In this document: positions 1-64,000 of the stretch, piece by piece
Layout of the letters: each line of letters opens with the position of its first letter
Numbering within the stretch: the first letter of the stretch is position 1
NCBI GenBank assembly: GCA_963762115.1
Contig: CAVXJH010000005.1
Coordinates: forward strand, 113,812-177,811
Direction of reading: 5' to 3'
DNA from: Candidatus Babeliales bacterium
GTDB lineage: Bacteria > Babelota > Babeliae > Babelales > JANWKD01
Length of the DNA stretch: 64,000 nucleotides
Translations under genes and position numbers: made by a program
Notes under the pieces: model-generated
Seen by the model: the letters and a program-made list of their open reading frames with translations, nothing else
Told to the model about the DNA's origin: nothing
Databases searched by the model: none

Positions 1-2
1 CA

Positions 3-344
3 AATCGATGGGCTGAATTTGATATCAATGGTGTCAAAATGGGATTAGCTCAAACAACCCAAGAATTACCTGAGCGCCGCACAGGCATAGTGCTAGAAGT
101 TGAAGATATTCAAAAATTTTATGATGAGCATAAGGATTCTGGTATTTCATTTTTAAGTGAGCCCGTTGAAGCGGTCCACGGTCTTATTTTAAGCTTCAGG
201 GACCCAGGTAATAACATTTTAGATCTCTATCAACCAACACCTGAAAAATTAAAAGAAGCCATTAAAAAAGCAGCGGAAGAAGCTGAAAAAAAGGGCGGTT
301 GTTGCCAATCAGAAAAAGCAGATGATAAAGGCTGTTGTAAGTAA
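3..344 (+). CDS. VOC/glyoxalase family protein, 5'-partial, with Cys-pair C-terminal tail
   Basis: Frame is open from the window edge. Motifs LEVEDI..FY and F.DP.NN.L.L.Q are typical of the VOC fold. Tail is GGCC..KGCCK. Confidence 0.75.
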   Translation, partial: NRWAEFDINGVKMGLAQTTQELPERRTGIVLEVEDIQKFYDEHKDSGISFLSEPVEAVHGLILSFRDPGNNILDLYQPTPEKLKEAIKKAAEEAEKKGGCCQSEKADDKGCCK

Positions 345-544
345 AAATGTATAAAAACAAGCATATAAAATCTTCATAGATTTACTCTGTTTTCTTATAT
401 TTTTATTACAAAAAATATGAGTCACTTACTGTAAATCTTGAATTACTTATTTTTTATTGTATACTATTTTTTATCAGTGAAATACCCTTATTTCGCTCTC
501 TGTTTTTGTATAATTTTTTATTCCTTTTTAAATAGGAGAAAAAC

Positions 545-841
545 ATGTCAGAATTTGAAAACATGCAACCATTAAGCGATAAGGCTTTGGTAAAACGTCT
601 TGAAAATGAAGCAATGACACCAGGCGGACTCTTTATTCCTGATGCAGCCAAAGAAAAAGGCCAAAAAGGCACCGTTCTTGCTGTTGGTCCCGGTCGGACT
701 ACCCCAGAAGGAAAAACTATTCCTCTTGCTATTAAAGCAGGTGATATTGTTTATTTTGGCAAATATGCCGGCACTGAAGCTGGCAGTGATTATCTCATTA
801 TCCGTGAAGATGAGATTTTAGGTGTCGTTAAAACAGCATAA
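545..841 (+). CDS. groES: Co-chaperonin GroES
   Basis: [45 protein letters not shown]; directly upstream of groEL. Confidence 0.97.
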
Positions 842-866
842 TATAAAAAACAGATTAGGAGTTATT

Positions 867-2516
867 ATGGCAGGAAAACGTATCGTTTTTGGCGTGGAAG
901 CCCGCGGAAAAATTCGTGATGGTGTTGACATATTGGCTGATGCCGTAAAAGTCACCCTCGGACCTCGGGGTCGCAATGTTGCTTTTGAAAAAGCATTTGG
1001 CTCACCAACAATCACCAAAGATGGTGTTACTGTTGCAAAAGAAATTGAACTTCCCAATAAACTTGAAAACATGGGCGCACAAATGGTGCGTGAAGTTGCT
1101 AGCAAAACTGCTGAAGTAGCTGGTGATGGCACCACAACAGCAACAGTTTTAGCGCAAGCAATTTTCCGCGAAGGTAACAAATATGTTACTGCAGGCGCAA
1201 ATCCAATGGAATTAAAACGCGGCATCGACAAAGCTGTGCATGCTGTTGTTGAATTCATTAAAAATAATGCAAAAAAAGTAAGTTCAAAAAAAGAAATTGA
1301 ACAAGTTGCAACGATTTCTGCAAATTCTGATACCATTATTGGTCAACAAATTGCTGAAGCAATGGACCGTGTAGGCCGCGATGGCGTTATCACCGTTGAA
1401 GAAGCAAAAGGCATGGAAGATTCATTAGAAGTTGTTGAAGGTATGCAATTTGATCGTGGTTATCTTTCACCTTATTTCATCACTGATGCAGAAAAAATGG
1501 AAACGGTGTTACATGATGCAATGATTCTTCTTTATGAAAAGAAGATCAGCAGCATGAAGAGCTTGTTACCTCTTCTTGAACAAGTTGCACGTTCTGGTCG
1601 TCCACTTTTGATTATTGCTGAAGATGTTGAAGGCGAAGCTCTTGCAACGCTTGTAGTGAACAAAATTCGCGGCACTCTTAATGTTGCTGCGGTAAAAGCT
1701 CCTGGCTTTGGTGATCGTCGCAAAGCGATGTTAGAAGATATCGCCATGTTAACCGGCGGTAAATTAATTACTGAAGATATCGGCATCAAGCTTGAGAACG
1801 TTACCTTGGATGATCTTGGTCATGCAAAAAAAATAGTAATCACCAAAGATACCTGCACCATTATTGAAGGCCAAGGAAGCTCTGAGAGCATTAAAGGACG
1901 TATTGCATTAATCAAAGCGCAAATCGAAGCAACAGCTTCTGATTACGACAAAGAAAAATTGCAAGAACGCCTTGCCAAACTTGCTGGCGGTGTTGCTGTC
2001 ATCAAAGTTGGTGCTGCAACTGAAACAGAAATGAAAGAAAAAAAAGATCGCATCGACGATGCATTGAATGCAACCAGAGCTGCTGTTGAAGAAGGTGTTG
2101 TTGCTGGTGGCGGTGTTCTTTATATCAGAGCACAAGAATCTGTAAACGCACTTAAACTTGAAGGCGATGAGAAATTTGGTGCACAAATTGTTGCACGTGC
2201 TTTAGAAGAACCTTTGCGAGTAATCGTATCTAATGCGGGCGACGAAGCATCAGTTATTGTCAATCGCATAAAAAACGAAAAAGGCACTATTGGTTATGAT
2301 GCAAAAAACAGCAAATTCGTTGATATGTTCGAAGCTGGCATCATCGATCCAGCCAAGGTTGAGCGCACTGCATTGCAAAATGCTGCATCAATCGCTGGTC
2401 TTTTGTTAACAACAGAAGTTACCATTTCTGATTTGCCCGATGACAAAAAAGAATCGCAAGGTCACGCTGGCATGCCTCCAATGGGTGGTATGGGCGGCAT
2501 GGGTGGCATGTATTAA
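867..2516 (+). CDS. groEL: Chaperonin GroEL
   Basis: [34 protein letters not shown] tail; start set at ATG 867 after AGGAG. Confidence 0.99.
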
Positions 2517-2545
2517 TTTTTAAATTAATTCTTTCCGCGTACAAA

Positions 2546-2585
2546 AAAAAGAAGGCTCGCAACGTTATGTGCGAGCCTTCTTTTT
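2546..2585 (+). terminator. Intrinsic terminator after groEL
   Basis: GAAGGCTCGC..GCGAGCCTTC stem followed by T run. Confidence 0.85.
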
Positions 2586-2612
2586 AAAATTATATTTTAA
2601 TAAAGACATATT

Positions 2613-3266
2613 ATGAATTTTAAAACCATTTTTTTATCACTTTCATTATTCAGCTTAATTGCGTCAATTTACGCTGGCAAAATTAGAAAAATTACAGAGA
2701 CAAATAATACAGAAGAACCCGTCCCTCAATTTCTAGAAACAGAAAGTGCAATAACTGCTAAAGAGTTAATACGTGCACATATATCTTGTTTTGGTGCTGA
2801 GTGTAATGACAAGAATACATTACTAAAAAATGCAACTGTATACAGCATTCACAACCTCATATGCTGGACATTCGAAGATGAAGGGTTAGCTGAACAGGAG
2901 CGTAAAAAAATTATCGAATTACTACAAAATATTCAACAAGAGCGGCCCGATTTAATACAAGAAGCACTTGATAAAAGCATTTGTGGTTGTTCCAGGATTG
3001 ATGGCTGTTCCAGGATTTGTAGATGCTATCCAGGATCTTTAGATTTTGAATATATTACAGCTCTTATTAACCTTGGAGCAAACCCTCACAAAACCTTCAA
3101 AGATAAAAATTACAGTGCAATAGAAAAATTAGAAGCACGGTTTGGATCAATAAAAATAAAAAATGTAGAATCATTAGATTGCGATCATTGGTCTTTTGGA
3201 CAAGATAAATCCGAAAATTACGAATGTAAAGAAATTGAAAAACTCATTAACTTTATAAAAAAATAA
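2613..3266 (+). CDS. Secreted hypothetical protein with ankyrin-like motif (paralog of 3341-4000)
   Basis: N-terminal signal peptide; ALINLGANP motif; C-terminus resembles the next gene. Confidence 0.7.
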   Translation: MNFKTIFLSLSLFSLIASIYAGKIRKITETNNTEEPVPQFLETESAITAKELIRAHISCFGAECNDKNTLLKNATVYSIHNLICWTFEDEGLAEQERKKIIELLQNIQQERPDLIQEALDKSICGCSRIDGCSRICRCYPGSLDFEYITALINLGANPHKTFKDKNYSAIEKLEARFGSIKIKNVESLDCDHWSFGQDKSENYECKEIEKLINFIKK

Positions 3267-3340
3267 GAGAAATAAGCTAAAAGTATCATAGTAAAAGCGA
3301 GCTCTCTTTTTTGAAATATATTTTAACATAAGGACATATT

Positions 3341-4000
3341 ATGGATCTTAAGAAACTATTTTTATCATTAGTATTAACATGCTCAATCGTATCACTCAGA
3401 GCTGAAGAAACAAAACAACAATCAGAAACTAAAGCACCATTTGTTTTCAAAGTTTTCAATAACGAAGAAGAATGTAAAAATTTTACTAGAGGATTCTGGA
3501 GCCTTGGAACGCTTATCCTTATAAGCAACTTTGGCAAGGAACAAGCTGCAGAACGTAACATTAAAAATTTACCAGAAAATTTCAGAGAAAAATGTAATGA
3601 GGCTATCAATTATTTAGCACATACAAGACCTCTTAACGGTGATGCCCTCAAAAATGAATGGCGCACATTATTTTTTACCCTTAATGGCCAAAAAATAGAA
3701 TCTCCCGAAAAATATAAAGATTCTCATTTATTAAATCCTGATGCTGCTATTTTACTTCTAACAAAAGGCGCTGATCCATTAAATGTTAATGGTAGCACAG
3801 AATATGATGTTGTTTTTTATGTTGCTAAAGAAATCACCGGATTAAATTTCGAACAATCGCTTGATAAACTTCACGCAAAATTTGAATGTTACAAAAAAGA
3901 AAATGTATCAACCCAAGATTGCAAAGATCTTGTAAAAGTACAAACAGCGATCAAACGATTAAAAAAAGAACAAGAAAAAACGGCATCAACAGCTTCTTAA
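3341..4000 (+). CDS. Secreted hypothetical protein with ankyrin-like motif
   Basis: Signal peptide; LLLTKGADP; shares the upstream GACATATTATG context with 2613. Confidence 0.7.
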   Translation: MDLKKLFLSLVLTCSIVSLRAEETKQQSETKAPFVFKVFNNEEECKNFTRGFWSLGTLILISNFGKEQAAERNIKNLPENFREKCNEAINYLAHTRPLNGDALKNEWRTLFFTLNGQKIESPEKYKDSHLLNPDAAILLLTKGADPLNVNGSTEYDVVFYVAKEITGLNFEQSLDKLHAKFECYKKENVSTQDCKDLVKVQTAIKRLKKEQEKTASTAS

Positions 4001-4006
4001 AAAGAT

Positions 4007-4043
4007 GAAGGCCCTGCATATATTGCACAGGGCCTTCTTTTTT
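4007..4043. terminator. Intrinsic terminator between convergent genes
   Basis: GAAGGCCCTG..CAGGGCCTTC then T run. Confidence 0.8.
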
Positions 4044-4069
4044 GAAAATAAATTATATTACTTATTTGA

Positions 4070-4840
4070 TCATTTCATATAATAATGCATAAGCGCTGCA
4101 TTAACTTCTTCTGCTTCATTATAATTTTTTGCATCAAGCAATTTTTGTGAAAAATCAAAATAAAATTCCACGATCCTTCGTTTAAAATGGTGGTTATCTT
4201 CAGGTTTATCCAAATAACTCAATGCCTTTATAAGGTATGGCTGTCTTTCAAAAAGTTCCTGTTTAACGCTCTTATAGCTTTCTTCATATAACTGCTGAAG
4301 TAAAAAATTCAGATTTATATCAATATTCATTTTTGCATTCAAAGCACATTGCCTTAAAAAAGTTTCACTTTTATCAACTGAAAGCTTCCTTGTTGGTTCC
4401 AGTTCCCCGTTACATAACACGCTTATAGGCGATTCATTATTATTTGAAAAACCTGTATTACTCAATTGCTGCAGAGAATTCTTACCTAAATTTTCTCTAT
4501 TACTTTCACTTAGCTTAGATTTTTGTTCTTTACGAAATTTTACTACTGCATCTAAGCCTGCAGTATCATACATATATCTCTCAAATGGATCTTCCAGTAT
4601 TTCATACGCCTCTTTCAATTGCGCATGTTGCTCTTCAGCTTCTTCATAAACAGTAAAGGGCAATCTCATGGTAATTCGAAGATACTCTTGAGTATAAATA
4701 CGAAAACTCTTTACTACTGCTTCATGATTTGCATCTTTGTTAAGTCCCAAACGAACATATAAATCATCATTATGGTGTTCCATAGCGTTTAAGATTTTGA
4801 AAAAGATTAAAACAAAAATAAAAATTATTTTTCTGCTCAT
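4070..4840 (-). CDS. Secreted J-like (DnaJ-domain) protein lacking HPD
   Basis: Signal peptide; LYVRLGL..A and LKEAYEILED..ER..YD; no HPD. Confidence 0.8.
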   Translation of the reverse strand: MSRKIIFIFVLIFFKILNAMEHHNDDLYVRLGLNKDANHEAVVKSFRIYTQEYLRITMRLPFTVYEEAEEQHAQLKEAYEILEDPFERYMYDTAGLDAVVKFRKEQKSKLSESNRENLGKNSLQQLSNTGFSNNNESPISVLCNGELEPTRKLSVDKSETFLRQCALNAKMNIDINLNFLLQQLYEESYKSVKQELFERQPYLIKALSYLDKPEDNHHFKRRIVEFYFDFSQKLLDAKNYNEAEEVNAALMHYYMK

Positions 4841-4963
4841 ATTAAAAACAACCTAGAAAAATTATTAATACGACAATATGATGTTGTAGTATATAATGTT
4901 TAATAATATTGCAATAGATTTACACAAAAGATGCTTCTCGTAATGATAAAAATATTTTTTTTA

Positions 4964-5506
4964 TTATGTATTCTTTAAAAATTCTGGTAAATCAGAAAGA
5001 CCTTCATTCAAAAAATCTATATTTTCTTCCATTTCTGTTATATCGATTATTTCTTTATCAAATGTATCATGATGAATATTTTCAGTTGTTTGATTTTGTT
5101 GCAATGCATCTAATGGCATCATTGGTATCAACTTCACGCTAGGATTCAATAACTGTGCAACATATGACATATGTTCATAAAATTCATTTGGCTCTTTCAC
5201 TTCAGAAGTAGTCAATCCCATCTTCTCATCATAGGCTTTCCTCTTTTGCCGATCTGATAGAATATTGTATGCCATTCTAATAGTATCAAATTTTTCCTCG
5301 ACTTTTTCATCTATTACATTTAAAGATTGCATCGTTTTATGCAAAAAATATTTTGTTAACCTAAGGTAACGTTTCTCTATTGCATAAGGAGTTGCATTAC
5401 GAGCAACCCCCAAAATTTTATATAAATTAATTTCCTTTTGCTGCTCCATAGCTATCAAGCCTATAGAACAAGTCAAAAAAGCTAAAAATAACATTATTTT
5501 CTTCAT
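4964..5506 (-). CDS. Secreted J-like (DnaJ-domain) protein lacking HPD
   Basis: Signal peptide; LYKILGVARNAT and AYNILSD..KRKAYD; no HPD. Confidence 0.8.
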   Translation of the reverse strand: MKKIMLFLAFLTCSIGLIAMEQQKEINLYKILGVARNATPYAIEKRYLRLTKYFLHKTMQSLNVIDEKVEEKFDTIRMAYNILSDRQKRKAYDEKMGLTTSEVKEPNEFYEHMSYVAQLLNPSVKLIPMMPLDALQQNQTTENIHHDTFDKEIIDITEMEENIDFLNEGLSDLPEFLKNT

Positions 5507-5576
5507 AAGAGTCCCTATTAAAAACTATACTTCAATATAAAATGAACAAAAAAATGATGTACAACAAACATATCAA

Positions 5577-7862
5577 TTACAATGATAAATCAATGACGTC
5601 TCCCAATATATCTTGCGTATCTTGCTCAGAAAGACCTTCTTGATTAGACAAATCTTGCGCTAATTGGGCTTGTACTTTTATTGCATTTAATTTTTCGGTC
5701 AAAATACCTGTTTGATAAGTGGTTAGTGCAGCATCAATAACTTGAATTGCATTGTCATAACGATTTTCTTGAAGCAATTCCCTGGCAAAATTAAGATAAA
5801 AACCAATAATTTCTTGTTCTAATCCATTTCTATAATGAGGTTCTAGATTAGATATTAATCGTATAAAATGTTGTTGTTCTGCTAAAAGAGCTGATTGAAC
5901 ATAAGAAATGGTTTTATTACTGCATCTCATTACATGCACACTAGTTTGTAATACTTCCAATTTCTTTAAAACTTCATTAGCAGTAGAACTAACAAAACGA
6001 TAAAGATGAACCGCTTCTATTCTTTGTAAGGCAGAAGGCTCACTCCATTTGACACCACAAACATATTCCAAAAGATCATGCGCTCCATTGATGATACCGT
6101 TATTGTATAAAGTAGTAAAAAATTTAAAACAATTATCAAACGCCTCATATTGTAAATCTAAAGGAATTTCTAAAAAATTCTTCATCGTATCAACGAATTT
6201 TATCGATGGGTTAAAACGATATTGATCTATTAATGCTTTAATTCGGTTATGATAGTTATCTATTTTCTGAGAATAAAATCCCTTTTCCTTATCCATTGAT
6301 AATGCTATTTGAAGTGTTATTAGACAACTGTTAGCATTCTTGATCCTATCTTGAACATCAACATAATTTCTATTTTTGGTATCGATATCATTTTTTCCTT
6401 CAAGACGAATAATATTTTGTAATTGAAAACATTTTTTTTTAAATTCATCATTACTCGCTGCATAAGAACTCCGACAAAGATTCTGAATAATTCTCATAGC
6501 TTCATTAAATTTTTTATTTTTAGCCAATCGTTCAGCAAGTAAATAACTAAATTTAAAAACATAATCATTAAGATAAGTAAGCTTGAATTCCATTACATGC
6601 TTACAAAAAAGAAGTAACCCTTTATGCACAAAATCAAGTGGCATTGTTGAATTAGCAAAAGAAAAATTCAAATACCCCAAATCATTATACCAACCCATTA
6701 AAATGTTTTTTATGTTTCCTTGAGCTTTTTCCACTTCCAATTGCCATACCTTGTCTTCTTCACTCTGAAAAGATGAAACATGTTTTAAAACTTCACCACA
6801 TAATTCATAGGCACTCTGAACAAAAAATAAAAAATCTGGTTGATTTTCATGCTTCTGATAAAGCATTTCAGCAGCATTAAAAGCAAGTCTAAGAAATTCT
6901 TTTTTTGCTTCTAAAAAGTTAGGATTGACTCTCAGCTCAGAAGATCTTTCAGAAATATAATATTTATTTGCAACATTTTTAAATTTTTCATGAAAAAACA
7001 ATGGATCAATTTTTTGAGTTTTAGCGAGCTCTGTTTCCCGGCGTAAATCAGCATTAGCCTCTTGCACTGCTTCAATAGTTGCTTTAACATTTTTTGGATC
7101 TACAATTTTTCTTTTTTTCACAGGAGGAGCATGTTTTTTCATTGCTTCTTCAATCAACCGTTTTTCACGTGATTGAGCATAAGTAGCATGAACTGCTGGT
7201 GTATTATTTTTTTGCACATATAATGCATACAAATTTTTTAATCTATCAGCAAAGTCTGTTTCTGAACCCACATACCGTAGCCCATTGGCAATATAACACT
7301 TTGCCTCATCAATACAATCTCTTTCATATAACAATTGAGCAAATTGAAGACAATTTTCTAAAAAATTCACCCTAAGTGCTTTGCAACAATCATCATCATT
7401 ATTATTCATTATATATTGTCTATATAATTCATTGGCAGCATCAATCTCAGGTTTCAATACATTAATATCGGGTTGCATAGAAAAAATACTTCTAATTTTT
7501 GTTTGATACGCATCTCTTTTATGCAGAATATCTTCAAACGCAACCTTTTGGGCAACATTATCACGATTATGTAAGTCGTAATACCTTTTCCAATGATCAC
7601 CATATTTATCATAAAAGTTTCTTTTTTCAGGATCACGCAAAACATCATGAGCATTATTTATCTCTTTAAATATCTCTCCCCCATAAAGATTTTTACTAGG
7701 ATGATATTGTTTTGCTAAAGCACGGTATTTTTCCTTAATGCTTTCTTGATTTGCAGTTCTTTCAACACCTAAAATAGTATAATAATCTCTCGGTTGCCCC
7801 TCCATGCCTTGTAACCCTTTAAAACAGGCTAAAAAGAGTAAAAAAACTATTGTTTTTTTCAT
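5577..7862 (-). CDS. Large secreted DnaJ-domain protein (HPS variant) with helical repeats
   Basis: Start placed at MKKTIVF (signal peptide); DYYTILGV..YHPSKN..LRDPEKR.FYD; TPR-like helical repeats; PPVKKRKI motif. Confidence 0.85.
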   Translation of the reverse strand: MKKTIVFLLFLACFKGLQGMEGQPRDYYTILGVERTANQESIKEKYRALAKQYHPSKNLYGGEIFKEINNAHDVLRDPEKRNFYDKYGDHWKRYYDLHNRDNVAQKVAFEDILHKRDAYQTKIRSIFSMQPDINVLKPEIDAANELYRQYIMNNNDDDCCKALRVNFLENCLQFAQLLYERDCIDEAKCYIANGLRYVGSETDFADRLKNLYALYVQKNNTPAVHATYAQSREKRLIEEAMKKHAPPVKKRKIVDPKNVKATIEAVQEANADLRRETELAKTQKIDPLFFHEKFKNVANKYYISERSSELRVNPNFLEAKKEFLRLAFNAAEMLYQKHENQPDFLFFVQSAYELCGEVLKHVSSFQSEEDKVWQLEVEKAQGNIKNILMGWYNDLGYLNFSFANSTMPLDFVHKGLLLFCKHVMEFKLTYLNDYVFKFSYLLAERLAKNKKFNEAMRIIQNLCRSSYAASNDEFKKKCFQLQNIIRLEGKNDIDTKNRNYVDVQDRIKNANSCLITLQIALSMDKEKGFYSQKIDNYHNRIKALIDQYRFNPSIKFVDTMKNFLEIPLDLQYEAFDNCFKFFTTLYNNGIINGAHDLLEYVCGVKWSEPSALQRIEAVHLYRFVSSTANEVLKKLEVLQTSVHVMRCSNKTISYVQSALLAEQQHFIRLISNLEPHYRNGLEQEIIGFYLNFARELLQENRYDNAIQVIDAALTTYQTGILTEKLNAIKVQAQLAQDLSNQEGLSEQDTQDILGDVIDLSL

Positions 7863-8125
7863 AAAACCCCTAAAAATCATATTTTTTATAGTAGTATAAT
7901 CAAATTTACATAATTTCATTATAGCTATTTATTTATATTTGTCAATTTTAAAAAAAATAAATAAAAAAATTAACCAATAAGTAAGCCATAATCATTATGG
8001 AAACCAAAGCTCGATTTAATTGACAAATAACGGCTGATCATTATATTGTGACTAAGATTCCTAAAAAGAGTCTTCTAGAGCTGCTACCTTAAGCAAAGCA
8101 ACTTTTATCTTGACTAGGAGAATCT

Positions 8126-8515
8126 ATGAAAAAAGTAACATTACTCTGTTTATCATTATTATCAGCAAATGCTTTGCTTGCAGATGTAAAACTTATGATG
8201 GATGTTTGTGTTGGCGAAATGTGCATGAAAGGCGAATTCGTTCTTGATGCAAATAACCCAGTTGCAACACTTTCAGACGATGCAGCAAACATTGTTGTAG
8301 CAGTACAACAAGTTGAAGCAACCGAACAAGCTACAACCGAAGAAAAACAAGAAGTCGTTGTTGATGCTTCAACAGAAGTTGCTCCTGCACCAGAATTTGA
8401 AGTAACCATCCAAAATGATGGCGTAACAACAACCCACATGGTACAAGGCCAATGGGGATGCACAATGCAATGCAACAATGAAATGGTTATGGTAACCATG
8501 ATGGCAAATCAATAA
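8126..8515 (+). CDS. Secreted hypothetical protein
   Basis: AGGAG RBS, signal peptide ending ALLA, acidic linker. Confidence 0.75.
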   Translation: MKKVTLLCLSLLSANALLADVKLMMDVCVGEMCMKGEFVLDANNPVATLSDDAANIVVAVQQVEATEQATTEEKQEVVVDASTEVAPAPEFEVTIQNDGVTTTHMVQGQWGCTMQCNNEMVMVTMMANQ

Positions 8516-8571
8516 AATAATCTTAATTTTTTAGCTTTGTTGCTTAAGGTACATAAAAAAAGCTCTTGTAA

Positions 8572-8610
8572 TTTGTATTGTCAGGTCATAATTAGATCTG
8601 ACAATACAAA
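8572..8610. terminator. Long inverted repeat, terminator-like
   Basis: TTTGTATTGTCAG..CTGACAATACAAA. Confidence 0.6.
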
Positions 8611-8675
8611 CAAATACCTCACCTCTTGCATATAAAAATTCTTTTTTGTTATCGTAAAAATAAAAAGGAAATTTT

Positions 8676-8840
8676 ATGACCAACAAAAAAAATCAAAAAC
8701 CATTCTCACCTAAAAAAGAAGAAAAATCTCAAAAAGAGCAAGCACCTTCTCAAGAAAAAAAGAAACAAAATACACCACATGATATATATGAAGATGATGA
8801 AAATACTCATGGTGTTTATGAAAGTGAAAGCGATTATTGA
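8676..8840 (+). CDS. Small hydrophilic protein (54 aa; basic N-half, acidic C-half), not in the ORF track
   Basis: AAGGA RBS; MTNKKNQKP...YESESDY*. Confidence 0.5.
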   Translation: MTNKKNQKPFSPKKEEKSQKEQAPSQEKKKQNTPHDIYEDDENTHGVYESESDY

Positions 8841-8843
8841 TAA

Positions 8844-10373
8844 CTAAAAGCCACAACCAATTTTTGCCCATACTCCATACCGCTTAAAATCAGTATTATA
8901 ATGAGGAATTTCAATAAAGCCACCAAAGCCTAAAAAGAATAATGCATGTGGGCCATATAAGGTATAACCTCCCGCTACATGAAATCTAAAGTTGATAGCA
9001 CCACGTGCTGCTGCTGAATTAAGTTCTATATCATTATCAGTAATTGGAACAAAGATTTGCTGACGCGTTATCAGGTCAACATCATTTGGCTCAAGCACAC
9101 CAATCGTACTCAAACTTGCTGTTGCCGGTACCCCAGTACCATCAATAAAACCGACACCCTGTATCCCATAATCACAAGGAAAGCAATCTTTTAAACGAAC
9201 ATCTTCACGTCCGCGTGCCCATAAATCAAATCCTGCTTCAACTTCAAATCCACCCATTTGAGAACGTAACCCCGTTGCCATATCAACTTTATTATAAGGT
9301 CTCACGCGCACAGGACGAGTCAAAATATTTACTGCAGGAATATTAGTCCTACCATCCCTATTAACCAATAATAAATAACGTGACCAAGTCTTTGATTTAA
9401 GATCTAATGTTCTTAGCTGTGAATCTTTGAAAAAATAAATATTTTCTATTTCCAAAAACAACGCAATAAAACAACAATCACTATCTCTGGTTAATGGTAA
9501 TTGCATCAAAAAACCCGAACCATACCCAAAATGCCTGTTCGTACCCAACGATGGGCTAAAAACAAATTCAGGATCTGAGTAACCATGTAAAGGAGCAACA
9601 AACGTTGAATAAAGACCAAGTTGAAAACCATCACGATCTAAAAAATTACTTCCTATTTTTATATCAAGTTCTGCAACACTAAAAATCTTTTTTGATGGAC
9701 CAAATTTTGCAAAATTCCAAGCAGGATTGGATAAGGCTTCAACGATATTAGTTGGGGCAATTGGCCTCATTGCCGGTTCAGTGTGCGATAGATATTCCAC
9801 CAAGTTAATACTATTTTTTACATATTGAACAGGTAAACCCACACCAATCCAAAAGCCCTTTAAAAACTCCGTCTCAAAGAAGTCCCTCAAACTACAATAC
9901 CCTTCTAACCAGAGGCCAAATTGTTCTTGTTTTGGCTTAACGGTAAAACTACCCGTAAAATTACTTGGTAGATTAATCCATTCAGCACGAATATCGCGAC
10001 TATATTGATTATTGGCGATTGCAGCATCACCTTTTACTACCAGAAAATTTTTATCATCTTCGCCACAAGGAGCCTCATCAAATAAAAAGTAGCGAGCAAC
10101 ACCGCGCGAGCTCATAGATCTTTGATAAAGGGGTAATGCCTGAAATGCAACATTATGGGGCTCACAAGCATTAAAAATCATATCATGCCATAGTGATTGC
10201 TGTGCTGCAATATTGCGATAGACGGGACGCGTAGAGATGAAAGTACGCGCAACGCCACAACAAGGCGGGCAATATGCTAAGTTTTCTGAGCAACAAGTTG
10301 TTAAATTAGTATTATAAGAAAGAGTTGTTTGTAACCAAGTACAAAACACAATACATAAAAGAATTTTTTTCAT
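8844..10373 (-). CDS. Secreted protein, probable outer-membrane beta-barrel
   Basis: Signal peptide, alternating aromatic/Gly strands, terminal Phe (VWAKIGCGF). Confidence 0.6.
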   Translation of the reverse strand: MKKILLCIVFCTWLQTTLSYNTNLTTCCSENLAYCPPCCGVARTFISTRPVYRNIAAQQSLWHDMIFNACEPHNVAFQALPLYQRSMSSRGVARYFLFDEAPCGEDDKNFLVVKGDAAIANNQYSRDIRAEWINLPSNFTGSFTVKPKQEQFGLWLEGYCSLRDFFETEFLKGFWIGVGLPVQYVKNSINLVEYLSHTEPAMRPIAPTNIVEALSNPAWNFAKFGPSKKIFSVAELDIKIGSNFLDRDGFQLGLYSTFVAPLHGYSDPEFVFSPSLGTNRHFGYGSGFLMQLPLTRDSDCCFIALFLEIENIYFFKDSQLRTLDLKSKTWSRYLLLVNRDGRTNIPAVNILTRPVRVRPYNKVDMATGLRSQMGGFEVEAGFDLWARGREDVRLKDCFPCDYGIQGVGFIDGTGVPATASLSTIGVLEPNDVDLITRQQIFVPITDNDIELNSAAARGAINFRFHVAGGYTLYGPHALFFLGFGGFIEIPHYNTDFKRYGVWAKIGCGF

Positions 10374-10450
10374 TCTTGTTTTCCTTTTTTAAGCAAATGC
10401 TGTTCATTAGCTTAGGATAGGTTGTTAAGAAAAACAAGGTCTAAAATACT

Positions 10451-11383
10451 CTAGGTAATAGCTTTAGGTAATAGCTTTATTGCATCATCAAGAGAACTCT
10501 TTGAAAAAACTATAGCAGAAATTGCTTTTGTCATAGCAATTGCTTGCGCTAAAGATCTTTGATGAATATTGCGACCAGTTGCATTACCCATCGTGCCAGC
10601 GCTATAAATTTGTTCATGCAATTCTTGTAGAAATTCTCGTGGATCTTGTGCTAAACCGCCTGCCATAATAACTTTGGTTCTGCCCGCCGCCTGCACAGCG
10701 ATTTTTAGTGCATCAATATTCGATTGTTCTTTGGTTGCATGAGGCATATTTAATTTTACAAAATCAGCACCTAATGATGCTGCAAGCCCTGCTGCACCGG
10801 CAATAATCTCAGGTGCTGTTTCATCATTCACTGCTTTACCACGAGGATATACCCATATAATTGCTACCAATCCATGTTGATGCGCCTGATAAATAAGTTG
10901 AGAAACTTCTTGCAACATTAACGATTCAAATTCACTGCCAGGATACAACGTATAACCAACACCACAAATCGATAATCCGGTATTTTTTTTGAATGAAACA
11001 ACCTGCTCAACTGTCCATAATTGTCGGCTCAACGGATCTTTTTGCTGCGTTTTAACAAGATCAGTTTTTCCGTTCATCTTAACAATATAATTACTATTCT
11101 GATAAGAATTACCATAGTGTGCAATAAGACCTAAATGAGTGGCAAAAGCGCCAATATCACCTTCTGATGCAATTCTAAAAAGATGTTCTGGATCATTATC
11201 TTCAAGATCAATTCCTTGACCATAAAAATCTCTATTTAAATGTTCAATTTTTTGATCACAGGCAAAAAGCATAAGCTTTCCTGTTCCCCGAGTAATTTTC
11301 GTATAGTTTTGAATAAAAACATCTCGCTGCTGCTCTGGCACATCAGCAGGAACTATCAGTATATTTTTTTTTTGACTATTCAC
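10451..11383 (-). CDS. fbaB: Class I fructose-bisphosphate aldolase (DhnA/FbaB type)
   Basis: LFACDQKIEH, WVYPRG, LGADFVK, GNATGRNIHQ; GTG start at 11383 after AAGGA, overlapping the ftsI stop. Confidence 0.9.
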   Translation of the reverse strand: MNSQKKNILIVPADVPEQQRDVFIQNYTKITRGTGKLMLFACDQKIEHLNRDFYGQGIDLEDNDPEHLFRIASEGDIGAFATHLGLIAHYGNSYQNSNYIVKMNGKTDLVKTQQKDPLSRQLWTVEQVVSFKKNTGLSICGVGYTLYPGSEFESLMLQEVSQLIYQAHQHGLVAIIWVYPRGKAVNDETAPEIIAGAAGLAASLGADFVKLNMPHATKEQSNIDALKIAVQAAGRTKVIMAGGLAQDPREFLQELHEQIYSAGTMGNATGRNIHQRSLAQAIAMTKAISAIVFSKSSLDDAIKLLPKAIT

Positions 11384-13028
11384 TTGTTTCCTTAGTAATA
11401 AGAGTATCATGAAGTAACACATCATAAGCAATACGCTCAAAAAGCGGGACGGCAACGGTTGATGCATACACATTACGAGCAACCTGTGCATCATTTATAA
11501 AAGTAACAATCACTCGCTTATAATCACCTTTTTCAATAATGCCTGCAAAGGTATAGATACAATGAAGAGGGTCATATTCACCATTAATCACCTTAATTGC
11601 CGTACCTGTTTTACCCATTACTCGATACCCTTCTAATTGAGCTTTATGCGCCGTTCCTTGCGTTACGGTATTTTCTAAAATTGTTCGTAATTGTTCAATC
11701 GCCACGGTACTGTATAATGGACAACCTTCTTTTTGCACCAAAGCATCTTTAAATAATGTTGGTTTAATAAAAATGCCATGATTTGCAATCATTGAAAAAA
11801 ATTGCGCCAATTGTAAAAGCGTTGCTCTACTTTCATAACCAAATGATAAGGAGATGAGCGATGATCGAGACCAATGTTCAGGCGGATTAACAAATCCAGC
11901 TTGCTCACCAGGCCAACCCAATGCCGTTTTATACCCAAAACCCATTCTGCGGTAATGATCATATAATTTTGAACCAAGTCGCAACGACACTTTTGCAGAA
12001 CCAATATTATTTGAACGCTGCACTACCTCCGCAAATGGCAATAATCCATGCGCTTTCCATGTTGAAAAAGTTACTCCATTAACTGTACCCTTTTTTGTAT
12101 TTTCACAATCAATAAGTTCATTAAGGTCAACAAGCCCTTCCTCCAATAATGCTAAAGTACCAACAATTTTCATAACTGAACCTAATTCATATGCCTCAGT
12201 CACCATTTTATTTTTTGTTGTTGCAAGATCAAGCTCTTGACGCACATTCGAATCAAAACAAGGATAACTCACCATAGCAAGTATATGACCATTACTTGGA
12301 TCCATTACCAAAACAGCACCATCAAGAGCATGCAACGAAGTAACACTTTTTTTTAATTCTTCATAAGCCAGATGTTGAATATCTGCATCAAGGGTCAAAT
12401 AAACAGGAGCACCTTCATTGCCTTCAACTTTAGTTTCTTTTGCAAAATAAAAATGACCCGAACGAGCATCTTTTTGCAGCGAAACGGTTGTCGGCTCGCC
12501 TGCTAACTGTTTGTTGTATAACAATTCAACACCAAACAACCCATTATTATCACTATCAGTAAGACCAATCACTGGTGAAGCTGACTGAAAAGGATAAAAA
12601 CGACTCGGCTCTTTCAAAATTTTAATATCGGGAAGATTATATTTTTCAAATAATGCTCTTTGTTCAGGCGTTAAACGGCGTTTTACATACATGAAATTTG
12701 CTTGGGGGTTTGCATGCAAACGCTCTAAAGCTTTGGGAAAATATTTTTCTAGAAATTGCTCAATTTTTTCGAGCGCAATAAGTTCATGTGGGGTAATAAA
12801 TGCTGCATAACTATCTTCATTTATGGCTAAATACTGCCCATTTCGATCATAAATAGAAGCTCGTGCAGGCATTGTTTTTAACGTTATCGTATATTGTTGC
12901 TTACCCAGTTGAATAAAAAAATCACGTTGATGAACTTGTAAAATATATAAATTACCAATAATTATGAAATACATTACGACAAATACAAAAAAAATAACGG
13001 CGCTTCGCAGTTTATAATATTTAATCAT
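11376..13028 (-). CDS. ftsI: Class B penicillin-binding protein (FtsI/PBP3-like)
   Basis: N-terminal TM, RASIYDRNG, SVMK (SxxK), SNN (SxN), KTGT. Confidence 0.9.
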   Translation of the reverse strand: MIKYYKLRSAVIFFVFVVMYFIIIGNLYILQVHQRDFFIQLGKQQYTITLKTMPARASIYDRNGQYLAINEDSYAAFITPHELIALEKIEQFLEKYFPKALERLHANPQANFMYVKRRLTPEQRALFEKYNLPDIKILKEPSRFYPFQSASPVIGLTDSDNNGLFGVELLYNKQLAGEPTTVSLQKDARSGHFYFAKETKVEGNEGAPVYLTLDADIQHLAYEELKKSVTSLHALDGAVLVMDPSNGHILAMVSYPCFDSNVRQELDLATTKNKMVTEAYELGSVMKIVGTLALLEEGLVDLNELIDCENTKKGTVNGVTFSTWKAHGLLPFAEVVQRSNNIGSAKVSLRLGSKLYDHYRRMGFGYKTALGWPGEQAGFVNPPEHWSRSSLISLSFGYESRATLLQLAQFFSMIANHGIFIKPTLFKDALVQKEGCPLYSTVAIEQLRTILENTVTQGTAHKAQLEGYRVMGKTGTAIKVINGEYDPLHCIYTFAGIIEKGDYKRVIVTFINDAQVARNVYASTVAVPLFERIAYDVLLHDTLITKETSE

Positions 13029-13300
13029 AATGATTGCATAGGTAAAATTTTAATCTGCTTTCTGTCCAATTTTTGCATCTTTAATTCACCCTGGGCATAT
13101 TCTTGAATATGCGCACGATTTTGCAATAAACATAGTTGTGCGCGTATATGTTCTTTGTTTTTTATAAGAGCAACTTTTTGTTTTTCATATGTTTGTTTTT
13201 GAAAAGAAAGTTGTATCATTACACTATTTTTATACACTAAAAAAAATATAAAAAATAGATTAGTACCCAAAAAAAGTGTTATGAAATATGCTTTTTTCAT
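13025..13300 (-). CDS. ftsL: FtsL-like cell division protein
   Basis: Small TM plus coiled coil ending in AQGELKM; overlaps the ftsI start. Confidence 0.6.
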   Translation of the reverse strand: MKKAYFITLFLGTNLFFIFFLVYKNSVMIQLSFQKQTYEKQKVALIKNKEHIRAQLCLLQNRAHIQEYAQGELKMQKLDRKQIKILPMQSL

Positions 13301-13471
13301 GCGAAGGTAATCCTTTTTTATTGTTTTTTTTCTTTTTAAGTCTAAAATACTCCATTCATTTTTTTAAAGAGATTTTTTACACATCCCTCCATTTTCATAA
13401 GCAACATAAAGACTTCACTTGAATTTTAATGCATAAAAATGCTACAAATAACTCAAGAGAACTAGGGGAAA

Positions 13472-15136
13472 ATGCTCTTGGGGGGCAAGAAAATGATCTT
13501 TATTTTCTTTTATAAAAAAAACATCATTCTGCTCATTTTTTTCCTGACGGGAAATAGCGTAATGCTTTTAAGTATGCAAAATGATGATGAACTGTTATTA
13601 AGAAATTTAGCAATAACTCCTCCAATAGAAAAAAGTATCTTAACAAACTCACAAGCTCGCGGTGCTCTCATAAAAAAAAATCAAAAAAAAAGAAAAAAAC
13701 GCAGAACCAGAAAAGAATATCAATTAAAAGAAAAAAAGACCTCAAGCGGTGAAAGCAGTTTTGAATTCACTGAAGAGGATATTCATCCTGATGCTTTTGA
13801 TCCAACCAAAAAAATTCAGGATTATACCGCCTTCATAAAAGATCTTGAATCCCTTATTCAAAAAAATAATATTTTGGAATATTGCAATCAAATGAATCAT
13901 CTGGCCAATCAAATTGCAGATCTTGAGCCACAACAACAGCTTGAAAAATATTTTACTCTTTTATTAAATAATCTAAATTCTGAAGCAGAAATAATACATT
14001 ATTTTTGCCTTACTATCATAAAAATATACTCAAGTCATTTCAAGGAACATGACAAAAAAAAACTACTCAAAACCCGTATTAGTGACCTTTTTGAAACTTT
14101 TGTTTTACCCCTTACGCACCCCAAAGCTCAAAAAAAATTAGAGCAAGTCATGCAAAAATTTATGTCATTACATCAAAGTAATATTCATGATGAAATTAAT
14201 AATACAAAAAATGATGATTTTCTTTATACCTTTTCACCCTCATTACCATCTTTTTCACCCACAGAAGATCATGCTATTTGGAAAAATCCAACCCAACTTA
14301 CCTTACCAAGAGATACTACGTGCTATACATTACTTAACAACCAGGAACTTGTTGCATCAACATATGATGGCAACCTTTTTCAAGTCGATCTCAAAGACAA
14401 AAAGCAAAAAACAATCCACACAAAAAACAATCCAAAACATACCAACATTCCCTATTATATTTTCGTAAAACTGCACAAAAAAGGTAATAAGAAGACCGAA
14501 CATCTAAAAATATTAAAAGCAAAACCTGCCTCAACGCCAACATATTTTCTCAATGCATTTCATTGTTATTTTCTCGGAAAAGAAAGCGGTAAAATTATTG
14601 TTCAAAATCGAAAAGCAAAAAAAATACATAAACTCATCGGGCATAAAAATAAAATTTCTGGTCTTGTGCCTCTTAACGATTCCTCACATCGCTTCCTTGC
14701 ATCATCATCACATGATACCACCATTAAAATTTGGGATTTTGCAAGCGAAATTTGCGTTCAAACATTAAAAAGTAGCATAGGCGAAATTGAAGCACTCGCA
14801 CAAACATCGCCTGAACTTCTTATTGCACTTTCCAAGAGAAAATTTCTTGAAGTATGGAACGTGAGCAACAAACGCATAAGCAATAAAATACGAGTCATTG
14901 AAACGGTTTATTCACCAGTCCTCAGTATGGTTGGTTATGAAAATTACTGCCTAACAGGACTATCAAATAGCACTCTTCTTGTTTGGGAACCAAAAAAAGG
15001 CCTTTGCATTGAAGAAATAGAAATTGAAGGTCAATTACCCATTGCAAAATTATCAAGCGACGGTCATAGGGTGATTGCCGCTCAAGAAACTAAGGACAAA
15101 AAAATCTTAACGCTTTTCATGAAAAAAGATGAGTAA
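13472..15136 (+). CDS. Secreted WD40-repeat protein
   Basis: GHKNKISGL..LASSSHDTTIKIWD repeat; signal peptide; polybasic stretch. Confidence 0.85.
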   Translation: MLLGGKKMIFIFFYKKNIILLIFFLTGNSVMLLSMQNDDELLLRNLAITPPIEKSILTNSQARGALIKKNQKKRKKRRTRKEYQLKEKKTSSGESSFEFTEEDIHPDAFDPTKKIQDYTAFIKDLESLIQKNNILEYCNQMNHLANQIADLEPQQQLEKYFTLLLNNLNSEAEIIHYFCLTIIKIYSSHFKEHDKKKLLKTRISDLFETFVLPLTHPKAQKKLEQVMQKFMSLHQSNIHDEINNTKNDDFLYTFSPSLPSFSPTEDHAIWKNPTQLTLPRDTTCYTLLNNQELVASTYDGNLFQVDLKDKKQKTIHTKNNPKHTNIPYYIFVKLHKKGNKKTEHLKILKAKPASTPTYFLNAFHCYFLGKESGKIIVQNRKAKKIHKLIGHKNKISGLVPLNDSSHRFLASSSHDTTIKIWDFASEICVQTLKSSIGEIEALAQTSPELLIALSKRKFLEVWNVSNKRISNKIRVIETVYSPVLSMVGYENYCLTGLSNSTLLVWEPKKGLCIEEIEIEGQLPIAKLSSDGHRVIAAQETKDKKILTLFMKKDE

Positions 15137-17015
15137 AAAAAACAAAAGGAAGCAAATGATTAGGAAATTCAAAATAAGTAATATCAGGTATGTTATAGGC
15201 ATTATGCTACTGTTTCAACCAGCAGATTATATCTATTGCATGGAAGAGGAACCAGGCAGCAGCAGCCCTGATCGCATAGATGGTGCAGCACATTATTATA
15301 CCGAGACATTAAATACTTACGACACACAAATGCCAGAAAAAAGAGCTGAATTCAAAGACCATTTAAAAAAAATTACTGAAGCTATACAAGAACAAACTCC
15401 TGAGGAACAACTGCAAATATATCTTTCCATGATAGAAAAAGCAGTAGATTATAACAATAAATATCTCACTTCATATATATGTTCACAAATAATTACTCTT
15501 TATCAACAACAGTTACCAATAACAGAAGAAGCACGCCAAGTCATGCAAGAAATAATCAACAATGCTGCACAACAACAGTTCAATTGCAAAGGATTTGAAA
15601 ATATCAAAAAACAGTTATTATTAAAAGCACATGATTCCCGCAAAAAAAACAAAAAAAAAATGAACTCATCACTCCATGATGCAATGCACCAATCAAACCT
15701 CATCGATGATACAACATTATTAGAACTGCTTAAGGGATTCATCGATAATGGGGCCGAATCAAAAGACCTTATATTTGAAACCCTTACTAACTATTCACCC
15801 GCAACACAATTTAATGCACTTACTTCATGTATAGAAATGTCATTAGCAGAAAAAAACAGCTCTCAGGCAACTGAACTCTATGAAATGCTCGAAGATATCT
15901 ATACAACCTATATTGCAGGAACTGAACAAGCGTATGTATACAAACAAAAATTTGAAGCTCTTGCAAAACAACATCCAGAATTACCTTCTAAAAAACTTAG
16001 TACCGGAAATATTTATTTTCCCCATGAATTAACGCATTTTTTTGACCCAACAGAATACGTCATACAAGAAATAAAAAGTCCAAAGAGATCTGCTCAATCA
16101 CCAAGAAAAATCATTAAAAGACATGACTTTGACTGGCACAATCCGCTCAGCATCGCTCTTACTGATGCAGCATGCATATTTCATCTTCGCGGACCTCTGT
16201 TACTTGCAGCAAATAAGAAAGGCGCTATAGATTGTTATGATATAAAATCAGGCAGTTGGAAGAAAACGTTACAATATCCAGGAAAAAACCCCCTTCTTTT
16301 TTCTCCAGTTTTAATGGAAATTCAAAATAAATCACTTACGAGTACTCCAGTTGATGATATCGTTAGCCTTCTTTCAAGCAATCAAGCAGCCCCTCCACAC
16401 TGTGTTTTACATAAAGCAAAAAATGATATTGATACAAGCTATGTATTACAAGGAAACGAAGATGGCACCCTTATTTTACATAATTTAACGTCAAGCAAAA
16501 AACATCATTTTGATGAAAAGCATGCAGATACCGTCACCGCATTTTTAACTTTTCCTCATTATGCCTACTCAGGATCAAAAGATAGAAGTATAAAAAAATG
16601 GAACATAAAAGAAAGAAAATGCGAAAATTCTCTTGAAGAGATGGAAGATACGGTGCGCTCTATCGTTACCTTAAGAAGTAATATTATTACCTTAATTGGT
16701 ACCAAAAAACTAGTACATTGCAATTTATCAGAAAAACCTGCAACGCATCTCACGCTATTTCAATTATCACAGAAAGAAAAAAATAATGCTCTTGAAACCA
16801 TAGTCACTTTTAATGATGAATATCTTATCGCTGGCACAAAAAGTGGACAAGTAAAAATTTTTACTTTCGGTAACGGTTTTGCAAATATTCGCAACATAGA
16901 TCAAGAATCGATAGAAGTACCAGTCATATCATTAACCAATTTCAATGATGAAAAACTGTTAGTGCATTATGGCAATGATACGGCGATGATTTTTTCTAAA
17001 GAAAAAGGCTCTTAA
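15129..17015 (+). CDS. Secreted WD40-repeat protein (tandem paralog)
   Basis: HADTVTAF..YSGSKDRSIKKWN repeat; similar architecture to the upstream gene. Confidence 0.85.
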   Translation: MSKKNKRKQMIRKFKISNIRYVIGIMLLFQPADYIYCMEEEPGSSSPDRIDGAAHYYTETLNTYDTQMPEKRAEFKDHLKKITEAIQEQTPEEQLQIYLSMIEKAVDYNNKYLTSYICSQIITLYQQQLPITEEARQVMQEIINNAAQQQFNCKGFENIKKQLLLKAHDSRKKNKKKMNSSLHDAMHQSNLIDDTTLLELLKGFIDNGAESKDLIFETLTNYSPATQFNALTSCIEMSLAEKNSSQATELYEMLEDIYTTYIAGTEQAYVYKQKFEALAKQHPELPSKKLSTGNIYFPHELTHFFDPTEYVIQEIKSPKRSAQSPRKIIKRHDFDWHNPLSIALTDAACIFHLRGPLLLAANKKGAIDCYDIKSGSWKKTLQYPGKNPLLFSPVLMEIQNKSLTSTPVDDIVSLLSSNQAAPPHCVLHKAKNDIDTSYVLQGNEDGTLILHNLTSSKKHHFDEKHADTVTAFLTFPHYAYSGSKDRSIKKWNIKERKCENSLEEMEDTVRSIVTLRSNIITLIGTKKLVHCNLSEKPATHLTLFQLSQKEKNNALETIVTFNDEYLIAGTKSGQVKIFTFGNGFANIRNIDQESIEVPVISLTNFNDEKLLVHYGNDTAMIFSKEKGS

Positions 17016-17064
17016 ACAATTCTCATTGCTTAAGAGCCCTTTTAAAAATTTTCTATGACCAATC

Positions 17065-17889
17065 TTACCGAATAACCACAGACACAGAACTTGAACTATG
17101 ATGACAATTATGTTCACAATAACGATTATGAACATGAATTTTTGGTCTGTTCATTGCATTAATGCGCTCACGCTCACGCTCATCTTTACGTTTTTCTTTT
17201 TCTTCTTTTTGACAGCGAGGAAGACGAACAACACGCACCAAAAGAGTTCTTAACTGTTCAAGCAAAGCTGTTTGTTTATCGTGTAATGCTTCTAAAGATC
17301 TTTTAGTAGCACGTGCCAAGGTGTAATTAAATGCTTCATCTTCATTATAACCTTGTAATTTTTTAGCAAGCGTTCTGATGCGCTGAGCAACACCTTTACG
17401 ATCGTTACTGAGCTGATTAATATCAGCCTCAAGCTGACGTTTATACGACAATATGCGATAGGTTGCATGCACAATAATATGATCTTCTAAATCATCATTA
17501 GAAAGATGACCATGCAACATGCGCCCGTAGCCATTTTTGATATCATAATAACGATTTTCACTAGCACGCAAAAAATTTTCATCAGAAACAGTAAATAACT
17601 CAGAAAGTAGTATTCCTCCAAAAACTACTGCACCCACTAAACACACCGCGGCAGCACAAACGCCAAACACACTTGATGTTTCAGATTTCTTTTTTGAAAA
17701 AGTTTTTGTAGTATCAGGATATGAATAACCTTGATCAGGAAAAGGTGATCGATGATGAGAGTAGACATGAAGTGGATTTGAACTACAGAAAAAAAGTAAA
17801 AGAGCGATAAGAGAACATGAACGTTGTGACGTGGTTAGCATAGAAAACTCCTCTGCAAAATTGTCACGTTTTATAATTATTTTTTTCAA
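17065..17889 (-). CDS. Hypothetical membrane/coiled-coil protein
   Basis: 274-aa ORF with TM segment and coiled coil; true start may be downstream. Confidence 0.65.
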   Translation of the reverse strand: MKKIIIKRDNFAEEFSMLTTSQRSCSLIALLLFFCSSNPLHVYSHHRSPFPDQGYSYPDTTKTFSKKKSETSSVFGVCAAAVCLVGAVVFGGILLSELFTVSDENFLRASENRYYDIKNGYGRMLHGHLSNDDLEDHIIVHATYRILSYKRQLEADINQLSNDRKGVAQRIRTLAKKLQGYNEDEAFNYTLARATKRSLEALHDKQTALLEQLRTLLVRVVRLPRCQKEEKEKRKDERERERINAMNRPKIHVHNRYCEHNCHHSSSSVSVVIR

Positions 17890-17928
17890 AAATCATGCTA
17901 ATAGTATCATGCAAAAAGGTAGAAGTCA

Positions 17929-18705
17929 ATGTTGTACTTTATTAGACGATTAAAAAACACAAAGCCAACCACCAAAAAGAAAACATTAAAGAAAAAAAAA
18001 CGCTCAACAATAACGCTCGTTAGCACCCTCATTCTCTCCTTATTTGTGCGACCCACTGTTGCTAAAGAGAAAATAAATCCTTATGAGCCTGCGACATGCA
18101 TAAAATATACACAAAAGAAATTACTTTCATATGGAAAAAAGGTTAAACACGTTTTTTTTGTCCCCGATGAAGATGTAAAAGTATTATTACTTGGCCTTAT
18201 TCATATGAGCAAACCAAGAACAAAAATTCGTATTGCCGTCTATCAATTAACCGACAAAGATATTGTTGAAGCATTAGCACTTGCACATAAAAGAGGTGTG
18301 GCTATAGAAATTATCACCGATCAAAGTTGTGTTTACAATCGGTATGAAAAAATTACCACTCTACGCCGTTTGGGAATCCCCATTCATGTATATGGCGGAA
18401 AATATTATTCAATTATGCACAATAAGTTTTTTGTTTTTGAAAACACTCTTGGCGGCAAATCAATCATTTTCACCGGATCAGCTAATGCAACTATTGGTGG
18501 CACTACAAGAAATGAAGAAAATGTCTGGATTGTGGAAAATCAAAAAATTATCGATCAATACAAACTTAAATTTGATACACTCAAAAAGAAAATTTCTCTC
18601 ATGCCATTGCCAAAATCACCAGAGATTCGACTTTCAAGAAAAATGTACAATCACCTGATCAATAAAATGAATAATGTTCTTACATTAACAGGAATTTTTG
18701 GCTAA
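17929..18705 (+). CDS. Phospholipase D-superfamily protein (single HKD-type motif, Nuc-like)
   Basis: IAVYQLT, LALAHKRGV, MHNKFFVFE..TGSAN..NEEN. Confidence 0.85.
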   Translation: MLYFIRRLKNTKPTTKKKTLKKKKRSTITLVSTLILSLFVRPTVAKEKINPYEPATCIKYTQKKLLSYGKKVKHVFFVPDEDVKVLLLGLIHMSKPRTKIRIAVYQLTDKDIVEALALAHKRGVAIEIITDQSCVYNRYEKITTLRRLGIPIHVYGGKYYSIMHNKFFVFENTLGGKSIIFTGSANATIGGTTRNEENVWIVENQKIIDQYKLKFDTLKKKISLMPLPKSPEIRLSRKMYNHLINKMNNVLTLTGIFG

Positions 18706-18829
18706 AAACAGTGTCTTAAGAAGGAATCGAAACACATGCTAGAATGATTTGCTTCATTACTACAATTCCTTCTTAGCTTCGAACTTATGCTATTCATCTT
18801 TATAAAAAAATCAAGAAATCTTTTTTATG

Positions 18830-19786
18830 TTATTGAAGCTGCATTATTAAATTTTTGAAATCTTCAGGTGGTTCTTGGGTGAAAGAATACAATTTTCCTT
18901 CAAAAGTAAACTCTAAAGACTGAGCATGCAATGCCTGCCGTCTCATGATTTTTGATTGGTTGCCATATAATGAGTCACCAAATATTGGATAGCCTAAAGC
19001 GGCACAATGTACACGAAGTTGATGAGTACGACCTGTCAGTGGTTTTAATTCAACCAGAGAGGTATCTTTGAAATATTCTAGCACCATATAATGAGTTACT
19101 GCAGCACGTCCCACCGCCACATGATGACTCATTTTAATCCGATGTATTGGATCACGTCCAATGGGCATATCAATGGTCCCCGTTTTATCCGGATGACCTT
19201 TGACCACAGCCAAATACGTTTTTTTGATTAAACGCTGTTTGAACATATCGCTCAAAAGCTCATGCGCGTATCTGTTACGAGCAACTAACAAGAGCCCTGA
19301 AGTATCTTTATCAAGCCTGTGCACAATACCAGGCCTATCTTCTTGACCAACCAGCCTAATCTCTTGAAAATGGGCCAAAAGCCAATCAACCAAGGATGCT
19401 TCTTCAGTGCTTTTTGATGGCGCATGAACTGATAATGCGGCAGGTTTATTGATGACTAAAAAATGCTCATTTTCAAAAACTTTAGTAATTTTCAAGGCAG
19501 GATCAACTATTTTATCTGTTTTTTGAGCATCTAAAAGGGGAAATTGCACCGTAACAACATCTTCAGGCTTAAGCGAAATGCTTGGCTTTTTCACCTTATT
19601 ACCATTTAAAAAAACCTGTTCTTTTGCAATAAGATCCTGAAAATACGTGCGTGAATAGGCGGCATGCTGAGCGGCAAGAAATACATCAATACGCTGTAAT
19701 GCATCACCTGAAAAAATGTACTGCCCCGTTGAACCAGGAGCAATTAATGAGCTTTTTTCTTGTATCATGGTCAAATCCTTAATCAT
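18830..19786 (-). CDS. rluD: RluA-family pseudouridine synthase with S4 domain
   Basis: RIDVFLA, INKPA, GIVHRLDKDTSG, TGRTHQLRVH. Confidence 0.92.
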   Translation of the reverse strand: MIKDLTMIQEKSSLIAPGSTGQYIFSGDALQRIDVFLAAQHAAYSRTYFQDLIAKEQVFLNGNKVKKPSISLKPEDVVTVQFPLLDAQKTDKIVDPALKITKVFENEHFLVINKPAALSVHAPSKSTEEASLVDWLLAHFQEIRLVGQEDRPGIVHRLDKDTSGLLLVARNRYAHELLSDMFKQRLIKKTYLAVVKGHPDKTGTIDMPIGRDPIHRIKMSHHVAVGRAAVTHYMVLEYFKDTSLVELKPLTGRTHQLRVHCAALGYPIFGDSLYGNQSKIMRRQALHAQSLEFTFEGKLYSFTQEPPEDFKNLIMQLQ

Positions 19787-19831
19787 ATAACTCAGATTAA
19801 GGATTTATGAATTTAGAGTCAAATTGAAACA

Positions 19832-20377
19832 TTAAAGAGCGGCTTTATAGACTATTTTACCCTGAACGGTGCGAGGGGATTGACAAATAAACCCTTCTTC
19901 TTTCAATATATTAAAAAAAGCATACAACGTTTTTATCTGCTCAAACTGCTCATCAAATAATTCTTGATTAATTTTGTTTTTTTTCAATAAAGTTTCCCAA
20001 AACGATAGGACGCGCACATTACTTTTTGGCGGTGTTGAGAAAAGAGAACTCATTTGTTTATAAACAGCATGCCGATTATTATCTACTTTAAATTGCATAG
20101 ATTTATTGGCTGCAATACAATGATGCAAAAAATCACCTTGAGTATCATTAAGTGGTTTATGCGCTTTGCGATCCATAGTTAAGGTTTTTTCAGCAATGTG
20201 TTCAAAACCCTTTAAATAACCAATAAAAGTTGCTGCATCTTGACGTTCTTTTTCACTGGTGATTTTCATGCGCGCATTAAAGGCAAATCGAGGGGCCTGT
20301 TCAATTTCTTGCATGGCATTGTTCAAAAAAGAGATTAAAAAAAGAAAAAACAGGGAAAAATGGAAAAGATAGCTCAT
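19832..20377 (-). CDS. Secreted hypothetical protein
   Basis: GGAG RBS, signal peptide followed by AMQE. Confidence 0.7.
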   Translation of the reverse strand: MSYLFHFSLFFLFLISFLNNAMQEIEQAPRFAFNARMKITSEKERQDAATFIGYLKGFEHIAEKTLTMDRKAHKPLNDTQGDFLHHCIAANKSMQFKVDNNRHAVYKQMSSLFSTPPKSNVRVLSFWETLLKKNKINQELFDEQFEQIKTLYAFFNILKEEGFICQSPRTVQGKIVYKAAL

Positions 20378-20548
20378 TACATCTCCTTATACTCGTTTTT
20401 CAAAAAGCACCCACAGTTTTACTTTTCTTTCCTTCGATGTCAACCCTAAAAGCACAGAGTTTCTCTGATTATATAAATAATACATAATTGTCAAAATTTA
20501 TAATTAATATATAATAAAGAGTATATTGCTGCATATTTTCAGCCTGAA

Positions 20549-21052
20549 ATGGGGATTTCTATGTTATATCGAAATTATCTTTTTTTAACTTTATTTTTAC
20601 TGGGGCTTGCCCAAAATAAAGCAATTTTTGCTGGAAAAACAGAGGAAAACCAACAAATATCGTGGTTTCAACAAATAAAAGATACATTTTCTAATGGCAT
20701 ATGCATTGGACAAATTACACAGTTCATAGAACCAGATCACCATGAGCGGCAGCATGTCGATAAAAATCCTCTCGATAAAAATGCCCCCCATCATATCCGC
20801 ACAATTGATTTAACCCGAAAAGATCGTCAAGCCTCAACAATTCGAAAACCTTTTTTATTCATTATTCAATCACCAGTTAGACCGAATAATAAAAGGATAT
20901 ATATTATTGGCAAAGTGAATACTGAAAGGTTTATCAACCTGATGTACCGCACTACACGATACAATTTAATGCCCGGCGACTGTTTATTAGCTGCAACTGC
21001 ACTAGGTACCGCAGCATTCGGTTACTACAAATATTTTCATAATAAAAGTTAA
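20549..21052 (+). CDS. Secreted/tail-anchored hypothetical protein
   Basis: Signal peptide NYLFLTLFLLGLA and C-terminal TM; paralog of the next gene. Confidence 0.7.
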   Translation: MGISMLYRNYLFLTLFLLGLAQNKAIFAGKTEENQQISWFQQIKDTFSNGICIGQITQFIEPDHHERQHVDKNPLDKNAPHHIRTIDLTRKDRQASTIRKPFLFIIQSPVRPNNKRIYIIGKVNTERFINLMYRTTRYNLMPGDCLLAATALGTAAFGYYKYFHNKS

Positions 21053-21063
21053 AGGATCATACA

Positions 21064-21522
21064 ATGAATTTTATTAAAATGCGTCAAAACTTTCTTTTTT
21101 TAACCATATTTTTATTAGGCCTTGCCCACAGTACATCTGTTTTCGCTGAAAAAACCTGGTCTGAATGGATAAAAGATTCTTTTTATAATGGCATAATCAT
21201 TAAACAAGATCTTAAGGGTAAAAAATGGGAAACTTTTAAAAACGAAAAAAATCATACAAGCCTATATTCTTCATTAAGCAATTTAATCTCAAAAAAAGAA
21301 ATAATTACCCTAGGGAAAGAAGTCTTTATTATACCAGAATATCGCCTGCCTTTTTATAAAAAAAATCAAGCAATAAAGGTAAAACATTCCTGTCAATCCG
21401 AACAATTTACCTCAACATTCAAAAATTATAAAACATCACATCATATACTATTGAGCGATACAATAATTTTAGGCGCTGTTGCTATAACAGGATACTTTGC
21501 CTATAAAAATTGGATTAAATAA
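21064..21522 (+). CDS. Secreted/tail-anchored hypothetical protein (tandem paralog)
   Basis: NFLFLTIFLLGLA; W..IKD.F.NGI.I shared with the previous gene; C-terminal TM. Confidence 0.7.
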   Translation: MNFIKMRQNFLFLTIFLLGLAHSTSVFAEKTWSEWIKDSFYNGIIIKQDLKGKKWETFKNEKNHTSLYSSLSNLISKKEIITLGKEVFIIPEYRLPFYKKNQAIKVKHSCQSEQFTSTFKNYKTSHHILLSDTIILGAVAITGYFAYKNWIK

Positions 21523-21775
21523 AACCAACAACAACATATTAAAACAATCTACACAAAATTCTTGCATTACCTTCTTATATCGTGTATCAATTAAAATTCC
21601 TAAGAAAGTTATTGTCAATTAAAAAAAGGAGCAAAGAAGCAATCTCCTAACTTATTGATCTGATTTTTAACTCAAATGGACAATACCAGATCAGTTTGTT
21701 AGACTCATAGAAAATGCACAGACAATGCTGAAAGATCTAATAATGTCAAACCAGTAAAACTGAAAGAGATGCATA

Positions 21776-23131
21776 ATGAACTCAAAAATGATTTTGGAAC
21801 ATGTTGAGGATAATATGCAAGCGGTGATCAAACAAGAAACACCCGAAACAAAAACTTTATGGCACCAATTCTTATCAGTCCACCCTGCTGACATCGCACA
21901 ATTTCTCACTAATATTGAAAAAGATTCTGCAGAGGAACTCATAGTTCATTTGCCCAAACGACTCAAAGTCGGTGTATTTACCTATCTCTCAGATGCTATG
22001 AAAATCTTCATGCTCTCAATTTTGGAAAAAAGAGACAAAATTATTGTTTTGAATGCTACTTCTGTTGATGAACTTACCGACCTTTTTGATTCATTATCAA
22101 ACGAAGAGCTAAAAGCTTATTTAGATCTTCTTAATGCTCATGATCGACAACAAGTGATCTCTCTGCTCAAATTTGATCCTCAATCGGCTGGGGGCATCAT
22201 GGATACTGATGTTATTACCCTAAGAGAAGATTTCACGGTTGAAAAAAGTATTAATATTTTACAACGCTTAAAACCCCGTCTTGACTTGCATCAACAAATT
22301 TATGTCACCAATCATGAAAATAAACTCGTCGGTCATATTGGGCTAGAAGATCTAGTACTCAAAAGTCCGCAAGCACGGCTCAGCTCTTTTATGCTCAAAA
22401 ATGATCTCATTGCTCATGTTGATGAAGACCAAGAAAAAATCGCCAAAGAGATGATTCACTATCAAATGATGACCGTACCTGTTGTGGGGAAAAATAATTT
22501 TTTTCTAGGCGTTATTCCTAGTGAAACATTAGTTAACATTATTGAGCAAGAAGCAAGCGAAGACGTCTATCGTATTTCTGCAATGGTACCCATCACAAAA
22601 ACTTATTTTGACACTTCTTTTTTCAGAATTCTTTATGAGCGCAGTTATATTCTCATCATTCTGTTGCTTGCACAATCACTTTCCACCATGATTATTCGCA
22701 ATTATGAAGCAACATTAACTGGCTTTTTGATGCTTTTTATCACCATGCTCACGAGTACCGGTGGCAATTCAAGCAGTCAAACCTCTGCTTTAGTTATTCA
22801 AGGCATGGCATCAGGCGAAATTAATGCTTCAAACATTCCACGCTTTTTGCGCAGAGAATTAGGCATGGCAGGTATGATGGCAATTTTGTTGGGAATTTTT
22901 TCATTTGCGCGCGTTTATTTTACGTATGGTCAATTGCTCGGCAGCATTGTGGTGAGTATTTCTCTTGCCTTAATCGTGCTTGTTTCTGTCGTTCTTGGAA
23001 GTGGCATCCCTATCATTTTGAAAAAATTACACTTTGATCCGGCTTTTGCAGCTGGTCCTTTTTTGGCAACGATTATGGATATTCTGGGATTATTTATTTA
23101 TTGCTACATCAGCAGTATTTTCCTGCAATAA
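21776..23131 (+). CDS. mgtE: Magnesium transporter MgtE
   Basis: HPADIA, SAGGIM, CBS pair, GGNSSSQ, DPA.AAGPF.ATIMD. Confidence 0.95.
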   Translation: MNSKMILEHVEDNMQAVIKQETPETKTLWHQFLSVHPADIAQFLTNIEKDSAEELIVHLPKRLKVGVFTYLSDAMKIFMLSILEKRDKIIVLNATSVDELTDLFDSLSNEELKAYLDLLNAHDRQQVISLLKFDPQSAGGIMDTDVITLREDFTVEKSINILQRLKPRLDLHQQIYVTNHENKLVGHIGLEDLVLKSPQARLSSFMLKNDLIAHVDEDQEKIAKEMIHYQMMTVPVVGKNNFFLGVIPSETLVNIIEQEASEDVYRISAMVPITKTYFDTSFFRILYERSYILIILLLAQSLSTMIIRNYEATLTGFLMLFITMLTSTGGNSSSQTSALVIQGMASGEINASNIPRFLRRELGMAGMMAILLGIFSFARVYFTYGQLLGSIVVSISLALIVLVSVVLGSGIPIILKKLHFDPAFAAGPFLATIMDILGLFIYCYISSIFLQ

Positions 23132-23749
23132 ATCAACACAATCGTTTTCCACACCAATATCACCAAAATCAAGATGCAAAGTATAAAGAATTTTCGATGG
23201 CTTAGTAAAAGGGATATGGAAACTACTTTTATTACTTAACTTGAAAGAAACTTTAGGCATTTTCCCTGAAGCTATTATTTTTTCTAGTTTTTTTAACTCT
23301 TTATCCAATTTCTTCTCATCGCGACTATAAAAAGTCGGCAATGCATGCAAAAAATGCCAATAATAACTGTTTTCCAATTGAAGGTAAATACAGTTAAAAG
23401 GACGATTTCCATTATTATCAACATTATAATACGTAATTCTAATATGATCTAAAGCTAAATGTTCTGACTGCAAATATCCCAAAAGCAGTTCATTTTCATG
23501 AAGAATTCTCAAGGCATTAGCCTTATTTGGTTGATAAGGGCGTTGTTGTTGAGCTATTATTGCCAAAACTCGCTTTCTTGAAGCAATTTGTTCCTGATGA
23601 TAGGTGATTTTCTCCTGATAAGCATCCGCTATTAATTCTTGCCAAGGAACAAGAAACGCTTTATGATCAAAAGCTTGCAGGGAAAAACAGGTTAGGAAAA
23701 AAAGAAAAAAGATATAATTTTTTTGCATAATAACCTCCTTAATATACAA
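23090..23749 (-). CDS. Secreted hypothetical protein
   Basis: Signal peptide (likely start MQKNY after GGAGG); 3' end overlaps mgtE convergently. Confidence 0.7.
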   Translation of the reverse strand: MYIKEVIMQKNYIFFLFFLTCFSLQAFDHKAFLVPWQELIADAYQEKITYHQEQIASRKRVLAIIAQQQRPYQPNKANALRILHENELLLGYLQSEHLALDHIRITYYNVDNNGNRPFNCIYLQLENSYYWHFLHALPTFYSRDEKKLDKELKKLEKIIASGKMPKVSFKLSNKSSFHIPFTKPSKILYTLHLDFGDIGVENDCVDLLQENTADVAINK

Positions 23750-23813
23750 TATATTATTCAGTTTATCACAAGAAATAAAGAGTGTAAAAAGGCTATAATG
23801 TATAAAAAATTAC

Positions 23814-24629
23814 TTATAAAATTGTAATTTCAACTATTTCCAAATTACCTTCAACCCTAATGCCACGTTGCTCTAGAAGATCTTTCATTTTTTCAAGAGC
23901 ATCAGTAAAACCGCCAAGCGCATCAATTAAGCCAAGTTCTAACGCTTCTGTGCCAACAAATTCTTTTCCGTCAGCCCATATTTTTTCATCTTCTAATGAT
24001 AAGCCTCTTGCTTGTGCAACATCGGTTATACATTGCTTATATATTTTTGCGCTATTCTGTTGCATATACTCTCTATGTTCATCACTCAAAGGCACATAAC
24101 GGCAACTTGAATTTTTATAAGAGCCTGAAGTAATAACTATGGTTTCCATAGTTCCTGAGACGCCATTCTCATTAAACTTTAGATCTTTGTACTGTCGCAT
24201 AGTTCTTATTACTCCAAGGCACCCCACCTCTGAAGAAGGCAAAGCAAAAATAAAATCAGCAGCAGTTGCTAAATAATAAGCACATGAATAACAATAATTT
24301 TCAACAATAACAATGACAGGTTTCGATTTCTTAATTTTTTTTATTTCATTAAAAACCGCTTGCGTCGTTCCAAAGTTTCCCCCAAAACAATTTATATGAA
24401 TAAGTATTCCTTTAATCTTAGGATCAGCATGCAACTGTAATAATCCCTGTATAATAGTTCTTGCACTTTCTAAGTCGTTTTCAATGCTCATTAAACCAAC
24501 ATAAGCGGGTGAAACCTTTTCTTCTGTATTAGTGGTTACTTTTTTTATGAAATAATCAAAACTAAAGATACTTTCAGATGCATGCATATTGAATAAAAAC
24601 ATACACAGAAACAATACTATTTTTTTCAT
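23814..24629 (-). CDS. sppA: Signal peptide peptidase A (S49 family)
   Basis: IHINCFGG, KPVIV, SCAYYLA..AD.IFA, G.YK, ADGKEFVG.EALELGLID.LG. Confidence 0.9.
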   Translation of the reverse strand: MKKIVLFLCMFLFNMHASESIFSFDYFIKKVTTNTEEKVSPAYVGLMSIENDLESARTIIQGLLQLHADPKIKGILIHINCFGGNFGTTQAVFNEIKKIKKSKPVIVIVENYCYSCAYYLATAADFIFALPSSEVGCLGVIRTMRQYKDLKFNENGVSGTMETIVITSGSYKNSSCRYVPLSDEHREYMQQNSAKIYKQCITDVAQARGLSLEDEKIWADGKEFVGTEALELGLIDALGGFTDALEKMKDLLEQRGIRVEGNLEIVEITIL

Positions 24630-24813
24630 CTACAAAAAATCCCTTCTTGATTTATGCTATTAGTTTCAATTATAAATATTAACAAGATAAACAATATTTA
24701 ACTAGGAATCATATCTTAAACATCTTAAATTTTACACGAAAAAGTAAAATTGGTATAAAGAAAATCACCTAACAAGTTATTGTCTAGGTAAAAAAAACAA
24801 AGGAGAAAAGAAC

Positions 24814-25500
24814 ATGAAGATACTTATGGTATTAACATCTCACGATCAACTGGGCAACACTGGCCGCAAAACCGGTTTCTGGCTTGAAGAATTTGCAGCC
24901 CCTTATTATGTATTCAGGAATGCTGGTGTTGAACTAACATTAGCATCACCAAAAGGTGGGCAACCGCCTATTGATCCGAAGAGCGATCTGCCAGAGAATC
25001 AGACTCCCGCGATGACACGATTCAAGCAAGATAAAACGGCGCAAAAAGCACTTTCACAAACGGTTAAGCTCGCCGCTATGAAGGCGGAAGATTTTGACAC
25101 TGTATTTTATGTGGGTGGTCATGGGCCTATGTGGGACCTTGTCGACAATCCCGATTCAATAGCCCTCATCGAATCTTTCTACAATGCAGGCAAGCCGGTT
25201 GCCGCAGTCTGCCATTCATCAGCTGTGCTCCATAAAGTGACCTATGAGGGAGCTCCACTAATTAAGGGCAAGCGCGTGACAGGTTTTACTAACGGTGAAG
25301 AGGAAGCTGTACACCTTACCAAAGTTGTGCCATTCCTTGTTGAAGATGAACTGAAAAGACTAGGCGGCCTTTATGAGAAAGCGCCCGATTGGGAGAGCTT
25401 TGTGGTCGTTGATGGTCAACTTGTTACCGGACAGAACCCTGCATCATCGACCGCTGCGGCGCGTGCGCTTTTGAATTTATTTGCAAAAAAATCTGCTTAG
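24814..25500 (+). CDS. DJ-1/PfpI (class I glutamine amidotransferase-like) protein
   Basis: MKILMVLTSH, TGFWLEE, GGHGPMWD, AVCH, TGQNPAS. Confidence 0.93.
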   Translation: MKILMVLTSHDQLGNTGRKTGFWLEEFAAPYYVFRNAGVELTLASPKGGQPPIDPKSDLPENQTPAMTRFKQDKTAQKALSQTVKLAAMKAEDFDTVFYVGGHGPMWDLVDNPDSIALIESFYNAGKPVAAVCHSSAVLHKVTYEGAPLIKGKRVTGFTNGEEEAVHLTKVVPFLVEDELKRLGGLYEKAPDWESFVVVDGQLVTGQNPASSTAAARALLNLFAKKSA

Positions 25501-25560
25501 TTGTTTGATCGGATCAACAGCAAATTGAATCAGATTTTTTTATTATACTGTTTTTTATAT

Positions 25561-25920
25561 TCAATCATTTTTTTTATTTTCGCTGTTTTTTCTCTTGTCT
25601 TTATAAAATTCTTTACTCGTCACCGCTACGAGAGAAAAAGCAGCAAAGCCAGCCGAAAGTGATTGCAAAATATCACCAGACCATGCGTACATGCAGGATG
25701 ACGTTCCTAAACAAGCACTGCAGCCTGTGGTAGTACAACAAACAAAATGCTCACAATCAAGATCATCTTTAAAGTTACTTTTTATAAAAGATGCTATTAA
25801 ACCTGGCTTCTCATTAATGCCCGTATTACACATACAAAAATTTTCATTAGCTATATTCGATGATAAAAATAACAGTACAAACAACCATAGCTTCATTAAT
25901 GTCTCCTTAATTAATACCAT
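25561..25920 (-). CDS. Small secreted Cys-rich membrane protein (paralog-like to 28181-28525)
   Basis: Signal peptide, CC motif, two hydrophobic segments, basic tail. Confidence 0.6.
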   Translation of the reverse strand: MVLIKETLMKLWLFVLLFLSSNIANENFCMCNTGINEKPGLIASFIKSNFKDDLDCEHFVCCTTTGCSACLGTSSCMYAWSGDILQSLSAGFAAFSLVAVTSKEFYKDKRKNSENKKND

Positions 25921-25942
25921 ACTTCATTTCATCGCACCGTAA

Positions 25943-26013
25943 ACACATTTTAATATAAACCATTACTGTCATTAAAAGCAATTTTAATTATCCGTGTCAA
26001 TAAAAACGAGCAA
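25943..26013 (+). pseudogene. Degenerate relic of serine recombinase 5' end
   Basis: Translates KAILIIRVNKNEQ versus KAILIARVSTEEQ in the intact LSR; upstream DNA is also similar. Confidence 0.55.
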
Positions 26014-26165
26014 CTCTGCACCAATATAAATAACGCGACTTGGCAAAGAAAAGTTTATTGTATTATTTGGATAAGCTGGAATCAAAGCTGCCTCTCTTGC
26101 AAGCATTCAATTGATTATAAGAAAAGAATTAATAGAAATTAAGCCATTATCTTTAATGAAAATTC

Positions 26166-26582
26166 CTATCGAACGATAAGCTTTCCTTTTTGATCAGTAG
26201 TAACTTGATAATTCTTTTTTTGAGGGTCAGTAATTTTTACTTGTTGTTTAGATGGCGGTGCTTGCATCTCAATAATTAAATTATTTCCTGGCATGGAGAC
26301 GGTAGAATTATTTCCAGGGATTGGGAATTTTGATATTGCATTATTAAATTCTTCTTGTTCTTTCGGTGTTGAATCTACCGTAAGAAGCAAGGGGGATATG
26401 GTTTTATTTGAATCTAAATAGTATTTTAGTCCTTTTCCATTATAAGTAACAGTTATAGCAAGTGTAAAAAAGGTATTATTTGTAAGACTACTTTTATAGA
26501 AGGGTATGTCTTTTGTTGTGCCCATTAATGGAGTAATAGATATTATGAACATAATAATACAAAAGGCATGTTTAAAATTCAT
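26166..26582 (-). CDS. Secreted hypothetical protein
   Basis: Signal peptide, RBS. Confidence 0.65.
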   Translation of the reverse strand: MNFKHAFCIIMFIISITPLMGTTKDIPFYKSSLTNNTFFTLAITVTYNGKGLKYYLDSNKTISPLLLTVDSTPKEQEEFNNAISKFPIPGNNSTVSMPGNNLIIEMQAPPSKQQVKITDPQKKNYQVTTDQKGKLIVR

Positions 26583-26639
26583 TATTTTTCCCTTTAGAAG
26601 TTATACGTGAGCAACTTATTGCTTTTAAGTCTTTATCGC

Positions 26640-27092
26640 TTACAAAGTAATTCCATATTTAGATTTGAATTTATCAATTATCGATTTATACACTGTTTTA
26701 AGCTCATCCATTTTTTGTTTTAATCGAAGATATGTATCAAGATCTATAGTACCTAGTTGATGTGTAAGAGTGTTATTATTGAACATAAGATTAATATTAT
26801 TGGTTTGCAGCACTCCTCCTTTAAAACTTAGAGACCCTGTTAATTTATCAATTTTTTCAATTGATGAAATTAAATCACGCCCATTTCTGATTAATGCATC
26901 TATATTTTCCTCTACTAAATCAATAGTTGTTTTTTTATTTTCAAAATTTATTGTATTAAGCTTTTCTGTAATTTCATCCATATTTTCAAGACCAATTGAA
27001 AAACTAGAAAGATCACGCCATAAACTCTCATCATTAGCCATAATTACAAACATTCCACTGATTAAAATCATACTCAACGAAATATTTCTCAC
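26640..27092 (-). CDS. Secreted hypothetical protein
   Basis: GTG start after AGGAG, signal peptide. Confidence 0.65.
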   Translation of the reverse strand: MRNISLSMILISGMFVIMANDESLWRDLSSFSIGLENMDEITEKLNTINFENKKTTIDLVEENIDALIRNGRDLISSIEKIDKLTGSLSFKGGVLQTNNINLMFNNNTLTHQLGTIDLDTYLRLKQKMDELKTVYKSIIDKFKSKYGITL

Positions 27093-27275
27093 TACCAGCT
27101 CCTTTTTTAAATAAGAAAAATAATTACCATCCTGTCTTTATTATAATATTTTTATTTCCAGTATGGCAATAATTTTGCCTTTTGCTTAATCGCGTTTAAT
27201 AAATATATTGACTCACACTCGCAACTTTCTATATTATTAATTTATAATAGAAAATTATCAAAAAATAATAATAAT

Positions 27276-28118
27276 ATGTCGTCGATCAAAAAGGAGCCTT
27301 CCACAATGAACTTAAATAGTAATAAAAATCATGCATTGATGCTGATCTTAATATTGCCAAATTTAATACTCCAAGCTGATGAGCTTGAAAGGTGTGTTGT
27401 TTTAAACAAACGAATAACAGAATTAAAAGAACGATTCAATGAATCTGATGAAAATATTATTAAGCGCCACAAAGAAGGAATTCAAAAGCAATTAAGCTCT
27501 CTCGCGGATGAAATGCCATCATTGAGTAAAAAACGTGCTAACGCTAATCAATTGTTAAATGAAGCTCGTAAAAATGAAGAAAGAAGGATTATTAGTTTCA
27601 GTGAGTTTTTATCAGACAAAGAAAAAGAACTTGCCCAACCAGATGATATCATTTTACGAAACAAAAAAGAAATCCTTCAAAGCCAAATTTCTATGGGCAA
27701 TAATCGACTTACGCAAATTTATCAAGAGCAATTGACTAAACAATCAGATGAAAATGTTAAAAAACCATTAACATTAACAATAGAAAAAAATTTAAATGAA
27801 CTTTTGAAATTTCAATTATTACCTGATAGTGAACTACTAAAAATAGAAAAAACAGAAATTCAAAATGATATTGCGATTATAAAAAACGAAATTGAACAAG
27901 CAAAAAAAATTGTACAATCTGATGCTTTGCTTATTGACAGGGAACAAAAAGGTATTGATCAATCAATAGAATTTTTAAAAGATAGACGTGAAAGATTGCA
28001 AAAACAATTAGACTTGCCAGATCAAATATTATTGCAGAATGCAAAAGATGATATTCAGCAGCGGTTTCAAATGAGCATGCGAAGAGCATTTCAAAATAAT
28101 TGTCCAGTTGATTTGTAG
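27276..28118 (+). CDS. Secreted coiled-coil protein
   Basis: Heptad-rich E/K/Q sequence after a hydrophobic leader. Confidence 0.7.
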   Translation: MSSIKKEPSTMNLNSNKNHALMLILILPNLILQADELERCVVLNKRITELKERFNESDENIIKRHKEGIQKQLSSLADEMPSLSKKRANANQLLNEARKNEERRIISFSEFLSDKEKELAQPDDIILRNKKEILQSQISMGNNRLTQIYQEQLTKQSDENVKKPLTLTIEKNLNELLKFQLLPDSELLKIEKTEIQNDIAIIKNEIEQAKKIVQSDALLIDREQKGIDQSIEFLKDRRERLQKQLDLPDQILLQNAKDDIQQRFQMSMRRAFQNNCPVDL

Positions 28119-28125
28119 ACGAAAT

Positions 28126-28167
28126 AAAAATAGCACTATGAATAACTATTTTCATAGTGCTATTTTT
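28126..28167. terminator. Bidirectional intrinsic terminator
   Basis: AAAAATAGCACTATGAA..TTCATAGTGCTATTTTT. Confidence 0.8.
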
Positions 28168-28180
28168 GTATCCAATATAA

Positions 28181-28525
28181 TCAATCAGATTTTTCTTTTT
28201 TATTAAATTCTCTATGGGAAGTTCCTCGACCTGATAGAGCATTAAGAGCTAATCCCATAAAAGTAACGCCCACGAATGCAACTGGGGCAGCAACATTATT
28301 AGAAAAAATTTGATGAGCGCTGTATGCCGATGCTAAGCCAGCACAACAACTTGTACAAAGATCAACAGTTAAATCGCTGCAAAAAGAGTCTTCTTCAAAC
28401 GTATCTTTTGTAAAAGATGACAATGGTTGAGATTTACAACTTTGTTGTAATTCTTTTTTCATAGAAAAATTTGTATTGGGCATATTCAACAATAAGAATA
28501 AAAAAGCAAGTGATAATTGTTTCAC
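28181..28525 (-). CDS. Small secreted Cys-rich membrane protein
   Basis: GTG start, signal peptide, CTSCC, C-terminal TM. Confidence 0.65.
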   Translation of the reverse strand: MKQLSLAFLFLLLNMPNTNFSMKKELQQSCKSQPLSSFTKDTFEEDSFCSDLTVDLCTSCCAGLASAYSAHQIFSNNVAAPVAFVGVTFMGLALNALSGRGTSHREFNKKEKSD

Positions 28526-28532
28526 TGAGGTT

Positions 28533-28603
28533 TCCTTTTAAGTACATTATGTATGGAATAGAAGCATGCACAGCATACAAAAAAAATTAATAAAAATCAT
28601 CTA
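28533..28603. repeat. ~70-bp repeat of 41706-41777 (cargo-gene/LSR intergenic region)
   Basis: TAAGTACATTATG..ATAGAA.CATGCACAGCATACAAAAAAAATTAATA.AAATCATCTA at both sites. Confidence 0.85.
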
Positions 28604-28702
28604 TATCTCACGAAAGTGAACGTTATTTGCAAATATTTTTTAGTTCAGAAATTTTCATAATATGATATTGATAGGATAAAAGTTTATAATAAAAATTAAA
28701 TT

Positions 28703-29803
28703 ATGTTAAAATATATTGTTGTTTTTAGTTGTATTTTGTCTATAACTATGGATGTAGATGCTATGAGTAAAAAAAGTTTTGCCAGTGATAATTATGCTGG
28801 TATCCATCCTGAGGTACTTAAGGCTATAATTGATGCTAATCAGGGGCATGATAAGGCTTATGGTGGAGATGCGCTTACTCAGAAAGCTGTCGAAATTTTT
28901 AAAAAACATTTTGGACCACAAATTGACGTGTATTTTGTTCTAACGGGAACTGCTGCAAACGTTTTAGGGTTATCAACCTTATTGAAATCTTATCAAGGGA
29001 TCATCTGTGCAGAGACTGCTCATATTAACGTGGACGAGGCGGGTGCTCCTGAAAAATATACCGGATCCAAATTACTTACCATAAAAACCGCTGATGGCAA
29101 GATTACTGTTGATGATATTAAAAATCAATTATTTTCCATGGGCGATCAGCACAAAGTGCAGCCAAAGGTAGTGTCTATTACGCAAGGTACTGAATTGGGT
29201 ACGTTATATACACCAGATGAAATCAAGAAGATAACTGACTTTGCTCACGCACATACTATGTTTGTTCATATGGATGGTGCAAGACTGTGTAATGCTGCTG
29301 CGGCTTTAAATCTGCCCTTAGCGGAAATAACTACTGATGTCGGTATTGATTTACTATCATTTGGTGGAACTAAAGATGGCATGATGCTTGGCGAGGCTGT
29401 CATCTTTTTTAATAAAAATTTATCTGAAGATTTTAAGTTTATTCGTAAACAAGGTATGCAGCTTGTTTCAAAAATGAGATTTATTTCCGCGCAATTCATA
29501 GCACTTTTGTCCAATGATTTATGGAAAAAAAATGCTCAACATGCAAATGCCATGGCACAATTATTAGCGGAAGAGCTCAAAGCTGTTCCTGAAATTGGAC
29601 TAAGCAGAAATGTACAAGCGAATGCTGTATTTGCTTATGTTGATCCAGTATTAATCCCTATTCTTCAAGAAAAATATTTCTTTTACATCTGGGATGAGAT
29701 TACGTCCGAAGTTCGTTGGATGACTTCGTTTGATACAACACAGGAAGACATCTTGGAATTTGTTAATTTCATTAAGCAAACAATATCAAAAAAATCTAGT
29801 TAA
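28703..29803 (+). CDS. ltaE: Low-specificity L-threonine aldolase with N-terminal signal-like extension
   Basis: SFASDN, TGTAAN, HMDGAR, SFGGTK, RWMTSFDT. Confidence 0.92.
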   Translation: MLKYIVVFSCILSITMDVDAMSKKSFASDNYAGIHPEVLKAIIDANQGHDKAYGGDALTQKAVEIFKKHFGPQIDVYFVLTGTAANVLGLSTLLKSYQGIICAETAHINVDEAGAPEKYTGSKLLTIKTADGKITVDDIKNQLFSMGDQHKVQPKVVSITQGTELGTLYTPDEIKKITDFAHAHTMFVHMDGARLCNAAAALNLPLAEITTDVGIDLLSFGGTKDGMMLGEAVIFFNKNLSEDFKFIRKQGMQLVSKMRFISAQFIALLSNDLWKKNAQHANAMAQLLAEELKAVPEIGLSRNVQANAVFAYVDPVLIPILQEKYFFYIWDEITSEVRWMTSFDTTQEDILEFVNFIKQTISKKSS

Positions 29804-29824
29804 CCGCCGAGTACTACTTTATAC

Positions 29825-29943
29825 GGCCCTTGTTTTTTATCAGCAATTACTTTACCTTTAAATCATCTTGTTTACATCCAATGCTAACTCGTTTCATAAG
29901 AATGCAAACCGCGTTTAACTTTGCAAAAGCGAATCAATGCTCA
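29825..29943 (+). pseudogene. Relic of a third rep copy (hairpin tail plus internal fragment)
   Basis: 29900-29941 translates ECKPRLTLQKRINA, identical to the peptide in Rep 46004; ~29825-29858 resembles the pre-rep hairpin tail. Confidence 0.8.
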
Positions 29944-32363
29944 GTATATGGTTTAGTTATCAAATATTCTTGAATTAGATATTTTATCCAATCATTGATG
30001 ACTAAAGAAAATACAAATGCATAACTCATTATAAAAAAAGTATATGCTATCGGTATTGGTGTAAATTCTAATAAGCCAAGTGTTGTAATTAAAAAAGCTC
30101 CCACTATATCGATTATTATCGCACTCAGCAATGTTTTGCTTGGCATTGTGCGCCAAAAGTGCCCTCTTTCTCTCACCACAAAAACAGAAAATATTGCAAA
30201 ATAAAAGAGTATTTCAAAGCAAAAGGTATTAAGAGAATGCTTATCTACTTGAAGATAGGTAATTCCTATGTATAAAAGTCCAAGTGCTTCTATTACCATT
30301 GCAATTCCTAAAATAAACGCAATGCGACTTACCTGAGCAATATTCCAAGAACATGGCTTTTTTGATATTTCTTCATTATCTGTAGCAAGAGAGAGTTTTA
30401 TAAAATCAGTCATAAAAATAAGTAAAAGCATCTCTAATGATGAGATTACATATTCTCCAGTTATTAAAAATGCAATGACAATGAAACCGGTTTTTAAAAC
30501 TGTGCGAGAAATTTTATTGATAATCCAAGTATTAACTCGTCGAAAAATGAGTCGCCCCATTTTTATGAGATAATTAATATGATAAAGACCAGCTTCAGTT
30601 AATACAATGCTGGCTGCTTTTTTTGCTGCATCTGTAGCATCCTGCACAGCAATGCCAACTTCTGCCTGCTTTAAAGCTGGCGCATCATTGACGCCATCGC
30701 CCATCATACCAACAATCTGTCCCTCAATTTGTAATATCTTAACAATTTTGTATTTATCTTCCGGAAAAATTTCAGCAAAAATATTGTTTTTTTTAACTAT
30801 TTCTTTAATCTGAACTTGATTTTGATTTTTATAGATTGAAAAATTAACAGCATCCCCTTCAAGATCAACAATTCTAGCTATTTCCTGAGTAATTGCTAAA
30901 GCATCCCCTGTTAATAATTTAATGCTTATTCCCAAGTCTCTTAGTTCAGCTAAAACTTTTTTTGATTCAGGCCTTGGAGGATCTTGTAATGCACTAAGAC
31001 CTACAATAGTTGGTATATTATTAATAGTTTTTGCTATGGCGATAGTGCGATATCCTTTTTTTGCAAAAGAATCTGCATAATTGGTCAATTTATTACTTTC
31101 TGCATCAGACAATTCAAAATGTTGTATCATTAAATTCAATGAACCCTTATAAACATGAAGAGTCTTTCCATCTTTTTCAAGAAGCACATCAGTTCTTTTA
31201 GTCGTTGGTTCAAATGGTATCAACTCTTTAATAGTATATGATGCAAGCGATAATTTTTTTTGTTTGGCAGCTTCAATAAATGCAAGGTCAATCGGATCTA
31301 GACTTGCCTCTTGTGAGGCTAATGCACCATAAAGCAGTACGTCATCAGATGAAGTATCAGCAAAGGTAACAATCTCAACAATGGCAAGTTGATTCAATGT
31401 TAAGGTACCAGTTTTATCTATACACAAAGTTGTTAACAGTGCTGCATCTTCAAGAGCATTTAAACGTGATACAAGTACATTCTTCTTTGATAAATTTCTT
31501 GACCCTATAGCCATACTAATAGTAAACATAGCTGGCAATGCAACTGGTATACCACCTAATAAAAGTACAAGCATAAGCGGTAAAATTTCTAAGAAAGGAA
31601 TGCCCTGCTTCAATGAAATCAAAATCACGATTAAAATTATTCCCGTCACAATTGCCAAGAGCCATTTAGTTATTACCGTAATAATTAAATCTACATGTGG
31701 TTCTGGCGCAGCCTTTTGCACTAATTCTATAGTTTTACCAAAATACGTTTTAGAACCAGTGAGAACAACAAGACCTTTTGCTTGACCATGAGTCACGATT
31801 GAGCCTGAATAAACATAGTCATTGATATTTTTTTCTATCATTAACGATTCACCAGTTAGCGCTGATTGATCAACTTCCAATGAACTAGAAATTATCTTTA
31901 TATCAGCAGGAATAAAATCACCGGTTTTAATACTAATAACATCGCCTGGTACAAGTTCTTTTGCTGGTATTAATAACCATACTCCATCTCGCAATACCTT
32001 AACGTGGATAAATAACTTTTTCTTCAAACCTTCAACAGCATTGGAAGCTAATAATTCTTCCATAAAACTTATAAGAGCATTCAAAAACAGTAGGGCAGTA
32101 ACAATATAAAGATCAAAAAAGCGATGCAAAATCCATGAAAGTACAATTATAATTTCAAGCATCCAAGCAGTAATATTCCAAAATTTTTGTAAAAATTTTT
32201 TAATAACACTCGTTTTTTTCTCAGGAATTTCATTATAACCATATTGCTTTAATCTTTGCTGAACTTCTGCTTTATCAAGACCGTTATTAAAGTCTGTATT
32301 GAGTGTTTTTATCAGTTGATCTATATTTTGATGTAAAATTTCTTCGGCAGACATAAGATACAA
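29934..32363 (-). CDS. P-type ATPase, P3A (plasma-membrane H+-ATPase-like)
   Basis: DQSALTGES, GIPVALP, DKTGTLT, DPPR, GDGVNDAPALK. Confidence 0.9.
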   Translation of the reverse strand: MYLMSAEEILHQNIDQLIKTLNTDFNNGLDKAEVQQRLKQYGYNEIPEKKTSVIKKFLQKFWNITAWMLEIIIVLSWILHRFFDLYIVTALLFLNALISFMEELLASNAVEGLKKKLFIHVKVLRDGVWLLIPAKELVPGDVISIKTGDFIPADIKIISSSLEVDQSALTGESLMIEKNINDYVYSGSIVTHGQAKGLVVLTGSKTYFGKTIELVQKAAPEPHVDLIITVITKWLLAIVTGIILIVILISLKQGIPFLEILPLMLVLLLGGIPVALPAMFTISMAIGSRNLSKKNVLVSRLNALEDAALLTTLCIDKTGTLTLNQLAIVEIVTFADTSSDDVLLYGALASQEASLDPIDLAFIEAAKQKKLSLASYTIKELIPFEPTTKRTDVLLEKDGKTLHVYKGSLNLMIQHFELSDAESNKLTNYADSFAKKGYRTIAIAKTINNIPTIVGLSALQDPPRPESKKVLAELRDLGISIKLLTGDALAITQEIARIVDLEGDAVNFSIYKNQNQVQIKEIVKKNNIFAEIFPEDKYKIVKILQIEGQIVGMMGDGVNDAPALKQAEVGIAVQDATDAAKKAASIVLTEAGLYHINYLIKMGRLIFRRVNTWIINKISRTVLKTGFIVIAFLITGEYVISSLEMLLLIFMTDFIKLSLATDNEEISKKPCSWNIAQVSRIAFILGIAMVIEALGLLYIGITYLQVDKHSLNTFCFEILFYFAIFSVFVVRERGHFWRTMPSKTLLSAIIIDIVGAFLITTLGLLEFTPIPIAYTFFIMSYAFVFSLVINDWIKYLIQEYLITKPYTEH

Positions 32364-32626
32364 TTTCCTTAACTAATGCATAGATATTGTTTTCTTAATA
32401 CAAAATCTTGTCAAAAGTAAAGAGACTCTTTTATCTTTTTTATTCGCTTTTCTTATTTATTAATTCATGTAAGAGATTTTCGCATTGCAGTAATATGTTT
32501 ATGGCTTATGGTTATTTATAAGCGGCTTGAGTATAGTATCATGCATTGGAGATCGGCTTTGAAAATGGTAATAGTGTAGGTATATTAGGATTAAGCTTTA
32601 CCATTATTCATATTTATAATCCCAAT

Positions 32627-33238
32627 CTATCGTTGCTTCTTGTTTAAGGCTCTTCTTCTAATAAAAAATTTACTTATAAAAAATATCCAACATATAACAA
32701 AAGAAATAATGGAAATGAGAATGAGAATGGTAGCGGTAATTTTTGCATACCACGTTGGAACAATAAGCCACACCATAATCCATTGGGTAATAACAATTAT
32801 TCCAAGTAAGCTAGCTGTTAGTAAACTACTTGCACGCACAAATAAAGGAAGCAGATTGGTATATGGAGTAATTGCAAGAACAAAAAAGAATATCGCAGAG
32901 CACATTAAAATAACAAAAGGTATGTATGCATTGCCGCATGAAAATTTTCTACTACTATATCTTCCATCGCTTTTGTAAAAAGCAAGTTTTTCATTTAAAA
33001 TTTTCCTATGATCATGCAATTCTTTAAACTTTTCTAAGTGTTTCATCGTCTTCGGTTGTTTCATAAGAATATCTATTTCTTTTTCTAATGCTTTCAATTG
33101 TACTTCAATTTCATATTGAGCAAGTAATGTTTCAGCAAAAGCTGTTGGTTTTAAGGAAATAGATAAATTGCATACACTAACAATGCAGAAGAGTATTATT
33201 AATAACCATATAAGCGAGTATTTCATGTTCATAACCAT
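32627..33238 (-). CDS. Hypothetical membrane protein
   Basis: N-terminal TM, coiled coil, three C-terminal TMs. Confidence 0.65.
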   Translation of the reverse strand: MVMNMKYSLIWLLIILFCIVSVCNLSISLKPTAFAETLLAQYEIEVQLKALEKEIDILMKQPKTMKHLEKFKELHDHRKILNEKLAFYKSDGRYSSRKFSCGNAYIPFVILMCSAIFFFVLAITPYTNLLPLFVRASSLLTASLLGIIVITQWIMVWLIVPTWYAKITATILILISIISFVICWIFFISKFFIRRRALNKKQR

Positions 33239-33789
33239 AAGCTACCAAAATATTTTGCAAATAAATCTATTCCCTCTTGCACCTTTTGATGATGCTCTTC
33301 AAATTTTTTGTGAAAAATCTCAAAAGTAGGTTGCATAATTCCTGAGCATCGATTCCATTCCAAAGATTCTAAGGCAATAGGTTTTTTAGCATTCTTAAAT
33401 CGTTCACGATCTTCTTGTTTTAATTTTTTTAATTCTTTTTTATGAATCTTACTGATCCTATTATATTCTTTATAATACTCTTTTTCAGCTGGTCCATCCC
33501 AACCACGATTCTTAGTTATCCATTCAAAAGAGTAAATCATTGTATCAAGACATACTAACCATTCATCAAATCTATCTGGATTATCTGGACCTTCTGGTTT
33601 TGCTGGATCGGGAGCAAAAGGCATAGGATATCCTTGATACTCATATGTATCATATCTTTTACGGTATTTTTTTAAGAAAGGATAAATAACGCAAGCTAAG
33701 GTAACATCTCCATTCCACAAATCATCGTATGTCACAGATACTTTTACTCTATCTTTTTCTTTATCTTTATAGGTGATTGATACTTTCAT
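33229..33789 (-). CDS. Hypothetical protein (phage-like, D.W..D.TLA..I.P.L ... GI.LF.KY..LW pattern)
   Basis: 186-aa ORF; the phage resemblance is recalled pattern only. Confidence 0.6.
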   Translation of the reverse strand: MKVSITYKDKEKDRVKVSVTYDDLWNGDVTLACVIYPFLKKYRKRYDTYEYQGYPMPFAPDPAKPEGPDNPDRFDEWLVCLDTMIYSFEWITKNRGWDGPAEKEYYKEYNRISKIHKKELKKLKQEDRERFKNAKKPIALESLEWNRCSGIMQPTFEIFHKKFEEHHQKVQEGIDLFAKYFGSLWL

Positions 33790-33814
33790 AAATATTTTGT
33801 TTAAAAGTTTCTTT

Positions 33815-34249
33815 TTAAGATAACGACTTTATAGACAAAATTAATGCGATAAATCCAGTTAATCCTAATATACAATATGCTAAATCTGGAACTGGATGAT
33901 TTTTGCGAGCCGGTAAAAATCGTAATGTGCATTTGTGATCGATTGTAATGTCTTCAATAAACACTTTTGGCCATCCAAATAAATAGGGTAACCACCAGGT
34001 GTTAATATGACCAAACATAAATAGAAATAAGCCTAAGATAAACAACAGTTTGGTGTAAAAATTACCGAATGTATAACCAATCGTAAGAAGTATTATTATG
34101 CACCAATTGATAAATAATGTTCGTTTCCAAGAAGGTGTATTGGGAAATTTATCAATATCATTTAAGGGGGGAATTGGAATAAAATGGATAATAAAGAACC
34201 ATAAGGCAAAAATAATTTGTGAAAGAAATGTGTAGAAATTTATATTCAT
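33815..34249 (-). CDS. Hypothetical membrane protein
   Basis: Four hydrophobic segments, WWLPY motif. Confidence 0.65.
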   Translation of the reverse strand: MNINFYTFLSQIIFALWFFIIHFIPIPPLNDIDKFPNTPSWKRTLFINWCIIILLTIGYTFGNFYTKLLFILGLFLFMFGHINTWWLPYLFGWPKVFIEDITIDHKCTLRFLPARKNHPVPDLAYCILGLTGFIALILSIKSLS

Positions 34250-34495
34250 TAGAAAAACCTAAAAAAGATATTGAAGAACTATAATTAGTATAATATTTTT
34301 TTAGCAAAAGCTCTAATAGCTCGGTTAGGATTATTGAAAACGATAGAAATAATAAGTATCCAAGATCTATAATGTACTGATTGAATTTTAATTAATGTTT
34401 CTTATGAGACTTGAACTCACATAGCCAATATAGGCATTTTACCCAGATTTTCCAAAGGAAAACTACACCTTAAAGTGTGTTAAATTAAAGAAACA

Positions 34496-34756
34496 CTATA
34501 CATTATTATCAAGAGATAAAAAATATCGACGTAAAAATATTCTGCCAGCGTTTGATTTTAAATATCATTCAAATTTTAAAGCTTTTGCTTCTTGATCAAA
34601 TCCCAGAAAACCTACCAAGTCCCACGGCTTAAAACCTTTAGTATATACTGATTTTCCTGCATTATGAGCTAAAAATCTTTGTTTTAAATTAGAAGTAAAA
34701 CCTATGTAAGTTTTATCGGGAAACGTTCGAGATTTGATATAATAAACATAAAACAT
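34496..34756 (-). pseudogene. Small GIY-YIG nuclease with in-frame TGA at 34565-34567
   Basis: YVYYI..TYIGFT.NL..R...HN..PW..FE*YLKSNAGRIF; homology continues past the stop. Confidence 0.85.
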
Positions 34757-34806
34757 ATTTTTTATCTAATTATTGGTTTGCCAGGGGCATTAAAGAGTAA
34801 GATTTT

Positions 34807-34846
34807 GACTGGCCTGCCAGGCATTTCCTTCAGAAATGCCTGGCGT
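34807..34846. repeat. tRNA-CCA-linked palindrome plus att core TGGCGT
   Basis: GACTGGCCTG-CCAGGCATTTC-CTTCA-GAAATGCCTGG-CGT. Confidence 0.85.
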
Positions 34847-35032
34847 TACCTAGTAGAGACAGCCCTTAACCATGAGCTCGAATTTAGCACTGGTGTGCAA
34901 GTCATAAAAACCGTTTGTTCTAGCTTAAATATTGAAATTAATAAATAATAATTTGCTCTATTTTATTTTGCTTTTTTTGCCATCTCTTGCTAAAATATAC
35001 TAAAACTGGCATAATTTAAGTGAGTAGTATAT

Positions 35033-35395
35033 ATGAAACACAAACAACTAATTTGGATTGGTTCTAGCAAAAAAGACCTTAAAGATCTTCCTGATGAAGT
35101 TATAGACACTATGGGATATGGGCTCTACCTCGCACAGAAAGGTGAGCAGCATGAAAATGCTAAGGTGCTCAAAGGCTTTGGAAGCGCTGGGGTTCTTGAA
35201 ATAAAAGAATCTGATGCAGCTGGCACCTATCGAGCTGTTTACACAGTTACTATGCCTGAGGTAGTATTTGTATTACATGTATTTCAAAAAAAGTCTAAAG
35301 AAGGAATTAAAACACCGCAACAAGATATAAAACTTATAAAAAGTAGACTTAAATGTGCTCAAGAAATTTATAAAGAAAAATTTAAAAAGAAATAA
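35033..35395 (+). CDS. RelE/HigB-like toxin (Gp49/DUF891 type)
   Basis: WIGSSKKDL..LP, LKGFG.AGV.EI, TYRAVY, VLHVFQKKS. Confidence 0.88.
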   Translation: MKHKQLIWIGSSKKDLKDLPDEVIDTMGYGLYLAQKGEQHENAKVLKGFGSAGVLEIKESDAAGTYRAVYTVTMPEVVFVLHVFQKKSKEGIKTPQQDIKLIKSRLKCAQEIYKEKFKKK

Positions 35396-35400
35396 GTGTT

Positions 35401-35829
35401 ATGAAAAAGAATAATGATTATATCATAAGTTCAGGTAATGTATTTGCTGATCTTGGTCTTTCAAATCCAGAAGAAAGACTTGCAAAAGCAGAATTAGCAC
35501 GTCAAATTAATAACATTATTAAGCAAAAAAAACTTACTCAAGTTGCCGCAGCTGAACTGCTGGAAATAGATCAACCAAAAATATCTGCTCTAAGCACTGG
35601 AAGATTATCAGGCTTTTCTCTCGAAAGACTTTTTCGTTTTTTAAATATCTTGGGCCAAGATATTACCATTAAAGTTACGCCAAAAACACGAACAAAACAA
35701 AAAGCTGAAGTTAGAGTCAATGTTCCCAAAACAAAGAAACCTGTAATGATAAAACAACCTCAAGCTGAATCTTCAAGCGTTCGAGCTCTTCATGCAAAAA
35801 AAAAAATAAATAGTTCTCGCTATGGCTAA
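35401..35829 (+). CDS. XRE-type HTH antitoxin
   Basis: SSGNVFADLG, LTQ..AA.LL.IDQPKIS, FSLERL; follows the toxin. Confidence 0.88.
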   Translation: MKKNNDYIISSGNVFADLGLSNPEERLAKAELARQINNIIKQKKLTQVAAAELLEIDQPKISALSTGRLSGFSLERLFRFLNILGQDITIKVTPKTRTKQKAEVRVNVPKTKKPVMIKQPQAESSSVRALHAKKKINSSRYG

Positions 35830-36115
35830 AGAATTAAAAGAATTTAAACATTATTTTTCAGAAAAGCTCAAAGATCTTAGGTATGCAATTGCGTATCTTA
35901 ATGAAGCATTAGCAAATGAGGATAAGCGAGTTTTATTAGTAGCATTAACAAATGTTTGTGAAGCTCAAAAGGGAAATATAAAAACAAAAAGTTTCCAAAA
36001 ATATCTTGAAAAACGCTTGGATAAAGACGAGATTACCGAAATTGAAAGACAAGCACTGTTAGAAATTGATATTCTTCAATCTATGCAAAATTCAATATCA
36101 GACGCTATTGACTGA
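35822..36115 (+). CDS. Degenerate addiction-module antidote-like protein
   Basis: LKD..YAIAYLNEAL...LLVAL..V.EAQ.G; HTH part missing. Confidence 0.55.
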   Translation: MAKELKEFKHYFSEKLKDLRYAIAYLNEALANEDKRVLLVALTNVCEAQKGNIKTKSFQKYLEKRLDKDEITEIERQALLEIDILQSMQNSISDAID

Positions 36116-36232
36116 TTAACATTGGTTTTATCAAATTTAAATTTTAATGATTTTTTTGCATACTCATTTTTATTGAGTGAATAAGGGCAAACACCGGATC
36201 GCATACAATGGTTGGGCCATAATAAGTGTGCA

Positions 36233-36583
36233 TTAAGGGATTACTATAACCATAAATGATGGAAAATGCAGAGGGAAATGGGTATATAATGGAATATAGT
36301 AATGATGCAATTTTTTGGGTAAAAAAACTGCAATGATTCCTGAAACCGCAAAAAGACCTGCAGCAGTCAATCCTGAATATGGCAATTTACTTTCATAGGC
36401 AGTACATCCGGCAATGCTAAAACTAAGTGCTGTTGCTGCCAAGAGTATGTTGGTAATTTTTATGCTTAGCGTTGTTTCTTCTTCTGCAACTTGACAGTCA
36501 CTTTCATGAGCGAGCAAAGTATAATTCTGACCGCTAAAGCATAAAAATATAAAAATTAACATTCTTAATTTGAACGTTGTCAT
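36233..36583 (-). CDS. Small secreted membrane protein
   Basis: Signal peptide plus two TMs. Confidence 0.6.
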   Translation of the reverse strand: MTTFKLRMLIFIFLCFSGQNYTLLAHESDCQVAEEETTLSIKITNILLAATALSFSIAGCTAYESKLPYSGLTAAGLFAVSGIIAVFLPKKLHHYYIPLYTHFPLHFPSFMVIVIP

Positions 36584-36585
36584 AT

Positions 36586-37149
36586 TTAGTTACTTTCACT
36601 CGTATTGTGTTTTTTGAGAAATCGCTGAGCCTTCTCTTTATCTTTTTCAAAACCACTAATTTTGTTTACTGTATAAAAATAGCTTATATCTTCATTACTA
36701 TAATTTAACAATATTCCAATGAGATAATGATTTAAATCCTTTTGAGGATTACGAGCATATTTTCTTGCAAATATATGTTCATACTCCTCAAGCATTAATG
36801 CCTGTTCTTTGCCTTCAGAGGTATAAAGAATTAATGAGGCTTCTTCCGGCTTATTATTAAAATTAAGGCCATTTTTTACTTCAATACTATGTATTCCTAA
36901 ATTTTCGATAGGTAAAAATTCTTTTGCAATATATGAAAAATCTTTTTTAGTTCCCCAATATACTTTTTTATACCCAGCAATCATACATTTTATTCGACAA
37001 TTAACATTGTCATTACCACTCAAATCATCATGTACATTTCTTGCTGCCCCGCAACATTGTTCCGAAGGAATGAAATCTTTATGCCAAATATTTGAAGGAA
37101 AATAAGCAAAGACAGCTGAGCTTAAAATGAATAATAGAAATTTTATCAT
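36586..37149 (-). CDS. Secreted hypothetical protein
   Basis: Signal peptide; IG.LL.Y..EDI..FY motif. Confidence 0.65.
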   Translation of the reverse strand: MIKFLLFILSSAVFAYFPSNIWHKDFIPSEQCCGAARNVHDDLSGNDNVNCRIKCMIAGYKKVYWGTKKDFSYIAKEFLPIENLGIHSIEVKNGLNFNNKPEEASLILYTSEGKEQALMLEEYEHIFARKYARNPQKDLNHYLIGILLNYSNEDISYFYTVNKISGFEKDKEKAQRFLKKHNTSESN

Positions 37150-37406
37150 AAAGTTTATCTTATTTTTAATATGTTTTTTTATTTTAAAAGTAGCAATACT
37201 GATGCATTAAGTAAAGATCATTTAATTAAAACAAGGTCCTTTTATTCTTTTTTATTGCCAATATAGGCTCTTCAAATAAGCCAACCATGTTAAATTATTA
37301 CTGTTTTAACCTGTAAAGCTATAGGCATCTAGAACTTTTTTGATTTTCTGTTAAACTAATAAATGATTATTAATCATAAAAATAACAAATTAAATGAGGT
37401 TATAAC

Positions 37407-37808
37407 ATGGATTATCACAGATTTTTGGCTATATTAGCTGTCTTTTTCTTATTTCAGAATACTTTTCCGGGAAATGATGAAGTTTCACAAACTTCCTTCA
37501 ATACAAGATCAGAAAACCCTATACAAGCCCCCGGTCCTATTATGATCCCATTAAACAATAGTCTCCCATTTTATTCCGTCTCAATCGCTAAAAAATTGTA
37601 CAACGGTACTCCCTTAACTCAAGAAGAAAAAAGATTTCCCAAAATAGCATTAGGCCTTACTTGTGCTATAAACGCACTTTTTATACCTGCCTGTTTAAAA
37701 ATGCAAGGTCACCCCGTTTCTGTCGGTAATGTTGCTGCGTTAACTATTGTTGCATTGCCAATAACTTGGTTCTTTTCTGAATTTTTAAATTGTGAATGGG
37801 ATGATTAA
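37407..37808 (+). CDS. Small secreted membrane protein
   Basis: GAGG RBS, signal peptide, two C-terminal TMs. Confidence 0.65.
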   Translation: MDYHRFLAILAVFFLFQNTFPGNDEVSQTSFNTRSENPIQAPGPIMIPLNNSLPFYSVSIAKKLYNGTPLTQEEKRFPKIALGLTCAINALFIPACLKMQGHPVSVGNVAALTIVALPITWFFSEFLNCEWDD

Positions 37809-37863
37809 AAAATAAGAAATTTTAATAACACATTATTTCGGTCTAATACTACTGGGAGAGTTT

Positions 37864-38340
37864 CTTGCATTTATTTCCAAATCGCATATACTCTCCGATT
37901 GTAGCAATCAAAGCACTCTCTTCATCAAAAGGAACAATCATGTTCTTGTTCAACAGAACGCAGATTCTGTCTCTCACCTCACAAAATCAAATTACATCCA
38001 TCCTCATTACCTTTCGAATTTCCGAAACATATATCGGGCTCGATGAGCAGGAAAGCTGCTACACAGCTTAATTCCAATTAATTTGTTCCTACATTCAAGA
38101 ATGGTTTTATAAAACCATAAAACTAAAAAAAGAAATTAAGATATTTCTAAAATATCTTGAGGAGATTTATTTATATGAAGAATCCCCCTAGAGTAAATAT
38201 ATTGTTATCTGTTGATGATAAAAACGATTTACTGATTTTTTTGTGATACTTATCGCCGTCGATAGAAGAGTTAATGCAAAACCAAGAAATAAACCTAAAG
38301 CAAAGAAATAGGCTCGCAATCGCGGGCCTTGTTTCTTGTG
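37864..38340. repeat. Conserved block (copy 1) homologous to 45425-45930, including a frameshifted copy of the small basic ORF (from 38175)
   Basis: Colinear high similarity over ~470 bp. Confidence 0.9.
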
Positions 38341-38424
38341 AGCAATTGCGCTACCTTTGAATACATTCGAACATCGCCTGTTAACATATGCTTTACCATG
38401 TGTGCGTTATCATTCTGAGTGTGT

Positions 38425-39213
38425 TTAAGAATACTCTTGTTGAAAGCCCGCATTATGCTCGGCGATACTTTCTTTTAATTTATTAATCTCAGATTGTATG
38501 TATCCATTAAGTGTTCTAGATGAGCGAGGAGTCGTTTTAGCATATAAAGCATTAATTTGTTGTATATTTTTATTACGTAAAGCTTCTCTTATTCTTATAT
38601 CTTCATCACGACTGTTTTTTACAATCTGAATCATTTCTTCAGCCTGTGCACAAGATGCTTCCATTTTAACTCGTGTACTATCCATTGCTTTCATATACAG
38701 TCTTTTTTCTTCATTACCATCAACCCTTTTTGCTTTCATAAATACTTGAAGCCTCTTAATTTGTAAAAAGAATTTATCTTCCTCATCAAGATTTTGTAAT
38801 AAGAGTAATCTATGTTCTCTTTTTTTGGTTTTTAATAAAAAATCAATATCACGAATTATAAGTCGTCCTATAAAATTATTGGTAGTTTCATGTAATTCTG
38901 ACAAGTGAGAAAATCGTGCCGGTACTTTTGATATTTGTGTGAGGTAACAAAGTAATCCATATGTTGATTCCAAAGATAGCATAGACTCAGAGAATGAAGC
39001 TTGTGGATTTTTAAAAAATATATTTTGTTCATCTGAATGTAGCCCTCTGTTAAGTAATGCATCAGCAAAACAGTTTAGAAGATGCAAGTCTTCAAAAAAT
39101 TCTTTTTTATGCGAAGACTCTTCTCTTGAGGAATTTTCGAGTTGCTTTTCCATTGCAGCTATGGATGTTGAAATAAATAATATAAAAAAGAATGTTTTTT
39201 TGAATGTAAACAT
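38425..39213 (-). CDS. Secreted hypothetical protein (cargo)
   Basis: Signal peptide then AMEKQ; helical. Confidence 0.75.
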   Translation of the reverse strand: MFTFKKTFFFILFISTSIAAMEKQLENSSREESSHKKEFFEDLHLLNCFADALLNRGLHSDEQNIFFKNPQASFSESMLSLESTYGLLCYLTQISKVPARFSHLSELHETTNNFIGRLIIRDIDFLLKTKKREHRLLLLQNLDEEDKFFLQIKRLQVFMKAKRVDGNEEKRLYMKAMDSTRVKMEASCAQAEEMIQIVKNSRDEDIRIREALRNKNIQQINALYAKTTPRSSRTLNGYIQSEINKLKESIAEHNAGFQQEYS

Positions 39214-39464
39214 AAAAACCTTTCATGAAAAAATATTGCAGCAATAATGTAGGTCGAATATATCACAATTTTTTCTTTATGTTAGCATGCCGCTATTTTT
39301 TTTATTCGGTTCAAAAAATAAACATGATTCAAAGTTACTTATACCATATTTACGCATATTAAAAATAAGCTCGCAATCGCGGGCCTTGTTTTTTGTGATC
39401 AATTACACTACCTTTGGATACCTGAGAGCATCATATGTCAACGCATATTCACAGAATGCAACGA

Positions 39465-40583
39465 ATGATCGACACCATAGTTTTTACTTTAACCAAAGAC
39501 AAATTTCACATCATTCAGCCCGATAAATTCCAACCATCTGCAACACTTTTGTTATCGCAGTTTTCTCACACAATTCAAGCAAAACAGAACCCAACACAAA
39601 AAGAACTCCTGAAAGGGGAATGCAAAAAACCTCGCTTAACATTGCAAAAGCGCATTAACGCTCAAGGATTGTTTGATCTCATGCTGAAAGCTGAACTCTC
39701 TTTGCCAAAGCTTTTATTTGGCAATAATGTCGATGAGCTTTGCTATAAAGATTTTCCGGCAATCATCAAAAAATTAGTTGTTGTGTTGCAAGAAATGGGC
39801 ATTGAAACAACAGCAAAAGCTCTAGAGAATGCACCGCTCTCTAGCGTTCATTATGCAAAGAATATCCCCCTAACTGACGGCTCTACGCCCTATCATTTCA
39901 TCAACAAAATTAAAGAAGCAAATATCAAAATCTCTCTCGACACAAATCAAACTGATTATCGCAACGATGGCCACAGTTATAAATGGCACTGCAATTCATA
40001 TGAAATTGTTTTCTATGACAAGATTTTGGATCTTGAAAAGGCCAAGAAGAGCGGCAAAAGATCGATTGATAAAGAGAGTGGAATAAACCATTCGCTTTTC
40101 CCCTTTTTCAGGAAAAAAAAGAAATTTGAGATCCTTCGGATGGAAGTTCGATTAAACAAGCGACAGAAAATAAAACAGCTGTTTAAAACATTGGGAATAA
40201 AATCGGATTTGACGCTGAAGAAATTGTTCAAGCCTGCCATTGCAAAGAAAGTGTTGTTGCATTATTTGGATGAACTGGAATCAAAGCGACCTCTCATACT
40301 TGATTATAAATCAGATAATGAAACAGCATTGCTTGCTGATTTAGTTTTCTATAATCCTGAGTTAAGCCCAACGAAGATTTTGCAGCTGTTTGGATTAAAG
40401 CAAGCGCTCAATGTTATGAGCCCTAGGGAGTTAAGAATGTTGTTTGCAAAGTATAATCAAAGATCCTGGTATAAAATTATGGCTGATGCAAATAAAGTTA
40501 AGTTGCCGATTGTGCAACAACCTTTAGATGTTATTCGTAAACAATTGATTGTATTTAAATCCTTAAAATACTTAAATCTATAA
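39465..40583 (+). CDS. Replication initiator, phage/plasmid gpII/X (CRI)-like, copy 1
   Basis: MIDT, SLPKLLFGNN, FYDK, LRMEVRL; start chosen to match copy 2. Confidence 0.75.
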   Translation: MIDTIVFTLTKDKFHIIQPDKFQPSATLLLSQFSHTIQAKQNPTQKELLKGECKKPRLTLQKRINAQGLFDLMLKAELSLPKLLFGNNVDELCYKDFPAIIKKLVVVLQEMGIETTAKALENAPLSSVHYAKNIPLTDGSTPYHFINKIKEANIKISLDTNQTDYRNDGHSYKWHCNSYEIVFYDKILDLEKAKKSGKRSIDKESGINHSLFPFFRKKKKFEILRMEVRLNKRQKIKQLFKTLGIKSDLTLKKLFKPAIAKKVLLHYLDELESKRPLILDYKSDNETALLADLVFYNPELSPTKILQLFGLKQALNVMSPRELRMLFAKYNQRSWYKIMADANKVKLPIVQQPLDVIRKQLIVFKSLKYLNL

Positions 40584-41243
40584 CATTTCTCGTGGGTCAA
40601 GTTCTTTGTTCATCTGCTTTGACATTGCTTTTTTACATTCTTTTAATTGAGGCATGATAAAGCTTGCTCGATTAATTATATTCATTAATTGTTCATATGA
40701 ATAACTTGAGTATTGATCAGTATAAATCTCATTTTTTACTAATCGATATAAATCCATTTGGTGCTCACGTGCTTCATTCGCATATTTATCAACTTCAGAT
40801 GAGATAAATAAAGCAGATTCCTCATGATAATTGTGAAAAGAAGCAATATTATTTAACCCAAGGAAATTATCAGCATCGTCTATTCTTTCTAGACACATTC
40901 TAATCAAATTTCTTAAATCTTCTGCCGTGATTAGTGTATCGTTAGCTTGTTTCTCTATTATTTTTCTGTTTATAGTTTCAAAAATTATATAAAGTGATCC
41001 AGCTTCTCGCAGTAGTTGATAAAGTTTAGGATAAATTTCATATAAATTTTTAGTCCTAATCTGTAAATGCAAATAATTTCGTTGCATTTCAAACTTTATT
41101 TTTTCAGCTTCTTTATTAATTAAGATTACAGCCCTTTTATAAAGCAAATAATTACAAATAACTCCTGTAAATATAGCAAAGATTGCTCCATTTATTACTG
41201 GAGTTAATTGATAAGTTTCTATAAGTGAAAGAATATAATTCAT
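40578..41243 (-). CDS. Hypothetical protein with N-terminal TM
   Basis: 221-aa ORF. Confidence 0.7.
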   Translation of the reverse strand: MNYILSLIETYQLTPVINGAIFAIFTGVICNYLLYKRAVILINKEAEKIKFEMQRNYLHLQIRTKNLYEIYPKLYQLLREAGSLYIIFETINRKIIEKQANDTLITAEDLRNLIRMCLERIDDADNFLGLNNIASFHNYHEESALFISSEVDKYANEAREHQMDLYRLVKNEIYTDQYSSYSYEQLMNIINRASFIMPQLKECKKAMSKQMNKELDPREML

Positions 41244-41291
41244 TATTATATTTTCTGTTTGAGAATAATGGAAATGGTTTACTGCAGTTAA

Positions 41292-41699
41292 TCATGAAAT
41301 TAAACATCTATTTTCTGATTTATCAGTTTTTGGATCTTGTGGAGGGTGAATAAATCCTGTTTCAGCTATTTGTTGTGCAAAAATAATACCAATATAATCT
41401 TTTTTTATTATATTTTTTTCAGAATCAATAATATTCATCTTTGTTAAAGCAACTTCCACGTCTGGATCAAATTCAATTGAAGAACATTTATATTTCATAA
41501 TCAATTGCATCAAGAGGTCTGATTTTTTCTCAACAGGCCAATCTAAAATCTCAAAATCTTTATTAAAATTGGCAACAAAAACTTTAAAGTTTTCATTTGC
41601 ATGAACATCCTCAACAGTTTTTTTTGCTCGCTCCATGGCTAAACATTCTGTCAAACTTAAACTAAAGATTACAAAAAGCATCATTTTTTTTATAACCAT
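41292..41699 (-). CDS. Secreted hypothetical protein ending in a CaaX-like motif (CLIS)
   Basis: Signal peptide then AMER; C-terminus RCLIS*. Confidence 0.7.
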   Translation of the reverse strand: MVIKKMMLFVIFSLSLTECLAMERAKKTVEDVHANENFKVFVANFNKDFEILDWPVEKKSDLLMQLIMKYKCSSIEFDPDVEVALTKMNIIDSEKNIIKKDYIGIIFAQQIAETGFIHPPQDPKTDKSENRCLIS

Positions 41700-41843
41700 G
41701 AATTATTCCTTATAAGTACATTATGAATGAAATAGAATCATGCACAGCATACAAAAAAAATTAATATAAATCATCTACTATCCCTCCCCCTTTTCGTGAT
41801 ATGCTAGGCACGTTTTAACATAACCCACTAAGCAAGAGCAATC

Positions 41844-42005
41844 ATGAAAGCAATTTTAATCGCCCGTGTAAGCACAGAAGAACAAAAAGAAGCTGGCAAT
41901 TCACTCCCAGCACAAGTAGCTCGTCTGGAGAAATACTGCCAAGTCAAAGATTTTCCAATTATTAAAAGCTTTAGCTTTGATGAAAGCGGTTATAAAAACC
42001 TGTGA
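41844..42005 (+). pseudogene. 5' fragment (52 codons) of large serine recombinase
   Basis: Nearly identical to 48930-49086; identity ends abruptly at 42000. Confidence 0.92.
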
Positions 42006-42019
42006 GAATTCCCCTGTGA

Positions 42020-42262
42020 TTACCAGAACCTTTTTTTAGTGAATGCTCTTCCAGAACCGGATTTAAGATATTTTTCAAATGCTACAGCCTGATCAAGATT
42101 ATTAAAAGTAATCGACGAAATAAGTTCCCATGGTCTGAATTGAGCAGTGTGAGCTGACCCGCCTGAATTATGAGTTTTAAGACGTTCTTGAAGATTGTCA
42201 GTATGGCCAATATAAGTTTGTTTGGAAAAATTTAGAGATCGCAAAAGATATACGTAATACAT
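42020..42262 (-). CDS. Small GIY-YIG nuclease (YhbQ/UPF0213-like)
   Basis: YVYLL, TYIGHT.NL.ERL..HN.G, RPW, FEKYLKSGSGR. Confidence 0.9.
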   Translation of the reverse strand: MYYVYLLRSLNFSKQTYIGHTDNLQERLKTHNSGGSAHTAQFRPWELISSITFNNLDQAVAFEKYLKSGSGRAFTKKRFW

Positions 42263-42281
42263 AAAACCTTTTTTGAAAAAA

Positions 42282-42416
42282 GGGCCGTGCCAGCCCGCCT
42301 CCGTTAAAACTTCGGCGCGCAGCTTTCGCCTTTGTTATTAATACTTCTTTATAAAATATAAATCATTTTAAAGAGAAGACTGGCCTGCCAGCTGAAGCCT
42401 TGGCGAAAGCTGGCGT
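42282..42416. repeat. REP-like palindromes, tRNA-CCA-linked hairpin and att core TGGCGT
   Basis: GCCCGCCTCCGTTAAAACTTCGGCGCGC; GACTGGCCTG-CCAGCT-GAAGCCTTGGCGAA-AGCTGG-CGT. Confidence 0.85.
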
Positions 42417-42532
42417 TACCTAGTAGAGGCAATCTTAAACCATGAAGTTGAATTTAGCACGGGTGTGCAAGTCATAAAAACCGTTTGTTCTAGCTTAAAT
42501 ATTGAGATTGACAAACAATGATTTGTAATATT

Positions 42533-43915
42533 TTATTTTGCTTTTGAAAGTTCATTCTGTGCACTTGTGCTTGGTGGTAAAGATACTTTTTTAGTAGGAA
42601 TAGGAAATTTTGATAAATTATTTACAGAAGAACTTGTTGCCATAAGGATTTTGGCATTTATATTTAATACTTCTTTGCCATCACTTTTTTTATCGTAAGG
42701 CTTATCAGAATTAGATAAAGTTAATGCGGAAGAATTTTGTAATTGACAAAAGTAGGCAAACATTAAAGGATATGAATAAAAAACATTTTCTTGAAATCCA
42801 ATTTCATGGATTTTCCATACATGTGCATTATTAAGAATACTTTTTGAATCTGATTTTTCTTTTATATCTTCTAAAAAACTGCATGCTCGTAAAATATTTG
42901 CCTTTATTATCATTAACTTTATAGCCTTAAATAATTGTTTATTATAAGTGAATATTTGAAAGCTATTTTCAAATTTTAACTTATTTGGATAATCGGCTAC
43001 CACAAAGCCATAGTTATCTAAATTTTCTAAAGTTTTATTATCAAACAATTGTGATTTTGTCATTGGTTTTGCATCAAAGTCAGTATAAACAAAACATAAA
43101 TCTCTATTTTGTCGAGTAGATTCTTCAGCTATAATAACTCTTAATAGATCTGCACGAAAAAAAACCGGAATTTCAGAAGAAAAAATTTCAGGATTTTTCT
43201 TAACTCTGGTTAATGTTCTTATATCGTTTAGTTCTATTTTGGCTATTTTGCTCCCATGTGCTGCAACTTTTTGATTGATGAGAAGTTGAGTATTTTCAAT
43301 CATTTTATCGGCTGTAAAAGAACTATCAAACCACAAATTGATAGTTCCTTCGGGATTTTTTTTTGACCACATTATAATTGTATCCAAAAACTGTAATCCA
43401 AAATTATTTTTATTATTTGATGGGTATATATAAGTTTGATCAATAGTAGCTTGCCTATTGATCCACATTAAATTAATCGAATATTGTTTTGGATAATTTT
43501 TATGTTGGGTGAAAAAAAATTGTTTTATTTTTGATCCCAAAGAACAATTTTCTTTATGGTCGGAACAAGATTTTGATGAACCATTAGAGTGCTTGTTCGG
43601 TTGATCGGCGTAATATTCTTCTTTTAAATAAGCTCCTATGGAAGTTCCCAATATTATAGGCAACAGAAAGTTTCTTGATGAATAATCATTATTATCTTTT
43701 TCTTGGGATGCAAGAATTACAAGAGGTCGAGAAGAGCGCTTAGTAGAATATAATCTTGAGAGAAGCCTAGAATGAAAGAGATTATTAGTAATCTGCTTTG
43801 CATTGAACGGTGCTAATCGGTTGAATTGCCATATGCTGCTACGTTTATTCATCGCGAAGGCAGATTGATTTAATAAACAAAGTGATAACTTTATAATTAG
43901 TATTTTTTTTATCAT
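42533..43915 (-). CDS. Secreted DxD glycosyltransferase-like effector
   Basis: INLMWIN, W...NP...INLWFDS, FFRADLLR, VYTDFD; signal peptide. Confidence 0.7.
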   Translation of the reverse strand: MIKKILIIKLSLCLLNQSAFAMNKRSSIWQFNRLAPFNAKQITNNLFHSRLLSRLYSTKRSSRPLVILASQEKDNNDYSSRNFLLPIILGTSIGAYLKEEYYADQPNKHSNGSSKSCSDHKENCSLGSKIKQFFFTQHKNYPKQYSINLMWINRQATIDQTYIYPSNNKNNFGLQFLDTIIMWSKKNPEGTINLWFDSSFTADKMIENTQLLINQKVAAHGSKIAKIELNDIRTLTRVKKNPEIFSSEIPVFFRADLLRVIIAEESTRQNRDLCFVYTDFDAKPMTKSQLFDNKTLENLDNYGFVVADYPNKLKFENSFQIFTYNKQLFKAIKLMIIKANILRACSFLEDIKEKSDSKSILNNAHVWKIHEIGFQENVFYSYPLMFAYFCQLQNSSALTLSNSDKPYDKKSDGKEVLNINAKILMATSSSVNNLSKFPIPTKKVSLPPSTSAQNELSKAK

Positions 43916-43936
43916 AGTGATTAGTTTTAAATTAAG

Positions 43937-44266
43937 TTAAACCTTTTTAGATTTTGTTTTATTTACCGATGTCTTTTTAGGTGACAAAGAAATTTTAATT
44001 GAATAACCCAAAGCATCAGCAACCTGAGCTAATTTTCCAACAGATGTTGTGGTGTATCCACCCTTTTCTAACCGTGCAATAGCAGGTTGTTGAAGATGAA
44101 GGCGCTCAGCTAGTTCTGATTGAGAATAACGTGCTTTTTTTCTTGCCTTTATAAATTTTTCAAGTAATGCAAATTCTGGTTCCAATAAGTCATATGCTTT
44201 TTTCACTTCTTCATTTTGCAAAGCTCTTTTTTTGAATGCTTCAAAGCTTGGTCTTTTATTCTTCAT
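43937..44266 (-). CDS. HigA-like HTH antitoxin
   Basis: ARKKA..SQSELAERL..QQPAIARLEKG. Confidence 0.88.
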   Translation of the reverse strand: MKNKRPSFEAFKKRALQNEEVKKAYDLLEPEFALLEKFIKARKKARYSQSELAERLHLQQPAIARLEKGGYTTTSVGKLAQVADALGYSIKISLSPKKTSVNKTKSKKV

Positions 44267-44588
44267 TTTTTACCTCTTTCATACGACGTATTGCTATTTC
44301 CATTTCTCTTGGTGGAGTTTTTTGTGTTTTCTTTATAAATTCGCTCAGTACTATTACAATTTTCCCTTTTATAATACAAAAAGGAGCCCGAGCGATACCT
44401 TCAGGGCCTTTTACTCTAATCTCAAAAAGTCCTTTTTTTAATGGCTTAATATGCGGCATGCCTAATTCATCAGGGCCCATTTTTTCAATAAGTTCAGCTA
44501 TTTTTAAAAACTTAACCTTTAGATGTATCGGCCATTCATCAATACCCTTTTCAACCTTAGTACTATAAAACTCAACTTTCCAGCTCAT
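44256..44588 (-). CDS. HigB/RelE-like toxin (Gp49 type)
   Basis: Start MSWKVEFY; LGMPHIKPL..GLFEIR, FIKKTQKTP..E. Confidence 0.88.
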   Translation of the reverse strand: MSWKVEFYSTKVEKGIDEWPIHLKVKFLKIAELIEKMGPDELGMPHIKPLKKGLFEIRVKGPEGIARAPFCIIKGKIVIVLSEFIKKTQKTPPREMEIAIRRMKEVKNEE

Positions 44589-44732
44589 ATAAATCTCGCT
44601 TTTTTTAACAAAACACCTTATAATTATAACAAATATATTATATTTTCGCAATATAATTAGCAACAACTTAAGAAAGCCAGAAGCCGTAATATTAAGCAAA
44701 AATAATTTTGATAGAGTAAAGGAATAAACAAA

Positions 44733-45410
44733 ATGCTTCATGATATAGAGAAAAAAATAATAATTTTAAAAAATAGTTCCCCCAAATCAATACCAATGGC
44801 TATCTCTCCAAATATAGATCTTGCTAGAGCAACCGTATTAAGAGAATGTATTTTTAAAAAGATTGAAGAGCTAGCAGAGAGCATACATGAAATGTGTAGC
44901 AAGAATAGATTAGTATCTGCTATGTCCTTACAAAGGGCATTGATGGAAACCCAAGCATTATTTTGGGTATTCTTGAAAAAAATTGAAGAGGCAATCAAAA
45001 CAAATAAATTGGATGATTTTAAGAACTTTTTAACCAAAGCTTTATCTGGTGCGCGTTCAGATGTAGCGACTAAGAAATTTGGTAGGCCACAATCAAACAA
45101 TGCATTAACATATATTGATCAAGTGAATAAAATAATACCTGGTTATCGAGAATGTTACGATCTTCTTTCTGAATTTGTACATCCCAATTCTGCAGGTGTG
45201 CGTAATGTATATAATAAACTTGATTGGAATAATAGAGAAATTCATTTTGGTGATAATAGAGAAAAAATAAACATTGATTTTGTTATAAAGAATCTTGATA
45301 TTTCTCTTGATTGGTTTATTAGTGAATATAACCGATCTGCAGATTTACTTAACCAATATAGTGTTTTAAGCTTTACTAATTTTGATAATAATGAGAAACA
45401 ATTAAGATAG
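44733..45410 (+). CDS. Helical hypothetical protein, HEPN/DUF5677-like
   Basis: R.LME and Y..LSEFVHPN motifs. Confidence 0.55.
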   Translation: MLHDIEKKIIILKNSSPKSIPMAISPNIDLARATVLRECIFKKIEELAESIHEMCSKNRLVSAMSLQRALMETQALFWVFLKKIEEAIKTNKLDDFKNFLTKALSGARSDVATKKFGRPQSNNALTYIDQVNKIIPGYRECYDLLSEFVHPNSAGVRNVYNKLDWNNREIHFGDNREKINIDFVIKNLDISLDWFISEYNRSADLLNQYSVLSFTNFDNNEKQLR

Positions 45411-45424
45411 CTATATAAAACTTC

Positions 45425-45930
45425 CTTGCAAATATTTCCAAATCGTATAATATCTTCCTTTGTAGTAATCAAAGCACTCTCTTCATCAAAGGAACAATCA
45501 TGTTCTTGCTCAACAGAACTCAGATTCTGTACTCCAACTCACAAAATCAAATTCCATCCAGCCTCATTATCTTTCAAACATCTGAAACATATATCGGGCT
45601 CGATAAGCAAGAAAGCTGCTACACAGCTTAATTCCAATTAATTTGTTCCTAATTCCTAGAATGGTTTTTATAACCATAAAAATTAAAAAAAGAAATTAAG
45701 ATATTTCTAAAATATCTTGAGGAGATTTATTTATATGAAGAATCCCCCTAGAGTGAATATACTTTTGTCTATTGATGATAAAAAACGACTTACTGATTTT
45801 TTTGTAATACTTATCGCCGTTGATAGAAGAGTTAATGCAAAACCAAGAAATAAACCTAAAGCAAAGAAAAGCGCAAAAGCAAAAACTAAGCGCAAAGAAA
45901 TAGGCTCGCAATCGCGGGCCTTGTTTTTTA
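45425..45930. repeat. Conserved block (copy 2) upstream of rep
   Basis: Homologous to 37864-38340. Confidence 0.9.
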
Positions 45931-45977
45931 TAATCAATCGTATTACTCTTGAGTTTTTGAAAAGCCTTTTATTTTAG
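45735..45977 (+). CDS. Small basic protein upstream of rep
   Basis: GAGGAG RBS, MKNPPRVNILL, K/A-rich; homolog at 38175. Confidence 0.65.
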   Translation: MKNPPRVNILLSIDDKKRLTDFFVILIAVDRRVNAKPRNKPKAKKSAKAKTKRKEIGSQSRALFFIINRITLEFLKSLLF

Positions 45978-46003
45978 CAATGCTTTAAAGAACACAACAG
46001 CGA

Positions 46004-47122
46004 ATGATCGACACCATAGTTTTTACGTTAACCAAAGACAAGTTCAACATCATTCACCCCGATAAATTCCAGCCCTCTGCAACACTTTTGTTATCAACGC
46101 ATTCTCACACAATCCAAGCAAAACAAAACCCAACACGAAAAGAACTCCTGAAAGGGGAATGCAAGCCTCGTTTAACATTGCAAAAGCGCATTAACGCTCA
46201 AGGGTTATTTGATCTCATGTTAAAAGTTGAACTTTCTTTGCCAAAGCTTTTGTTTGGCAACAATGTTGATGAACTTTGTTATAAAGATTTTCCAGCGATC
46301 ATCAAAAAATTAGGTGCTGTGCTGCAGGAAATGGGTATTGGGACAACGGCAGAAGCCCTAGAGAATGCGCCGCTCTCTAGCGTTCATTATGCAAAGAATA
46401 TCCCTCTCACTGACGGCTCTACGCCCTATCATTTCATCAACAAAATCAAAGAAGCGAATATCAAAATCTCTCTAGATACCAATCAAACGGATTATCGCAA
46501 CGATGGCCACAGTTATAAATGGCATTGCAATTCATATGAAGTTGTTTTCTATGACAAGCTTCTGGATTTGGAAAAAGCAAAGAAGAGCAGCAAGAGATCA
46601 ATTGATAAAGATAGTGCAATGAACCATTCGCCCTTCCCCTTTTTGGAAAAAAAAAAGAAATTTGAGATCCTTCGCATGGAAGTTCGATTGAACAAACGAC
46701 AAAAAATTAAACAGTTATTTAAAACGCTGGGAATAAAATCAGATTTGACGTTGAAGAAGTTGTTTAAGCCTGCCATTGCAAAGAAAGTTCTTTTGCATTA
46801 TCTCGATGAGCTTGAATCAAAACGACCTTCATTGCTTGATTATAAATCAGATAATGAAACAGCATTGCTTGCTGATTTAGTTTTCTATAATCCTGAGTTA
46901 AGCCCAACGAAGATTTTGCAACTCTTTGGATTAAAGCAAGCGCTGAATAGTATGAGCCCTAGAGAGTTAAGAATGCTGTTTGCAAAATACAATCAAAGAG
47001 CCTGGTATAAATTGATGGCTGATGCAAACAAGGTAAAATTACCCAATTCACATCAGCCATTAGAAATTATTCGTCAGCAATTGATCATTTTTAAGCAATT
47101 CAAAATAACCAAGAATGTTTAA
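46004..47122 (+). CDS. Replication initiator, phage/plasmid gpII/X (CRI)-like, copy 2
   Basis: Same motifs as 39465; highly similar paralog. Confidence 0.75.
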   Translation: MIDTIVFTLTKDKFNIIHPDKFQPSATLLLSTHSHTIQAKQNPTRKELLKGECKPRLTLQKRINAQGLFDLMLKVELSLPKLLFGNNVDELCYKDFPAIIKKLGAVLQEMGIGTTAEALENAPLSSVHYAKNIPLTDGSTPYHFINKIKEANIKISLDTNQTDYRNDGHSYKWHCNSYEVVFYDKLLDLEKAKKSSKRSIDKDSAMNHSPFPFLEKKKKFEILRMEVRLNKRQKIKQLFKTLGIKSDLTLKKLFKPAIAKKVLLHYLDELESKRPSLLDYKSDNETALLADLVFYNPELSPTKILQLFGLKQALNSMSPRELRMLFAKYNQRAWYKLMADANKVKLPNSHQPLEIIRQQLIIFKQFKITKNV

Positions 47123-47128
47123 AATTTA

Positions 47129-48730
47129 TTATTTACGCACAACATTATAAACATATTTATTTTTATGATGAGGTCCTTGCTCAACCATGGGAGATTTGCC
47201 ATTTACATAAACAAACGTACTTGGTAAAGGCAAATCAGAATCCTTGTTCTGTTTAATAAATTCAACTTGTGCTCTGAAATCTTGGTTTATCTCGCAAAGA
47301 GCTTCCATTAGTTGCCGATTCAATTCCTCTATACTTGTATGCATATCATCAATATCTATATCTTTTTTGAGTTCAATCCAAAATTCAAGTTGTTGATCAA
47401 GTTTATCATTTTCAAATTTATTAAATGCATAACGATTTATTTTTTCATATAAACCAGGTACTTTTAAAAGAGCGCGTTCAAGATCATCATACATTAAATT
47501 AGCACCATTAAACGTTAATGCGTCATCACCACGACCATATAAACACAAGATAGGCAAACTGGTGCGTGGCGTTAACTCAAAACCATGTTTTTTAAGAAGA
47601 TCTTTAACAACACTGACTTTAAATACCTTACCTTTATCCCCAAGATCGTAACGAACTCTTGGTGACACGCGTGATTCATCAAGGTCAGTAAATAACAAGC
47701 TGCCATCTTCTGTTTCTTCGATATAATCAAGTAAAGGATTGAAATGGAAAAAAATTGGCGTACCATCGAGAGAACCTAAGAGCTCTTTTTTAAACTGAGG
47801 ATTTTCTTTGCACAATAATTGCAATTTTTGTTCAAATTCTGTTTGCTGTGCAATATTAATACGCAAATCACTAGCGCCATAAGAAGAATATACTTCTTTA
47901 ATACCGCTTTTTTTAATACTATTGTAGACATTCTCAGACATTGCTTCACCACCAACAACAATAGTAATATCATAATCACGCAAATCAAACGGTGCATTTT
48001 CTACAAATTTTTTCATGTGTGGTGGATATCCTGCAATCACATAACGTTGACCTGGACCAATATCTTTGAGCGCATCATATAACTTATCAATGTCAGGACC
48101 AATTGATAATATTAGTTGACTGCCTGTAAGCGCATATGTTGATGTCATACCCGTTGCCCATGTACCTAGTGCAAACATGTTGCAAAAGATATAGGGCTTA
48201 TCGCCTAATGCAGCTTTACTTGCTACACGAATCCATGCTTTAACATTTTCCATCTCTTGATGACCGCGTACCCATTTAGTAGGTTTTCCAGTTGTACCAG
48301 TAGAAGTATCAATTTGTCCTTGCAAAGGAAGTTTTCCAAATAATAGTGTTTGTTCAATAGTATATTTCTTAATATAATTTGATTTGCTCATCAGAGGAAC
48401 ATTTTCTAAAGAATCAGGCACTCCTGGGGGACAGTTGTTATCAACAAAATCTTTATAAGCAGGAACATTTCTATATGCCTTCAAAAATATTCTTCTCGCC
48501 TTCAATTGCGAAAGGAAAAATAACGTCTTTTCAGGGGCATGGGCGAACAGAGAAGGATAGCGCACTGAAACTGAAGAAAGTACACTCGATAATTTTCCAA
48601 TAGCAGTATCGCGAACTTGAAACAGCATATCTTGAACGTCGCAAGATTTATCAGAAGAACAAATACTGATATTTTCCATTGTAAGAAAAAGCAATGTGAT
48701 AATTATTTTCTTTGTTATAGATAGTTTCAT
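47129..48730 (-). CDS. Phenylacetate-CoA ligase-like (ANL superfamily) protein with signal-like leader
   Basis: AYRNVPAY, TSTGTTGKP, GGE, YGASD, RYDLGD.G, GR.DD. Confidence 0.85.
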   Translation of the reverse strand: MKLSITKKIIITLLFLTMENISICSSDKSCDVQDMLFQVRDTAIGKLSSVLSSVSVRYPSLFAHAPEKTLFFLSQLKARRIFLKAYRNVPAYKDFVDNNCPPGVPDSLENVPLMSKSNYIKKYTIEQTLLFGKLPLQGQIDTSTGTTGKPTKWVRGHQEMENVKAWIRVASKAALGDKPYIFCNMFALGTWATGMTSTYALTGSQLILSIGPDIDKLYDALKDIGPGQRYVIAGYPPHMKKFVENAPFDLRDYDITIVVGGEAMSENVYNSIKKSGIKEVYSSYGASDLRINIAQQTEFEQKLQLLCKENPQFKKELLGSLDGTPIFFHFNPLLDYIEETEDGSLLFTDLDESRVSPRVRYDLGDKGKVFKVSVVKDLLKKHGFELTPRTSLPILCLYGRGDDALTFNGANLMYDDLERALLKVPGLYEKINRYAFNKFENDKLDQQLEFWIELKKDIDIDDMHTSIEELNRQLMEALCEINQDFRAQVEFIKQNKDSDLPLPSTFVYVNGKSPMVEQGPHHKNKYVYNVVRK

Positions 48731-48929
48731 TCTTTTTTGCCTCTTGAAAATTTATATCTGAAATAATTTAAAAAATAAAATAACTAATTAATAATATTAT
48801 TATGAATGATATATAAAAAAAATCAATAATCGTCCTTATAGGACTCTATTTACAAACTATCTACCCTCTCTCCACCCTTCATGATAAGCTATAGAACATT
48901 TAAATAATACCATAACTATGAGTACTATC

Positions 48930-50384
48930 ATGAAAGCAATTTTAATCGCTCGTGTAAGCACAGAAGAACAAAAAGAAGCTGGCAATTCTCTTCCAGCACA
49001 AGTAGCTCGCCTAGAAAAATACTGCCAAGTCAAAGATTTTCCAATCATTAAAAGCTTTAGCTTTGATGAAAGTGGTTATAAAAACCAACGAGAAGCATTT
49101 GATGCAATTTTAGATTTCGTCCTAGAGCAAAAAGAAAAAGTAGCCGTATGCTGCGACAAAGTAGATCGCTTGTCGCGAAATATATTCGATAAACGAGTTT
49201 CCACGCTCTATGAAAAGGCATTGCAAGATCAACTAGAGTTACATTTTGTTTCTGATGGACAAGTTATTAACAGCCGCATTTCAGCCGTTGAAAAATTTCA
49301 ATTTGGGATCAGTTTAGGATTGGCAAAATATTATTCTGATGCCATAAGCGATAATGTTAAAAGAGCCATAGAGCAAAAATTGCGCAAAGGCGAATGGATT
49401 GCCAAAGCGCCCTATGGTTATAAAAATATCCTTCTAGGGGATAAAAAAGATATCTGTGTTGATGAGTATGCAAAGCACATTGTGCACAAAGCTTTTGAAT
49501 TATATGCAACGGGAGCTTTCTCTTTTGAGCTTTTATGCAAAAAAATGAAAGAAGATCATAACATTGTGTGGAGTGTGAGTTATATTGATAAAGTTTTTAA
49601 TAACCATTTTTATTATGGCGTTATGGTCATTAAAGGCCAACAGTATCCTCACAAATATCCACCCATTATTTCTCAAGCACTTTTTGAAAAGGTTCACCTC
49701 ATGAAAAAAAGCCTTAATAAAAAACAAAGTAGATATGCAGGAAAGCCTTATCAATATCGTGGGCTTTTGCGTTGTGATGATTGCGGATTTGCCATTACAC
49801 CAGAAAAGCACAAAGGGCATGTGTATTATCATTGCACAGAATTCAAAGGCAAACATGGCGCAAAATGGCTGCGAGAAGAAGCAATTACTGAACAATTAGG
49901 AGCTATTTTTAAAAGCTTACAAATGCCTGAAGATGTTTTAAAGCAGCTTTCTGAAACATTAACTGAAGTGCATGAAAACAAAGCTGCCTTTCAAGCAAAA
50001 CAATTTGATGCACTTACCAGGGAACAAAAAGAAGTCACGAAAATGATGGATAATTTATACCTTGATAAACTCAAAGGGAGAATTACTGAGAGTGCGTATG
50101 ACAGATTTTACCAAAAGTTCAGAGATCAAACCACCGATATTTCTATTAGATTAGAGCAATTACAAGAAGCAGAAGATAACTACTATATTACCGTGAAATA
50201 TCTGCTAGAGCTAACAACTCGAGCTTATGATTTATTTATGGGTTCGGAAGTGGAAGAAAAAAGGCAATTAATCAAACTTGTATTATCGAACTTGAGACTT
50301 AAGGGTGAAAACATCGTCTACGACGCGCATCAGCCCTTTGATTTGATACTAAAAAGTACTGATGAACAACTATGGCGTCCCTAA
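48930..50384 (+). CDS. Large serine recombinase (integrase); stop codon inside tRNA-Glu
   Basis: ARVSTEEQ, DRLSR, PYGY, Zn ribbon (CDDC..HC), coiled coil; ends EQLWRP*. Confidence 0.95.
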   Translation: MKAILIARVSTEEQKEAGNSLPAQVARLEKYCQVKDFPIIKSFSFDESGYKNQREAFDAILDFVLEQKEKVAVCCDKVDRLSRNIFDKRVSTLYEKALQDQLELHFVSDGQVINSRISAVEKFQFGISLGLAKYYSDAISDNVKRAIEQKLRKGEWIAKAPYGYKNILLGDKKDICVDEYAKHIVHKAFELYATGAFSFELLCKKMKEDHNIVWSVSYIDKVFNNHFYYGVMVIKGQQYPHKYPPIISQALFEKVHLMKKSLNKKQSRYAGKPYQYRGLLRCDDCGFAITPEKHKGHVYYHCTEFKGKHGAKWLREEAITEQLGAIFKSLQMPEDVLKQLSETLTEVHENKAAFQAKQFDALTREQKEVTKMMDNLYLDKLKGRITESAYDRFYQKFRDQTTDISIRLEQLQEAEDNYYITVKYLLELTTRAYDLFMGSEVEEKRQLIKLVLSNLRLKGENIVYDAHQPFDLILKSTDEQLWRP

Positions 50385-50450
50385 GGGGATTCGAACCCCT
50401 GTTTTCGCCGTGAAAGGGCGGTGTCCTGGACCAGGCTAGACGATAGGGAC
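50373..50450 (-). tRNA. tRNA-Glu(TTC), integration target
   Basis: Cloverleaf GTCCCTA..TTC..TAGGGAC-G-CCA. Confidence 0.95.
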
Positions 50451-50495
50451 GCATATTTTTTATGTCAAAAAAGGTGATTTCTTAGTCTCGTGTTA

Positions 50496-50585
50496 AAGAC
50501 TGGCCCCTACTACGCCAAAGCTACGAAGGGCAGGCTTGCCAGTCGAAGTTTGCCGAGCCGGAAGGCCCGGATAAACGAAGACTGG
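50496..50585. repeat. Nested REP-like palindromes attached to the tRNA-Lys CCA end
   Basis: AAGACTGGCC..CTACGCCAAAGCTACGAAGGG..GCCAGTCGAAG..CGAAGACTGG. Confidence 0.8.
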
Positions 50586-50658
50586 TGAGCCGCGATGGAT
50601 TCGAACCATCGACCCACAGCTTAAAAGGCTGTTGCTCTACCAACTGAGCTAGCGGCTC
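50583..50658 (-). tRNA. tRNA-Lys(TTT)
   Basis: GAGCCGC..TTT..GCGGCTC-A-CCA cloverleaf. Confidence 0.95.
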
Positions 50659-50961
50659 TCATTCTTAAATAGATTAAGAATAGATTTCGAAATCAATGAC
50701 ATAATACTAGTTATTTCAACTATCTTTGTCAAGAAATTAGTAGAAAAAAATGCCTTTTACTCTATTTTCTATCATAATAAACTGAATAATATAATTTATT
50801 TAGCATCATAAAAATTACTCATCTTTAAGAGTGCTTTTTTTACTAAAGATATTTGACTTTTAAATAGCTAAAAAACAATTTTTATTGAATTATAACTCTT
50901 ATTATATTACCATGCCCCTAATAAAAACATTTAAATTATTATCTTCAAAAAAAGGGATACA

Positions 50962-51612
50962 ATGCCATCTAAATATTTATTATTTCTACTCTTTGGTTTT
51001 ATCAATTTTTCCACACTTTTTTCAATGAATGAAGAAACTGATACACAAGAAAAAAATATATCATCTCTAAACGAGATTATTATTAAAAAATGCTTATCAC
51101 AAGAAGATGAAAAATATGTATCGGAAGAAGAATTCTTCACAATGGCCCAAGCTCATATTGAAAAACCATATTCCATAATGAAAGGAGGTGTAGGAACAAC
51201 ATTGTCATATCGTACAAACAAAGCAGGCAAATCTTATCAATCCAATCACACTATATATTTTAGCCACAAGGTATTAACAGTATATATTTCAACACATGAT
51301 GGAGAACAAAAAGCATTTATGGGGACACCGAATACTTTTTTTGATTTTGAACGATTTATAAATAAACCAATTGCAGTGGCAGTTGCAATTTTACATTCAA
51401 GAAAAAAGAAAAATTATATTTCAGGTAAAATGTTTACCCTTGAGGATCTTTTTTCTCAAATAAGTTCAAAATTAGACATAAATAACTTAAAAAAATACTG
51501 GATACAAAGCTCTCATGAATATCCTCAATCAGTAGCGACTATTTTAAAACCTGACAATAAATCATATATGCTCCTTGAGGATGGTCAAACAATCAATTTT
51601 CATAATTCTTGA
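50962..51612 (+). CDS. Secreted hypothetical protein
   Basis: Signal peptide then SMNEE. Confidence 0.7.
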   Translation: MPSKYLLFLLFGFINFSTLFSMNEETDTQEKNISSLNEIIIKKCLSQEDEKYVSEEEFFTMAQAHIEKPYSIMKGGVGTTLSYRTNKAGKSYQSNHTIYFSHKVLTVYISTHDGEQKAFMGTPNTFFDFERFINKPIAVAVAILHSRKKKNYISGKMFTLEDLFSQISSKLDINNLKKYWIQSSHEYPQSVATILKPDNKSYMLLEDGQTINFHNS

Positions 51613-51614
51613 GA

Positions 51615-51667
51615 AAAAAATGAGGTGGGCAGTTATGAATTTTTATCACAACTGCCCACCTTTTTTT
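51615..51667. terminator. Bidirectional intrinsic terminator
   Basis: AGGTGGGCAGTT..AACTGCCCACCT flanked by A/T runs. Confidence 0.8.
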
Positions 51668-51680
51668 GTATTAATAACTT

Positions 51681-52220
51681 TTATTGTCGTGTTGCTCGTG
51701 CATAAGCCCTTCTTCCTCGACCACGGCCTCCACCATGTCGACGACGTCCATGCCGACGGCCTCTACCCCACTTTTTACCAGGAACTTTTCGTTTCATGCC
51801 GCATTTTTCACCCTCACATTTAACTTTATACGTGACAGGTTCTCCTGCTTTTCCAGCCTGAGTTGCTTCTAGGCGCTTACGATATGCTTCCATCATTTGG
51901 GCTCTTCGTCCCCCTTTATGATGACCTCTTCTTCCCTTAATTTTACAGCGGCCGCCCTTGCATCGAATCTTGCTACGTTTCCTGCCAAGGCCTTTGCGCT
52001 TCATAGCACATTTTTCTTTATCACAATTAATTTTAAAGGTGGAAGGTTCCTCTGCTTTTGCAGTTTCACTACCTTCTATTTTCTTAAGCAAATCTTCACC
52101 TTGTGCAGCAGGCACAACACCGCGTCTTTTTCTTCCTTTAAAACGACATTTACCGCCTCTACAACGAATCTTATAACCTTTTTTTCTTGCTCCTTCTGGC
52201 TTTGCTGCAACTTCTGCTTC
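51681..52220 (-). CDS. Highly basic protein with four K[IV]xCxxxxC repeats, 5'-truncated at the junction
   Basis: Repeats KIRCRGGKC, KINCDKEKC, KIRCKGGRC, KVKCEGEKC separated by R/K/G stretches. Confidence 0.7.
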   Translation of the reverse strand, partial: EAEVAAKPEGARKKGYKIRCRGGKCRFKGRKRRGVVPAAQGEDLLKKIEGSETAKAEEPSTFKINCDKEKCAMKRKGLGRKRSKIRCKGGRCKIKGRRGHHKGGRRAQMMEAYRKRLEATQAGKAGEPVTYKVKCEGEKCGMKRKVPGKKWGRGRRHGRRRHGGGRGRGRRAYARATRQ

Positions 52221-52229
52221 AGTAGAGCA
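52221..52229. other. Bacterium/chloroplast junction
   Basis: The bacterial ORF and the plastid tRNA are both cut here. Confidence 0.85.
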
Positions 52230-52289
52230 GTCTGGTAGCTCGCAAGGCTCATAATCTTGAAGTCGTAGGTTCAAATCCTACTCCCGCCA
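52222..52289 (+). tRNA. trnfM: Plastid-type tRNA-Met(CAT), probably trnfM, missing the 5' acceptor strand
   Basis: D arm, CAAGG-CT-CAT-AA-TCTTG and T arm present; the 5' partner of TCCCGCC is absent. Confidence 0.85.
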
Positions 52290-53176
52290 AAATAGAATAA
52301 AGATTTTTCAACCATTTCATCACTTTGTCATCGTTTTGCCTGCAAAATGAAAAAGTGGAACAAGTTGAGTAGAAGAAATTAACAATTACAACTAAAATAA
52401 TAGAAATACAGTGGTTTGGCACAAACTTGTTTTCTGTTTTGTTCACTTGCTCACTTGTTCAGTTTGCCTCATCACTTTGCAGGCAAAGTGAAACAAAGTG
52501 ATGGAGCAAGAAAAAATTTCTAAAAGGATTTGCTATTTTTAAATCGATAAAAATACTCTTTCACTCTACAAGAAAAGAGGTGGCCTTATACATTTTTTAG
52601 GAGAACAAGCTACAAAACACTATACAAACTCTTGACACGGGAAGAGTGTCAACGGTCTTCATCAATAGAATTGAGAACAAGGTGCCCTTTCGTTCATTGT
52701 ATTAACGTACAATGTACACCAGGACGGTTAAAAAAAAGATCCTCTTTTTACTGTACTAATGAGTTGCATTTCTCTTTGCTCTTAGAGGCATCAGAGATGG
52801 TGTTGTAGGGGGCCTGACTCAAAAAGCCACTGCCTCTCGTGATCCTTTCTTTACATTTTTGTAGTGTCATTGTACTAACGTACAATCTTAATTAGCATCT
52901 TTCTACATCCATTTGCTACCGCAAATGGATGTAGAAAGATGCAACCCACAAAATGGATAAGGCCGGGAGTAAGGGGGTTTCGATGGCCACCCAGTTGCAT
53001 TGCCATAGATTCTTGAATGAGAATCTTAAGGCAATGCGAAAGGCCTTATCCATTTTGGTTACAAAATGTAAAGAGGGGGCTCCTACAACACCCAAAAGCA
53101 AATAGATGTAAAGAGGTGACAGAAACAAAATGGTAGAAGAGTGACGGGAAAAAGGTTTATAAAATAAGGAGAAGAC

Positions 53177-54880
53177 ATGTCTATCTTAGCTTGGATTGAA
53201 GACCAACGCAAACTCAAATTGCTTAATGCACCTAAATACAATCAGCCACCTTCTGATGGAAGCAAAGGATTATGGACAAGATGCGACAATTGTGGGGTAA
53301 TCCTTTACATTAAGCACTTAAAAGAAAATCAACGTGTCTGCTTTGGTTGTGGATATCATTTACAAATGAACAGTCAGGAACGAATAGAACACTTGATTGA
53401 TGAACAAACATGGCGACCATTAGATGAAACGCTTTCACCTGGTGACCCATTAGAATTCCGAGACCAAAAACCTTATATTGAAAGGTTAAAAGATGCCCAA
53501 GAAAAAACAGGCCTACAGGATGCAGTCCAAACAGGAACCGGAATGTTGGATGGTATTCCAATCGCACTGGGCATTATGGACTTTCATTTTATGGGAGGAA
53601 GCATGGGCTCGGTCGTTGGAGAAAAAATTACTAGATTGATAGAGTATGCTACACAAGAAGGGTTGACGTTAGTCCTTGTTTGTGCGTCAGGTGGAGCTAG
53701 AATGCAAGAAGGGATTTTCAGCCTCATGCAAATGGCAAAGATATCAAGTGCTTTACAAATTTATCAATCATGTGCCAATTTGCTGTACATTTCAGTTTTG
53801 ACTTCTCCAACGACTGGTGGCGTAACAGCTAGTTTTGCCATGTTAGGTGATCTTATATTTGCCGAGCCTAAAGCACTTATAGGTTTTGCTGGGGCGAGAA
53901 GTTATCGAACAAACATTGCAAGAAGATTTGCCAGATGACTTTCAGACATCGGAGTACTTGCTCCACCACGGCTTGCTTATCTCATTGTTCCCCGGTGCTT
54001 TTTAAAGCAGGCACTGTCTGAAACAATAACTTTGTATAGAGATGCCCCATTTAAACAGAGTGGACACATACCTTATGGCGTACAGAATCCACTCTATTTC
54101 TTGACTGAAGAGAAGGTTCGACGGAAATGGCAACAAGACGCACATCTTTTTGGCGGGGCTTCCTGGGTTCAGGCTGCTTCACAGACCCAAAGTAATCCTT
54201 TTCTCGCAAAGGGTGAAGGATTCGCAAATAGTTCAACAGCAGGTGGTGAGGAAGAGCTTGGAGCAGAAGCGAGAAACTTTAAAGATTCTCTTTCAACATC
54301 ATCTGCCACCTCTTTTACTGATAGTAATCCCCCCTCTTTACATTTTACAAAGAAAATGGATAAGGCCGGGGGTGGCCATCGAACTCCCTCTGCTTCCAAC
54401 AACTTTAAGACTCACGACCAAACTCATCATTCTCCAGCTACACAAGCAGCTTCTATATCAGAGCCGACTGATCAAAGTTTTACTAATCTCCTAGAGACGT
54501 GGTTAGCAGATTCTTCATGTGATGAAACTTACAGAGACATATTAATGTCATTTGACACTATGTTTAATTTGGTCGCACAGAAGGGTGCATCAGAAATGAT
54601 TCCATCTGTTGGAAGCAATACCGACGATTTTAGTTTCGTGAACCATGAAAACATAGTCTTAAACGAATCATTCTCTCAAACAGAAGAGAGCAATAAATCA
54701 TACGACAATTGTAAACCCTTCACCGAAGGTAAAGAGGTTTCCTTCAATCAATCCCTTTTGCTAGAAGCCGGCGAGAAGGTTAGTTGGCGAGCCTTTTACG
54801 CAAGTCAAAAAGGCAGTCCAAAGGCCCATTTTCTCCAATATTTAAGTTTCATACAGAGACGAATTCGCCGGCTCGGCTAA
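53177..54880 (+). CDS. accD: Plastid acetyl-CoA carboxylase carboxyltransferase beta subunit (compensating indels ~53894 and ~53979; long C-terminal extension)
   Basis: [58 protein letters not shown] lies in the shifted frame. Confidence 0.93.
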
Positions 54881-55393
54881 CCACTCGAGATGGGAGTGAT
54901 TCTACAAGCGAGTCTGAGGGTTACGAGAGACCAATGTCAGTGGCTTCGAGGTCCGTCGAATATAAAGTCCTGGAATAGAGAAAAAGTTTTTTTATAAAAC
55001 AAGCAAAAAGGATTCCTAAAGATCATGTTTTTTTACACCCATTAGCTTTGGGGTGTTGTCTACCCCTAAGGGCCTTTACCACTGTACTAGCGTTTTGAGT
55101 CTTGTAAGGGGCCTTATCAGACCCTTCAGCTTTTTGCTTTAGCCTCTTGGGTTATTGCATTGCTTTAAGATTCTCAAATGAGAATCTATGCTGATTAAGA
55201 TTGTACTTCAGTACAATGACAATGCTAAAGGGGCCCCTCCAACACCATCTCTGATGCCTACAAGACCCCAAAAGCTTACGCTTCTTACTTCTGCCTCTTG
55301 GGTCTGGGAACACCCTCTCTGATATCTTTAAGTTTGTAATATAGACGCAAAAACTGCTTTAGTTAAAAGAGATTGTACGTTAGCATGCTGGTT

Positions 55394-56095
55394 ATGAGTA
55401 TTTTAATTGAAAATTTATCCAAAACGTTTGGCCAGTTTACGGCATTAAGCTCTATTAATTTAGAAATTAAAGCTGAATCATTAGTAGCGCTTGTTGGTGG
55501 GTCAGGTTCAGGCAAGTCCACTTTGTTACGAATCATTGCGGGTTTAGAAACGCCTGATGAGGGTCGTATTTGGTTATCCGGAAGAGACGCAACGGCTCTT
55601 TCGGTTCAGGAACGGGAAATTGGATTTGTCTTTCAAAATTATGCTCTATTTAAAGACATGACTGTGTATGAAAATATAGCTTTCGGCCTCGATATCCGAA
55701 ACCTTACTAATACAACTGTTAAAAACAGAGTAACTCAATTGCTACAATTGGTTCAGCTAGAGAAGCTCTCTAGCCGATATCCAAACCAATTGTCCGGTGG
55801 TCAACGGCAAAGAGTAGCATTGGCACGCGCTTTGGCAGTAGAACCAAAAGTTTTATTACTAGATGAACCTTTTGGAGCTCTCGATAGCAAAGTGCGAAAA
55901 GGACTACGTCAATGGCTACGACAACTACATGATCAGGTTCCTGTTACTACGGTCTTTGTTACGCACGATCAGCACGAAGCGCTGGAAGTAGCGAGTGACA
56001 TAGTGATTCTTCAAAAACTAAATAGATCAAATGGGTTCGCCGCAAGACATGTACCATTTTCTTTACTCTCCTTAACTCTTATAAACATCTTGTAG
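55394..56095 (+). CDS. cysA: Plastid sulfate ABC transporter ATP-binding subunit (3' frameshift ~56017, true end uncertain)
   Basis: [35 protein letters not shown]. Confidence 0.88.
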
Positions 56096-56770
56096 TGTCA
56101 TATTCATACATCTATTCATTTTGTGGTCTTGTAAGCATCACAGATGCTGAGGCTTCTGCCTCTTGGGTCGGGGTTTCGACGGCCACCTGATGCATTGCCT
56201 GCAATGCAAAAGGCCAGCGAAGGGGCCCCTCCAACACCATCTCCGATGCCTACAAGAGCGAAGAAAGATGCAACCCCCTCGTTCGTACGTTTTTGTAGAA
56301 AACATAAAAGGGGTGGCCATCGATACCCCTTCGCTCATTGTACGTTAGTGCAATGGTTTGTAAAAAGGGCATTTCTAATGTCATGGATAAGGACCTCTAC
56401 CGTTGCTTTAAGATTTTCATTCGAGAATCTAATTAGGTCTTTGCATTGCTTTAAGATTCTTGAATGAGAATCTATGCTGATTAAGATTGTACTTCAGTAC
56501 AATGACAATGCTAAAGGCCCCTCCAAGACAATGCAACTACCCCTAAGGGTTTCACTGACTACTCCTTCCAACACGTCAGTACAGTAAAAAGAAGAGGCTC
56601 TAAAAGGGTATAACTTCTCTTAATGCAAAATACGTACAGGTACGACTTTTTTTAAAAATTGAATTTCACCCCATTGCCTTAGTGTACAATCTTTTATATA
56701 AATGGAATTAATATCAGAAATTGTTGTACAATGTATTGTGTACATTTAAAAAGAAAAAAACCAAGCTGGT

Positions 56771-57275
56771 ATGCCACGATCACAACGAAATGACAACTTT
56801 ATAGACAAGACATTTACCGTAGTAGCAGATATCTTATTAAAAGTTTTGCCTACGTCATACAGAGAGAAGCAAGCCTTTATGTATTATCGAGACGGAATGT
56901 CTGCTCAGGCATCTGGTGAATACGCAGAGGCTTTACAGAATTATTATCAAGCAATGCGGTTTGAAACTGATGCTTATGACAGAAGCTACATATTGTACAA
57001 CATAGGATTAATACATACAAGCAACGGAGAGCATGGACGGGCATTAGAATACTATTACCAAGCTTTAGAGAGAAACCCTTCCCTTCCCCAAGCTTTAAAC
57101 AATATAGCTGTTATTTATCATTTTCGAGGAGAACAGGCTATTGAAAATGGACAGCCCGAAGTAGCTTCTATGCTTTTTGACAAAGCAGCAGATTACTGGA
57201 AAGAAGCTATTCGATTAGCCCACAAATTATATTGAAGCCGTCAATTGGCTAAAAATGAGTCAACGACTGGATTAA
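56771..57275 (+). CDS. ycf3: Photosystem I assembly protein Ycf3 (indel ~57221)
   Basis: [15 protein letters not shown]; TPRs; [11 protein letters not shown] in the shifted frame. Confidence 0.95.
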
Positions 57276-57527
57276 TTGATTACAGCAGAAAAACCAGCTT
57301 TTGGAGGCATCTGGGATGGTGTTGGAGGGGCCCTTGCGATTATCCATTTTTTACAAAAATGAAAGGGGGTTTCGCTGGCCCCCCCTGGCCTTATCCATTT
57401 TGTTTACAAAATGTAAAGAAGGGGTGGCCATCGAAACCCTCTACCTTTAGCCCCTCCAAAGTAGAAGAAGAAGAGGATTATATTTTATAATGAGAAAGTA
57501 GATCTTAATAAAATGGCAAAGAGAAAA

Positions 57528-57599
57528 CTCCTCAGGTAGGACTTGAACCTACGACCAACCGGTTAACAGCCGGTCGCTCTACCACTGAGCTACTAAGGA
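57528..57599 (-). tRNA. trnN: tRNA-Asn(GTT)
   Basis: Cloverleaf, no encoded CCA. Confidence 0.93.
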
Positions 57600-58200
57600 C
57601 TCTCTTATCATTGTACGTTAGTACAATAAGACGAGGTAAAGGTTAAAATTAGTTTCATTCTATTATGAGATTGTAATAGAAAGTTACAAAAAATACAACT
57701 TTGCAATGGTACGCTTCTAAAAATACCCTTTTTCTTTGTGACACAAAGAAAAAGGGTATTTTTGAGAGTCGTCTGCAAGACAAGGGACCAACACTGCCAA
57801 GCAGCAGCGGCCAAAGACAGAGAACTTTTTACAAAAAAAGGTGTCTTTAAACCTTTTGTTTTCAGGACGAAACCATTTGTATAACATTCTAATTTATCGA
57901 AAAAAGCAACACTAGAATTACTTAAAAATTTTTGAGCTTGAAAGTTGAATCGGTGTTCCAGGGTTTTTTAATATCTATTGCATTAGAAAATCTTCCTATG
58001 GTATACTTATTACTTATTCAGTGCATTTTGTAAACTTAATACTAAATTTTAGGATTTACAAAGTGAAAACGTTAGGACCCTCCTTTTACCGTACTAACTA
58101 GCGTACTAACACACAATCTTTTTATAAAAGATACATCTTGTAGATTGCTCTGTTGTTTGCTTTTAGCCGAGATGACACTACAAGATATTAGAAAAGTCAA

Positions 58201-58283
58201 GGGTCGATGCCCGAGTGGTTAATGGGGGCGGATTGTAAATCCGCTGGCGACTGTCTACGCTGGTTCAAATCCAGCTCGGCCCA
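58201..58283 (+). tRNA. trnY: tRNA-Tyr(GTA)
   Basis: GGGTCGA..GTA, long variable arm..TCGGCCC-A. Confidence 0.93.
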
Positions 58284-59610
58284 AATTATATGTCTCATTT
58301 TTCCTATTGCTATTAGAAACACATGTTAGTAGGATGTGACGTTTTCCCTTCACTCTTTTAGCATCTTCTAGTGTCAAGAGTGAGAGAAATGCAACTCACA
58401 AAAGGGTTTGTAAAAGTTGATGTGGATAAGGCCTTTCACATTGTCTTGGAGGCATCGCAGATGGTGTTGAAGGGGCCCTTAGAGGTAGGGGTTTCGATGG
58501 CCACTCGGTTGCATTGCTTTAAGATTCTCGCATGAGAATCTATGACAATGCAAAGGCCTTATCCATTTTATTTACAAAATGTAAAGAAGGGGTGGCCATC
58601 GAAACCCTCGGCCTTATCCATTTTGGTTACAAAATGTAAGAGGGGGCCCCTACATGACCCAAGAGGCTTTTTTCAAGTTACCAAAAAAAGGGCCCAAAAG
58701 CTATCACTTCTTTACATTTTGTAACCAAAAGAGAAAATTTTTCACTAACTTGCTTTTTAAGGGGATTCTCGCTAATTATTGTTTAATACGGTATTATATC
58801 TATATAACAAAAGATTTTTAAGAGCTTCGTGGTAAATGCTCCAGGAACAAGTGAAAAAAACTAGAAGTTTGAGCTTATTGAAGGACCATTCTTCGATCAC
58901 TAAGATTATACTTTAGTACAATGATATAGCACAAATACTGAGGCATATGCCTTTGGATACTAAAAATTAAAGTTGGTAGGGGAGGCTAACTCCTCACCAA
59001 CCTTATTTATTACAAACCAAATTATTTAGGTAACTTCTTTTAAAAACCATTCTTGCTGATTAAGATTGTACTTTAGTACAATGATATACACATACACATT
59101 TAAACTAAGTAAAGTGTAAATCTTTTTAGATTTAAAAAAAGAAGGTAATGCGTACAACTAGCAACAAGCTCCAAACTAGTTGCGCTATGATACAGATTTG
59201 GCTTGCCACGTGCAACCCCTTCGCTCATTGTATGTTACAAAGAGGCTCCTTATTTTCAATTTTATTGATGAAGGCTATCAAACCCCTTCGCTCATTGTAC
59301 TAATTCGGGTAGGGGTCTCGCTGGCCACCCAATGCATCGCTTTAAGATTCTCGCATGAGAATCTATGACAATGCAAAAGGCCTTATCCATTTTCTTTTAG
59401 AAAATGTAAAGAGGGGGCCCCTCTTTACATTTTCTAAAGAAAATGGATAAGTACAATCTTAATTAGCATAGGTTTTTGTAGAAAACTAAAAGGGGTTTCG
59501 TTGGCCACCCCTGACCTGCGAAGGGGTGTCCATTGAAACCCCCTTTTTACATTATTAGACAAAATTAATTAATGTTAATTGCGGCTGTTTTATTTTTTAT
59601 ATAATTCATT

Positions 59611-59730
59611 ATGGTTGAACCCTTATTATCTGGCATTGTATTAGGACTTGTACCAGTAACACTGGCCGGCTTGTTTGTTACTGCATATTTGCAATACCGT
59701 CGCGGTGATCGTGTCACAAGCTCTTTTTAA
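59611..59730 (+). CDS. petG: Cytochrome b6f subunit V (not in the ORF track)
   Basis: [33 protein letters not shown]. Confidence 0.97.
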
Positions 59731-59905
59731 TAAAAAAGCTGTTCACTCTCTAACATCTTGAAATCTGATCTTCGCTCTTAGCGAAGATGAAGAAGGGGAT
59801 CCTTTCTTTTAACTTTTTTAGATTTATAAAGGTTATGAGATCGTGTCAATAAAGGTAACTGTCGAAGAAAAACGTGGCAGCAAAAATTCTAAGAACCTTT
59901 CTATT

Positions 59906-60001
59906 ATGATAACTGTTATAAGCTACATTAGTATACTTACTAGCTTCTTGATTTTCACAACAATCGTCTATTTAGGATTGCTAAAAATAAAACTTATTTA
60001 G
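59906..60001 (+). CDS. petL: Cytochrome b6f subunit VI (not in the ORF track)
   Basis: MITVISYISIL...YLGLLKIKLI*. Confidence 0.9.
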   Translation: MITVISYISILTSFLIFTTIVYLGLLKIKLI

Positions 60002-60701
60002 CCTTATTAGGTATTGGCTTGGGCTTGATTTTTAATTGTCCCCCCTTACCTCAAGTATTTTTTACGTCTCTCCCCTTTGCTCATTGTACTAATTGGGGTA
60101 GGGGTTTCGATGGCCACCCCCGGCCATCGAGGGGGCCCCTCCCAAGTACAATCTTAATTAGCATCCGTTTTGTAAAAAACGGAGAAGGGGTTTCGATGGG
60201 CCCCCCCTGGCCTTATCCATTTTGTTTACAAAATGTAAAGAAGGGGTGGCCATCGAAACCCCTTCTTAATCTTTATATTGTGTTGTAACAAAATAGTCAC
60301 ACCTTAGCTACACTCTAGTACAGACTTCAAGGGAAAAGACTGTTCAATTCTTAATGTACCGCTGCATTGAGGGGGCCTTGCATTATAAACAATGCTAAAG
60401 GCCCAAACTGCTTGTTTAGGTATTTTAGAAAAGATCACGCTTTTAATGTCTTAACGAAGCCTCTTGGGTCTTTGCATTGTCTTGGAGGCATCGCAAATGG
60501 TGAGGCTCCAGCCTCACCATCTGTGATGCCTCTTTCCATTTGGCTAACAAAATGTATAACGCTATCTGTGATGTCTCAAACGAGCGTTATGCGTTAATAA
60601 CGTAATTAATAAGCAACGTTTATCTTTTTTATAACAATTAATATTGTTATCGGTTGCTTTTACTGTAAAAGCTGGTATAATTGTTATTATTATTGAGACA
60701 A

Positions 60702-60775
60702 GGGCTTGTAGCTCAGTGGACTAGAGCACGTGGCTACGAACCACGGAGTCGGGGGTTCAAATCCCTCCTAGCCCA
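60702..60775 (+). tRNA. trnR: tRNA-Arg(ACG)
   Basis: GGGCTTG..ACG..CTAGCCC-A cloverleaf. Confidence 0.93.
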
Positions 60776-60963
60776 TTGTCATCAACCTTATAAACACTGT
60801 TGATATTACTCTTTTATTACTCTTTTATCATTCTTTGAACAAAGAGTGAGAGATCTAAAAACTAACGTGTTATACATTGCTTTAAGATTCTCGAATGAGA
60901 ATCTATGCTGATTAAGATTGTACTTCAGTACAATGACAATGTACAAAAGGTCTAAAGATTTTA

Positions 60964-61771
60964 ATGAATACAACGCGTACTATTGTTATTACTTCTGGAA
61001 AGGGAGGAGTTGGGAAGACGACAGCCACCGCAAACTTGGGCATGTCAATAGCTCGTCTTGGACACAAAGTCGCTCGAAAGATGCAGATATAGGACTGCGC
61101 AATTTAGATCTGTTGTTAGGGTTAGAGAACCGTATATTATATACAGCAATGGACATTCTTGATGGCCAATGCCGTTTAGATCAGGCAATGATTCGTGATA
61201 AAAGATGAAAAACTTATCGCTATTATCAATTTCAAAGAATAGGCAACGGTACAATGTAACACGTAAAAACATGGAGAACCTCGTAGCCTCTATCAGTAGT
61301 CTTGGATACAACTTTATTCTTATAGATTGCCCTGCGGGAATTGATGTAGGTTTTATTAATGCTATCTCGCCAGCACAAGAAGCTCTTGTAGTTACGACTC
61401 CTGAAATTACTGCAATAAGAGACGCAGATCGAGTAGCTGGGTTGCTGGAAGCTAATGGCATCTTTAATACCAAATTATTAGTTAATCGAGTCCGCACTGA
61501 AATGATACAGAACAATGACATGATGTCTGTAAGAGATGTTCAAGAGATGCTAGGTATTCCGTTATTAGGGGCTATACCTGAAGACACACATGTTATTATT
61601 TCCACAAACCGAGGTGAGCCGCTAGTTCTCAAAAAGAGATTGACACTTTCGGGAATTGCATTTGAAAATGCGGCTCGCCGTCTAATAGGGAAACAAGATT
61701 ATTTTATTGATCTGTCTTCTCCTTACAAAGGATTATTCCAAAGGTTTCAAGACATGATTTTTGGTGCATAG
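60964..61771 (+). CDS. minD: Plastid division ATPase MinD (frameshifts ~61075 and ~61207; start uncertain)
   Basis: [33 protein letters not shown] and RDADRV distributed over shifted frames. Confidence 0.92.
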
Positions 61772-62512
61772 AAGACGTTTAGGTTGATCGGAGATGGTGT
61801 TGGAGGAACCCTTAGGGACATGACCCAAAAAGCCTCTTTATATGCTTTAGAAAAGATGACGTTTTAACGTCCTAATGTGGGAAGGGGGCCCCCTTGCTGG
61901 CCTTTTGCATTGTCATTGTACTGAAGTACAATCTTAATTAGCATAGATTCTCATGCGCGAATCTTAAAGCAATGCATCGGGTGGCCATCGAACCCCCTAA
62001 CCCCAAAAGGTTACGCTTCTTGGTTTAGCCTATCGGGGGCCCGCAACAAACCCCAAACAATGAACAAGTAAACAAACAAAATGGTTTGTAAAAGATGACA
62101 TTTTTAATGTCATGAACAAAGCCTTTTATAGAGGGTAAAGCCGGGTCCCCGTGGTACCAGACGTCAACGGTTCTAATAGTCTACTGCTTCACCAAAAGTT
62201 TTAAAAGAAACCTTGTTTTTTTGAGTTCGGGATTTGATGGCCACCCCTTCTTTACATTTTGTAAACAAAATGGATAAGGCCTTTCGCATTGCCTGCAATG
62301 CAACTGGGTGGCCAACGAAGCCCCTTCTCCGTTTTTTACAAAACGGATGCTAATTAAGATTGTACGTTACTACAATGAGCGAAGGGGCGGTCCTACAAAG
62401 CATCCATGATAGGTGATGTGTCTCTAAACATTTAAAGTAGCCCCTCTTAGTTACATTTTGTAAATGTATTTCAATCTCTTGGAGGGGACCCAACGGAATG
62501 ACATGTAAATTT

Positions 62513-62701
62513 TTAAACTACAAAAGAATTAAGTACACCTACTAAGAATACTAGCAAAACCCATAACCCCAACCCTGAGAACACGGTCCCTTTGTTCTCT
62601 GTCCATCCTTGAGGTGAGGCAAATGCTACGGGAACTCCTACTACTAATACGAAAGACAATCCAACAAATGCAAACAGGGCTAACTGGAAAAGAAGAGTCA
62701 T
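62513..62701 (-). CDS. psbZ: Photosystem II protein Z
   Basis: MT..FQLALFA..LVVGVPV.FASP.GW..NK..VFSG..LW..LNS. Confidence 0.96.
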
Positions 62702-63700
62702 ATGTTATTAATTAAATGGTTATCCATTTTGTAACCAAAATGTAAAGAGGTGAGACAGGAAATCAAAGCTTAACCTATCCGTTTGCTGTCTTATTAAACC
62801 CAAAAATATATTTGATACACATCAAATTGTTGCATCGCTTTAAAAATTACTAAGATTACAAAGTAACGCAAGCAAATCGATTTGAGTATTGGAAACGAGG
62901 GTAAAGGCCTTCGAATGTATCACAATGCAACTTGGAGTCAGGCTGCCCTTTCCGGCATCTTCCAAGAAATTTGAGCTTTTTGCTTACACTTGTTTGATCC
63001 CTTATATTACCTTAAATTTTCTAATGATACAAAATAATCTTAAGGTTAGGCAACAGCTTTAAGAAGAGTTGCTCTGTAGATCACTTCTTCGCATTTTGTA
63101 AACAAAAGGCGACGTAATATACAGAGCACCATAGAGTAGCAAATAGGTGCAATGTTGCAAGATAATCTAACTAAGATTATTTTAAACAACAAGAAACGTG
63201 ATTTGTTCTGTATTTATACACAAAGGTTTTAAAATATTTACTACATTACAGCAAATAGAAATTCCAAAATCTAAAGTCTTTCTAATATGTCATAGTATTA
63301 TTCTATCCGTAATGGACACATGAGGCTCTCTTGCGAAAGACAAACCATCGATTGTAGATACCCCCCTAAGAGAAACGTTAGTACAATGATCGAGGGGGTT
63401 TCGATGGCCACCCGATGCATTGCTTTAAGATTCGCGCATGAGAATCTATGACAATGCAAAAGGCCAGCGAAGGGGTCCCTCCAAAACCATTTGTGATGCC
63501 TCAGCACAATGGTAAAGGCCTTATCTTTTAAGCTACTTAGTAACATCGTTGCGCTAAGGTCTAAGATTTGAAAGATCTTCATGAACAGATTGTAAAAATT
63601 CACAATCTCTTGTTAGGTAAATTTCCAGAAAATCTTTGATATAGTATGTAGTTGACAGAGATAAAGCATCTAAAGTATTATAAGACAGGTATAATCTGGT

Positions 63701-63771
63701 GCGGTACTCGTATAATGGTAATACCTCAGTCTTCCAAACTGAAGCCAGGGGTTCGATTCCCCTGTACCGCT
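63701..63771 (+). tRNA. trnG: tRNA-Gly(TCC)
   Basis: GCGGTAC..TCC..GTACCGC cloverleaf. Confidence 0.9.
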
Positions 63772-64000
63772 TGTTGCCTTGCCTCTATAACAAAGATGGT
63801 AGAGAGAGCAATTATTTGTGAATAAGAAATTTGCTTTTAAAGTCGCGTTCTTAATTTCAGTAATAGAACCAATAGTGATCGTACCAAGATTACTAATTCT
63901 TTATTTTTTTGAAAAAAAAAGTGGTGCCTGAAACTATAGCTTTCCTTATTAACTCATTTCATTCTTGTAACAATTCATGTAGTGTATAACGTTTTAACGT

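Follow-up and report, generated by a model that had tools for sequence, protein, structure and literature searches.

A cassette of about 0.4 kb, which consists of a hairpin leader fused to the CCA of a tRNA and a gene for an 80-residue, Slx1-like GIY-YIG nuclease, is found directly behind tRNA ends in many bacteria. What we see is how it is built, that it is tied to tRNA ends, that stubs of large serine recombinase (LSR) genes lie next to it and that there is a sharp boundary at the stop codon of the nuclease gene. Judging from the sequences, the cassette on balance probably spreads by one-sided homing and deletes at least 1 kb beside itself. Since in protist-parasitic hosts the island integrase is shortened or absent wherever the cassette adjoins it, the cassette is likely to be selfish and to overwrite what lies next to it when it arrives, which would fix islands at their sites. 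Dead integrases are familiar from tandem islands at tRNA genes, and the cause offered here is a second, much smaller element that shares the site. If true, this would be a route to permanent mobile cargo in reduced, host-dependent genomes.

Two islands and two cassettes at one tRNA gene

The window (that is, the whole stretch of 64,000 nucleotides that was analysed) contains a tRNA-Glu(TTC) gene (50373..50450, minus strand) that has been the target for two islands and two cassettes. The younger island, element B (42411..50377, plus strand), is bounded by two TGGCG cores. Its intact LSR gene (48918..50384, plus strand) matches the Resolvase, Recombinase and Zn-ribbon domains, overlaps the tRNA-Glu 3' end with its final codons and is 95% identical to the LSR at the same tRNA in a genome of the same genus (G110); the split C-terminal tail of this LSR forms the far att junction (42411..42521, plus strand). 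The older island, element A (34841..42000, plus strand), contains a RelE/HigB-like (Gp49) gene, an HTH gene, cargo, an ORF of 382 aa and an LSR stub. Part of its cargo (35822-36118) is common to the single element of G110, and its far att junction (34841..34948, plus strand) is again a split LSR C-terminal tail, in frame from the core TGG and 88% identical to the tail of element B over 136 nt. In both elements the far-junction tail is in frame. What the att sites have in common with the tRNA-Glu is no more than about 6 nt (TGGCGT), the remainder being the split tail. The 382-aa ORF (39435..40583, plus strand; 91% identical to 46004-47122), which served as an island marker, had no match in Pfam, NCBIfam or PHROG.

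Read on the minus strand, both att sites continue as ACG-CCA-G...C-TGG-CAGG-CCA-GTC. An earlier note on this DNA had described a hairpin that opens with the tRNA CCA and is followed by a small GIY-YIG gene, and this description is borne out at both sites. Hairpin 1 (34807..34843, minus strand) starts with the displaced CCA (34841-34843) and closes with a second one, and hairpin 2 (42378..42413, minus strand) lies at the displaced CCA at 42411-42413. Both genes match Pfam GIY-YIG. Gene 1 (34496..34756, minus strand), from a divergent subclade, is a pseudogene with an in-frame TGA as codon 64; gene 2 (42020..42262, minus strand) is intact and encodes 80 aa. Module 2 has a second repeat unit in its leader (42284..42330, minus strand), which at its start is complementary to the CCA-proximal arm, and module 1 has none. 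The possibility that the two modules are duplicates of one is ruled out, as the note had held, by a protein identity of 44%; their DNA aligns only in the att tail and in short repeat patches. Module 2 does stand in place of about 1.3 kb of the element A LSR, of which a stub of 53 codons is left (41844..42005, plus strand). The stub (41844-42000) is 93% identical to the intact LSR at 48930 over 165 nt; solid identity stops at 42000, in agreement with the note, and the BLAST alignment reaches 42008.

The nuclease and its relatives

The gene 2 protein is a single domain, with PF01541 covering residues 1-72. No name for it came from NCBIfam or PHROG, and among solved structures its closest relatives are Slx1 and UPF0213. 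The residues Y5, Y17, G19, R27, H31 and E63, which we take to be the catalytic GIY-YIG residues, are conserved in 69, 69, 69, 68, 70 and 68 of 70 homologues, respectively, and the active site of gene 2 appears to be intact.

There are three Slx1-like, 80-residue GIY-YIG genes in the genome, all of them behind hairpin-bearing tRNA ends. Two of the three abut the stub of a tRNA-targeting LSR, one of them outside the window at tRNA-Arg(TCT), where the stub and the nuclease are arranged as at tRNA-Glu. The tie between such genes and tRNA 3' hairpins, for which the earlier note had suggested a survey, is strong across phyla (66 of 80 loci). Furthermore, nuclease clades track tRNA identity better than host family. 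On a tree of 80 columns, sampled from the best matches of two queries, tRNA identity takes 13 changes versus 22.7 when shuffled (0/1000), whereas host family takes 26 changes versus 26.8 on the same 42 rows (322/1000). The Glu, Arg and Asp labels are intermingled in one tight clade. In the genome of the same genus, the cassette at this site is a different one (58% identical to gene 2), and identities in distant families reach 69%.

The hairpin leader

Hairpin 1 folds with -18.3 kcal/mol (z -4.6) and none of 200 shuffles was as good; for the 150-nt leader of module 2, z is -1.9 and 7 of 200 shuffles were as good. The arms of the hairpins covary, 91 of 122 being perfect versus a shuffle mean of 12.7. 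A comparison with known RNA families returned none, apart from one chance snoRNA match (E 0.75).

The hairpin is not special to the att sites, and the earlier note missed that it is repeated throughout the genome: in a fixed pattern it begins at the CCA of 17 of the 41 tRNA genes found by ARAGORN, and at one tmRNA-like end. Elsewhere in the genome the pattern has 44 other matches among 36,772 CCA sites. Most of the hairpins have no nuclease gene, for example a unit (50495..50585, minus strand) behind tRNA-Lys(TTT) at 50583-50658. A role of the hairpin as an att-specific or required target arm of the LSR was ruled out by this wide occurrence and by the element at tRNA-Gln, whose far att site has no hairpin; the LSR therefore neither needs the hairpin nor brings it.

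Loss of the neighbouring integrase

The coincidence of the cassette with integrase loss, seen once by the earlier note, recurs at 8 distinct junctions across 5 genomes. We examined 115 LSR copies in the phylum, of which 92 have kept the C-terminus and 20 have lost it. A convergent GIY-YIG gene lies within 1.2 kb of 12 of the 20 copies, versus none of the 92; in 10 of the 12 it abuts the stub, within 110 nt, and no C-terminal LSR remnant was found between nuclease and stub in these 10 cases. The stubs end at about codons 24, 27, 35, 48, 52, 70, 148 and 153 and the copies that abut them are dispersed over the nuclease tree (7 changes versus 7.7 in shuffles), which indicates separate events. Note that Fisher p-values overstate the association, because the LSR copies are related to one another and most of the controls have no room for a cassette: 78 of the 92 keepers overlap a tRNA, which by construction leaves no space for one. 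A fair comparison is with the 14 other arrivals that retain the LSR 3' end: 11 with an intact end away from any tRNA, 2 split by insertions of about 1-1.4 kb and one hairpin-only insertion. For the remaining 8 of the 20 shortened copies, no nuclease gene lies closer than 1.2 kb; of the 70 nuclease copies sampled, only 8 abut an LSR stub. In 6 of 40 regions (L273, L274, L279, L294, L295 and L301) the att tail is present and the LSR is wholly absent, a pattern that had been predicted beforehand.

Outside the phylum no integrase piece was found facing the nuclease, either with the LSR profile at 80 loci or among 132 convergent frames searched in Pfam, tyrosine integrases being screened via these frames only. 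Intact host genes often begin at most 50 nt from the nuclease gene there.

How could a cassette remove its neighbour? We propose that the nuclease would nick or cut branched DNA at the tRNA 3' end, and that repair would use the tRNA of a copy with the cassette as its anchor and copy leader and gene. The far end would be chewed back and then rejoined via an illegitimate joint, and hairpin-only copies would be the outcome of short transfers. At tRNA-Glu, cassette 1 would have come first, followed by element A, which would have integrated at the CCA and displaced it; module 1 may be an arrival of its own or an old tRNA trailer pushed off by element A. The arrival of cassette 2 would then have removed 1.3 kb of the element A LSR together with the tRNA-side att arm, leaving element A presumably unable to excise, before element B integrated and displaced cassette 2. 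The mobile cassette of the earlier note is supported in part: as to its tie to tRNA ends, its recurrent link to integrase loss and its not being ordinary cargo. More tentatively, one could see in it a minimal selfish element common to many phyla, whose 80-residue Slx1-like nuclease would recognise tRNA 3' ends by structure, home one-sidedly, seed hairpin-only copies on many tRNAs and, by erasing the integrases of tRNA-targeting islands, compete with these. Island cargo would then be frozen through repeated cycles, and the tRNA-preferring nuclease clades would be a source of very small site-directed nickases.

Alternative explanations

Potentially, a mobile cassette could insert cleanly at the CCA and part the LSR from its att arm, after which the useless integrase would be deleted up to a useful or selfish nuclease gene. 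A hairpin-only insertion that left the LSR nearly whole (L088) speaks for such a course, and the duplicated tRNA 3' part in some tandem cassettes (L082) is what clean integration produces. Dead LSRs do undergo deletions, with internal losses and no nuclease in L060, L065, L074, L075/L076 and L094. All stubs are shorter than 175 codons. This is not expected from random deletion in one step, but could be accounted for by erosion in several rounds or by selection that disfavours long truncated recombinases. On the other hand, no intermediate was found: none of the 12 nuclease-linked copies has kept its 3' end, yet many frameshifted LSRs at tRNAs remain full length. In addition, a contig from one run (X1) aligns with 42019-42604, showing 2 differences, and continues with 229 unrelated bases, so that these 99.7% identical copies part exactly at the nuclease stop codon, the switch falling one base past it in this one contig. 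The sequence beyond could not be clearly matched to the genome or the fetched loci. We gave no weight to pairs of 78-89% identity in which similarity also ends at the stop codon, because coding constraint explains this. Excision joints, circles and empty sites were not seen in the sparse contigs of 4 runs, for which contigs only were used. We consider clean insertion with later deletion the chief rival, though rather unlikely.

While one-sided homing gives the nuclease an active part, it could also be a passenger. Clusters of tRNA genes would then serve as strong homology anchors, and passive homology-facilitated illegitimate recombination would swap the trailing DNA between lineages, a mechanism proposed, in the text available, for the displacement of T6SS effector genes, where no dedicated enzyme is involved (PMC5361080). 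Hairpin and gene would on this view have a host role in tRNA 3' processing, termination or repair. The surplus of hairpins (17 tRNAs versus 3 nuclease genes), the strong residue conservation and the Bradyrhizobium copies, which are vertical and inherited together with both flanks, fit this idea. However, it is at the stop codon of the nuclease gene that the joints are concentrated, rather than at arbitrary points of the donor DNA, and unrelated tRNAs carry identical hairpins, that at 42411 being the same as those behind tRNA-Phe and tRNA-Leu(gag). Apart from Bradyrhizobium, the distribution is patchy, non-vertical and tied to the target site, and 99 of 261 genomes (incomplete genomes included) have no match to the nuclease query. 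According to the same portion of that paper, such recombination is rarer by orders of magnitude than ordinary homologous recombination (PMC5361080). This passenger explanation seems improbable to us.

That the cassette is ordinary cargo of LSR elements, or there by chance crowding at a hot spot, is largely refuted and very improbable. Stub-plus-nuclease blocks repeated in G254 and G233 at 92-93% identity do indicate that such blocks are able to travel or be duplicated together with island DNA. But the cassette is placed beyond the att core of element B, in most loci and phyla the tRNA before it is intact and there is no element, and the element at tRNA-Gln has no hairpin at its far att site.

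Comparison with known systems

Neither the tRNA-end cassette nor its link to integrase loss was found in the literature searched, which mostly left out subscription papers and excluded supplements. The Ssn nucleases, a cd10448 clade of GIY-YIG proteins that are bracketed by SRM repeats and cut single-stranded DNA in a sequence-specific way, have a layout that their authors liken to insertion sequences (PMC11893778). According to the main text, they too are small single-domain proteins (<150 aa) beside hairpin repeats (NTS/SRM) that are also found gene-free; the word "tRNA" occurs there 0 times, supplements aside (PMC11893778). Unlike theirs, the repeat of our cassette is fused to the tRNA CCA and lies on the upstream side only, and the nearest structures are Slx1 and UPF0213. 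The published degenerate SRM pattern had 0 matches in the genome; this is a weak test, as the two inverted-repeat-flanked genes on C3 were also unmatched. The gene 2 protein is 33% identical to an inverted-repeat-flanked small GIY-YIG protein of the genome over 55 aa.

SegB of phage T4 is a free-standing GIY-YIG homing endonuclease in a tRNA cluster; its cut falls in a tRNA motif, and its spread goes with loss of recipient markers, as far as the available text describes it (PMC2330249). The likeness lies in a GIY-YIG gene among tRNA genes and in such spread, which for the cassette is suggested by sequence comparison. SegB, however, is described as homing between homologous phage regions (PMC2330249), whereas cassette copies share homology on the tRNA side only, their DNA past the stop codon being unrelated; the cassette protein is also no more than the 80-aa domain, and its gene lies in bacterial chromosomes and has a hairpin leader. 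The displacement of T6SS effectors resembles our case in having one homologous anchor and one illegitimate joint, and in a newcomer by which the resident gene is deleted and older parts are shifted downstream into arrays, but its anchor is a protein-coding region and, in the account available, no nuclease travels with the module (PMC5361080).

REP/REPIN sequences with RAYT transposases likewise comprise many short palindromes, a few of them beside a small DNA-cutting gene; GIY-YIG is not mentioned in the part of that paper available (PMC3733652). Our repeats differ in being pinned to CCA ends, and the adjoining gene is a GIY-YIG nuclease and no HUH (Y1) transposase. Finally, elements A and B resemble islands of the SSV/Mx8 type, with attP inside the integrase gene, in splitting the integrase C-terminus at a tRNA 3' end and stacking in tandem; targeting of tRNA genes by large serine recombinases was not known as of 2014, according to the text available (PMC4383910). 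Unlike those islands, elements A and B use a large serine recombinase and share a core of about 5-6 nt only.

Two stacked islands and their modules

The earlier note had described two modules, each a hairpin at a tRNA CCA end followed by a gene for a small GIY-YIG nuclease, one of them beside a stub of a large serine recombinase (LSR), and we confirmed them as described. In gene 1 (34496-34756, minus strand) codon 64 is a stop codon; gene 2 (42020-42262, minus strand) is intact, and the two are 44% identical. Module 1 is atypical, since the second repeat unit is missing and no hairpin is found upstream of its nearest relative.

The window corresponds to C5:113812-177811 in a genome of 1.53 Mb. 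It carries tRNA-Glu(TTC) at 50373-50450 on the minus strand, and the intact LSR of island B (48918-50384) has its 3' end inside the 3' end of this tRNA. There are hybrid att junctions at 34841 and 42411. To the left of each is DNA that formerly lay behind the tRNA CCA, while to the right translation in frame from the core TGG gives the missing C-terminal tail of the LSR, which indicates two islands stacked at a single tRNA, the older island A (34841-42000) and the younger island B (42411-50377). The stub of LSR A solidly matches LSR B up to 42000, and 11-19 nt separate its end from the stop codon of gene 2. In another genome of the genus (G110), one island sits at the same tRNA-Glu; its LSR is 95% identical to LSR B, and its far end has a different cassette with a nuclease 58% identical to gene 2.

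LSRs whose last codons overlap tRNA 3' ends form a family of 78 copies (Glu 29, Asp 21, Arg 17, Gln 10, Asn 1), in which the C-terminal tail is split off at the far att site (window 48918-50384; loci L034-L142). According to the 2014 Islander paper (PMC4383910), integration at tRNA genes was not known for serine integrases. A conserved ORF of 370-380 aa (39435-40583 and 46004-47122) marks these islands across the phylum and has no match in Pfam, NCBIfam or PHROG. At locus L001, a lone C-terminal LSR fragment (2893-2982) lies beside repeats past the far att site of a tRNA-Arg element and is a still older layer.

In a contig from sequencing run X3, 5 bases stand in place of the 170 nt just past gene 1 (34320-34489). 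These 170 nt have no Rfam match and in part look by eye like the decayed 3' half of a tRNA. The loop of hairpin 1 (34817-34843) is the reverse complement of loops in related hairpins behind tRNA-Leu(caa) and tRNA-Asn, as if its interior had been inverted relative to these trailers.

The hairpin and the nuclease

The hairpin is a repeat of tRNA ends. In this genome 17 of 41 tRNAs carry a fixed hairpin pattern at their CCA, as do a tmRNA-like end and both att sites, and 36,772 CCA sites give 61 matches in total. Unrelated tRNAs carry identical hairpin copies behind them. In all fetched DNA it occurs in 122 of 325 distinct CCA-ending tails. In 91 of the 122, the triplet behind CCA is a perfect pairing partner of the triplet ahead of the closing TGG (shuffle mean 12.7, maximum 22), and in 58 of 67 the same triplet pairs with a second unit farther downstream (shuffle mean 10.6); these counts are inflated by related genomes, yet include at least 9 different pairings. 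Repeats of several families (30-85 nt, in both orientations) form a dense mosaic at 52700-63500, and between them lie tRNA calls that are degenerate or lack CCA (Asn, Tyr, Arg, Gly); a sequence resembling a tRNA is found near 52233-52290.

Three of the six GIY-YIG matches in the genome belong to the cassette clade, and all three follow a CCA hairpin. Inverted repeats flank each of two further small GIY-YIG genes (C3:533000-533206 and C3:558505-558723), an arrangement like that of Ssn and unconnected with tRNA ends. Within the phylum, 162 of 261 genomes gave a match to the nuclease query. Of 70 distinct copies examined, 42 lie at most 600 nt downstream of a tRNA or tmRNA end on the same strand; by eye, a further 21 were placed behind a displaced att remnant or a partial tRNA end with hairpin, and 7 are without a site label. 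The synteny survey suggested earlier also found a tie to tRNA ends: a tRNA or tmRNA end is at most 600 nt away in 66 of 80 cross-phylum loci, and 6 of the misses had less than 600 nt of upstream sequence. Among solved structures, Slx1 and UPF0213 proteins are the nearest; Slx1 is described (PMC1564403) as cutting one strand at DNA junctions. The active-site-type residues of the nuclease are near invariant. Tandem cassettes occur at L082, L027 and L013, with ~65 nt of the tRNA-Asp 3' part duplicated between them at L082 only.

We built the nuclease tree against tRNA identity that the earlier note had proposed, from the best hits of two queries and 80 alignment columns. The tRNA labels need 13 changes versus 22.7 in shuffles (0 of 1000 as low), whereas host family on the same rows needs 26 versus 26.8 (322 of 1000); over all 70 rows host family gives a weak signal (38 versus 42.0; 12 of 1000). 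As far as this alignment tells, the nuclease does not follow the host tree. The nearest relatives of the tRNA-Arg copy, 24 rows from many host families, group in one clade (99/96), and 22 of them are at Arg sites. Switching between tRNAs occurs too, as Glu, Arg and Asp copies are found within one tight clade.

Integrase loss beside the cassette

At tRNA-Arg(TCT) of the same genome, the tRNA is followed by hairpin, nuclease and a convergent LSR stub of ~30 codons. The stub search of the phylum gave 159 matches in 87 of 261 genomes, 150 of them listed, and we examined 115 LSR copies; most of those left out had open frames of at least 490 codons, lay at contig ends or were outside the matches listed. 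A script scored 90 as kept, 22 as lost and 3 as cut by an end, and L093 and L090 were moved to kept by hand, as each has its last codons in another frame. A convergent nuclease lies at most 110 nt away in 10 of the 20 copies without C-terminus and at most 1.2 kb away in another 2; the remaining 8 have none. The 92 with a C-terminus have none, but 78 of these overlap a tRNA and cannot have one. A fair control is given by the remaining 14, in which the LSR does not directly adjoin a tRNA or other DNA has come in: 11 lie away from any tRNA, 2 are split by insertions and 1 has a hairpin-only insertion. All 14 kept their 3' end. L090, decayed, is a twelfth kept LSR away from any tRNA.

The 10 abutting cases come from 5 genomes and comprise 8 distinct junctions, which fall at different codons; none retains a C-terminal LSR remnant in the gap, and their nucleases are scattered over the tree. 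Every stub is shorter than 175 codons, which is unlikely under uniform endpoints and calls for erosion in repeated steps, selection or long deletions. Were arrival to delete long stretches, some islands would be expected to have no LSR left at all. No full LSR was found past a nuclease in 40 further regions; 6 have an att tail and no LSR, 1 has the island marker ORF only, 1 has decayed fragments, and the remainder bear no island mark.

In run X1, a contig of depth 9.6 agrees with 42019-42604 except for 2 differences and continues beyond the gene 2 stop codon with 229 unrelated bases. A contig of run X2, which may be the source sample, matches 41995-42182 exactly, reaching just 24 bases left of the junction.

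Possible origin of the junctions

We favour, as somewhat probable, the view that the cassette is a one-sided homing element. A cut at the tRNA end, like the donor and the timing conjectural, would be followed by repair anchored in the tRNA and by an illegitimate joint at or just past the nuclease stop codon, and the resident 3' flank would be lost. Several observations speak against this reading: 8 stubs are without a nearby nuclease, dead LSRs shed internal pieces by themselves, all stubs are short, module 1 is atypical, no integrase piece faces a nuclease gene at the loci outside the phylum, and in Bradyrhizobium the cassette is kept together with both flanks. Clean insertion of the cassette, with integrase decay later, seems rather unlikely, and we give still less credence to passive anchor-driven recombination. 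That the cassette is ordinary cargo is very improbable.

A one-sided homing cassette would work like the free-standing homing endonuclease SegB combined with homology-facilitated illegitimate recombination, and its layout resembles Ssn and REP systems, yet it fails a defining test of each. We found no description of a tRNA-end cassette in the literature searched; it is real, widespread and apparently undescribed in print, and the new part is its link to integrase loss. Given homology at both flanks, a stub-nuclease junction may be copied once it has formed. At L143 and L145, stub-plus-nuclease blocks of 440-580 nt recur at distances of 1.8 and 3.6 kb, with 92-93% identity.

Follow-up and report, generated by a model that had tools for sequence, protein, structure and literature searches.

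A large serine recombinase (LSR) gene split by its own attachment site already has a published precedent, DsiB of the Dehalococcoides ssrA islands. There, as at the locus described here, the 3' end of the serine integrase gene overlaps the att site at the 3' end of a stable RNA gene, and the islands form tandem arrays without transfer genes; DsiB was proposed to be fully functional only in the circular form or where its island is placed behind a neighbouring one (PMC3146451). Other features are shared with the Rep_trans/MOBT elements Tn916, ICEBs1, ICESt3 and the streptococcal IMEs, which combine an integrase, a Rep_trans-fold nickase, TA or otherwise variable cargo and accretion at tRNA ends (PMC5704250, PMC6499999), and with the TLC satellite and filamentous gpII (PF05144), TLC being small, integrated, equipped with a Cri/gpII-type initiator and devoid of morphogenesis genes (PMC3545932). 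Tycheposons likewise carry cargo, target tRNA genes, lack conjugation and accrete, their integrases clustering by target tRNA (bioRxiv 10.1101/2020.12.28.424599). Finally, the LSRs of SPbeta and A118/LI have the same domains as the one found here and a small partner, the recombination directionality factor (RDF), predicted at the junction of the DBD2 and coiled-coil (CC) domains; RDFs bind this junction, and C-terminal extensions may block it (PMC12286644).

The window (the whole 64,000-nucleotide stretch analysed, from contig CAVXJH010000005.1 of a Candidatus Babeliales bacterium) contains a tRNA-Glu gene whose CCA end carries 15.5 kb of inserted DNA, consisting of two islands, A and B, in tandem (Table 1). 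In a relative genome the site is empty, with the equivalent of position 34840 joined to that of 50373 around a 6-bp core and the left flank directly abutting tRNA-Glu. In all 24 elements compared, the two junctions have 5-10 bp in common, starting with TGG, and these letters track the target tRNA. The integrating nature proposed in an earlier note on this DNA is borne out, integration being site-specific by the evidence of the empty site and these cores; short-core insertion with an empty attB is the mode of a large serine integrase. That note had extended the element to 50450, but its end lies at 50378, positions 50373-50450 being the host tRNA gene. An Rfam search matched tRNAs only. The reading preferred here, held with a probability of about 0.68, is that of a tandem pair of elements integrated at a tRNA 3' end, B intact and A grounded, with an LSR gene that its own attachment site divides in two and a gpII-like Rep that likely copies the excised circle by the rolling-circle mode.

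Table 1. Features of islands A and B and their flanks (positions in the window).
Feature	Position	Strand	Evidence
Flank pre-dating insertion: broken GIY-YIG gene and GC hairpin; left attB arm	34520..34840	-	Pfam, tblastn
A, left junction: TGGCGT core (6 bp) with open orphan LSR tail of 35 codons	34841..34948	+	
A: Gp49/RelE-type toxin, HTH_37 antitoxin, extra antitoxin-like ORF (weak match)	35033..36115	+	Pfam
A cargo: three small unknown ORFs, hydrophobic N-termini	36233-36583, 36586-37149, 37407-37808	-, -, +	signal-peptide rule
A: non-coding block, conserved solely within host family	37861..38174	+	
A: small basic ORF copy, frameshifted	38175..38330	+	
A cargo: gene 38425-39213 (-) between 70-nt direct repeats containing terminator-like hairpin	38306..39432	.	
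A: Rep, intact, 372 aa	39465..40583	+	
A cargo: two unknown ORFs, 221 and 135 aa	40578..41699	-	
A: LSR stub, 52 codons	41844..41999	+	
GIY-YIG cassette (gene 42020-42262 and hairpins) in place of A's lost LSR; supplies left attB arm for B	42020..42410	-	
B, left junction: TGGCGT core with open orphan LSR tail of 36 codons	42411..42521	+	
B cargo: GT-A fold glycosyltransferase, signal-like N-terminus; like Legionella SetA/Lgt1 and YeGT/PaTox; DxD invariant	42533..43915	-	
B: Gp49/RelE-type toxin and HTH antitoxin	43937..44588	-	Pfam
B cargo: DUF5677 protein	44733..45410	+	Pfam
B: non-coding block, host-family specific; candidate promoter/origin region	45422..45734	+	
B: small basic ORF, 80 aa; candidate RDF	45735..45977	+	
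B: GC hairpin and T-run upstream of rep (terminator/attenuator-like)	45903..45930	+	
B: Rep, gpII/Rep_trans-fold initiator (D3, H128, E226, Y183, K185)	46004..47122	+	
B cargo: PaaK-like adenylate-forming ligase, signal-like N-terminus	47129..48730	-	
B: LSR, 484 aa; last three codons and stop supplied by tRNA end	48930..50384	+	
Target tRNA-Glu(TTC), host gene; right junction core 50373-50378	50373..50450	-	

Island B spans 7,962 bp and is intact; its sibling A has lost its recombinase to the GIY-YIG cassette and its small ORF is frameshifted. The events probably began with insertion of A, followed by replacement of most of its LSR by the cassette and then by insertion of B, and exit of A is probably possible only together with B. 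No description of such a cassette was found in the literature searched, which mostly comprised papers outside subscription and main texts; the earlier note had passed over the cassette, as it had the split LSR tail and the candidate RDF.

The backbone that had been proposed for the two siblings holds for the att arm (34807-34975 versus 42378-42545, 83% identity), the non-coding block with the small ORF (37861-38308 versus 45422-45869, 90%), rep (39363-40558 versus 45898-47094, 87%) and the 5' end of the LSR (41765-42008 versus 48851-49094, 84%), with A retaining only a stub of the latter. It does not hold for the TA pairs, which are cargo-like because they stand in opposite orientation and at different positions and share no DNA similarity. 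The islands have no cargo DNA in common, as had been noted. Rep occurs in about a quarter of the phylum genomes (64/261). Among 40 loci searched for the backbone, the small ORF was found in 37, a same-strand LSR downstream of rep in 33 and the LSR tail in 26, and the LSR ended at a tRNA CCA in 28 (Glu 10, Asp 10, Arg 7, Gln 1). Homologues of the TA pair appeared in 7/40 and the non-coding block in 3/40, all three from the host's family, and both were rejected as family backbone. The family core runs small ORF, hairpin, rep and, further downstream, LSR, and cargo occupies free slots both before and after rep. Ten further loci were picked at Rep or LSR matches; two lacked rep, and the other eight had the small ORF in seven, tails in only two (three of the eight having under 1.7 kb upstream) and the LSR in all, a count that is no test because of how the loci were picked. 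A description of this Rep-LSR family was likewise not found in that body of literature.

The LSR has Resolvase, Recombinase, Zn-ribbon and coiled-coil domains, with S10 invariant in 25/25 sequences. Its gene reads into the tRNA and then stops, and a conserved tail of about 35 codons lies in frame at the far end of the element. Since the gene crosses attP, integration strands this tail, and the C-terminus encoded by the integrated form is not that of the excised one. The alignment with the A118 integrase reaches only about residue 466 of 484, which puts the tail outside the canonical LSR fold. Tandem junctions hold natural fusions of LSR and tail, one of them an intact LSR of 522 aa; the tail codons are weakly constrained (4:4 to 7:9 synonymous to non-synonymous). 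Rep is not needed for integration, because LSR islands without it exist, namely one at tRNA-Glu in another genome and a tRNA-Gln LSR on a contig holding no rep homologue.

The small basic ORF adjoins rep, running into the terminator hairpin. In structure prediction, its product formed a complex with the LSR that scored 0.79, against 0.02 for the best control, and was placed at the directionality-factor site, with at least 75% of the contacts agreeing between runs and a partner pLDDT of at least 63; the mark applied to such complexes was reached by 116/157 solved pairs and 2/215 mismatched pairs. The small protein is predicted to bind at the coiled-coil/DBD2 junction and is a candidate for the cognate RDF. 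In published virtual pulldowns, 4 of 11 calls were false positives (PMC12286644). It may be observed that the exposed LSR groove could dock any helix that fits. Homology between tail and small ORF was rejected for want of profile similarity (14/60 shuffles scored as high).

The earlier reading of Rep as gpII/CRI/Rep_trans-like is supported, and the structure search suggested as its check returned the expected TBP-like Rep_trans (PF02486) fold: RepDE (Z 9.3, rmsd 4.8, 235 residues aligned) and RepSTK1 (Z 8.3) ranked first and second among 48,161 chains, followed by TBP, and Foldseek ranked Rep_trans matches 1, 2 and 9 at modest E-values of at least 1.8e-3. PF05144 was matched by 13/102 distant homologues at E<=0.001 (11 above the gathering cut-off) and by 2/70 close ones, and no Pfam family matched the Reps of A and B themselves. 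Their profile was colinear with M13 gpII without significance (probability 1.3%), hhalign against individual RepD or gpII sequences was not significant, and a search of PDB sequences with the profile gave no match. The Rep_trans motifs (Y-x-K, R-x-E and motif I, R-x-D-x-A-x-D) were taken from PMC4797284 and mapped by spacing and profile alignment. Y183, K185 and E226 are invariant in 135/135 homologues and R224 is kept in 134, so that the Y-x-K catalytic tyrosine and the R-x-E motif are present. Instead of three carboxylates, the metal site has D3, E226 and a histidine as second ligand (position 128 is His in 128/135 homologues and Asp in the other 7), which makes it a variant site; the arginines of motifs I and III are absent. 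Y171 and Y164 were rejected as nucleophile because they vary. The two Reps differ by 77 synonymous and 36 non-synonymous codons and, judged from sequence, the gene is under purifying selection even in the grounded A.

As to cargo, 6/9 non-TA ORFs of A and B pass a crude signal-peptide rule, distinct from SignalP (4-5/9 under two other versions), which agrees with the earlier description of mostly signal-peptide proteins. Enrichment was rejected, since by the same rule family cargo has 19-25% against 33-41% in the host genome, the sole background; secreted-looking cargo is, by this measure, typical of the host. The family load is mixed (defence, IS, metal-resistance, metabolic and ankyrin/WD40 genes), and the claim that host-interaction genes are shuttled was overstated. 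Cargo was probably drawn from the host gene pool, and effector-like genes would therefore ride as passengers without defining the family. The absence of capsid, packaging and conjugation genes was confirmed (24 ORFs against Pfam, 13 against PHROGs). The three small A ORFs had no Pfam or NCBIfam match, PADLOC gave one weak partial match among 8 cargo proteins, and the repeat-flanked gene of A sits between small ORF and rep. The glycosyltransferase matches SetA (Foldseek E 8e-7), having the GT-A fold and a DxD motif with D279 and D281 invariant (26/26), and also non-effector GT-A enzymes such as glycogenin (3e-5); it is effector-like by modelled fold and signal-like N-terminus, and delivery and host-protein modification are putative.

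Circular forms of B, proposed earlier as a check, were not seen: the 50378-to-42411 attP joint was absent from three sequencing runs, in which low-depth contigs left depth uninformative on copy number. Each of the five candidate runs matched under half of the sequence words, and no RNA run was among those listed. Scans for attP-form patterns gave one metagenome contig, none and then nine genome matches, and no viral ones; three of the nine were chromosomal tandem remnants of Dependentiae type, two were LSRs of unrelated hosts without tail or Rep matches and four had no backbone match. Of seven attP-type junctions, six are chromosomal tandems and one, on a 2.5-kb contig, is ambiguous. These results are compatible with non-replicating islands in which the LSR alone confers mobility, Rep is a passenger or maintains rare excised copies, and the small ORF, adjoining rep as it does, regulates rep rather than the LSR. 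The Rep-less islands point the same way, as does the Rep tree, which groups by host lineage and not by target tRNA. Against this stand the purifying selection on an intact Rep even in A, the catalytic residues kept across 135 diverse homologues and the predicted placement of the small protein on the LSR, which together leave it unlikely.

It is improbable, too, that the elements are IMEs with a MOBT-like relaxase, mobilised after excision by a conjugative helper. Rep_trans proteins do serve as relaxases in ICEs and IMEs of Firmicutes, one being present in 45 of the 144 IMEs from streptococci (PMC5704250, PMC6499999), size, TA cargo and tandem accretion are consistent, and B and 33/40 loci have their own integration module. 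However, VirB4 (PF03135) was found in 0/261 phylum genomes, a search of limited sensitivity because the control was detected in only 1/14 genomes; no coupling protein was found in the host genome (one model, weak positive control), nor any conjugation family among 103 cargo proteins, and the Rep model begins with the catalytic strand, lacking the N-terminal HTH of MOBT relaxases. The satellite reading of the earlier note, with Rep making ssDNA for packaging by a filamentous or other ssDNA phage, could appeal to gpII/CRI as the closest sequence family of Rep and to TLC, which uses a Cri replicase and borrows fs2 (PMC3545932). It gained no support: the host genome, the one genome covered, gave no Zot/pI match, and no Rep relative was found in IMG/VR contigs or 50,697 phage records (nor, beyond phages, in plasmid records); element sizes range from 3.9 to 13.4 kb, and TLC integrates via XerCD instead of an LSR of its own at a tRNA, so that we give it little credence.

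Under the preferred reading of a split-LSR replicon, the short chromosomal LSR and the small basic protein at its predicted site would excise a circle of about 8 kb. Circularisation would restore the long LSR, whose tail would occupy the same site and favour integration. Rep would then nick through Tyr183 and its D/H/E metal site and likely drive rolling-circle copying, with output probably limited by the terminator before rep. As conjugation and capsid genes are lacking, circles likely move passively (ComEC uptake, ComEC being present, vesicles or transduction) between bacteria in the same protist host. A bolder version, possible though on balance doubtful, makes this a two-state switch: the 35-residue tail would fill the directionality-factor groove in cis on the circle, and once integration amputates it, the groove would become accessible to a very small helical RDF. 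Transcription of this RDF together with the His-variant gpII initiator would tie excision to rolling-circle replication. The outcome would be a transfer-gene-free replicon family moving effector-like and defence genes among intracellular protist parasites that gave no VirB4 match, and grounded by the GIY-YIG cassette as a second tRNA-end parasite.

Dependentiae are obligate parasites of protists, and we know of no genetic tools for the phylum. The locus provides a concrete means of gene turnover for this group, even if the "effector shuttle" is weaker than first proposed, and a compact integrase family that spares tRNA genes, has mapped att sites and comes with a candidate RDF. It also makes directly testable the DsiB idea of 2011, that losing the C-terminus when it integrates switches an LSR, and it is relevant to the proposal that the RDF site can be blocked by C-terminal extensions.

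The Dehalococcoides islands differ in their target, tmRNA with a repeat of 20 bp, where the present family uses four tRNAs and a core of 5-10 bp. Their module holds DsiA, ParB and Mom without replication genes (PMC3146451), whereas the present elements have a gpII-like Rep and a single small helical partner; the six-gene dsi module is absent from A and B, and the targets are tRNA-Glu/Asp/Arg/Gln, not ssrA. Among the tabulated IMEs, those targeting tRNAs use tyrosine integrases and the serine-type ones disrupt genes; these elements need a conjugative helper (PMC5704250, PMC6499999), and no such helper was found here. In the present family an LSR acts at the tRNA, and Rep is closer to gpII, with His as second metal ligand. 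TLC depends on XerCD/dif (PMC3545932), in contrast with the own LSR, variable cargo and undetected helper of the present elements. Of the tycheposons, 910/937 use tyrosine recombinases, accompanied by primase/helicase modules and att sites of about 40 nt, and the accessible part of the report mentions neither a rolling-circle Rep nor a split LSR (bioRxiv 10.1101/2020.12.28.424599). Relative to the LSR-RDF pairs of SPbeta and A118/LI (PMC12286644), the distinction lies in a gene that crosses attP, giving integrated and excised recombinases with different C-termini.

In a genome of the same family as the host (G108), the left flank runs straight into tRNA-Glu, position 34840 meeting 50373 at a single TGGCGT. 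This makes the entire stretch 34841-50372 an insertion at the CCA end of the tRNA, which was left intact. Two sibling islands lie there in tandem, A (from 34841) and B (42411-50378), and their self-comparison gave four common blocks (83-90%) and no common cargo, which bears out the earlier note's picture of one backbone carrying different genes. The TGGCGT core also opens B at 42411, which would give B a length of 7,962 bp on excision. That note had listed both rep and an LSR in each sibling, and the two islands differ in how far this holds, B being intact and A not: the large serine recombinase (LSR) of A ends after 52 codons, adjoining the stop codon of a GIY-YIG gene, and its small basic ORF, the gene upstream of rep, carries a one-base deletion. 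The Rep of A is intact, with 77 synonymous and 36 non-synonymous codon differences from that of B. A is a grounded sibling rather than a second complete element.

The host, a Dependentiae (Babelota) bacterium to judge from the names of its Rep homologues, has a genome of 1.53 Mb in seven contigs, and cultured members of that group are described as protist parasites in the part of the source used here (PMC6561590). To the left of A lies an older accreted island with rep and LSR-upstream fragments, whose gene content, between conserved flanks, is unlike that of G108. To the right, plastid-like DNA with raised GC and dispersed repeats extends up to the contig end (accD, cysA-like, ycf3-like, minD-like, petL, psbZ), beginning with a partial tRNA and truncating a strongly Arg/Lys/Gly-rich ORF with Cys repeats; it is likely a green-algal chloroplast chimera of the assembly.

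The Reps of the window matched no Pfam or PHROG family, and that of B none in NCBIfam. Their family is large, with one count of 1,380 proteins and another of 1,287 clusters at 50% identity, the homologues carrying the name Candidatus Babeliales apart from one Pacebacteria, and no relatives were found in phage, plasmid and viral-contig collections. The Rep_trans/Phage_CRI fold that had been anticipated was recovered with a model of pLDDT 87.7: among 48,161 chains RepDE came top (Z 9.3, rmsd 4.8, 235 aligned), followed by RepSTK1 (Z 8.3) and TBP. Foldseek also ranked RepDE first, though at E 1.8e-3, and Phage_CRI was matched by 13 of 102 distant homologues. Carr et al., in the section drawn on, place the nucleophile within R-x-Y-x-K and the metal among three carboxylates (PMC4797284). 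Y183, K185 and E226 are invariant in 135/135 diverse homologues and D3 is conserved in 121 of the 122 long enough to cover it, the middle metal ligand being His128 in 128 of the 135 and Asp in seven. The Rep profile is colinear with M13 gpII, Y183 falling on Y197, in an alignment that is not significant. We infer that Rep is an active nickase of the gpII type whose metal site is a His variant.

Rep is present in 64 of 261 phylum genomes, and LSR homologues (E<=1e-60) in 89, a more distant class of ~30-36% counted in. Among 40 Rep loci picked by match quality and contig size, 33 have a same-strand LSR downstream of Rep within 10.5 kb; rep and LSR, both named in the note's backbone, thus do recur together elsewhere. 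The LSR ends at a tRNA CCA in 28/40 (Glu 10, Asp 10, Arg 7, Gln 1), the complement of CCA being a Trp codon of the LSR, and in 24/24 elements compared 5-10 bp from TGG are common to the left and right junctions, with letters that track the target tRNA. Complete elements (24) measure 3.9-13.4 kb. In a tree of 23 LSR proteins these cluster by target tRNA (7 changes vs 11.6 shuffled, 0/200), whereas a quick tree of 23 Rep proteins shows no such clustering (11 vs 11.5, 93/200) and groups by host lineage; near-copies inflate clustering. With the LSR following the target and Rep the lineage, the two modules appear to reshuffle. In G110, another genome of the phylum, a Rep of 84% identity lies at tRNA-Arg, and an LSR of 95% identity stands at tRNA-Glu with no Rep beside it. 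A third LSR island of the host genome, apparently Rep-less, lies at tRNA-Gln and has an orphan tail of its own.

Such a tail, a C-terminal LSR piece left at the far end of the island on integration, starts in frame at the core of each left junction (36 codons in B, 35 in A). A profile iterated from 12 seeds placed tails upstream of rep in 26/40 loci; as only frames of 18-70 codons were accepted, their openness is no independent evidence. LSR end and tail are naturally fused at tandem elements (L050, L062, L063, L082, L087, L088) and also on a single short metagenome contig, the upstream LSR being a remnant in five of the six chromosomal cases and an intact 522-aa form in L050. The A118 integrase alignment reaches ~residue 466, so that the canonical domains fall within the short LSR, to which the tail is an extension. 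For the DsiB integrase, McMurdie et al. report the same att overlap and suggest that the enzyme is fully functional on the circle alone (PMC3146451). Two distant LSRs of a Planctomycete genome (L080, L084) fit an attP-type pattern and had no Rep or tail-profile match.

The small basic ORF, a candidate recombination directionality factor (RDF), was found in 37/40 loci, 13 of which seeded the profile, and in 7/8 further loci; its conserved part consists of a single amphipathic helix and, after it, a Lys-rich stretch. The predicted complex with LSR residues 262-484 scored 0.79 vs 0.02 for the best control, with at least 75% of contacts agreeing between runs and partner pLDDT of at least 63. Of solved pairs 116/157 attained the mark, and of mismatched pairs 2/215, rough figures as own alignments were used. 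The predicted interface (333-347, 418-451, 467-472) is the coiled-coil base, largely conserved and hydrophobic. According to the portion of PMC12286644 consulted, RDFs bind LSRs at that site, SCCmec recombinases have C-terminal extensions that may obstruct it, and 4/11 such predictions proved false. Because the predicted interface is the RDF site and extensions may block there, a model can be proposed in which the tail would occupy this site in cis on the circle, and the small protein would bind the LSR in trans on the chromosome. Homology between tail and small ORF was rejected. L036, L037 and L038 have the small ORF and rep in one reading frame, yielding 461-464-aa ORFs that read through the pre-rep hairpin, and lone copies of the small helical ORF occur outside the pre-rep position.

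This GC hairpin with T-run, at most 200 nt upstream of rep, is present in 31/44 copies, against 4-8 of 43-44 control windows and 20/44 on the opposite strand, and resembles a terminator or attenuator. Direct repeats round a cargo gene begin at it in three loci (A, L063, L064); recombination at a nick site would fit, and a nick-site or cassette mechanism is possible.

A small GIY-YIG gene has its 3' end against an LSR 5' stub (about 17, 25, 48, 52 or 57 codons) in five cases from four genomes, in most of which hairpins and a tRNA 3' end follow. In sequencing run X1 one contig matches from 42019 on with a different left neighbour. The pattern suggests that GIY-YIG is a second tRNA-end mobile cassette, deleting the recombinase and grounding the island; no description of it was found in the literature searched.

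Coordinates of features in the window and in related loci
Feature	Locus	Position	Remark
LSR stub / GIY-YIG	window	42000-42410	
LSR stub / GIY-YIG	G000:C5 (contig of the window)	10499-11113	
LSR stub / GIY-YIG	L064	9729-10441	
LSR stub / GIY-YIG	L056	8721-9330	
LSR stub / GIY-YIG	L075	11750-12015	GIY-YIG gene a remnant only
GIY-YIG gene and hairpins	window	42020-42410	between A and B
Hairpin-flanked cargo gene	window (A)	38306-39432	between small ORF and rep; direct repeats (35-70 nt over the three loci)
Hairpin-flanked cargo	L063	~7137-7949	same arrangement
Hairpin-flanked cargo	L064	~7138-7924	same arrangement
Lone small helical ORF	L050	17127-17300	
Lone small helical ORF	L064	2121-2267	
Lone small helical ORF	L067	12228-12422	
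Third LSR island	G000:C3 (host contig)	125859-135679	tRNA-Gln
Glycosyltransferase	window (B)	42533-43915	
Ntox17 protein	L061	12602-14419	
Ankyrin-IBR protein	L061	9188-10759	
Older accreted island	window	~24700-34800	
rep fragments	window	26043-26096; near 29900	
LSR-upstream fragment	window	28532-28607	
Arg/Lys/Gly-rich ORF	window	51681-52230 (-)	
Partial tRNA	window	52223-52281	
Plastid-like DNA	window	~52230-64000	

Secreted effectors had been proposed as cargo; signal-peptide-like proteins are frequent among it locally and not across the family. By a crude signal-peptide rule, 6/9 cargo ORFs of A and B other than toxin-antitoxin (TA) genes look secreted. One from B has a GT-A glycosyltransferase fold with an invariant DxD (nearest SetA, YeGT, PaTox and Lgt1, E 8e-7) and could be found in none of four related genomes; another is PaaK-like. 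Across the family one crude rule gave signal peptides to 24-31/124 cargo ORFs vs 399-494/1,201 host ORFs, and the excerpt of PMC6561590 gives 44% of CDS in C. destructans, which makes secreted cargo a matter of background rather than a hallmark. Pfam matches were obtained for 56 of the 103 cargo proteins scanned (of 115 listed, the 12 TA genes excluded), ranging over restriction-modification, PD-(D/E)XK, Fic, Schlafen, HEPN, IS transposases, copper oxidase and transporters, with five ankyrin proteins (one with IBR), one WD40 and one Ntox17. L061 combines the Ntox17 and ankyrin-IBR proteins in one element, the most effector-like cargo seen. None of the 103 matched capsid, terminase or conjugation families, which agrees with the reported lack of capsid, conjugation and packaging genes.

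VirB4 was detected in 0/261 genomes by a search that found its positive control in only 1/14, and the host genome yielded no coupling protein or Zot, and did yield ComEC. Three runs, offering low-depth contigs only, gave no circular form. The best guess is that passive routes carry the elements; in the source parts used, C. destructans buds putative vesicles (PMC6561590) and tycheposons move via vesicles (bioRxiv 10.1101/2020.12.28.424599).

No description of the Rep and LSR island family was found in the literature searched. What is added here is the empty site, the phylum counts, the module reshuffling, the GIY-YIG grounding pattern, an RDF candidate adjoining rep and put to complex prediction, and a test for effector enrichment that came out negative. 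Each part of the design has a precedent: DsiB for the split LSR, IMEs for the pairing of integrase and Rep_trans, TLC for a Cri replicase and tycheposons for tRNA-targeted shuttles.

Follow-up and report, generated by a model that had tools for sequence, protein, structure and literature searches.

The large serine recombinase (LSR) gene of an integrative element in Babeliales-like DNA runs through its own attachment (att) site into the end of a tRNA-Glu gene, and what would be the enzyme's last 34 residues are encoded at the opposite end of the element. A sequence-only reading of this DNA had proposed that attP lies inside the integrase gene and that excision would swap the final proline for a 34-residue tail. 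Our analysis agrees on both points: the same TGGCGT stands in the LSR frame and in the tail frame at a tRNA target, and the register is kept at both att ends. From the sequences we conclude that the tail swap is real and that the tail matters, because family geometry, purifying selection, tandem-array fusions and a crossover within GCGT all point this way. We give an even chance to a Mx8-like arrangement, in which the long (circle) form is optimized for integration and the short inserted form excises with an element-encoded helper.

Organization of the tandem islands

The window, i.e. the whole 64,000-nucleotide stretch analysed, is Babeliales-like; in it, two islands stand in tandem at the CCA end of tRNA-Glu. 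Their features are as follows.

42411..50378, + strand: element 2, integrative, 7,962 bp; attL at 42411, attR at 50373, TGGCGT at both ends
42411..42521, + strand: attL core and start-less 36-codon tail (WR plus 34 residues), from HMM, frame and selection
42533..43915, − strand: cargo ORF, 460 aa, no family match
43937..44741, − strand: cargo, HTH gene (43937-44266) and Gp49/RelE-like gene (44256-44741), from Pfam
44733..45410, + strand: cargo ORF, 225 aa, weak DUF5677 match (Pfam)
45735..45977, + strand: conserved small ORF, 80 aa from the ATG at 45735, just upstream of Rep
46004..47122, + strand: Rep-like protein, 372 aa, kept in 44/47 elements
47129..48730, − strand: cargo ORF, 533 aa, no family match
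48918..50384, + strand: LSR, integrated (short) form, 488 aa, ending in WRP and a stop, from Pfam and fold
50373..50378, + strand: attR core TGGCGT, its Trp codon being the antisense of the tRNA CCA, from att comparison
50373..50450, − strand: tRNA-Glu(TTC), integration target, restored after insertion (ARAGORN, Rfam)
34841..42005, + strand: element 1, older tandem sibling (self-BLAST, tblastn, repeats D1, D2, D5 and D13, Pfam)
34841..34948, + strand: outer attL of element 1 with its 35-aa sibling tail
35033-35829: Gp49 and HTH pair of element 1
39435-40583: Rep of element 1
41844-42005: LSR of element 1, cut after codon 52
42020..42410, − strand: GIY-YIG gene (42020-42262; Pfam GIY-YIG, 2.1e-15) and short palindromic repeat

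The layout of element 2 (tail, small ORF, Rep, LSR, tRNA) recurs at homologous loci, where element sizes range from 3.9 to 11 kb. Its Gp49/RelE-like and HTH genes form a toxin–antitoxin-like cargo pair (Pfam Gp49, 1.4e-23; HTH_37, 6.1e-12). The Rep-like protein has no direct Pfam or PHROG match; PF05144 (Phage_CRI) occurs in 25-61% of the members of its ESM Atlas neighbours (0.96-0.97), a link whose recognition value lies below the reliable range, and as a lead only the protein is likely to be a rolling-circle initiator.

The empty site that the sequence-only reading had suggested looking for is present in a relative. In a genome of the same family (G003, loci L242/L305), sequence like 34369-34846 of the window is joined straight to the counterpart of 50373-50739 through the shared TGGCGT; on sequence comparison this junction is an empty site, joined exactly at TGGCGT. 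Because this genome joins 34846 to 50373, position 34841 is the outer attL of a two-element array and 42411 the inner one. On its chromosomal (B) side the inner attL is flanked by the GIY-YIG/palindrome stretch, which stands in place of the rest of the element 1 LSR; a similar palindromic repeat lies directly 3' of tRNA-Glu at another locus (L247). The 50378-to-42411 circle joint is absent from the contigs of five low-depth, patchily covering runs, which is no evidence either way. Plasmids gave 89 records, the best at 30-31%, and phages 261 records, the best at 31-32%, with no close free circular relative in either. In viral contigs a single-protein query gave no matches, and an alignment query gave only distant LSRs besides one 67% N-terminal fragment; 79 viral-contig loci are excluded from all counts.

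The crossover lies within the shared core

Comparison of attL with attR gives identity in 34-36 of 37 at offsets 2-5. In the tRNA-Asn group identity is complete at these offsets (16/16) but drops to 8/16 and 5/16 at offsets 0 and 1. We infer a crossover within GCGT, at 50375-50378; the earlier proposal stood or fell with a crossover inside TGGCGT, which the mapping upholds and narrows. The match between the tRNA arm and the tail arm is 0.376 at shift 5, 0.368 at shift 6 and 0.362 at shift 0, mirror symmetry of attP is not clear, and the chromosomal arm on the 3' side has no conservation across the family. The tail arm also contains a TTC...AAC motif that recalls the tRNA T-loop.

The short form retains the complete LSR fold

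The LSR ORF (48918-50384) ends in STDEQLWRP and a stop. As had been read from the letters, it enters the antisense 3' end of tRNA-Glu, with the TGGCGT at 50373 in frame and antisense to CCA. Homologues begin at Met5 (48930). The catalytic domain matches Pfam Resolvase (PF00239, E 7.5e-22), with R12 and V13 invariant and S14 at least 90% conserved, and is accompanied by a Recombinase domain (PF07508, E 3.4e-10). The zinc ribbon (Zn_ribbon_recom, PF13408, E 4.4e-5) scores 24.2 bits, below the 25.3 cut-off, and its residues C286, C289, C306 and H313 are invariant; long helices at 338-418 make up the coiled coil. The fold, taken through homologue P0094, matches the SPbeta, Bxb1, LI and phiC31 integrases. 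These domains, the coiled coil, the short core and the precise empty site identify the enzyme as a large serine recombinase. Pfam and fold both place the enzyme in the serine family, not among the tyrosine recombinases of the Mx8 or SSV1 type.

The short LSR covers the entire fold of the solved LSRs. On the P0094 model these mostly align only up to residue about 470-478; two solved chains reach residues 489 and 496, with rmsd 16 and 29. In the AlphaFold model of the short form, the last five residues are below 50 pLDDT. Integrated LSRs are intact over 440 codons at 46/47 loci.

The tail is conserved as protein

The frame from 42411 reads WRYLVEAILNHEVEFSTGVQVIKTVCSSLNIEIDKQ and stops at 42519-42521. 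Upstream of it only five codons (AGC CTT GGC GAA AGC) separate it from a stop, none of them ATG, GTG or TTG, which bears out the description of a start-less frame. The sibling tail (34841-34948) likewise reads as had been claimed, including the synonymous ACG/ACT and GAA/GAG changes; the two tails differ by six synonymous and six non-synonymous changes on 21.8 and 77.2 sites, small counts that go in the same direction as the family result. A tail HMM that left out the window and was built from five tails found naturally in frame on homologous LSRs places 42411 at iE 7e-4 among 83,919 six-frame pieces, and after one iteration without the window places it at 1.7e-8 and the sibling at 3.3e-6. The tail matches no Pfam family.

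The family result was obtained on 47 tails (51 nearest-upstream matches minus the frameshifted L025, with three duplicates merged). At codons 11-31, more than 30 bp from the core, the entropy by codon position is 1.28/0.80/1.56 (position 2 versus 3, Wilcoxon p 7e-5). The dN/dS is 0.20 over 14 disjoint pairs (9/23 were dropped as more than 35% divergent), compared with 1.7 and 2.4 in the shifted frames. Stops interrupt the frame in 3/47 tails; for the other five frames the counts are 46, 46, 46, 47 and 28. A DNA HMM gave 54 matches, 50 of them with an open frame; it is frame-blind but not independent, being trained on 30 loci of which some share genomes with the test loci. Judged by these sequence measures, purifying selection acts on the tail as a protein past the att arm, as the sequence-only reading had suspected from the sibling pair. 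Since only 9/47 tails have an upstream in-frame ATG, the tail would normally be translated only by fusion. Loci with similar tails also tend to have similar LSRs (Mantel rho 0.41, p 0.0005, 46 loci), although shared host lineage confounds this correlation.

The conserved positions fall in the internal helices (codons 4-31), away from the last residues. In the AlphaFold model of the natural long form P0094, tail helices span 484-491 and 501-510 (block pLDDT 86/86/79), and the tail is predicted to fold as two helices beyond the canonical zinc-ribbon domain. It is also predicted to start about 12 residues past an invariant Pro-Phe that maps near the C-terminal RDF-binding pocket of SPbeta integrase. 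The two AlphaFold models differ in both sequence and alignment; their pTM values are 0.50 and 0.39, and contacts are not visible in them.

Family geometry and natural long forms

With duplicates kept, the Trp codon is TGG in 140 of 148 homologue ends, 126/148 loci run on into antisense tRNA, and in 107/148 the ARAGORN tRNA 3' end falls exactly at the Trp codon. The targets include tRNAs for Asp, Glu, Asn, Arg, Gln, Leu and Pro. Where at least 9 kb of flank is available, a start-less tail of 31–46 codons lies upstream on the same strand at 41/66 loci; the remaining 25 have no tail within 10 kb and are possibly longer elements or cases of decay. Tail matches occur in 110/261 genomes of the phylum, and the tail is also found in Patescibacteria.

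It had been predicted that the tail should be a natural C-terminus of LSR homologues. This is what is seen in P0094 and in P0206, which ends in a tail nearly identical to that of the window, and an LSR C-terminus lies in frame upstream in 27/150 among the tail matches listed. The long forms with visible context, a set that excludes P0094 and P0206, stand in tandem arrays and mostly carry the tail of another element (L045, L047, L052, L062, L050, L225, L304). The window has no match to a second tail type, WxxxLxTLRTFxW; in L050 and L225 this type sits on an LSR that is separated from the tRNA by more DNA, so it likely belongs to another element family. Single elements predominate among the family loci; they terminate in tRNA antisense and their ORFs are intact.

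Comparison with known systems

The closest published descriptions concern DsiB, Mx8 IntP and the suicidal integrases. The 3' end of the gene for DsiB, an approximately 540-residue enzyme of the Dehalococcoides ssrA islands, always overlaps att and continues in antisense into either the RNA gene or the island beside it (McMurdie et al. 2011, PMC3146451); as far as the published description goes, this resembles the LSR studied here. The authors proposed that, to be fully functional, the gene may have to lie on the circle or have an adjacent island upstream of it. In the available text the C-terminal part is described as divergent, with neither a conserved tail defined nor any selection on it shown (PMC3146451). 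As described, DsiB targets ssrA (tmRNA), whereas element 2 targets the CCA end of tRNA-Glu; the Dsi islands also encode a second serine recombinase, the small DsiA, and carry a six-gene module that includes ParB and Mom, and no DsiA-, ParB- or Mom-type Pfam matches were found among the main ORFs of element 2.

Mx8 IntP also has attP inside the integrase gene, a tRNA target and a C-terminus altered upon integration, according to the accessible account (Tojo et al. 1996; PMC4383910), but it is a phage tyrosine recombinase of unrelated fold and mechanism. The suicidal integrases of SSV1 and pTN3 share the recombination site inside the gene and the tRNA target; in the text available, the split gene is a directionality device (PMC8371274). 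These archaeal enzymes are tyrosine recombinases that end up as two large fragments, whereas the LSR loses only 34 C-terminal residues and keeps all catalytic and DNA-binding domains. With SPbeta, Bxb1, LI/A118 and phiC31 integrases it shares the catalytic, recombinase, zinc-ribbon and coiled-coil architecture and a short shared core; it differs from them in an extra two-helix tail, present in the circle or tandem state only, and in targeting a tRNA acceptor end with no conserved 3'-side chromosomal arm.

No characterized LSR tail swap was found in the searched literature, which lay outside subscription journals and supplements. The earlier statement of novelty was too strong: the DsiB overlap and the circle/tandem hypothesis were published in 2011 (PMC3146451), and the C-terminal alteration of the bacterial Mx8 tyrosine integrase on integration is also in print.

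What the tail may do

In the preferred explanation, the long enzyme (521 aa) would be expressed from the free circle and is likely the form that integrates efficiently; the inserted copy yields the short one, which likely excises aided by an element-encoded factor. The tail would favour attP x attB recombination and likely tunes the enzyme toward insertion. In SPbeta integrase, the extreme C-terminus and F532 control directionality according to the available part of a preprint (bioRxiv 2025.01.03.631226). With 46/47 LSRs intact and 44/47 elements keeping Rep, elements in the short-form state must still have a way to excise. Because the short form lacks nothing of the canonical fold, by analogy it could integrate normally and the effect of the tail could be small. 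The activity of Mx8 IntP reportedly differs between its two forms.

A rather unlikely alternative is that the short form is (nearly) inactive and the long form must be supplied in trans, by an incoming circle or a tail-donating tandem array. Such on/off logic has been described for SSV-type integrases (PMC8371274) and suggested for DsiB (PMC3146451), within the text available of both. Tandem arrays that regenerate the long form are common, and the tail, besides being conserved, is predicted to have an ordered structure. The short form, however, retains all domains of the solved LSRs, unlike the SSV Int fragments, and the loci are mostly single elements with intact ORFs.

Improbable, too, in our estimate is the strong version of the earlier proposal, by which tail loss alone makes the enzyme an excisionase and no separate RDF is needed. 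The start of the tail adjoins the directionality-toggle region of SPbeta integrase, and the tail might dock at the RDF pocket and lock the circle enzyme into integration; insertion would delete it, RDF-free excision would follow, and a tandem insertion would re-lock the earlier element. We doubt this chain of events just as much. An HTH_17 excisionase-like gene, whose protein matches phrog_66 ('excisionase and transcriptional regulator'), is found in 0/27 non-Asn elements, including that of the window, as this version would have it; against it, 19/20 tRNA-Asn-type elements bearing the same tail do encode this protein, which together with the complete fold of the short form weakens the idea that the swap replaces an RDF. 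Another small ORF is common to 41/47 elements, the one at 45735..45977 included; without a Pfam or PHROG match, it is a candidate helper/RDF or replication-control gene. Constitutive excision by the short form would also make an unstable element unless expression were silenced.

Less probable still is a degradation or stability tag, through which the swap would alter the integrase level and leave the chemistry unchanged. Mycobacteriophage repressor tags are a precedent for such a role. The part of the earlier reading that spoke of a stability switch suits the C-termini of some relatives: 11/20 Asn-type tails end in non-polar ssrA-like triplets (AYA, AFA, IFA), against a baseline of 136/733 long ORFs of the window's genome, the Asn tails being related sequences from a different host group. 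It does not suit the window, where the tails end in DKQ and INK. Non-Asn tails are not clearly enriched (9/27, p 0.08) and none ends in Ala, and conservation lies in the internal helices rather than the final residues.

That the tail is a mere DNA arm of attP with no functional peptide is hardly credible and already largely refuted by sequence: its first ten codons overlap the expected binding arm and its TTC...AAC resembles the T-loop, but the periodicity and the dN/dS of 0.20 reach codon 31 (93 bp), past a 25-30-bp half-site, and nearly every copy keeps the frame open and in register.

Implications

LSR directionality control is an active structural question, and LSRs are major genome-engineering tools. 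Two natural forms that differ by 34 residues beside the SPbeta toggle region make the question testable with four substrates and two proteins, and a clade retargeted to at least seven tRNA types, with one attB side unconserved, is of interest as a tool. If the tail swap is true, mining pipelines and databases that use integrated genomes would hold the short LSR and may test the wrong protein. The available text of the 2014 Islander paper states that no serine integrases were known at tRNAs; island finders that ignore them would miss the tail family (110/261 phylum genomes). If the lock is true, a directionality switch would be encoded in recombination itself across a widespread tRNA-CCA-targeting LSR clade, and a tandem insertion would fix the earlier element by donating its tail.

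Anatomy of the locus

The best named homologues and loci of the large serine recombinase (LSR) are from Babeliales (Dependentiae), and that of homologue locus L001 is 95% identical. The LSR terminates in STDEQLWRP*, and its Trp codon TGG (50373) is the tRNA CCA in antisense. Copies of TGGCGT also lie at 42411 and 34841, where open frames of 36 and 35 codons start; from 42411, five codons lead back to the preceding stop without any start codon. Joining the LSR to this far-end frame (the tail), as expected on an excised circle, gives a computed long form of 521 residues (485 + WR + 34). The sequence-only reading, which placed the attachment site inside the integrase gene, had all coordinates and translations correct. 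Two related islands stand in tandem in the window:

34841 to about 42005: element 1; it holds a Gp49+HTH pair, a Rep-like gene and an LSR that breaks off after codon 52
42411-50378: element 2; alongside an intact LSR and a Gp49+HTH pair it holds cargo, a small ORF at 45735 and a Rep-like gene at 46004
48918-50384: LSR gene of element 2; Pfam Resolvase and Recombinase, with the zinc ribbon slightly under the cut-off
50373-50450: tRNA-Glu(TTC), on which the LSR gene converges

The cut LSR of element 1 is followed by a GIY-YIG gene together with a short palindromic repeat. The empty site, whose detection had been proposed as a check, is present in the same-family genome G003, where sequence resembling window 34369-34846 passes through TGGCGT into that of 50373-50739. 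The same-genus genome G001 carries another element of 4.3 kb at the identical site, with a tail 80% identical. The inferred order of events is element 1 first, the GIY-YIG module at the end of the tRNA second and element 2 last.

Several further features surround the locus. At both att sites the tRNA-Glu end is followed immediately, on its 3' side, by a GIY-YIG gene with a short GACTGG/CCAG palindromic repeat (34565-34840, 42020-42410); repeats like it come after the ends of tRNAs in many relatives and also stand between tRNA-Lys and tRNA-Glu (50490-50582). Because the inner module sits at the cut point of element 1's LSR, a second type of tRNA-end-targeting element, in competition for the site, is suggested. 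A degenerate tRNA-like sequence, read by eye with no ARAGORN or Rfam call, lies on the minus strand shortly before the outer GIY-YIG gene (34400-34470). Two cargo ORFs have no Pfam or PHROG match; we take 47129-48730, from its motifs, to be like a phenylacetate-CoA-ligase-like adenylating enzyme, and 42533-43915, whose N-terminus is signal-like and which carries a DxD motif, to be glycosyltransferase-like. Promoter-like sites for tRNA-Glu (50440-50468) and tRNA-Lys (50704-50732) on the minus strand match at 10/12 positions, the overall number of such sites being close to shuffle expectation; since they face into the LSR gene, antisense read-through could damp its expression when integrated. 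The region 52700-63800 has few genes, many interspersed direct and inverted repeats (families D3, D4, D6, D7, D9-D11) and four tRNA genes with isoacceptors also on other contigs; a tRNA fragment lies at 52223-52281. Elsewhere in the genome, a second family LSR stands at tRNA-Gln, and a tail lies some 9.7 kb from it (G000:C3:125931-135679), and decayed LSR fragments with a tail lie close to tRNA-Arg (G000:C5:2887-11113).

Family geometry and crossover

The homologue set comprises 160 loci, half from genomes and half from metagenomes (80 each), and geometry was counted on the 148 that reached the C-terminus at >45% identity. The Trp codon is TGG in 140 of these; the LSR runs into an antisense tRNA in 126, and an ARAGORN tRNA 3' end falls precisely at the Trp codon in 107. 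Targets, duplicates included, are Asp (31), Glu (26), Asn (26), Arg (16), Gln (10), Leu (1) and Pro (1). The distance from the Trp to the end of the integrated form has a median of 4 residues and ranges from 3 to 100. A tree of 100 leaves has 18 changes of target, where shuffling gives 59 on average; thus, retargeting is repeated yet clade-structured.

In 34-36 of the 37 loci compared, attL (tail end) and attR (tRNA end) share the base at offsets 2-5, counted from the start of TGGCGT; at offset -1 the number is 14, and at offset 6 it is 18. The 16 tRNA-Asn loci agree in all cases at offsets 2-5, in 8 at offset 0 and in 5 at offset 1. The proposed crossover within TGGCGT is thereby narrowed to GCGT (50375-50378, 42413-42416), and on this alignment the tRNA CCA is evidently supplied by the integrase's Trp codon. 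The chromosomal flank has no consensus. When the tRNA arm is matched to the tail arm, the score is 0.376 at a shift of 5, 0.368 at 6 and 0.362 at 0, and attP has no clear mirror symmetry. At tRNA-Asn loci (e.g. L036, L063, L064, L070), attL often lacks TGG and attR has it, so that the tRNA gene, previously without CCA, appears to gain an encoded one from the integrase's Trp codon.

The tail as an integrase C-terminus

A few of the 120 best homologues finish in non-tRNA tails; protein P0094, for example, ends in WSPLVDAFRNGKVEFTISLSHIQSTFSFLNASLQ. An HMM built from five in-frame homologue tails, with the window left out, matches 42411 (iE 7e-4) and many orphan tails. Of the 66 loci with 9 kb or more of upstream sequence, 41 had a same-strand tail after one HMM round, with only 3 matches on the opposite strand and 2 downstream; element lengths are 3.9-11 kb. 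The profile is present in 110 of 261 phylum genomes and matches 209 protein representatives. Among the 150 matches listed, the tail is at most 50 residues from the C-terminus in 145, and an LSR C-terminus lies in frame upstream in 27, including P0206, which ends in WRYLVEIVLNHELEFSTGVQVIKTVCTSLKIEVDK. The tail is thus a natural C-terminus of LSR homologues, as anticipated. Long forms with visible context lie in tandem arrays, a later element having inserted behind an earlier LSR; recombination at this site therefore yields the in-frame fusion, although these are not a cognate circle. For the window's own element, five sets of low-depth contigs contained no circle junction, but their patchy coverage gives this little weight either way.

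Family LSRs also carry a second fused tail type (WxxxLxTLRTFxW...), and wherever context is visible these fusions lie in tandem arrays (L028, L050, L056, L180, L208, L225 and L052, at the LSR Trp codon; L203:7185; L301). Several of these have TTCGAAC at +22 rather than at +17 as in tRNA, the T-loop motif being shifted by 5 bp. Another LSR family with the same trick is likely.

Coding constraint was analysed on 47 unique tails. In codons 11-31, beyond the att arm, entropy by codon position is 1.28/0.80/1.56. Over 14 disjoint pairs their dN/dS is 0.20, whereas the shifted frames give 1.7 and 2.4, and in-frame stops occur in three tails, against 28-47 in the other five frames. Since a protein HMM favours open frames, the search was redone with a DNA HMM, trained partly from the same genomes, which gave 54 matches, 50 open and 2 new. 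Tail and LSR identity are correlated (rho 0.41), with lineage a confounder. Only 9/47 tails have an in-frame ATG upstream. The suspected constraint, first read from synonymous differences, is borne out.

Structural context

The AlphaFold model of P0094, whose input alignment included 24 tail-bearing fragments, has tail helices at 484-491 and 501-510 (block pLDDT 86/86/79); the last five residues of the short-form model are below 50. Solved LSRs mostly align up to model residues 468-478 (LI end 452 to 468, SPbeta 533 to 470, phiC31 587 to 470, Bxb1 486 to 478); two chains extend to 489 and 496 with high rmsd, and in the sequence profile the A118 end meets near position 465. Thus, the short form would have the canonical fold, and the tail would be an addition beyond the fold shared with SPbeta, Bxb1, LI, phiC31 and A118. 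The family's invariant Pro-Phe (473-474) falls near SPbeta F532/F534 in a model mapping made from range ends only; these residues line the RDF (recombination directionality factor) pocket and are called a directionality toggle in the accessible part of bioRxiv 2025.01.03.631226.

Mechanism and precedents

The circle would encode the long form as the only form on hand for entering a new host, and the chromosome the short form as the only one for excising a single element; integrated LSR genes are intact in 46/47 elements. By analogy with Mx8, whose integrase forms reportedly differ in activity, the tail may promote integration and the short form, with a helper, excision, a reading with roughly an even chance of being right. 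On/off control of the integrase seems rather unlikely. A switch wholly free of an RDF, as first proposed, is unlikely. Rep-like genes occur in 44 of 47 elements and a small helical ORF in 41, and elements at tRNA-Asn, largely Patescibacteria by record titles, add SpoVG (20/20) and an HTH_17 excisionase-like gene (19/20). Neither gene is present in the remaining 27 elements, among them that of the window. Tail and plausible RDF together in the Asn branch weaken the RDF-free reading. A stability tag is quite improbable: 11 of 20 Asn-type tails have non-polar ends, as a degron might, but the window tail ends DKQ, a poor fit. Conservation as DNA only is scarcely credible.

A characterised LSR tail swap was not found in the accessible literature, as the sequence-only reading had supposed; overlap of an LSR gene with att had nevertheless been noted. 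In the accessible text of McMurdie et al. 2011 (PMC3146451), dsiB always overlaps attL/attP, and full function of DsiB may require the circle or a position downstream of a neighbouring island; the overlap is common to both systems, the target here being tRNA-Glu. The Islander paper (PMC4383910), in its available part, cites Mx8 and SSV as integrases spanning attP, and states that no serine recombinase was known to target a tRNA. PMC8371274 is a review of suicidal archaeal integrases, and the accessible parts of PMC12884075, PMC10111431 and PMC10083194 hold nothing further on the LSR-att-tail layout. Here, as in Mx8 and SSV, attP lies within the integrase gene, but the integrase is of the serine family. 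Sequence comparison shows the att-in-integrase architecture and selection on the tail; the layout is real, widespread and selected, with a putative role for the tail.

Follow-up and report, generated by a model that had tools for sequence, protein, structure and literature searches.

A green-algal plastid segment at the end of a Babeliales contig is best explained as the foreign half of a chimeric long read

At the end of one contig of a Babeliales genome, bacterial DNA passes directly into the plastid DNA of a green alga, which raises the question of whether this fusion records an uptake of organelle DNA by an intracellular bacterium or arose during sequencing and assembly. The window, that is the whole stretch of 64,000 bases analysed here, corresponds to positions 113,812-177,811 of contig CAVXJH010000005.1 (hereafter C5; 177,811 bases, no Ns), one of 7 contigs in a 1.53-Mb assembly (G000), and its final base is also the final base of C5. 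The junction sits between 52222 and 52223, two bases off the position of ~52221 given in the initial annotation. Genes on both sides are cut abruptly, with no filler, repeat or duplication and with no shared sequence on the plastid side, which is the checkable one. Coverage by open reading frames falls across the junction from 0.83 on the left to 0.30 on the right; the shift in GC content is small (~0.33 to ~0.39), so that GC alone scarcely marks the junction.

On the bacterial side, the window retains the 3' part of a Babeliales gene on the minus strand (51681-52222; 180 codons plus the stop codon), the product of which is rich in Lys, Arg and Gly and contains Cys-x4-Cys repeats. The frame stays open right up to 52222. 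The full-length homologue in the congener G001 (a single 1.337-Mb contig) has 221 aa, carries a hydrophobic N-terminal leader and is 52% identical to the truncated product over 192 columns, in agreement with the initial description of a basic ORF that had lost its N-terminus. About 48 N-terminal codons are missing from C5, 12 of them likely lying at the start of contig C6. The family occurs in 2 of the 41 genomes searched, namely G000 and G001, with two copies in the latter, and has no Pfam match. Four Cys-x4-Cys units, a very basic composition and the hydrophobic leader characterize the gene (window 51681-52222, minus strand; L002, 1339-2004; L003, 1468-1884), and judging from these sequence features it may encode a secreted protein that binds nucleic acids or membranes.

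The right-hand part of the window is a plastid tail of 11,778 bases (52223-64000) that reaches the last base of C5, as delimited by its terminal position and by matches to public contigs. It begins within a tRNA-Met(CAT) gene (52223-52289, plus strand), presumably of the initiator type to judge from its stems, the first 7 bases of which are gone; the match to Rfam RF00005 (52223-52281, 43.2 bits) covers model positions 8-63, confirming the loss of the 5' acceptor strand that had been noticed initially. There follow, on the plus strand, accD (53177-55020; 614 aa in the alga, located by tblastn of P0001) with four 1-base indels at 53891, 53978, 54850 and 54963, cysA (55373 to approximately 56100; TIGR00968 above cut-off) with indels at 56018-56019 and 56083, and ycf3 (56771 to approximately 57270; NF002725 positions 1-152 of 173), which continues in another frame past a shift near its 3' end. 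Further to the right are tRNA-Asn(GTT) (57528-57599, minus), tRNA-Tyr(GTA) (58201-58283, plus), a petG-like ORF of 39 codons (59611-59730, plus), petL (59906-60001, plus; PF05115, E 6.6e-7), tRNA-Arg(ACG) (60702-60775, plus), minD (60964-61771, plus; TIGR01968 positions 79-260) lying in three frames with shifts near 61076 and 61205, an intact psbZ (62513-62701, minus; PF01737 and TIGR03043) and tRNA-Gly(TCC) (63701-63771, plus). The plastid gene set named initially was recovered by profile HMMs for accD, cysA, ycf3, minD and psbZ; petL, at 29.6 bits, fell slightly under its cut-off of 30.1, and the 39-codon ORF, recognized by eye from its translation, is a putative petG. None of the five tRNA genes examined to the right of the junction encodes its CCA, as had been stated, and both of the left-hand tRNA genes do. 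Three full 3-kb blocks of the tail rank 8th-10th of 508 as tetranucleotide outliers. The plastid spacers (52600-63600) contain many dispersed repeats of 30-130 bases plus short palindromes, as a result of which the public contigs of the alga are broken into many pieces.

As to the source of the tail, AccD agrees at every one of its first 238 residues with a 614-aa protein of the P0001 cluster, found on 14 contigs of up to 207,543 bases. Among named AccD proteins, that of the trebouxiophyte Coccomyxa subellipsoidea C-169 (YP_004222027.1) comes closest, with 96% identity over 238 aa, a one-gene assignment that backs the Trebouxiophyceae-like origin suggested at the outset. The two proteins also have a long C-terminal extension in common, although the full AccD is only 72% identical over 480 aligned residues. 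Retention of accD, cysA and minD together is taken as diagnostic of Trebouxiophyceae-like plastomes, and here all three are kept beside photosynthesis genes and tRNAs without encoded CCA; a putative origin from a Coccomyxa-like trebouxiophyte plastome is thus supported. A metagenome scan with AccD returned relatives at 46-60% among the matches listed, the alga's contig not being among them.

The alga itself was found in moss, wood-decay and plant metagenomes. Among the 24 public runs listed, 20, from 15 studies, hold 0.41-0.43 of the words of 49200-55200, the remaining 4 hold shares of 0.00-0.02, and none holds half. When 7 of the 20 were compared with the window, all covered the plastid side and essentially none covered the sequence left of the junction; these runs derive from other samples than the source, and the absence on the left says nothing about the junction. 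Public algal contigs begin to match at 52223 in four of four runs (two contigs of run X9 do so 1-2 bases earlier) and run on leftwards with bases that differ from those of the window. A 307-base contig of run X5 matches 52223-52357 without a difference and extends 171 bases further left, where it supplies the 7 missing bases of the acceptor strand; the alga's genome is therefore ordinary here, and the copy in the window merely begins at base 8 of the tRNA.

By comparison with the gene order of G001, the chromosome's real continuation appears to be the start of C6, that is elsewhere in the assembly, as would be expected of an artefact, without a direct overlap. Best matches of G001 proteins along G000 run in the order C6, C5, C7, C3, C6, and C6 gives way to C5 after RNase HII (G001 216,897; C6:3,398-2,676) and before the basic protein (G001 217,982; C5 ~165,500-166,033). 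Read on the minus strand, the first bases of C6 hold an ATG and 12 open codons, at which point the contig breaks off. This stretch and the start region in G001 are reciprocal best blastn matches (47 of 63 bases at E 2e-4, the best of 560 and of 579 hits), a correspondence that is modest if taken alone. The second G001 member of the family follows a DUF1254/DUF1214 gene, the G000 counterpart of which (C6:107-1518) lies directly upstream of the C6 ATG, and the C6 start is likely to be the missing start of the truncated gene. Since no contig overlaps the C5 break, the join between C5 and C6 rests on synteny and on the short, AT-rich match. If lengths are conserved, ~35 codons (~100 bases) would be missing between C6:1 and the junction. 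A tblastn search of G000 with the N-terminal 62 residues of the G001 protein gave only unspecific, signal-peptide-like matches, consistent with the middle of this stretch lying in an assembly gap. The DUF1254/DUF1214 gene is a single ORF in G001 and is split in G000, which suggests thin read depth near the break. Plastid DNA was found neither on C6 nor on the other contigs of G000, the tail matching only itself and one tRNA elsewhere.

The tail also differs from the bacterial part of the assembly in its errors. Sampled against public contigs (10 listed pieces, X5 and X15; 8,975 bases), it departs from them by 23 substitutions and 21 gaps (0.49%), and at several places the changes fall in adjacent clusters (53122-53123, 53898-53899 and 63215-63217). 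The runs are mostly concordant with one another at the sites where the window differs. All four accD indels are absent from X1, X2 and X5 and three of them from X15 (depth 3), the one run of four that sides with the window at 54850; the cysA indels are seen relative to all four runs, and minD shows 2 gaps in the public pieces that cover it. Despite its four frameshifts, AccD has a single in-frame amino-acid change among the first 558 residues. Across ~3.9 kb of plastid coding sequence there are at least 9 frameshifts (accD 4, cysA at least 2, ycf3 at least 1, minD 2), compared with 14 frame changes, in 9 genes, over the 532,842 bases on which 472 conserved G001 proteins were mapped in G000, and none in the 10 conserved bacterial genes within the window. 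This contrast of ~90-fold is overstated by an uncertain degree, because the bacterial count, taken as tblastn frame changes at ≥60% identity, misses compensating pairs. A raw-read error profile therefore stands beside polished host sequence, and not an insert as accurate as the host consensus that diverges mainly by substitution, as would be expected of a real insertion. Neutral decay is not expected to produce indels as often as substitutions; indels that are about as frequent as substitutions, and partly clustered, would be more readily explained by an unpolished long read than by strain divergence or by neutral decay.

C5 is not the only contig of this assembly with a foreign end. The first 4,953 bases of C7 have a GC content of 56-69% and carry a second, frameshifted set of rpoB and rpoC, presumably planctomycete-like; the genome's own rpoC lies at C7 ~120,000 and is 53% identical over 105 aa to the copy in the tail, the source of which is an unrelated high-GC bacterium. 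Two blocks of this tail rank first and second of the 508 three-kb blocks as tetranucleotide outliers. The first 671 bases of C3 overlap C7:4,955-5,626 at 97.6%; C3 then carries a bacterial frame without interruption past the junction, and the assembly therefore directly contains the true path for the C7 tail. A third, short foreign tail is formed by the final 250 bases of C4 (C4:7650-7900), in which the GC content jumps to 56-76%. Contig ends are irregular in other ways as well. C4 and C1 match C3/C6 and G001 only at 64-81% and in patches, and may derive from another relative, and C2 matches C3 only across its last 90 bases. The 3' ends of C3 and C6 share a 918-base overlap at 97.5% yet remained separate in the assembly, and no overlap was found between the 3' end of C7 and the 5' start of C5. 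Conserved genes within 800 bases of the 3' ends of C3 and C7 are frameshifted, and the last 13 bases of C7 resemble what we take to be the start of a nanopore ligation adapter.

Together, these observations make it highly probable (around 90%) that the plastid tail is the foreign portion of one chimeric long read, hence an assembly artefact and not a gene transfer. The reading is built on the terminal position of the tail, its error profile, the synteny with G001 and the sister tails; the sequencing platform (from the pattern of errors), the single-read support and the low bacterial depth that go with it are ones that we infer. Two unrelated DNA molecules would have been joined in library preparation, or read as one molecule. 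With bacterial read depth probably thin, no other read would have bridged the ~100-base gap between C5 and C6, the assembler would have extended C5 along the chimeric read to that read's end, and the foreign half would have stayed unpolished because only one read supported that path. The foreign segment is indeed terminal and ends with the contig, as a chimeric tail would. The artefact favoured in the initial annotation can accordingly be narrowed to a contig tail that a chimeric long read produced, and one of the routes offered there, a concatenation of contigs, is rejected, since the junction lies within a single deposited contig without Ns.

Comparable artefacts are documented, as far as the available parts of the two reports go, both for contigs in which a single chimeric nanopore read caused a misassembly (10.1101/866020) and for cross-domain chimeric contigs in long-read metagenomes (10.1101/2025.04.22.649783). 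In the former, the accessible text on the Drechmeria coniospora assemblies describes an abrupt junction without sequence bias or repeat that was exposed by comparison of assemblies, much as here; that case was traced to one very long chimeric nanopore read and confirmed by reads, whereas the single read is inferred in ours, and both halves came from one fungal genome, unlike the two domains of a metagenome joined here (10.1101/866020). The multi-domain contigs of the latter resemble C5 in joining domains with a shift in composition and in gene-level taxonomy, but according to the portion of the survey available they were found with PacBio HiFi reads and read clipping, in contrast to the terminal, indel-rich tail with a small GC shift described here (10.1101/2025.04.22.649783).

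An assembler could also have made the junction without any chimeric read, if a spurious overlap or a shared minimiser had led it to connect the bacterial tip with a plastid tip of low depth, which would still be an artefact but seems rather improbable here. Assembler-made chimeras, some of them cross-domain, are reported even with accurate reads in the accessible part of the same survey (10.1101/2025.04.22.649783), and contig ends in this assembly are noisy, the C3/C6 overlap being an example. Against this, the alga has other bases than the window to the left of 52223, and no overlap that could have driven the joining is visible on the plastid side. The junction also falls in a unique gene, and the tRNA-Met that the genome itself encodes is on C6 and shares only 79% identity; a misjoin mediated by the tRNA was rejected. 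Still less credible is an origin through the tRNA-anchored integrative element to the left, whose serine recombinase gene (48918-50384) might have captured plastid DNA or inserted it at a tRNA site; this is the least probable of the explanations considered. The junction does cut a tRNA gene ~1.8 kb from the recombinase gene, but the recombinase ends at the 3' end of a tRNA-Glu (50373), with cargo that appears to extend leftwards, and G001 has the recombinase (94.6% identity) ~9 kb from the intact basic gene with no plastid DNA, so that capture by the integrase fails. The tRNA that is cut is the alga's, broken at base 8, and the cargo is not bounded by duplicated attachment sites of a target tRNA, no duplication being seen at the junction. 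Within 46004-50450, the recombinase gene is followed further left by a gene for a 372-aa protein without a Pfam family and by a Gp49-like gene. A related recombinase adjoins tRNA-Gln on C3 (~125,900-127,400), with a fragment at C5:155,655, and a 533-aa ORF without a Pfam match (47129-48730, minus) is presumably a lookalike of phenylacetate-CoA ligase-type adenylating enzymes.

The biologically more consequential alternative is that an intracellular Babeliales bacterium very recently took up 11.8 kb or more of plastid DNA from a green alga and received it in its chromosome, inside a secreted-protein gene, with the gene disrupted, ~100 bases deleted and the insert now decaying. If true, DNA would have passed from an organelle to a bacterium, and the parasite would be located in an alga or in a protist that feeds on algae, but we consider it very improbable. 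A real insertion into the basic gene would likewise have left that gene split between two contigs, and Babelota are strictly intracellular in protists, with about a quarter of the co-occurring protist taxa being phototrophs according to the available text of PMC12172432. Host DNA does not flank the plastid segment on both sides, however: no second junction is present, the tail ending with the contig and C6 starting without plastid bases. The 21 indels against 23 substitutions are unlike neutral decay. The window's substitutions lean weakly to G+C (21 versus 9 in X5, p 0.04, repeats counted), the usual substitution bias being toward AT. The segment is not shared with relatives, although a recent event would look the same: all three family-level relatives (G001, G003 and G004) have only short matches of tRNA length (55-72 bases), and 200 other genomes of the order hold no credible psbZ, the search giving two weak matches, of which the one above cut-off is the leader of an unrelated ORF. 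Two further foreign tails in the same assembly also speak against an insertion. A narrow open-access literature search, covering titles and the starts of abstracts, returned no reported case of plastid-to-bacterium DNA transfer. Insertions of plastid DNA are familiar from the nuclear and mitochondrial genomes of plants, as NUPTs and MTPTs. These resemble the present segment in being plastid fragments with broken genes within a foreign replicon, but they are flanked by host DNA on either side and fully backed by reads, whereas the bacterial case shows a single junction, placed where a contig ends.

The known hosts of Babelota are heterotrophic protists, with some co-occurrence with phototrophs, and the part of the source available contains no word starting with 'Trebouxio' (PMC12172432). 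The suggestion that the alga might be the host, or the prey of the host, found nothing in its favour beyond co-occurrence in one DNA extract. As the C7 tail comes from an unrelated high-GC bacterium, the chimera partners look random, and since metagenomes of moss, wood decay and plants all contain the alga, and the second large tail is bacterial, the pairing carries no host signal.

The fusion is thus real in the file and very likely not real in the cell. It carries no weight as biology but matters as quality control: a species-representative genome that is 95.3% complete and 3.1% contaminated nevertheless includes ~17 kb of foreign sequence attached as tails to genuine contigs. With C5 trimmed at 166,033 and C7 at ~4,954, the four large contigs fall in the G001 order round one chromosome. 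Left in place, the foreign psbZ, ycf3, accD and minD, together with four surplus tRNAs and the second rpoB-rpoC pair, could wrongly be taken for signs of horizontal transfer or of metabolic abilities in Babelota.
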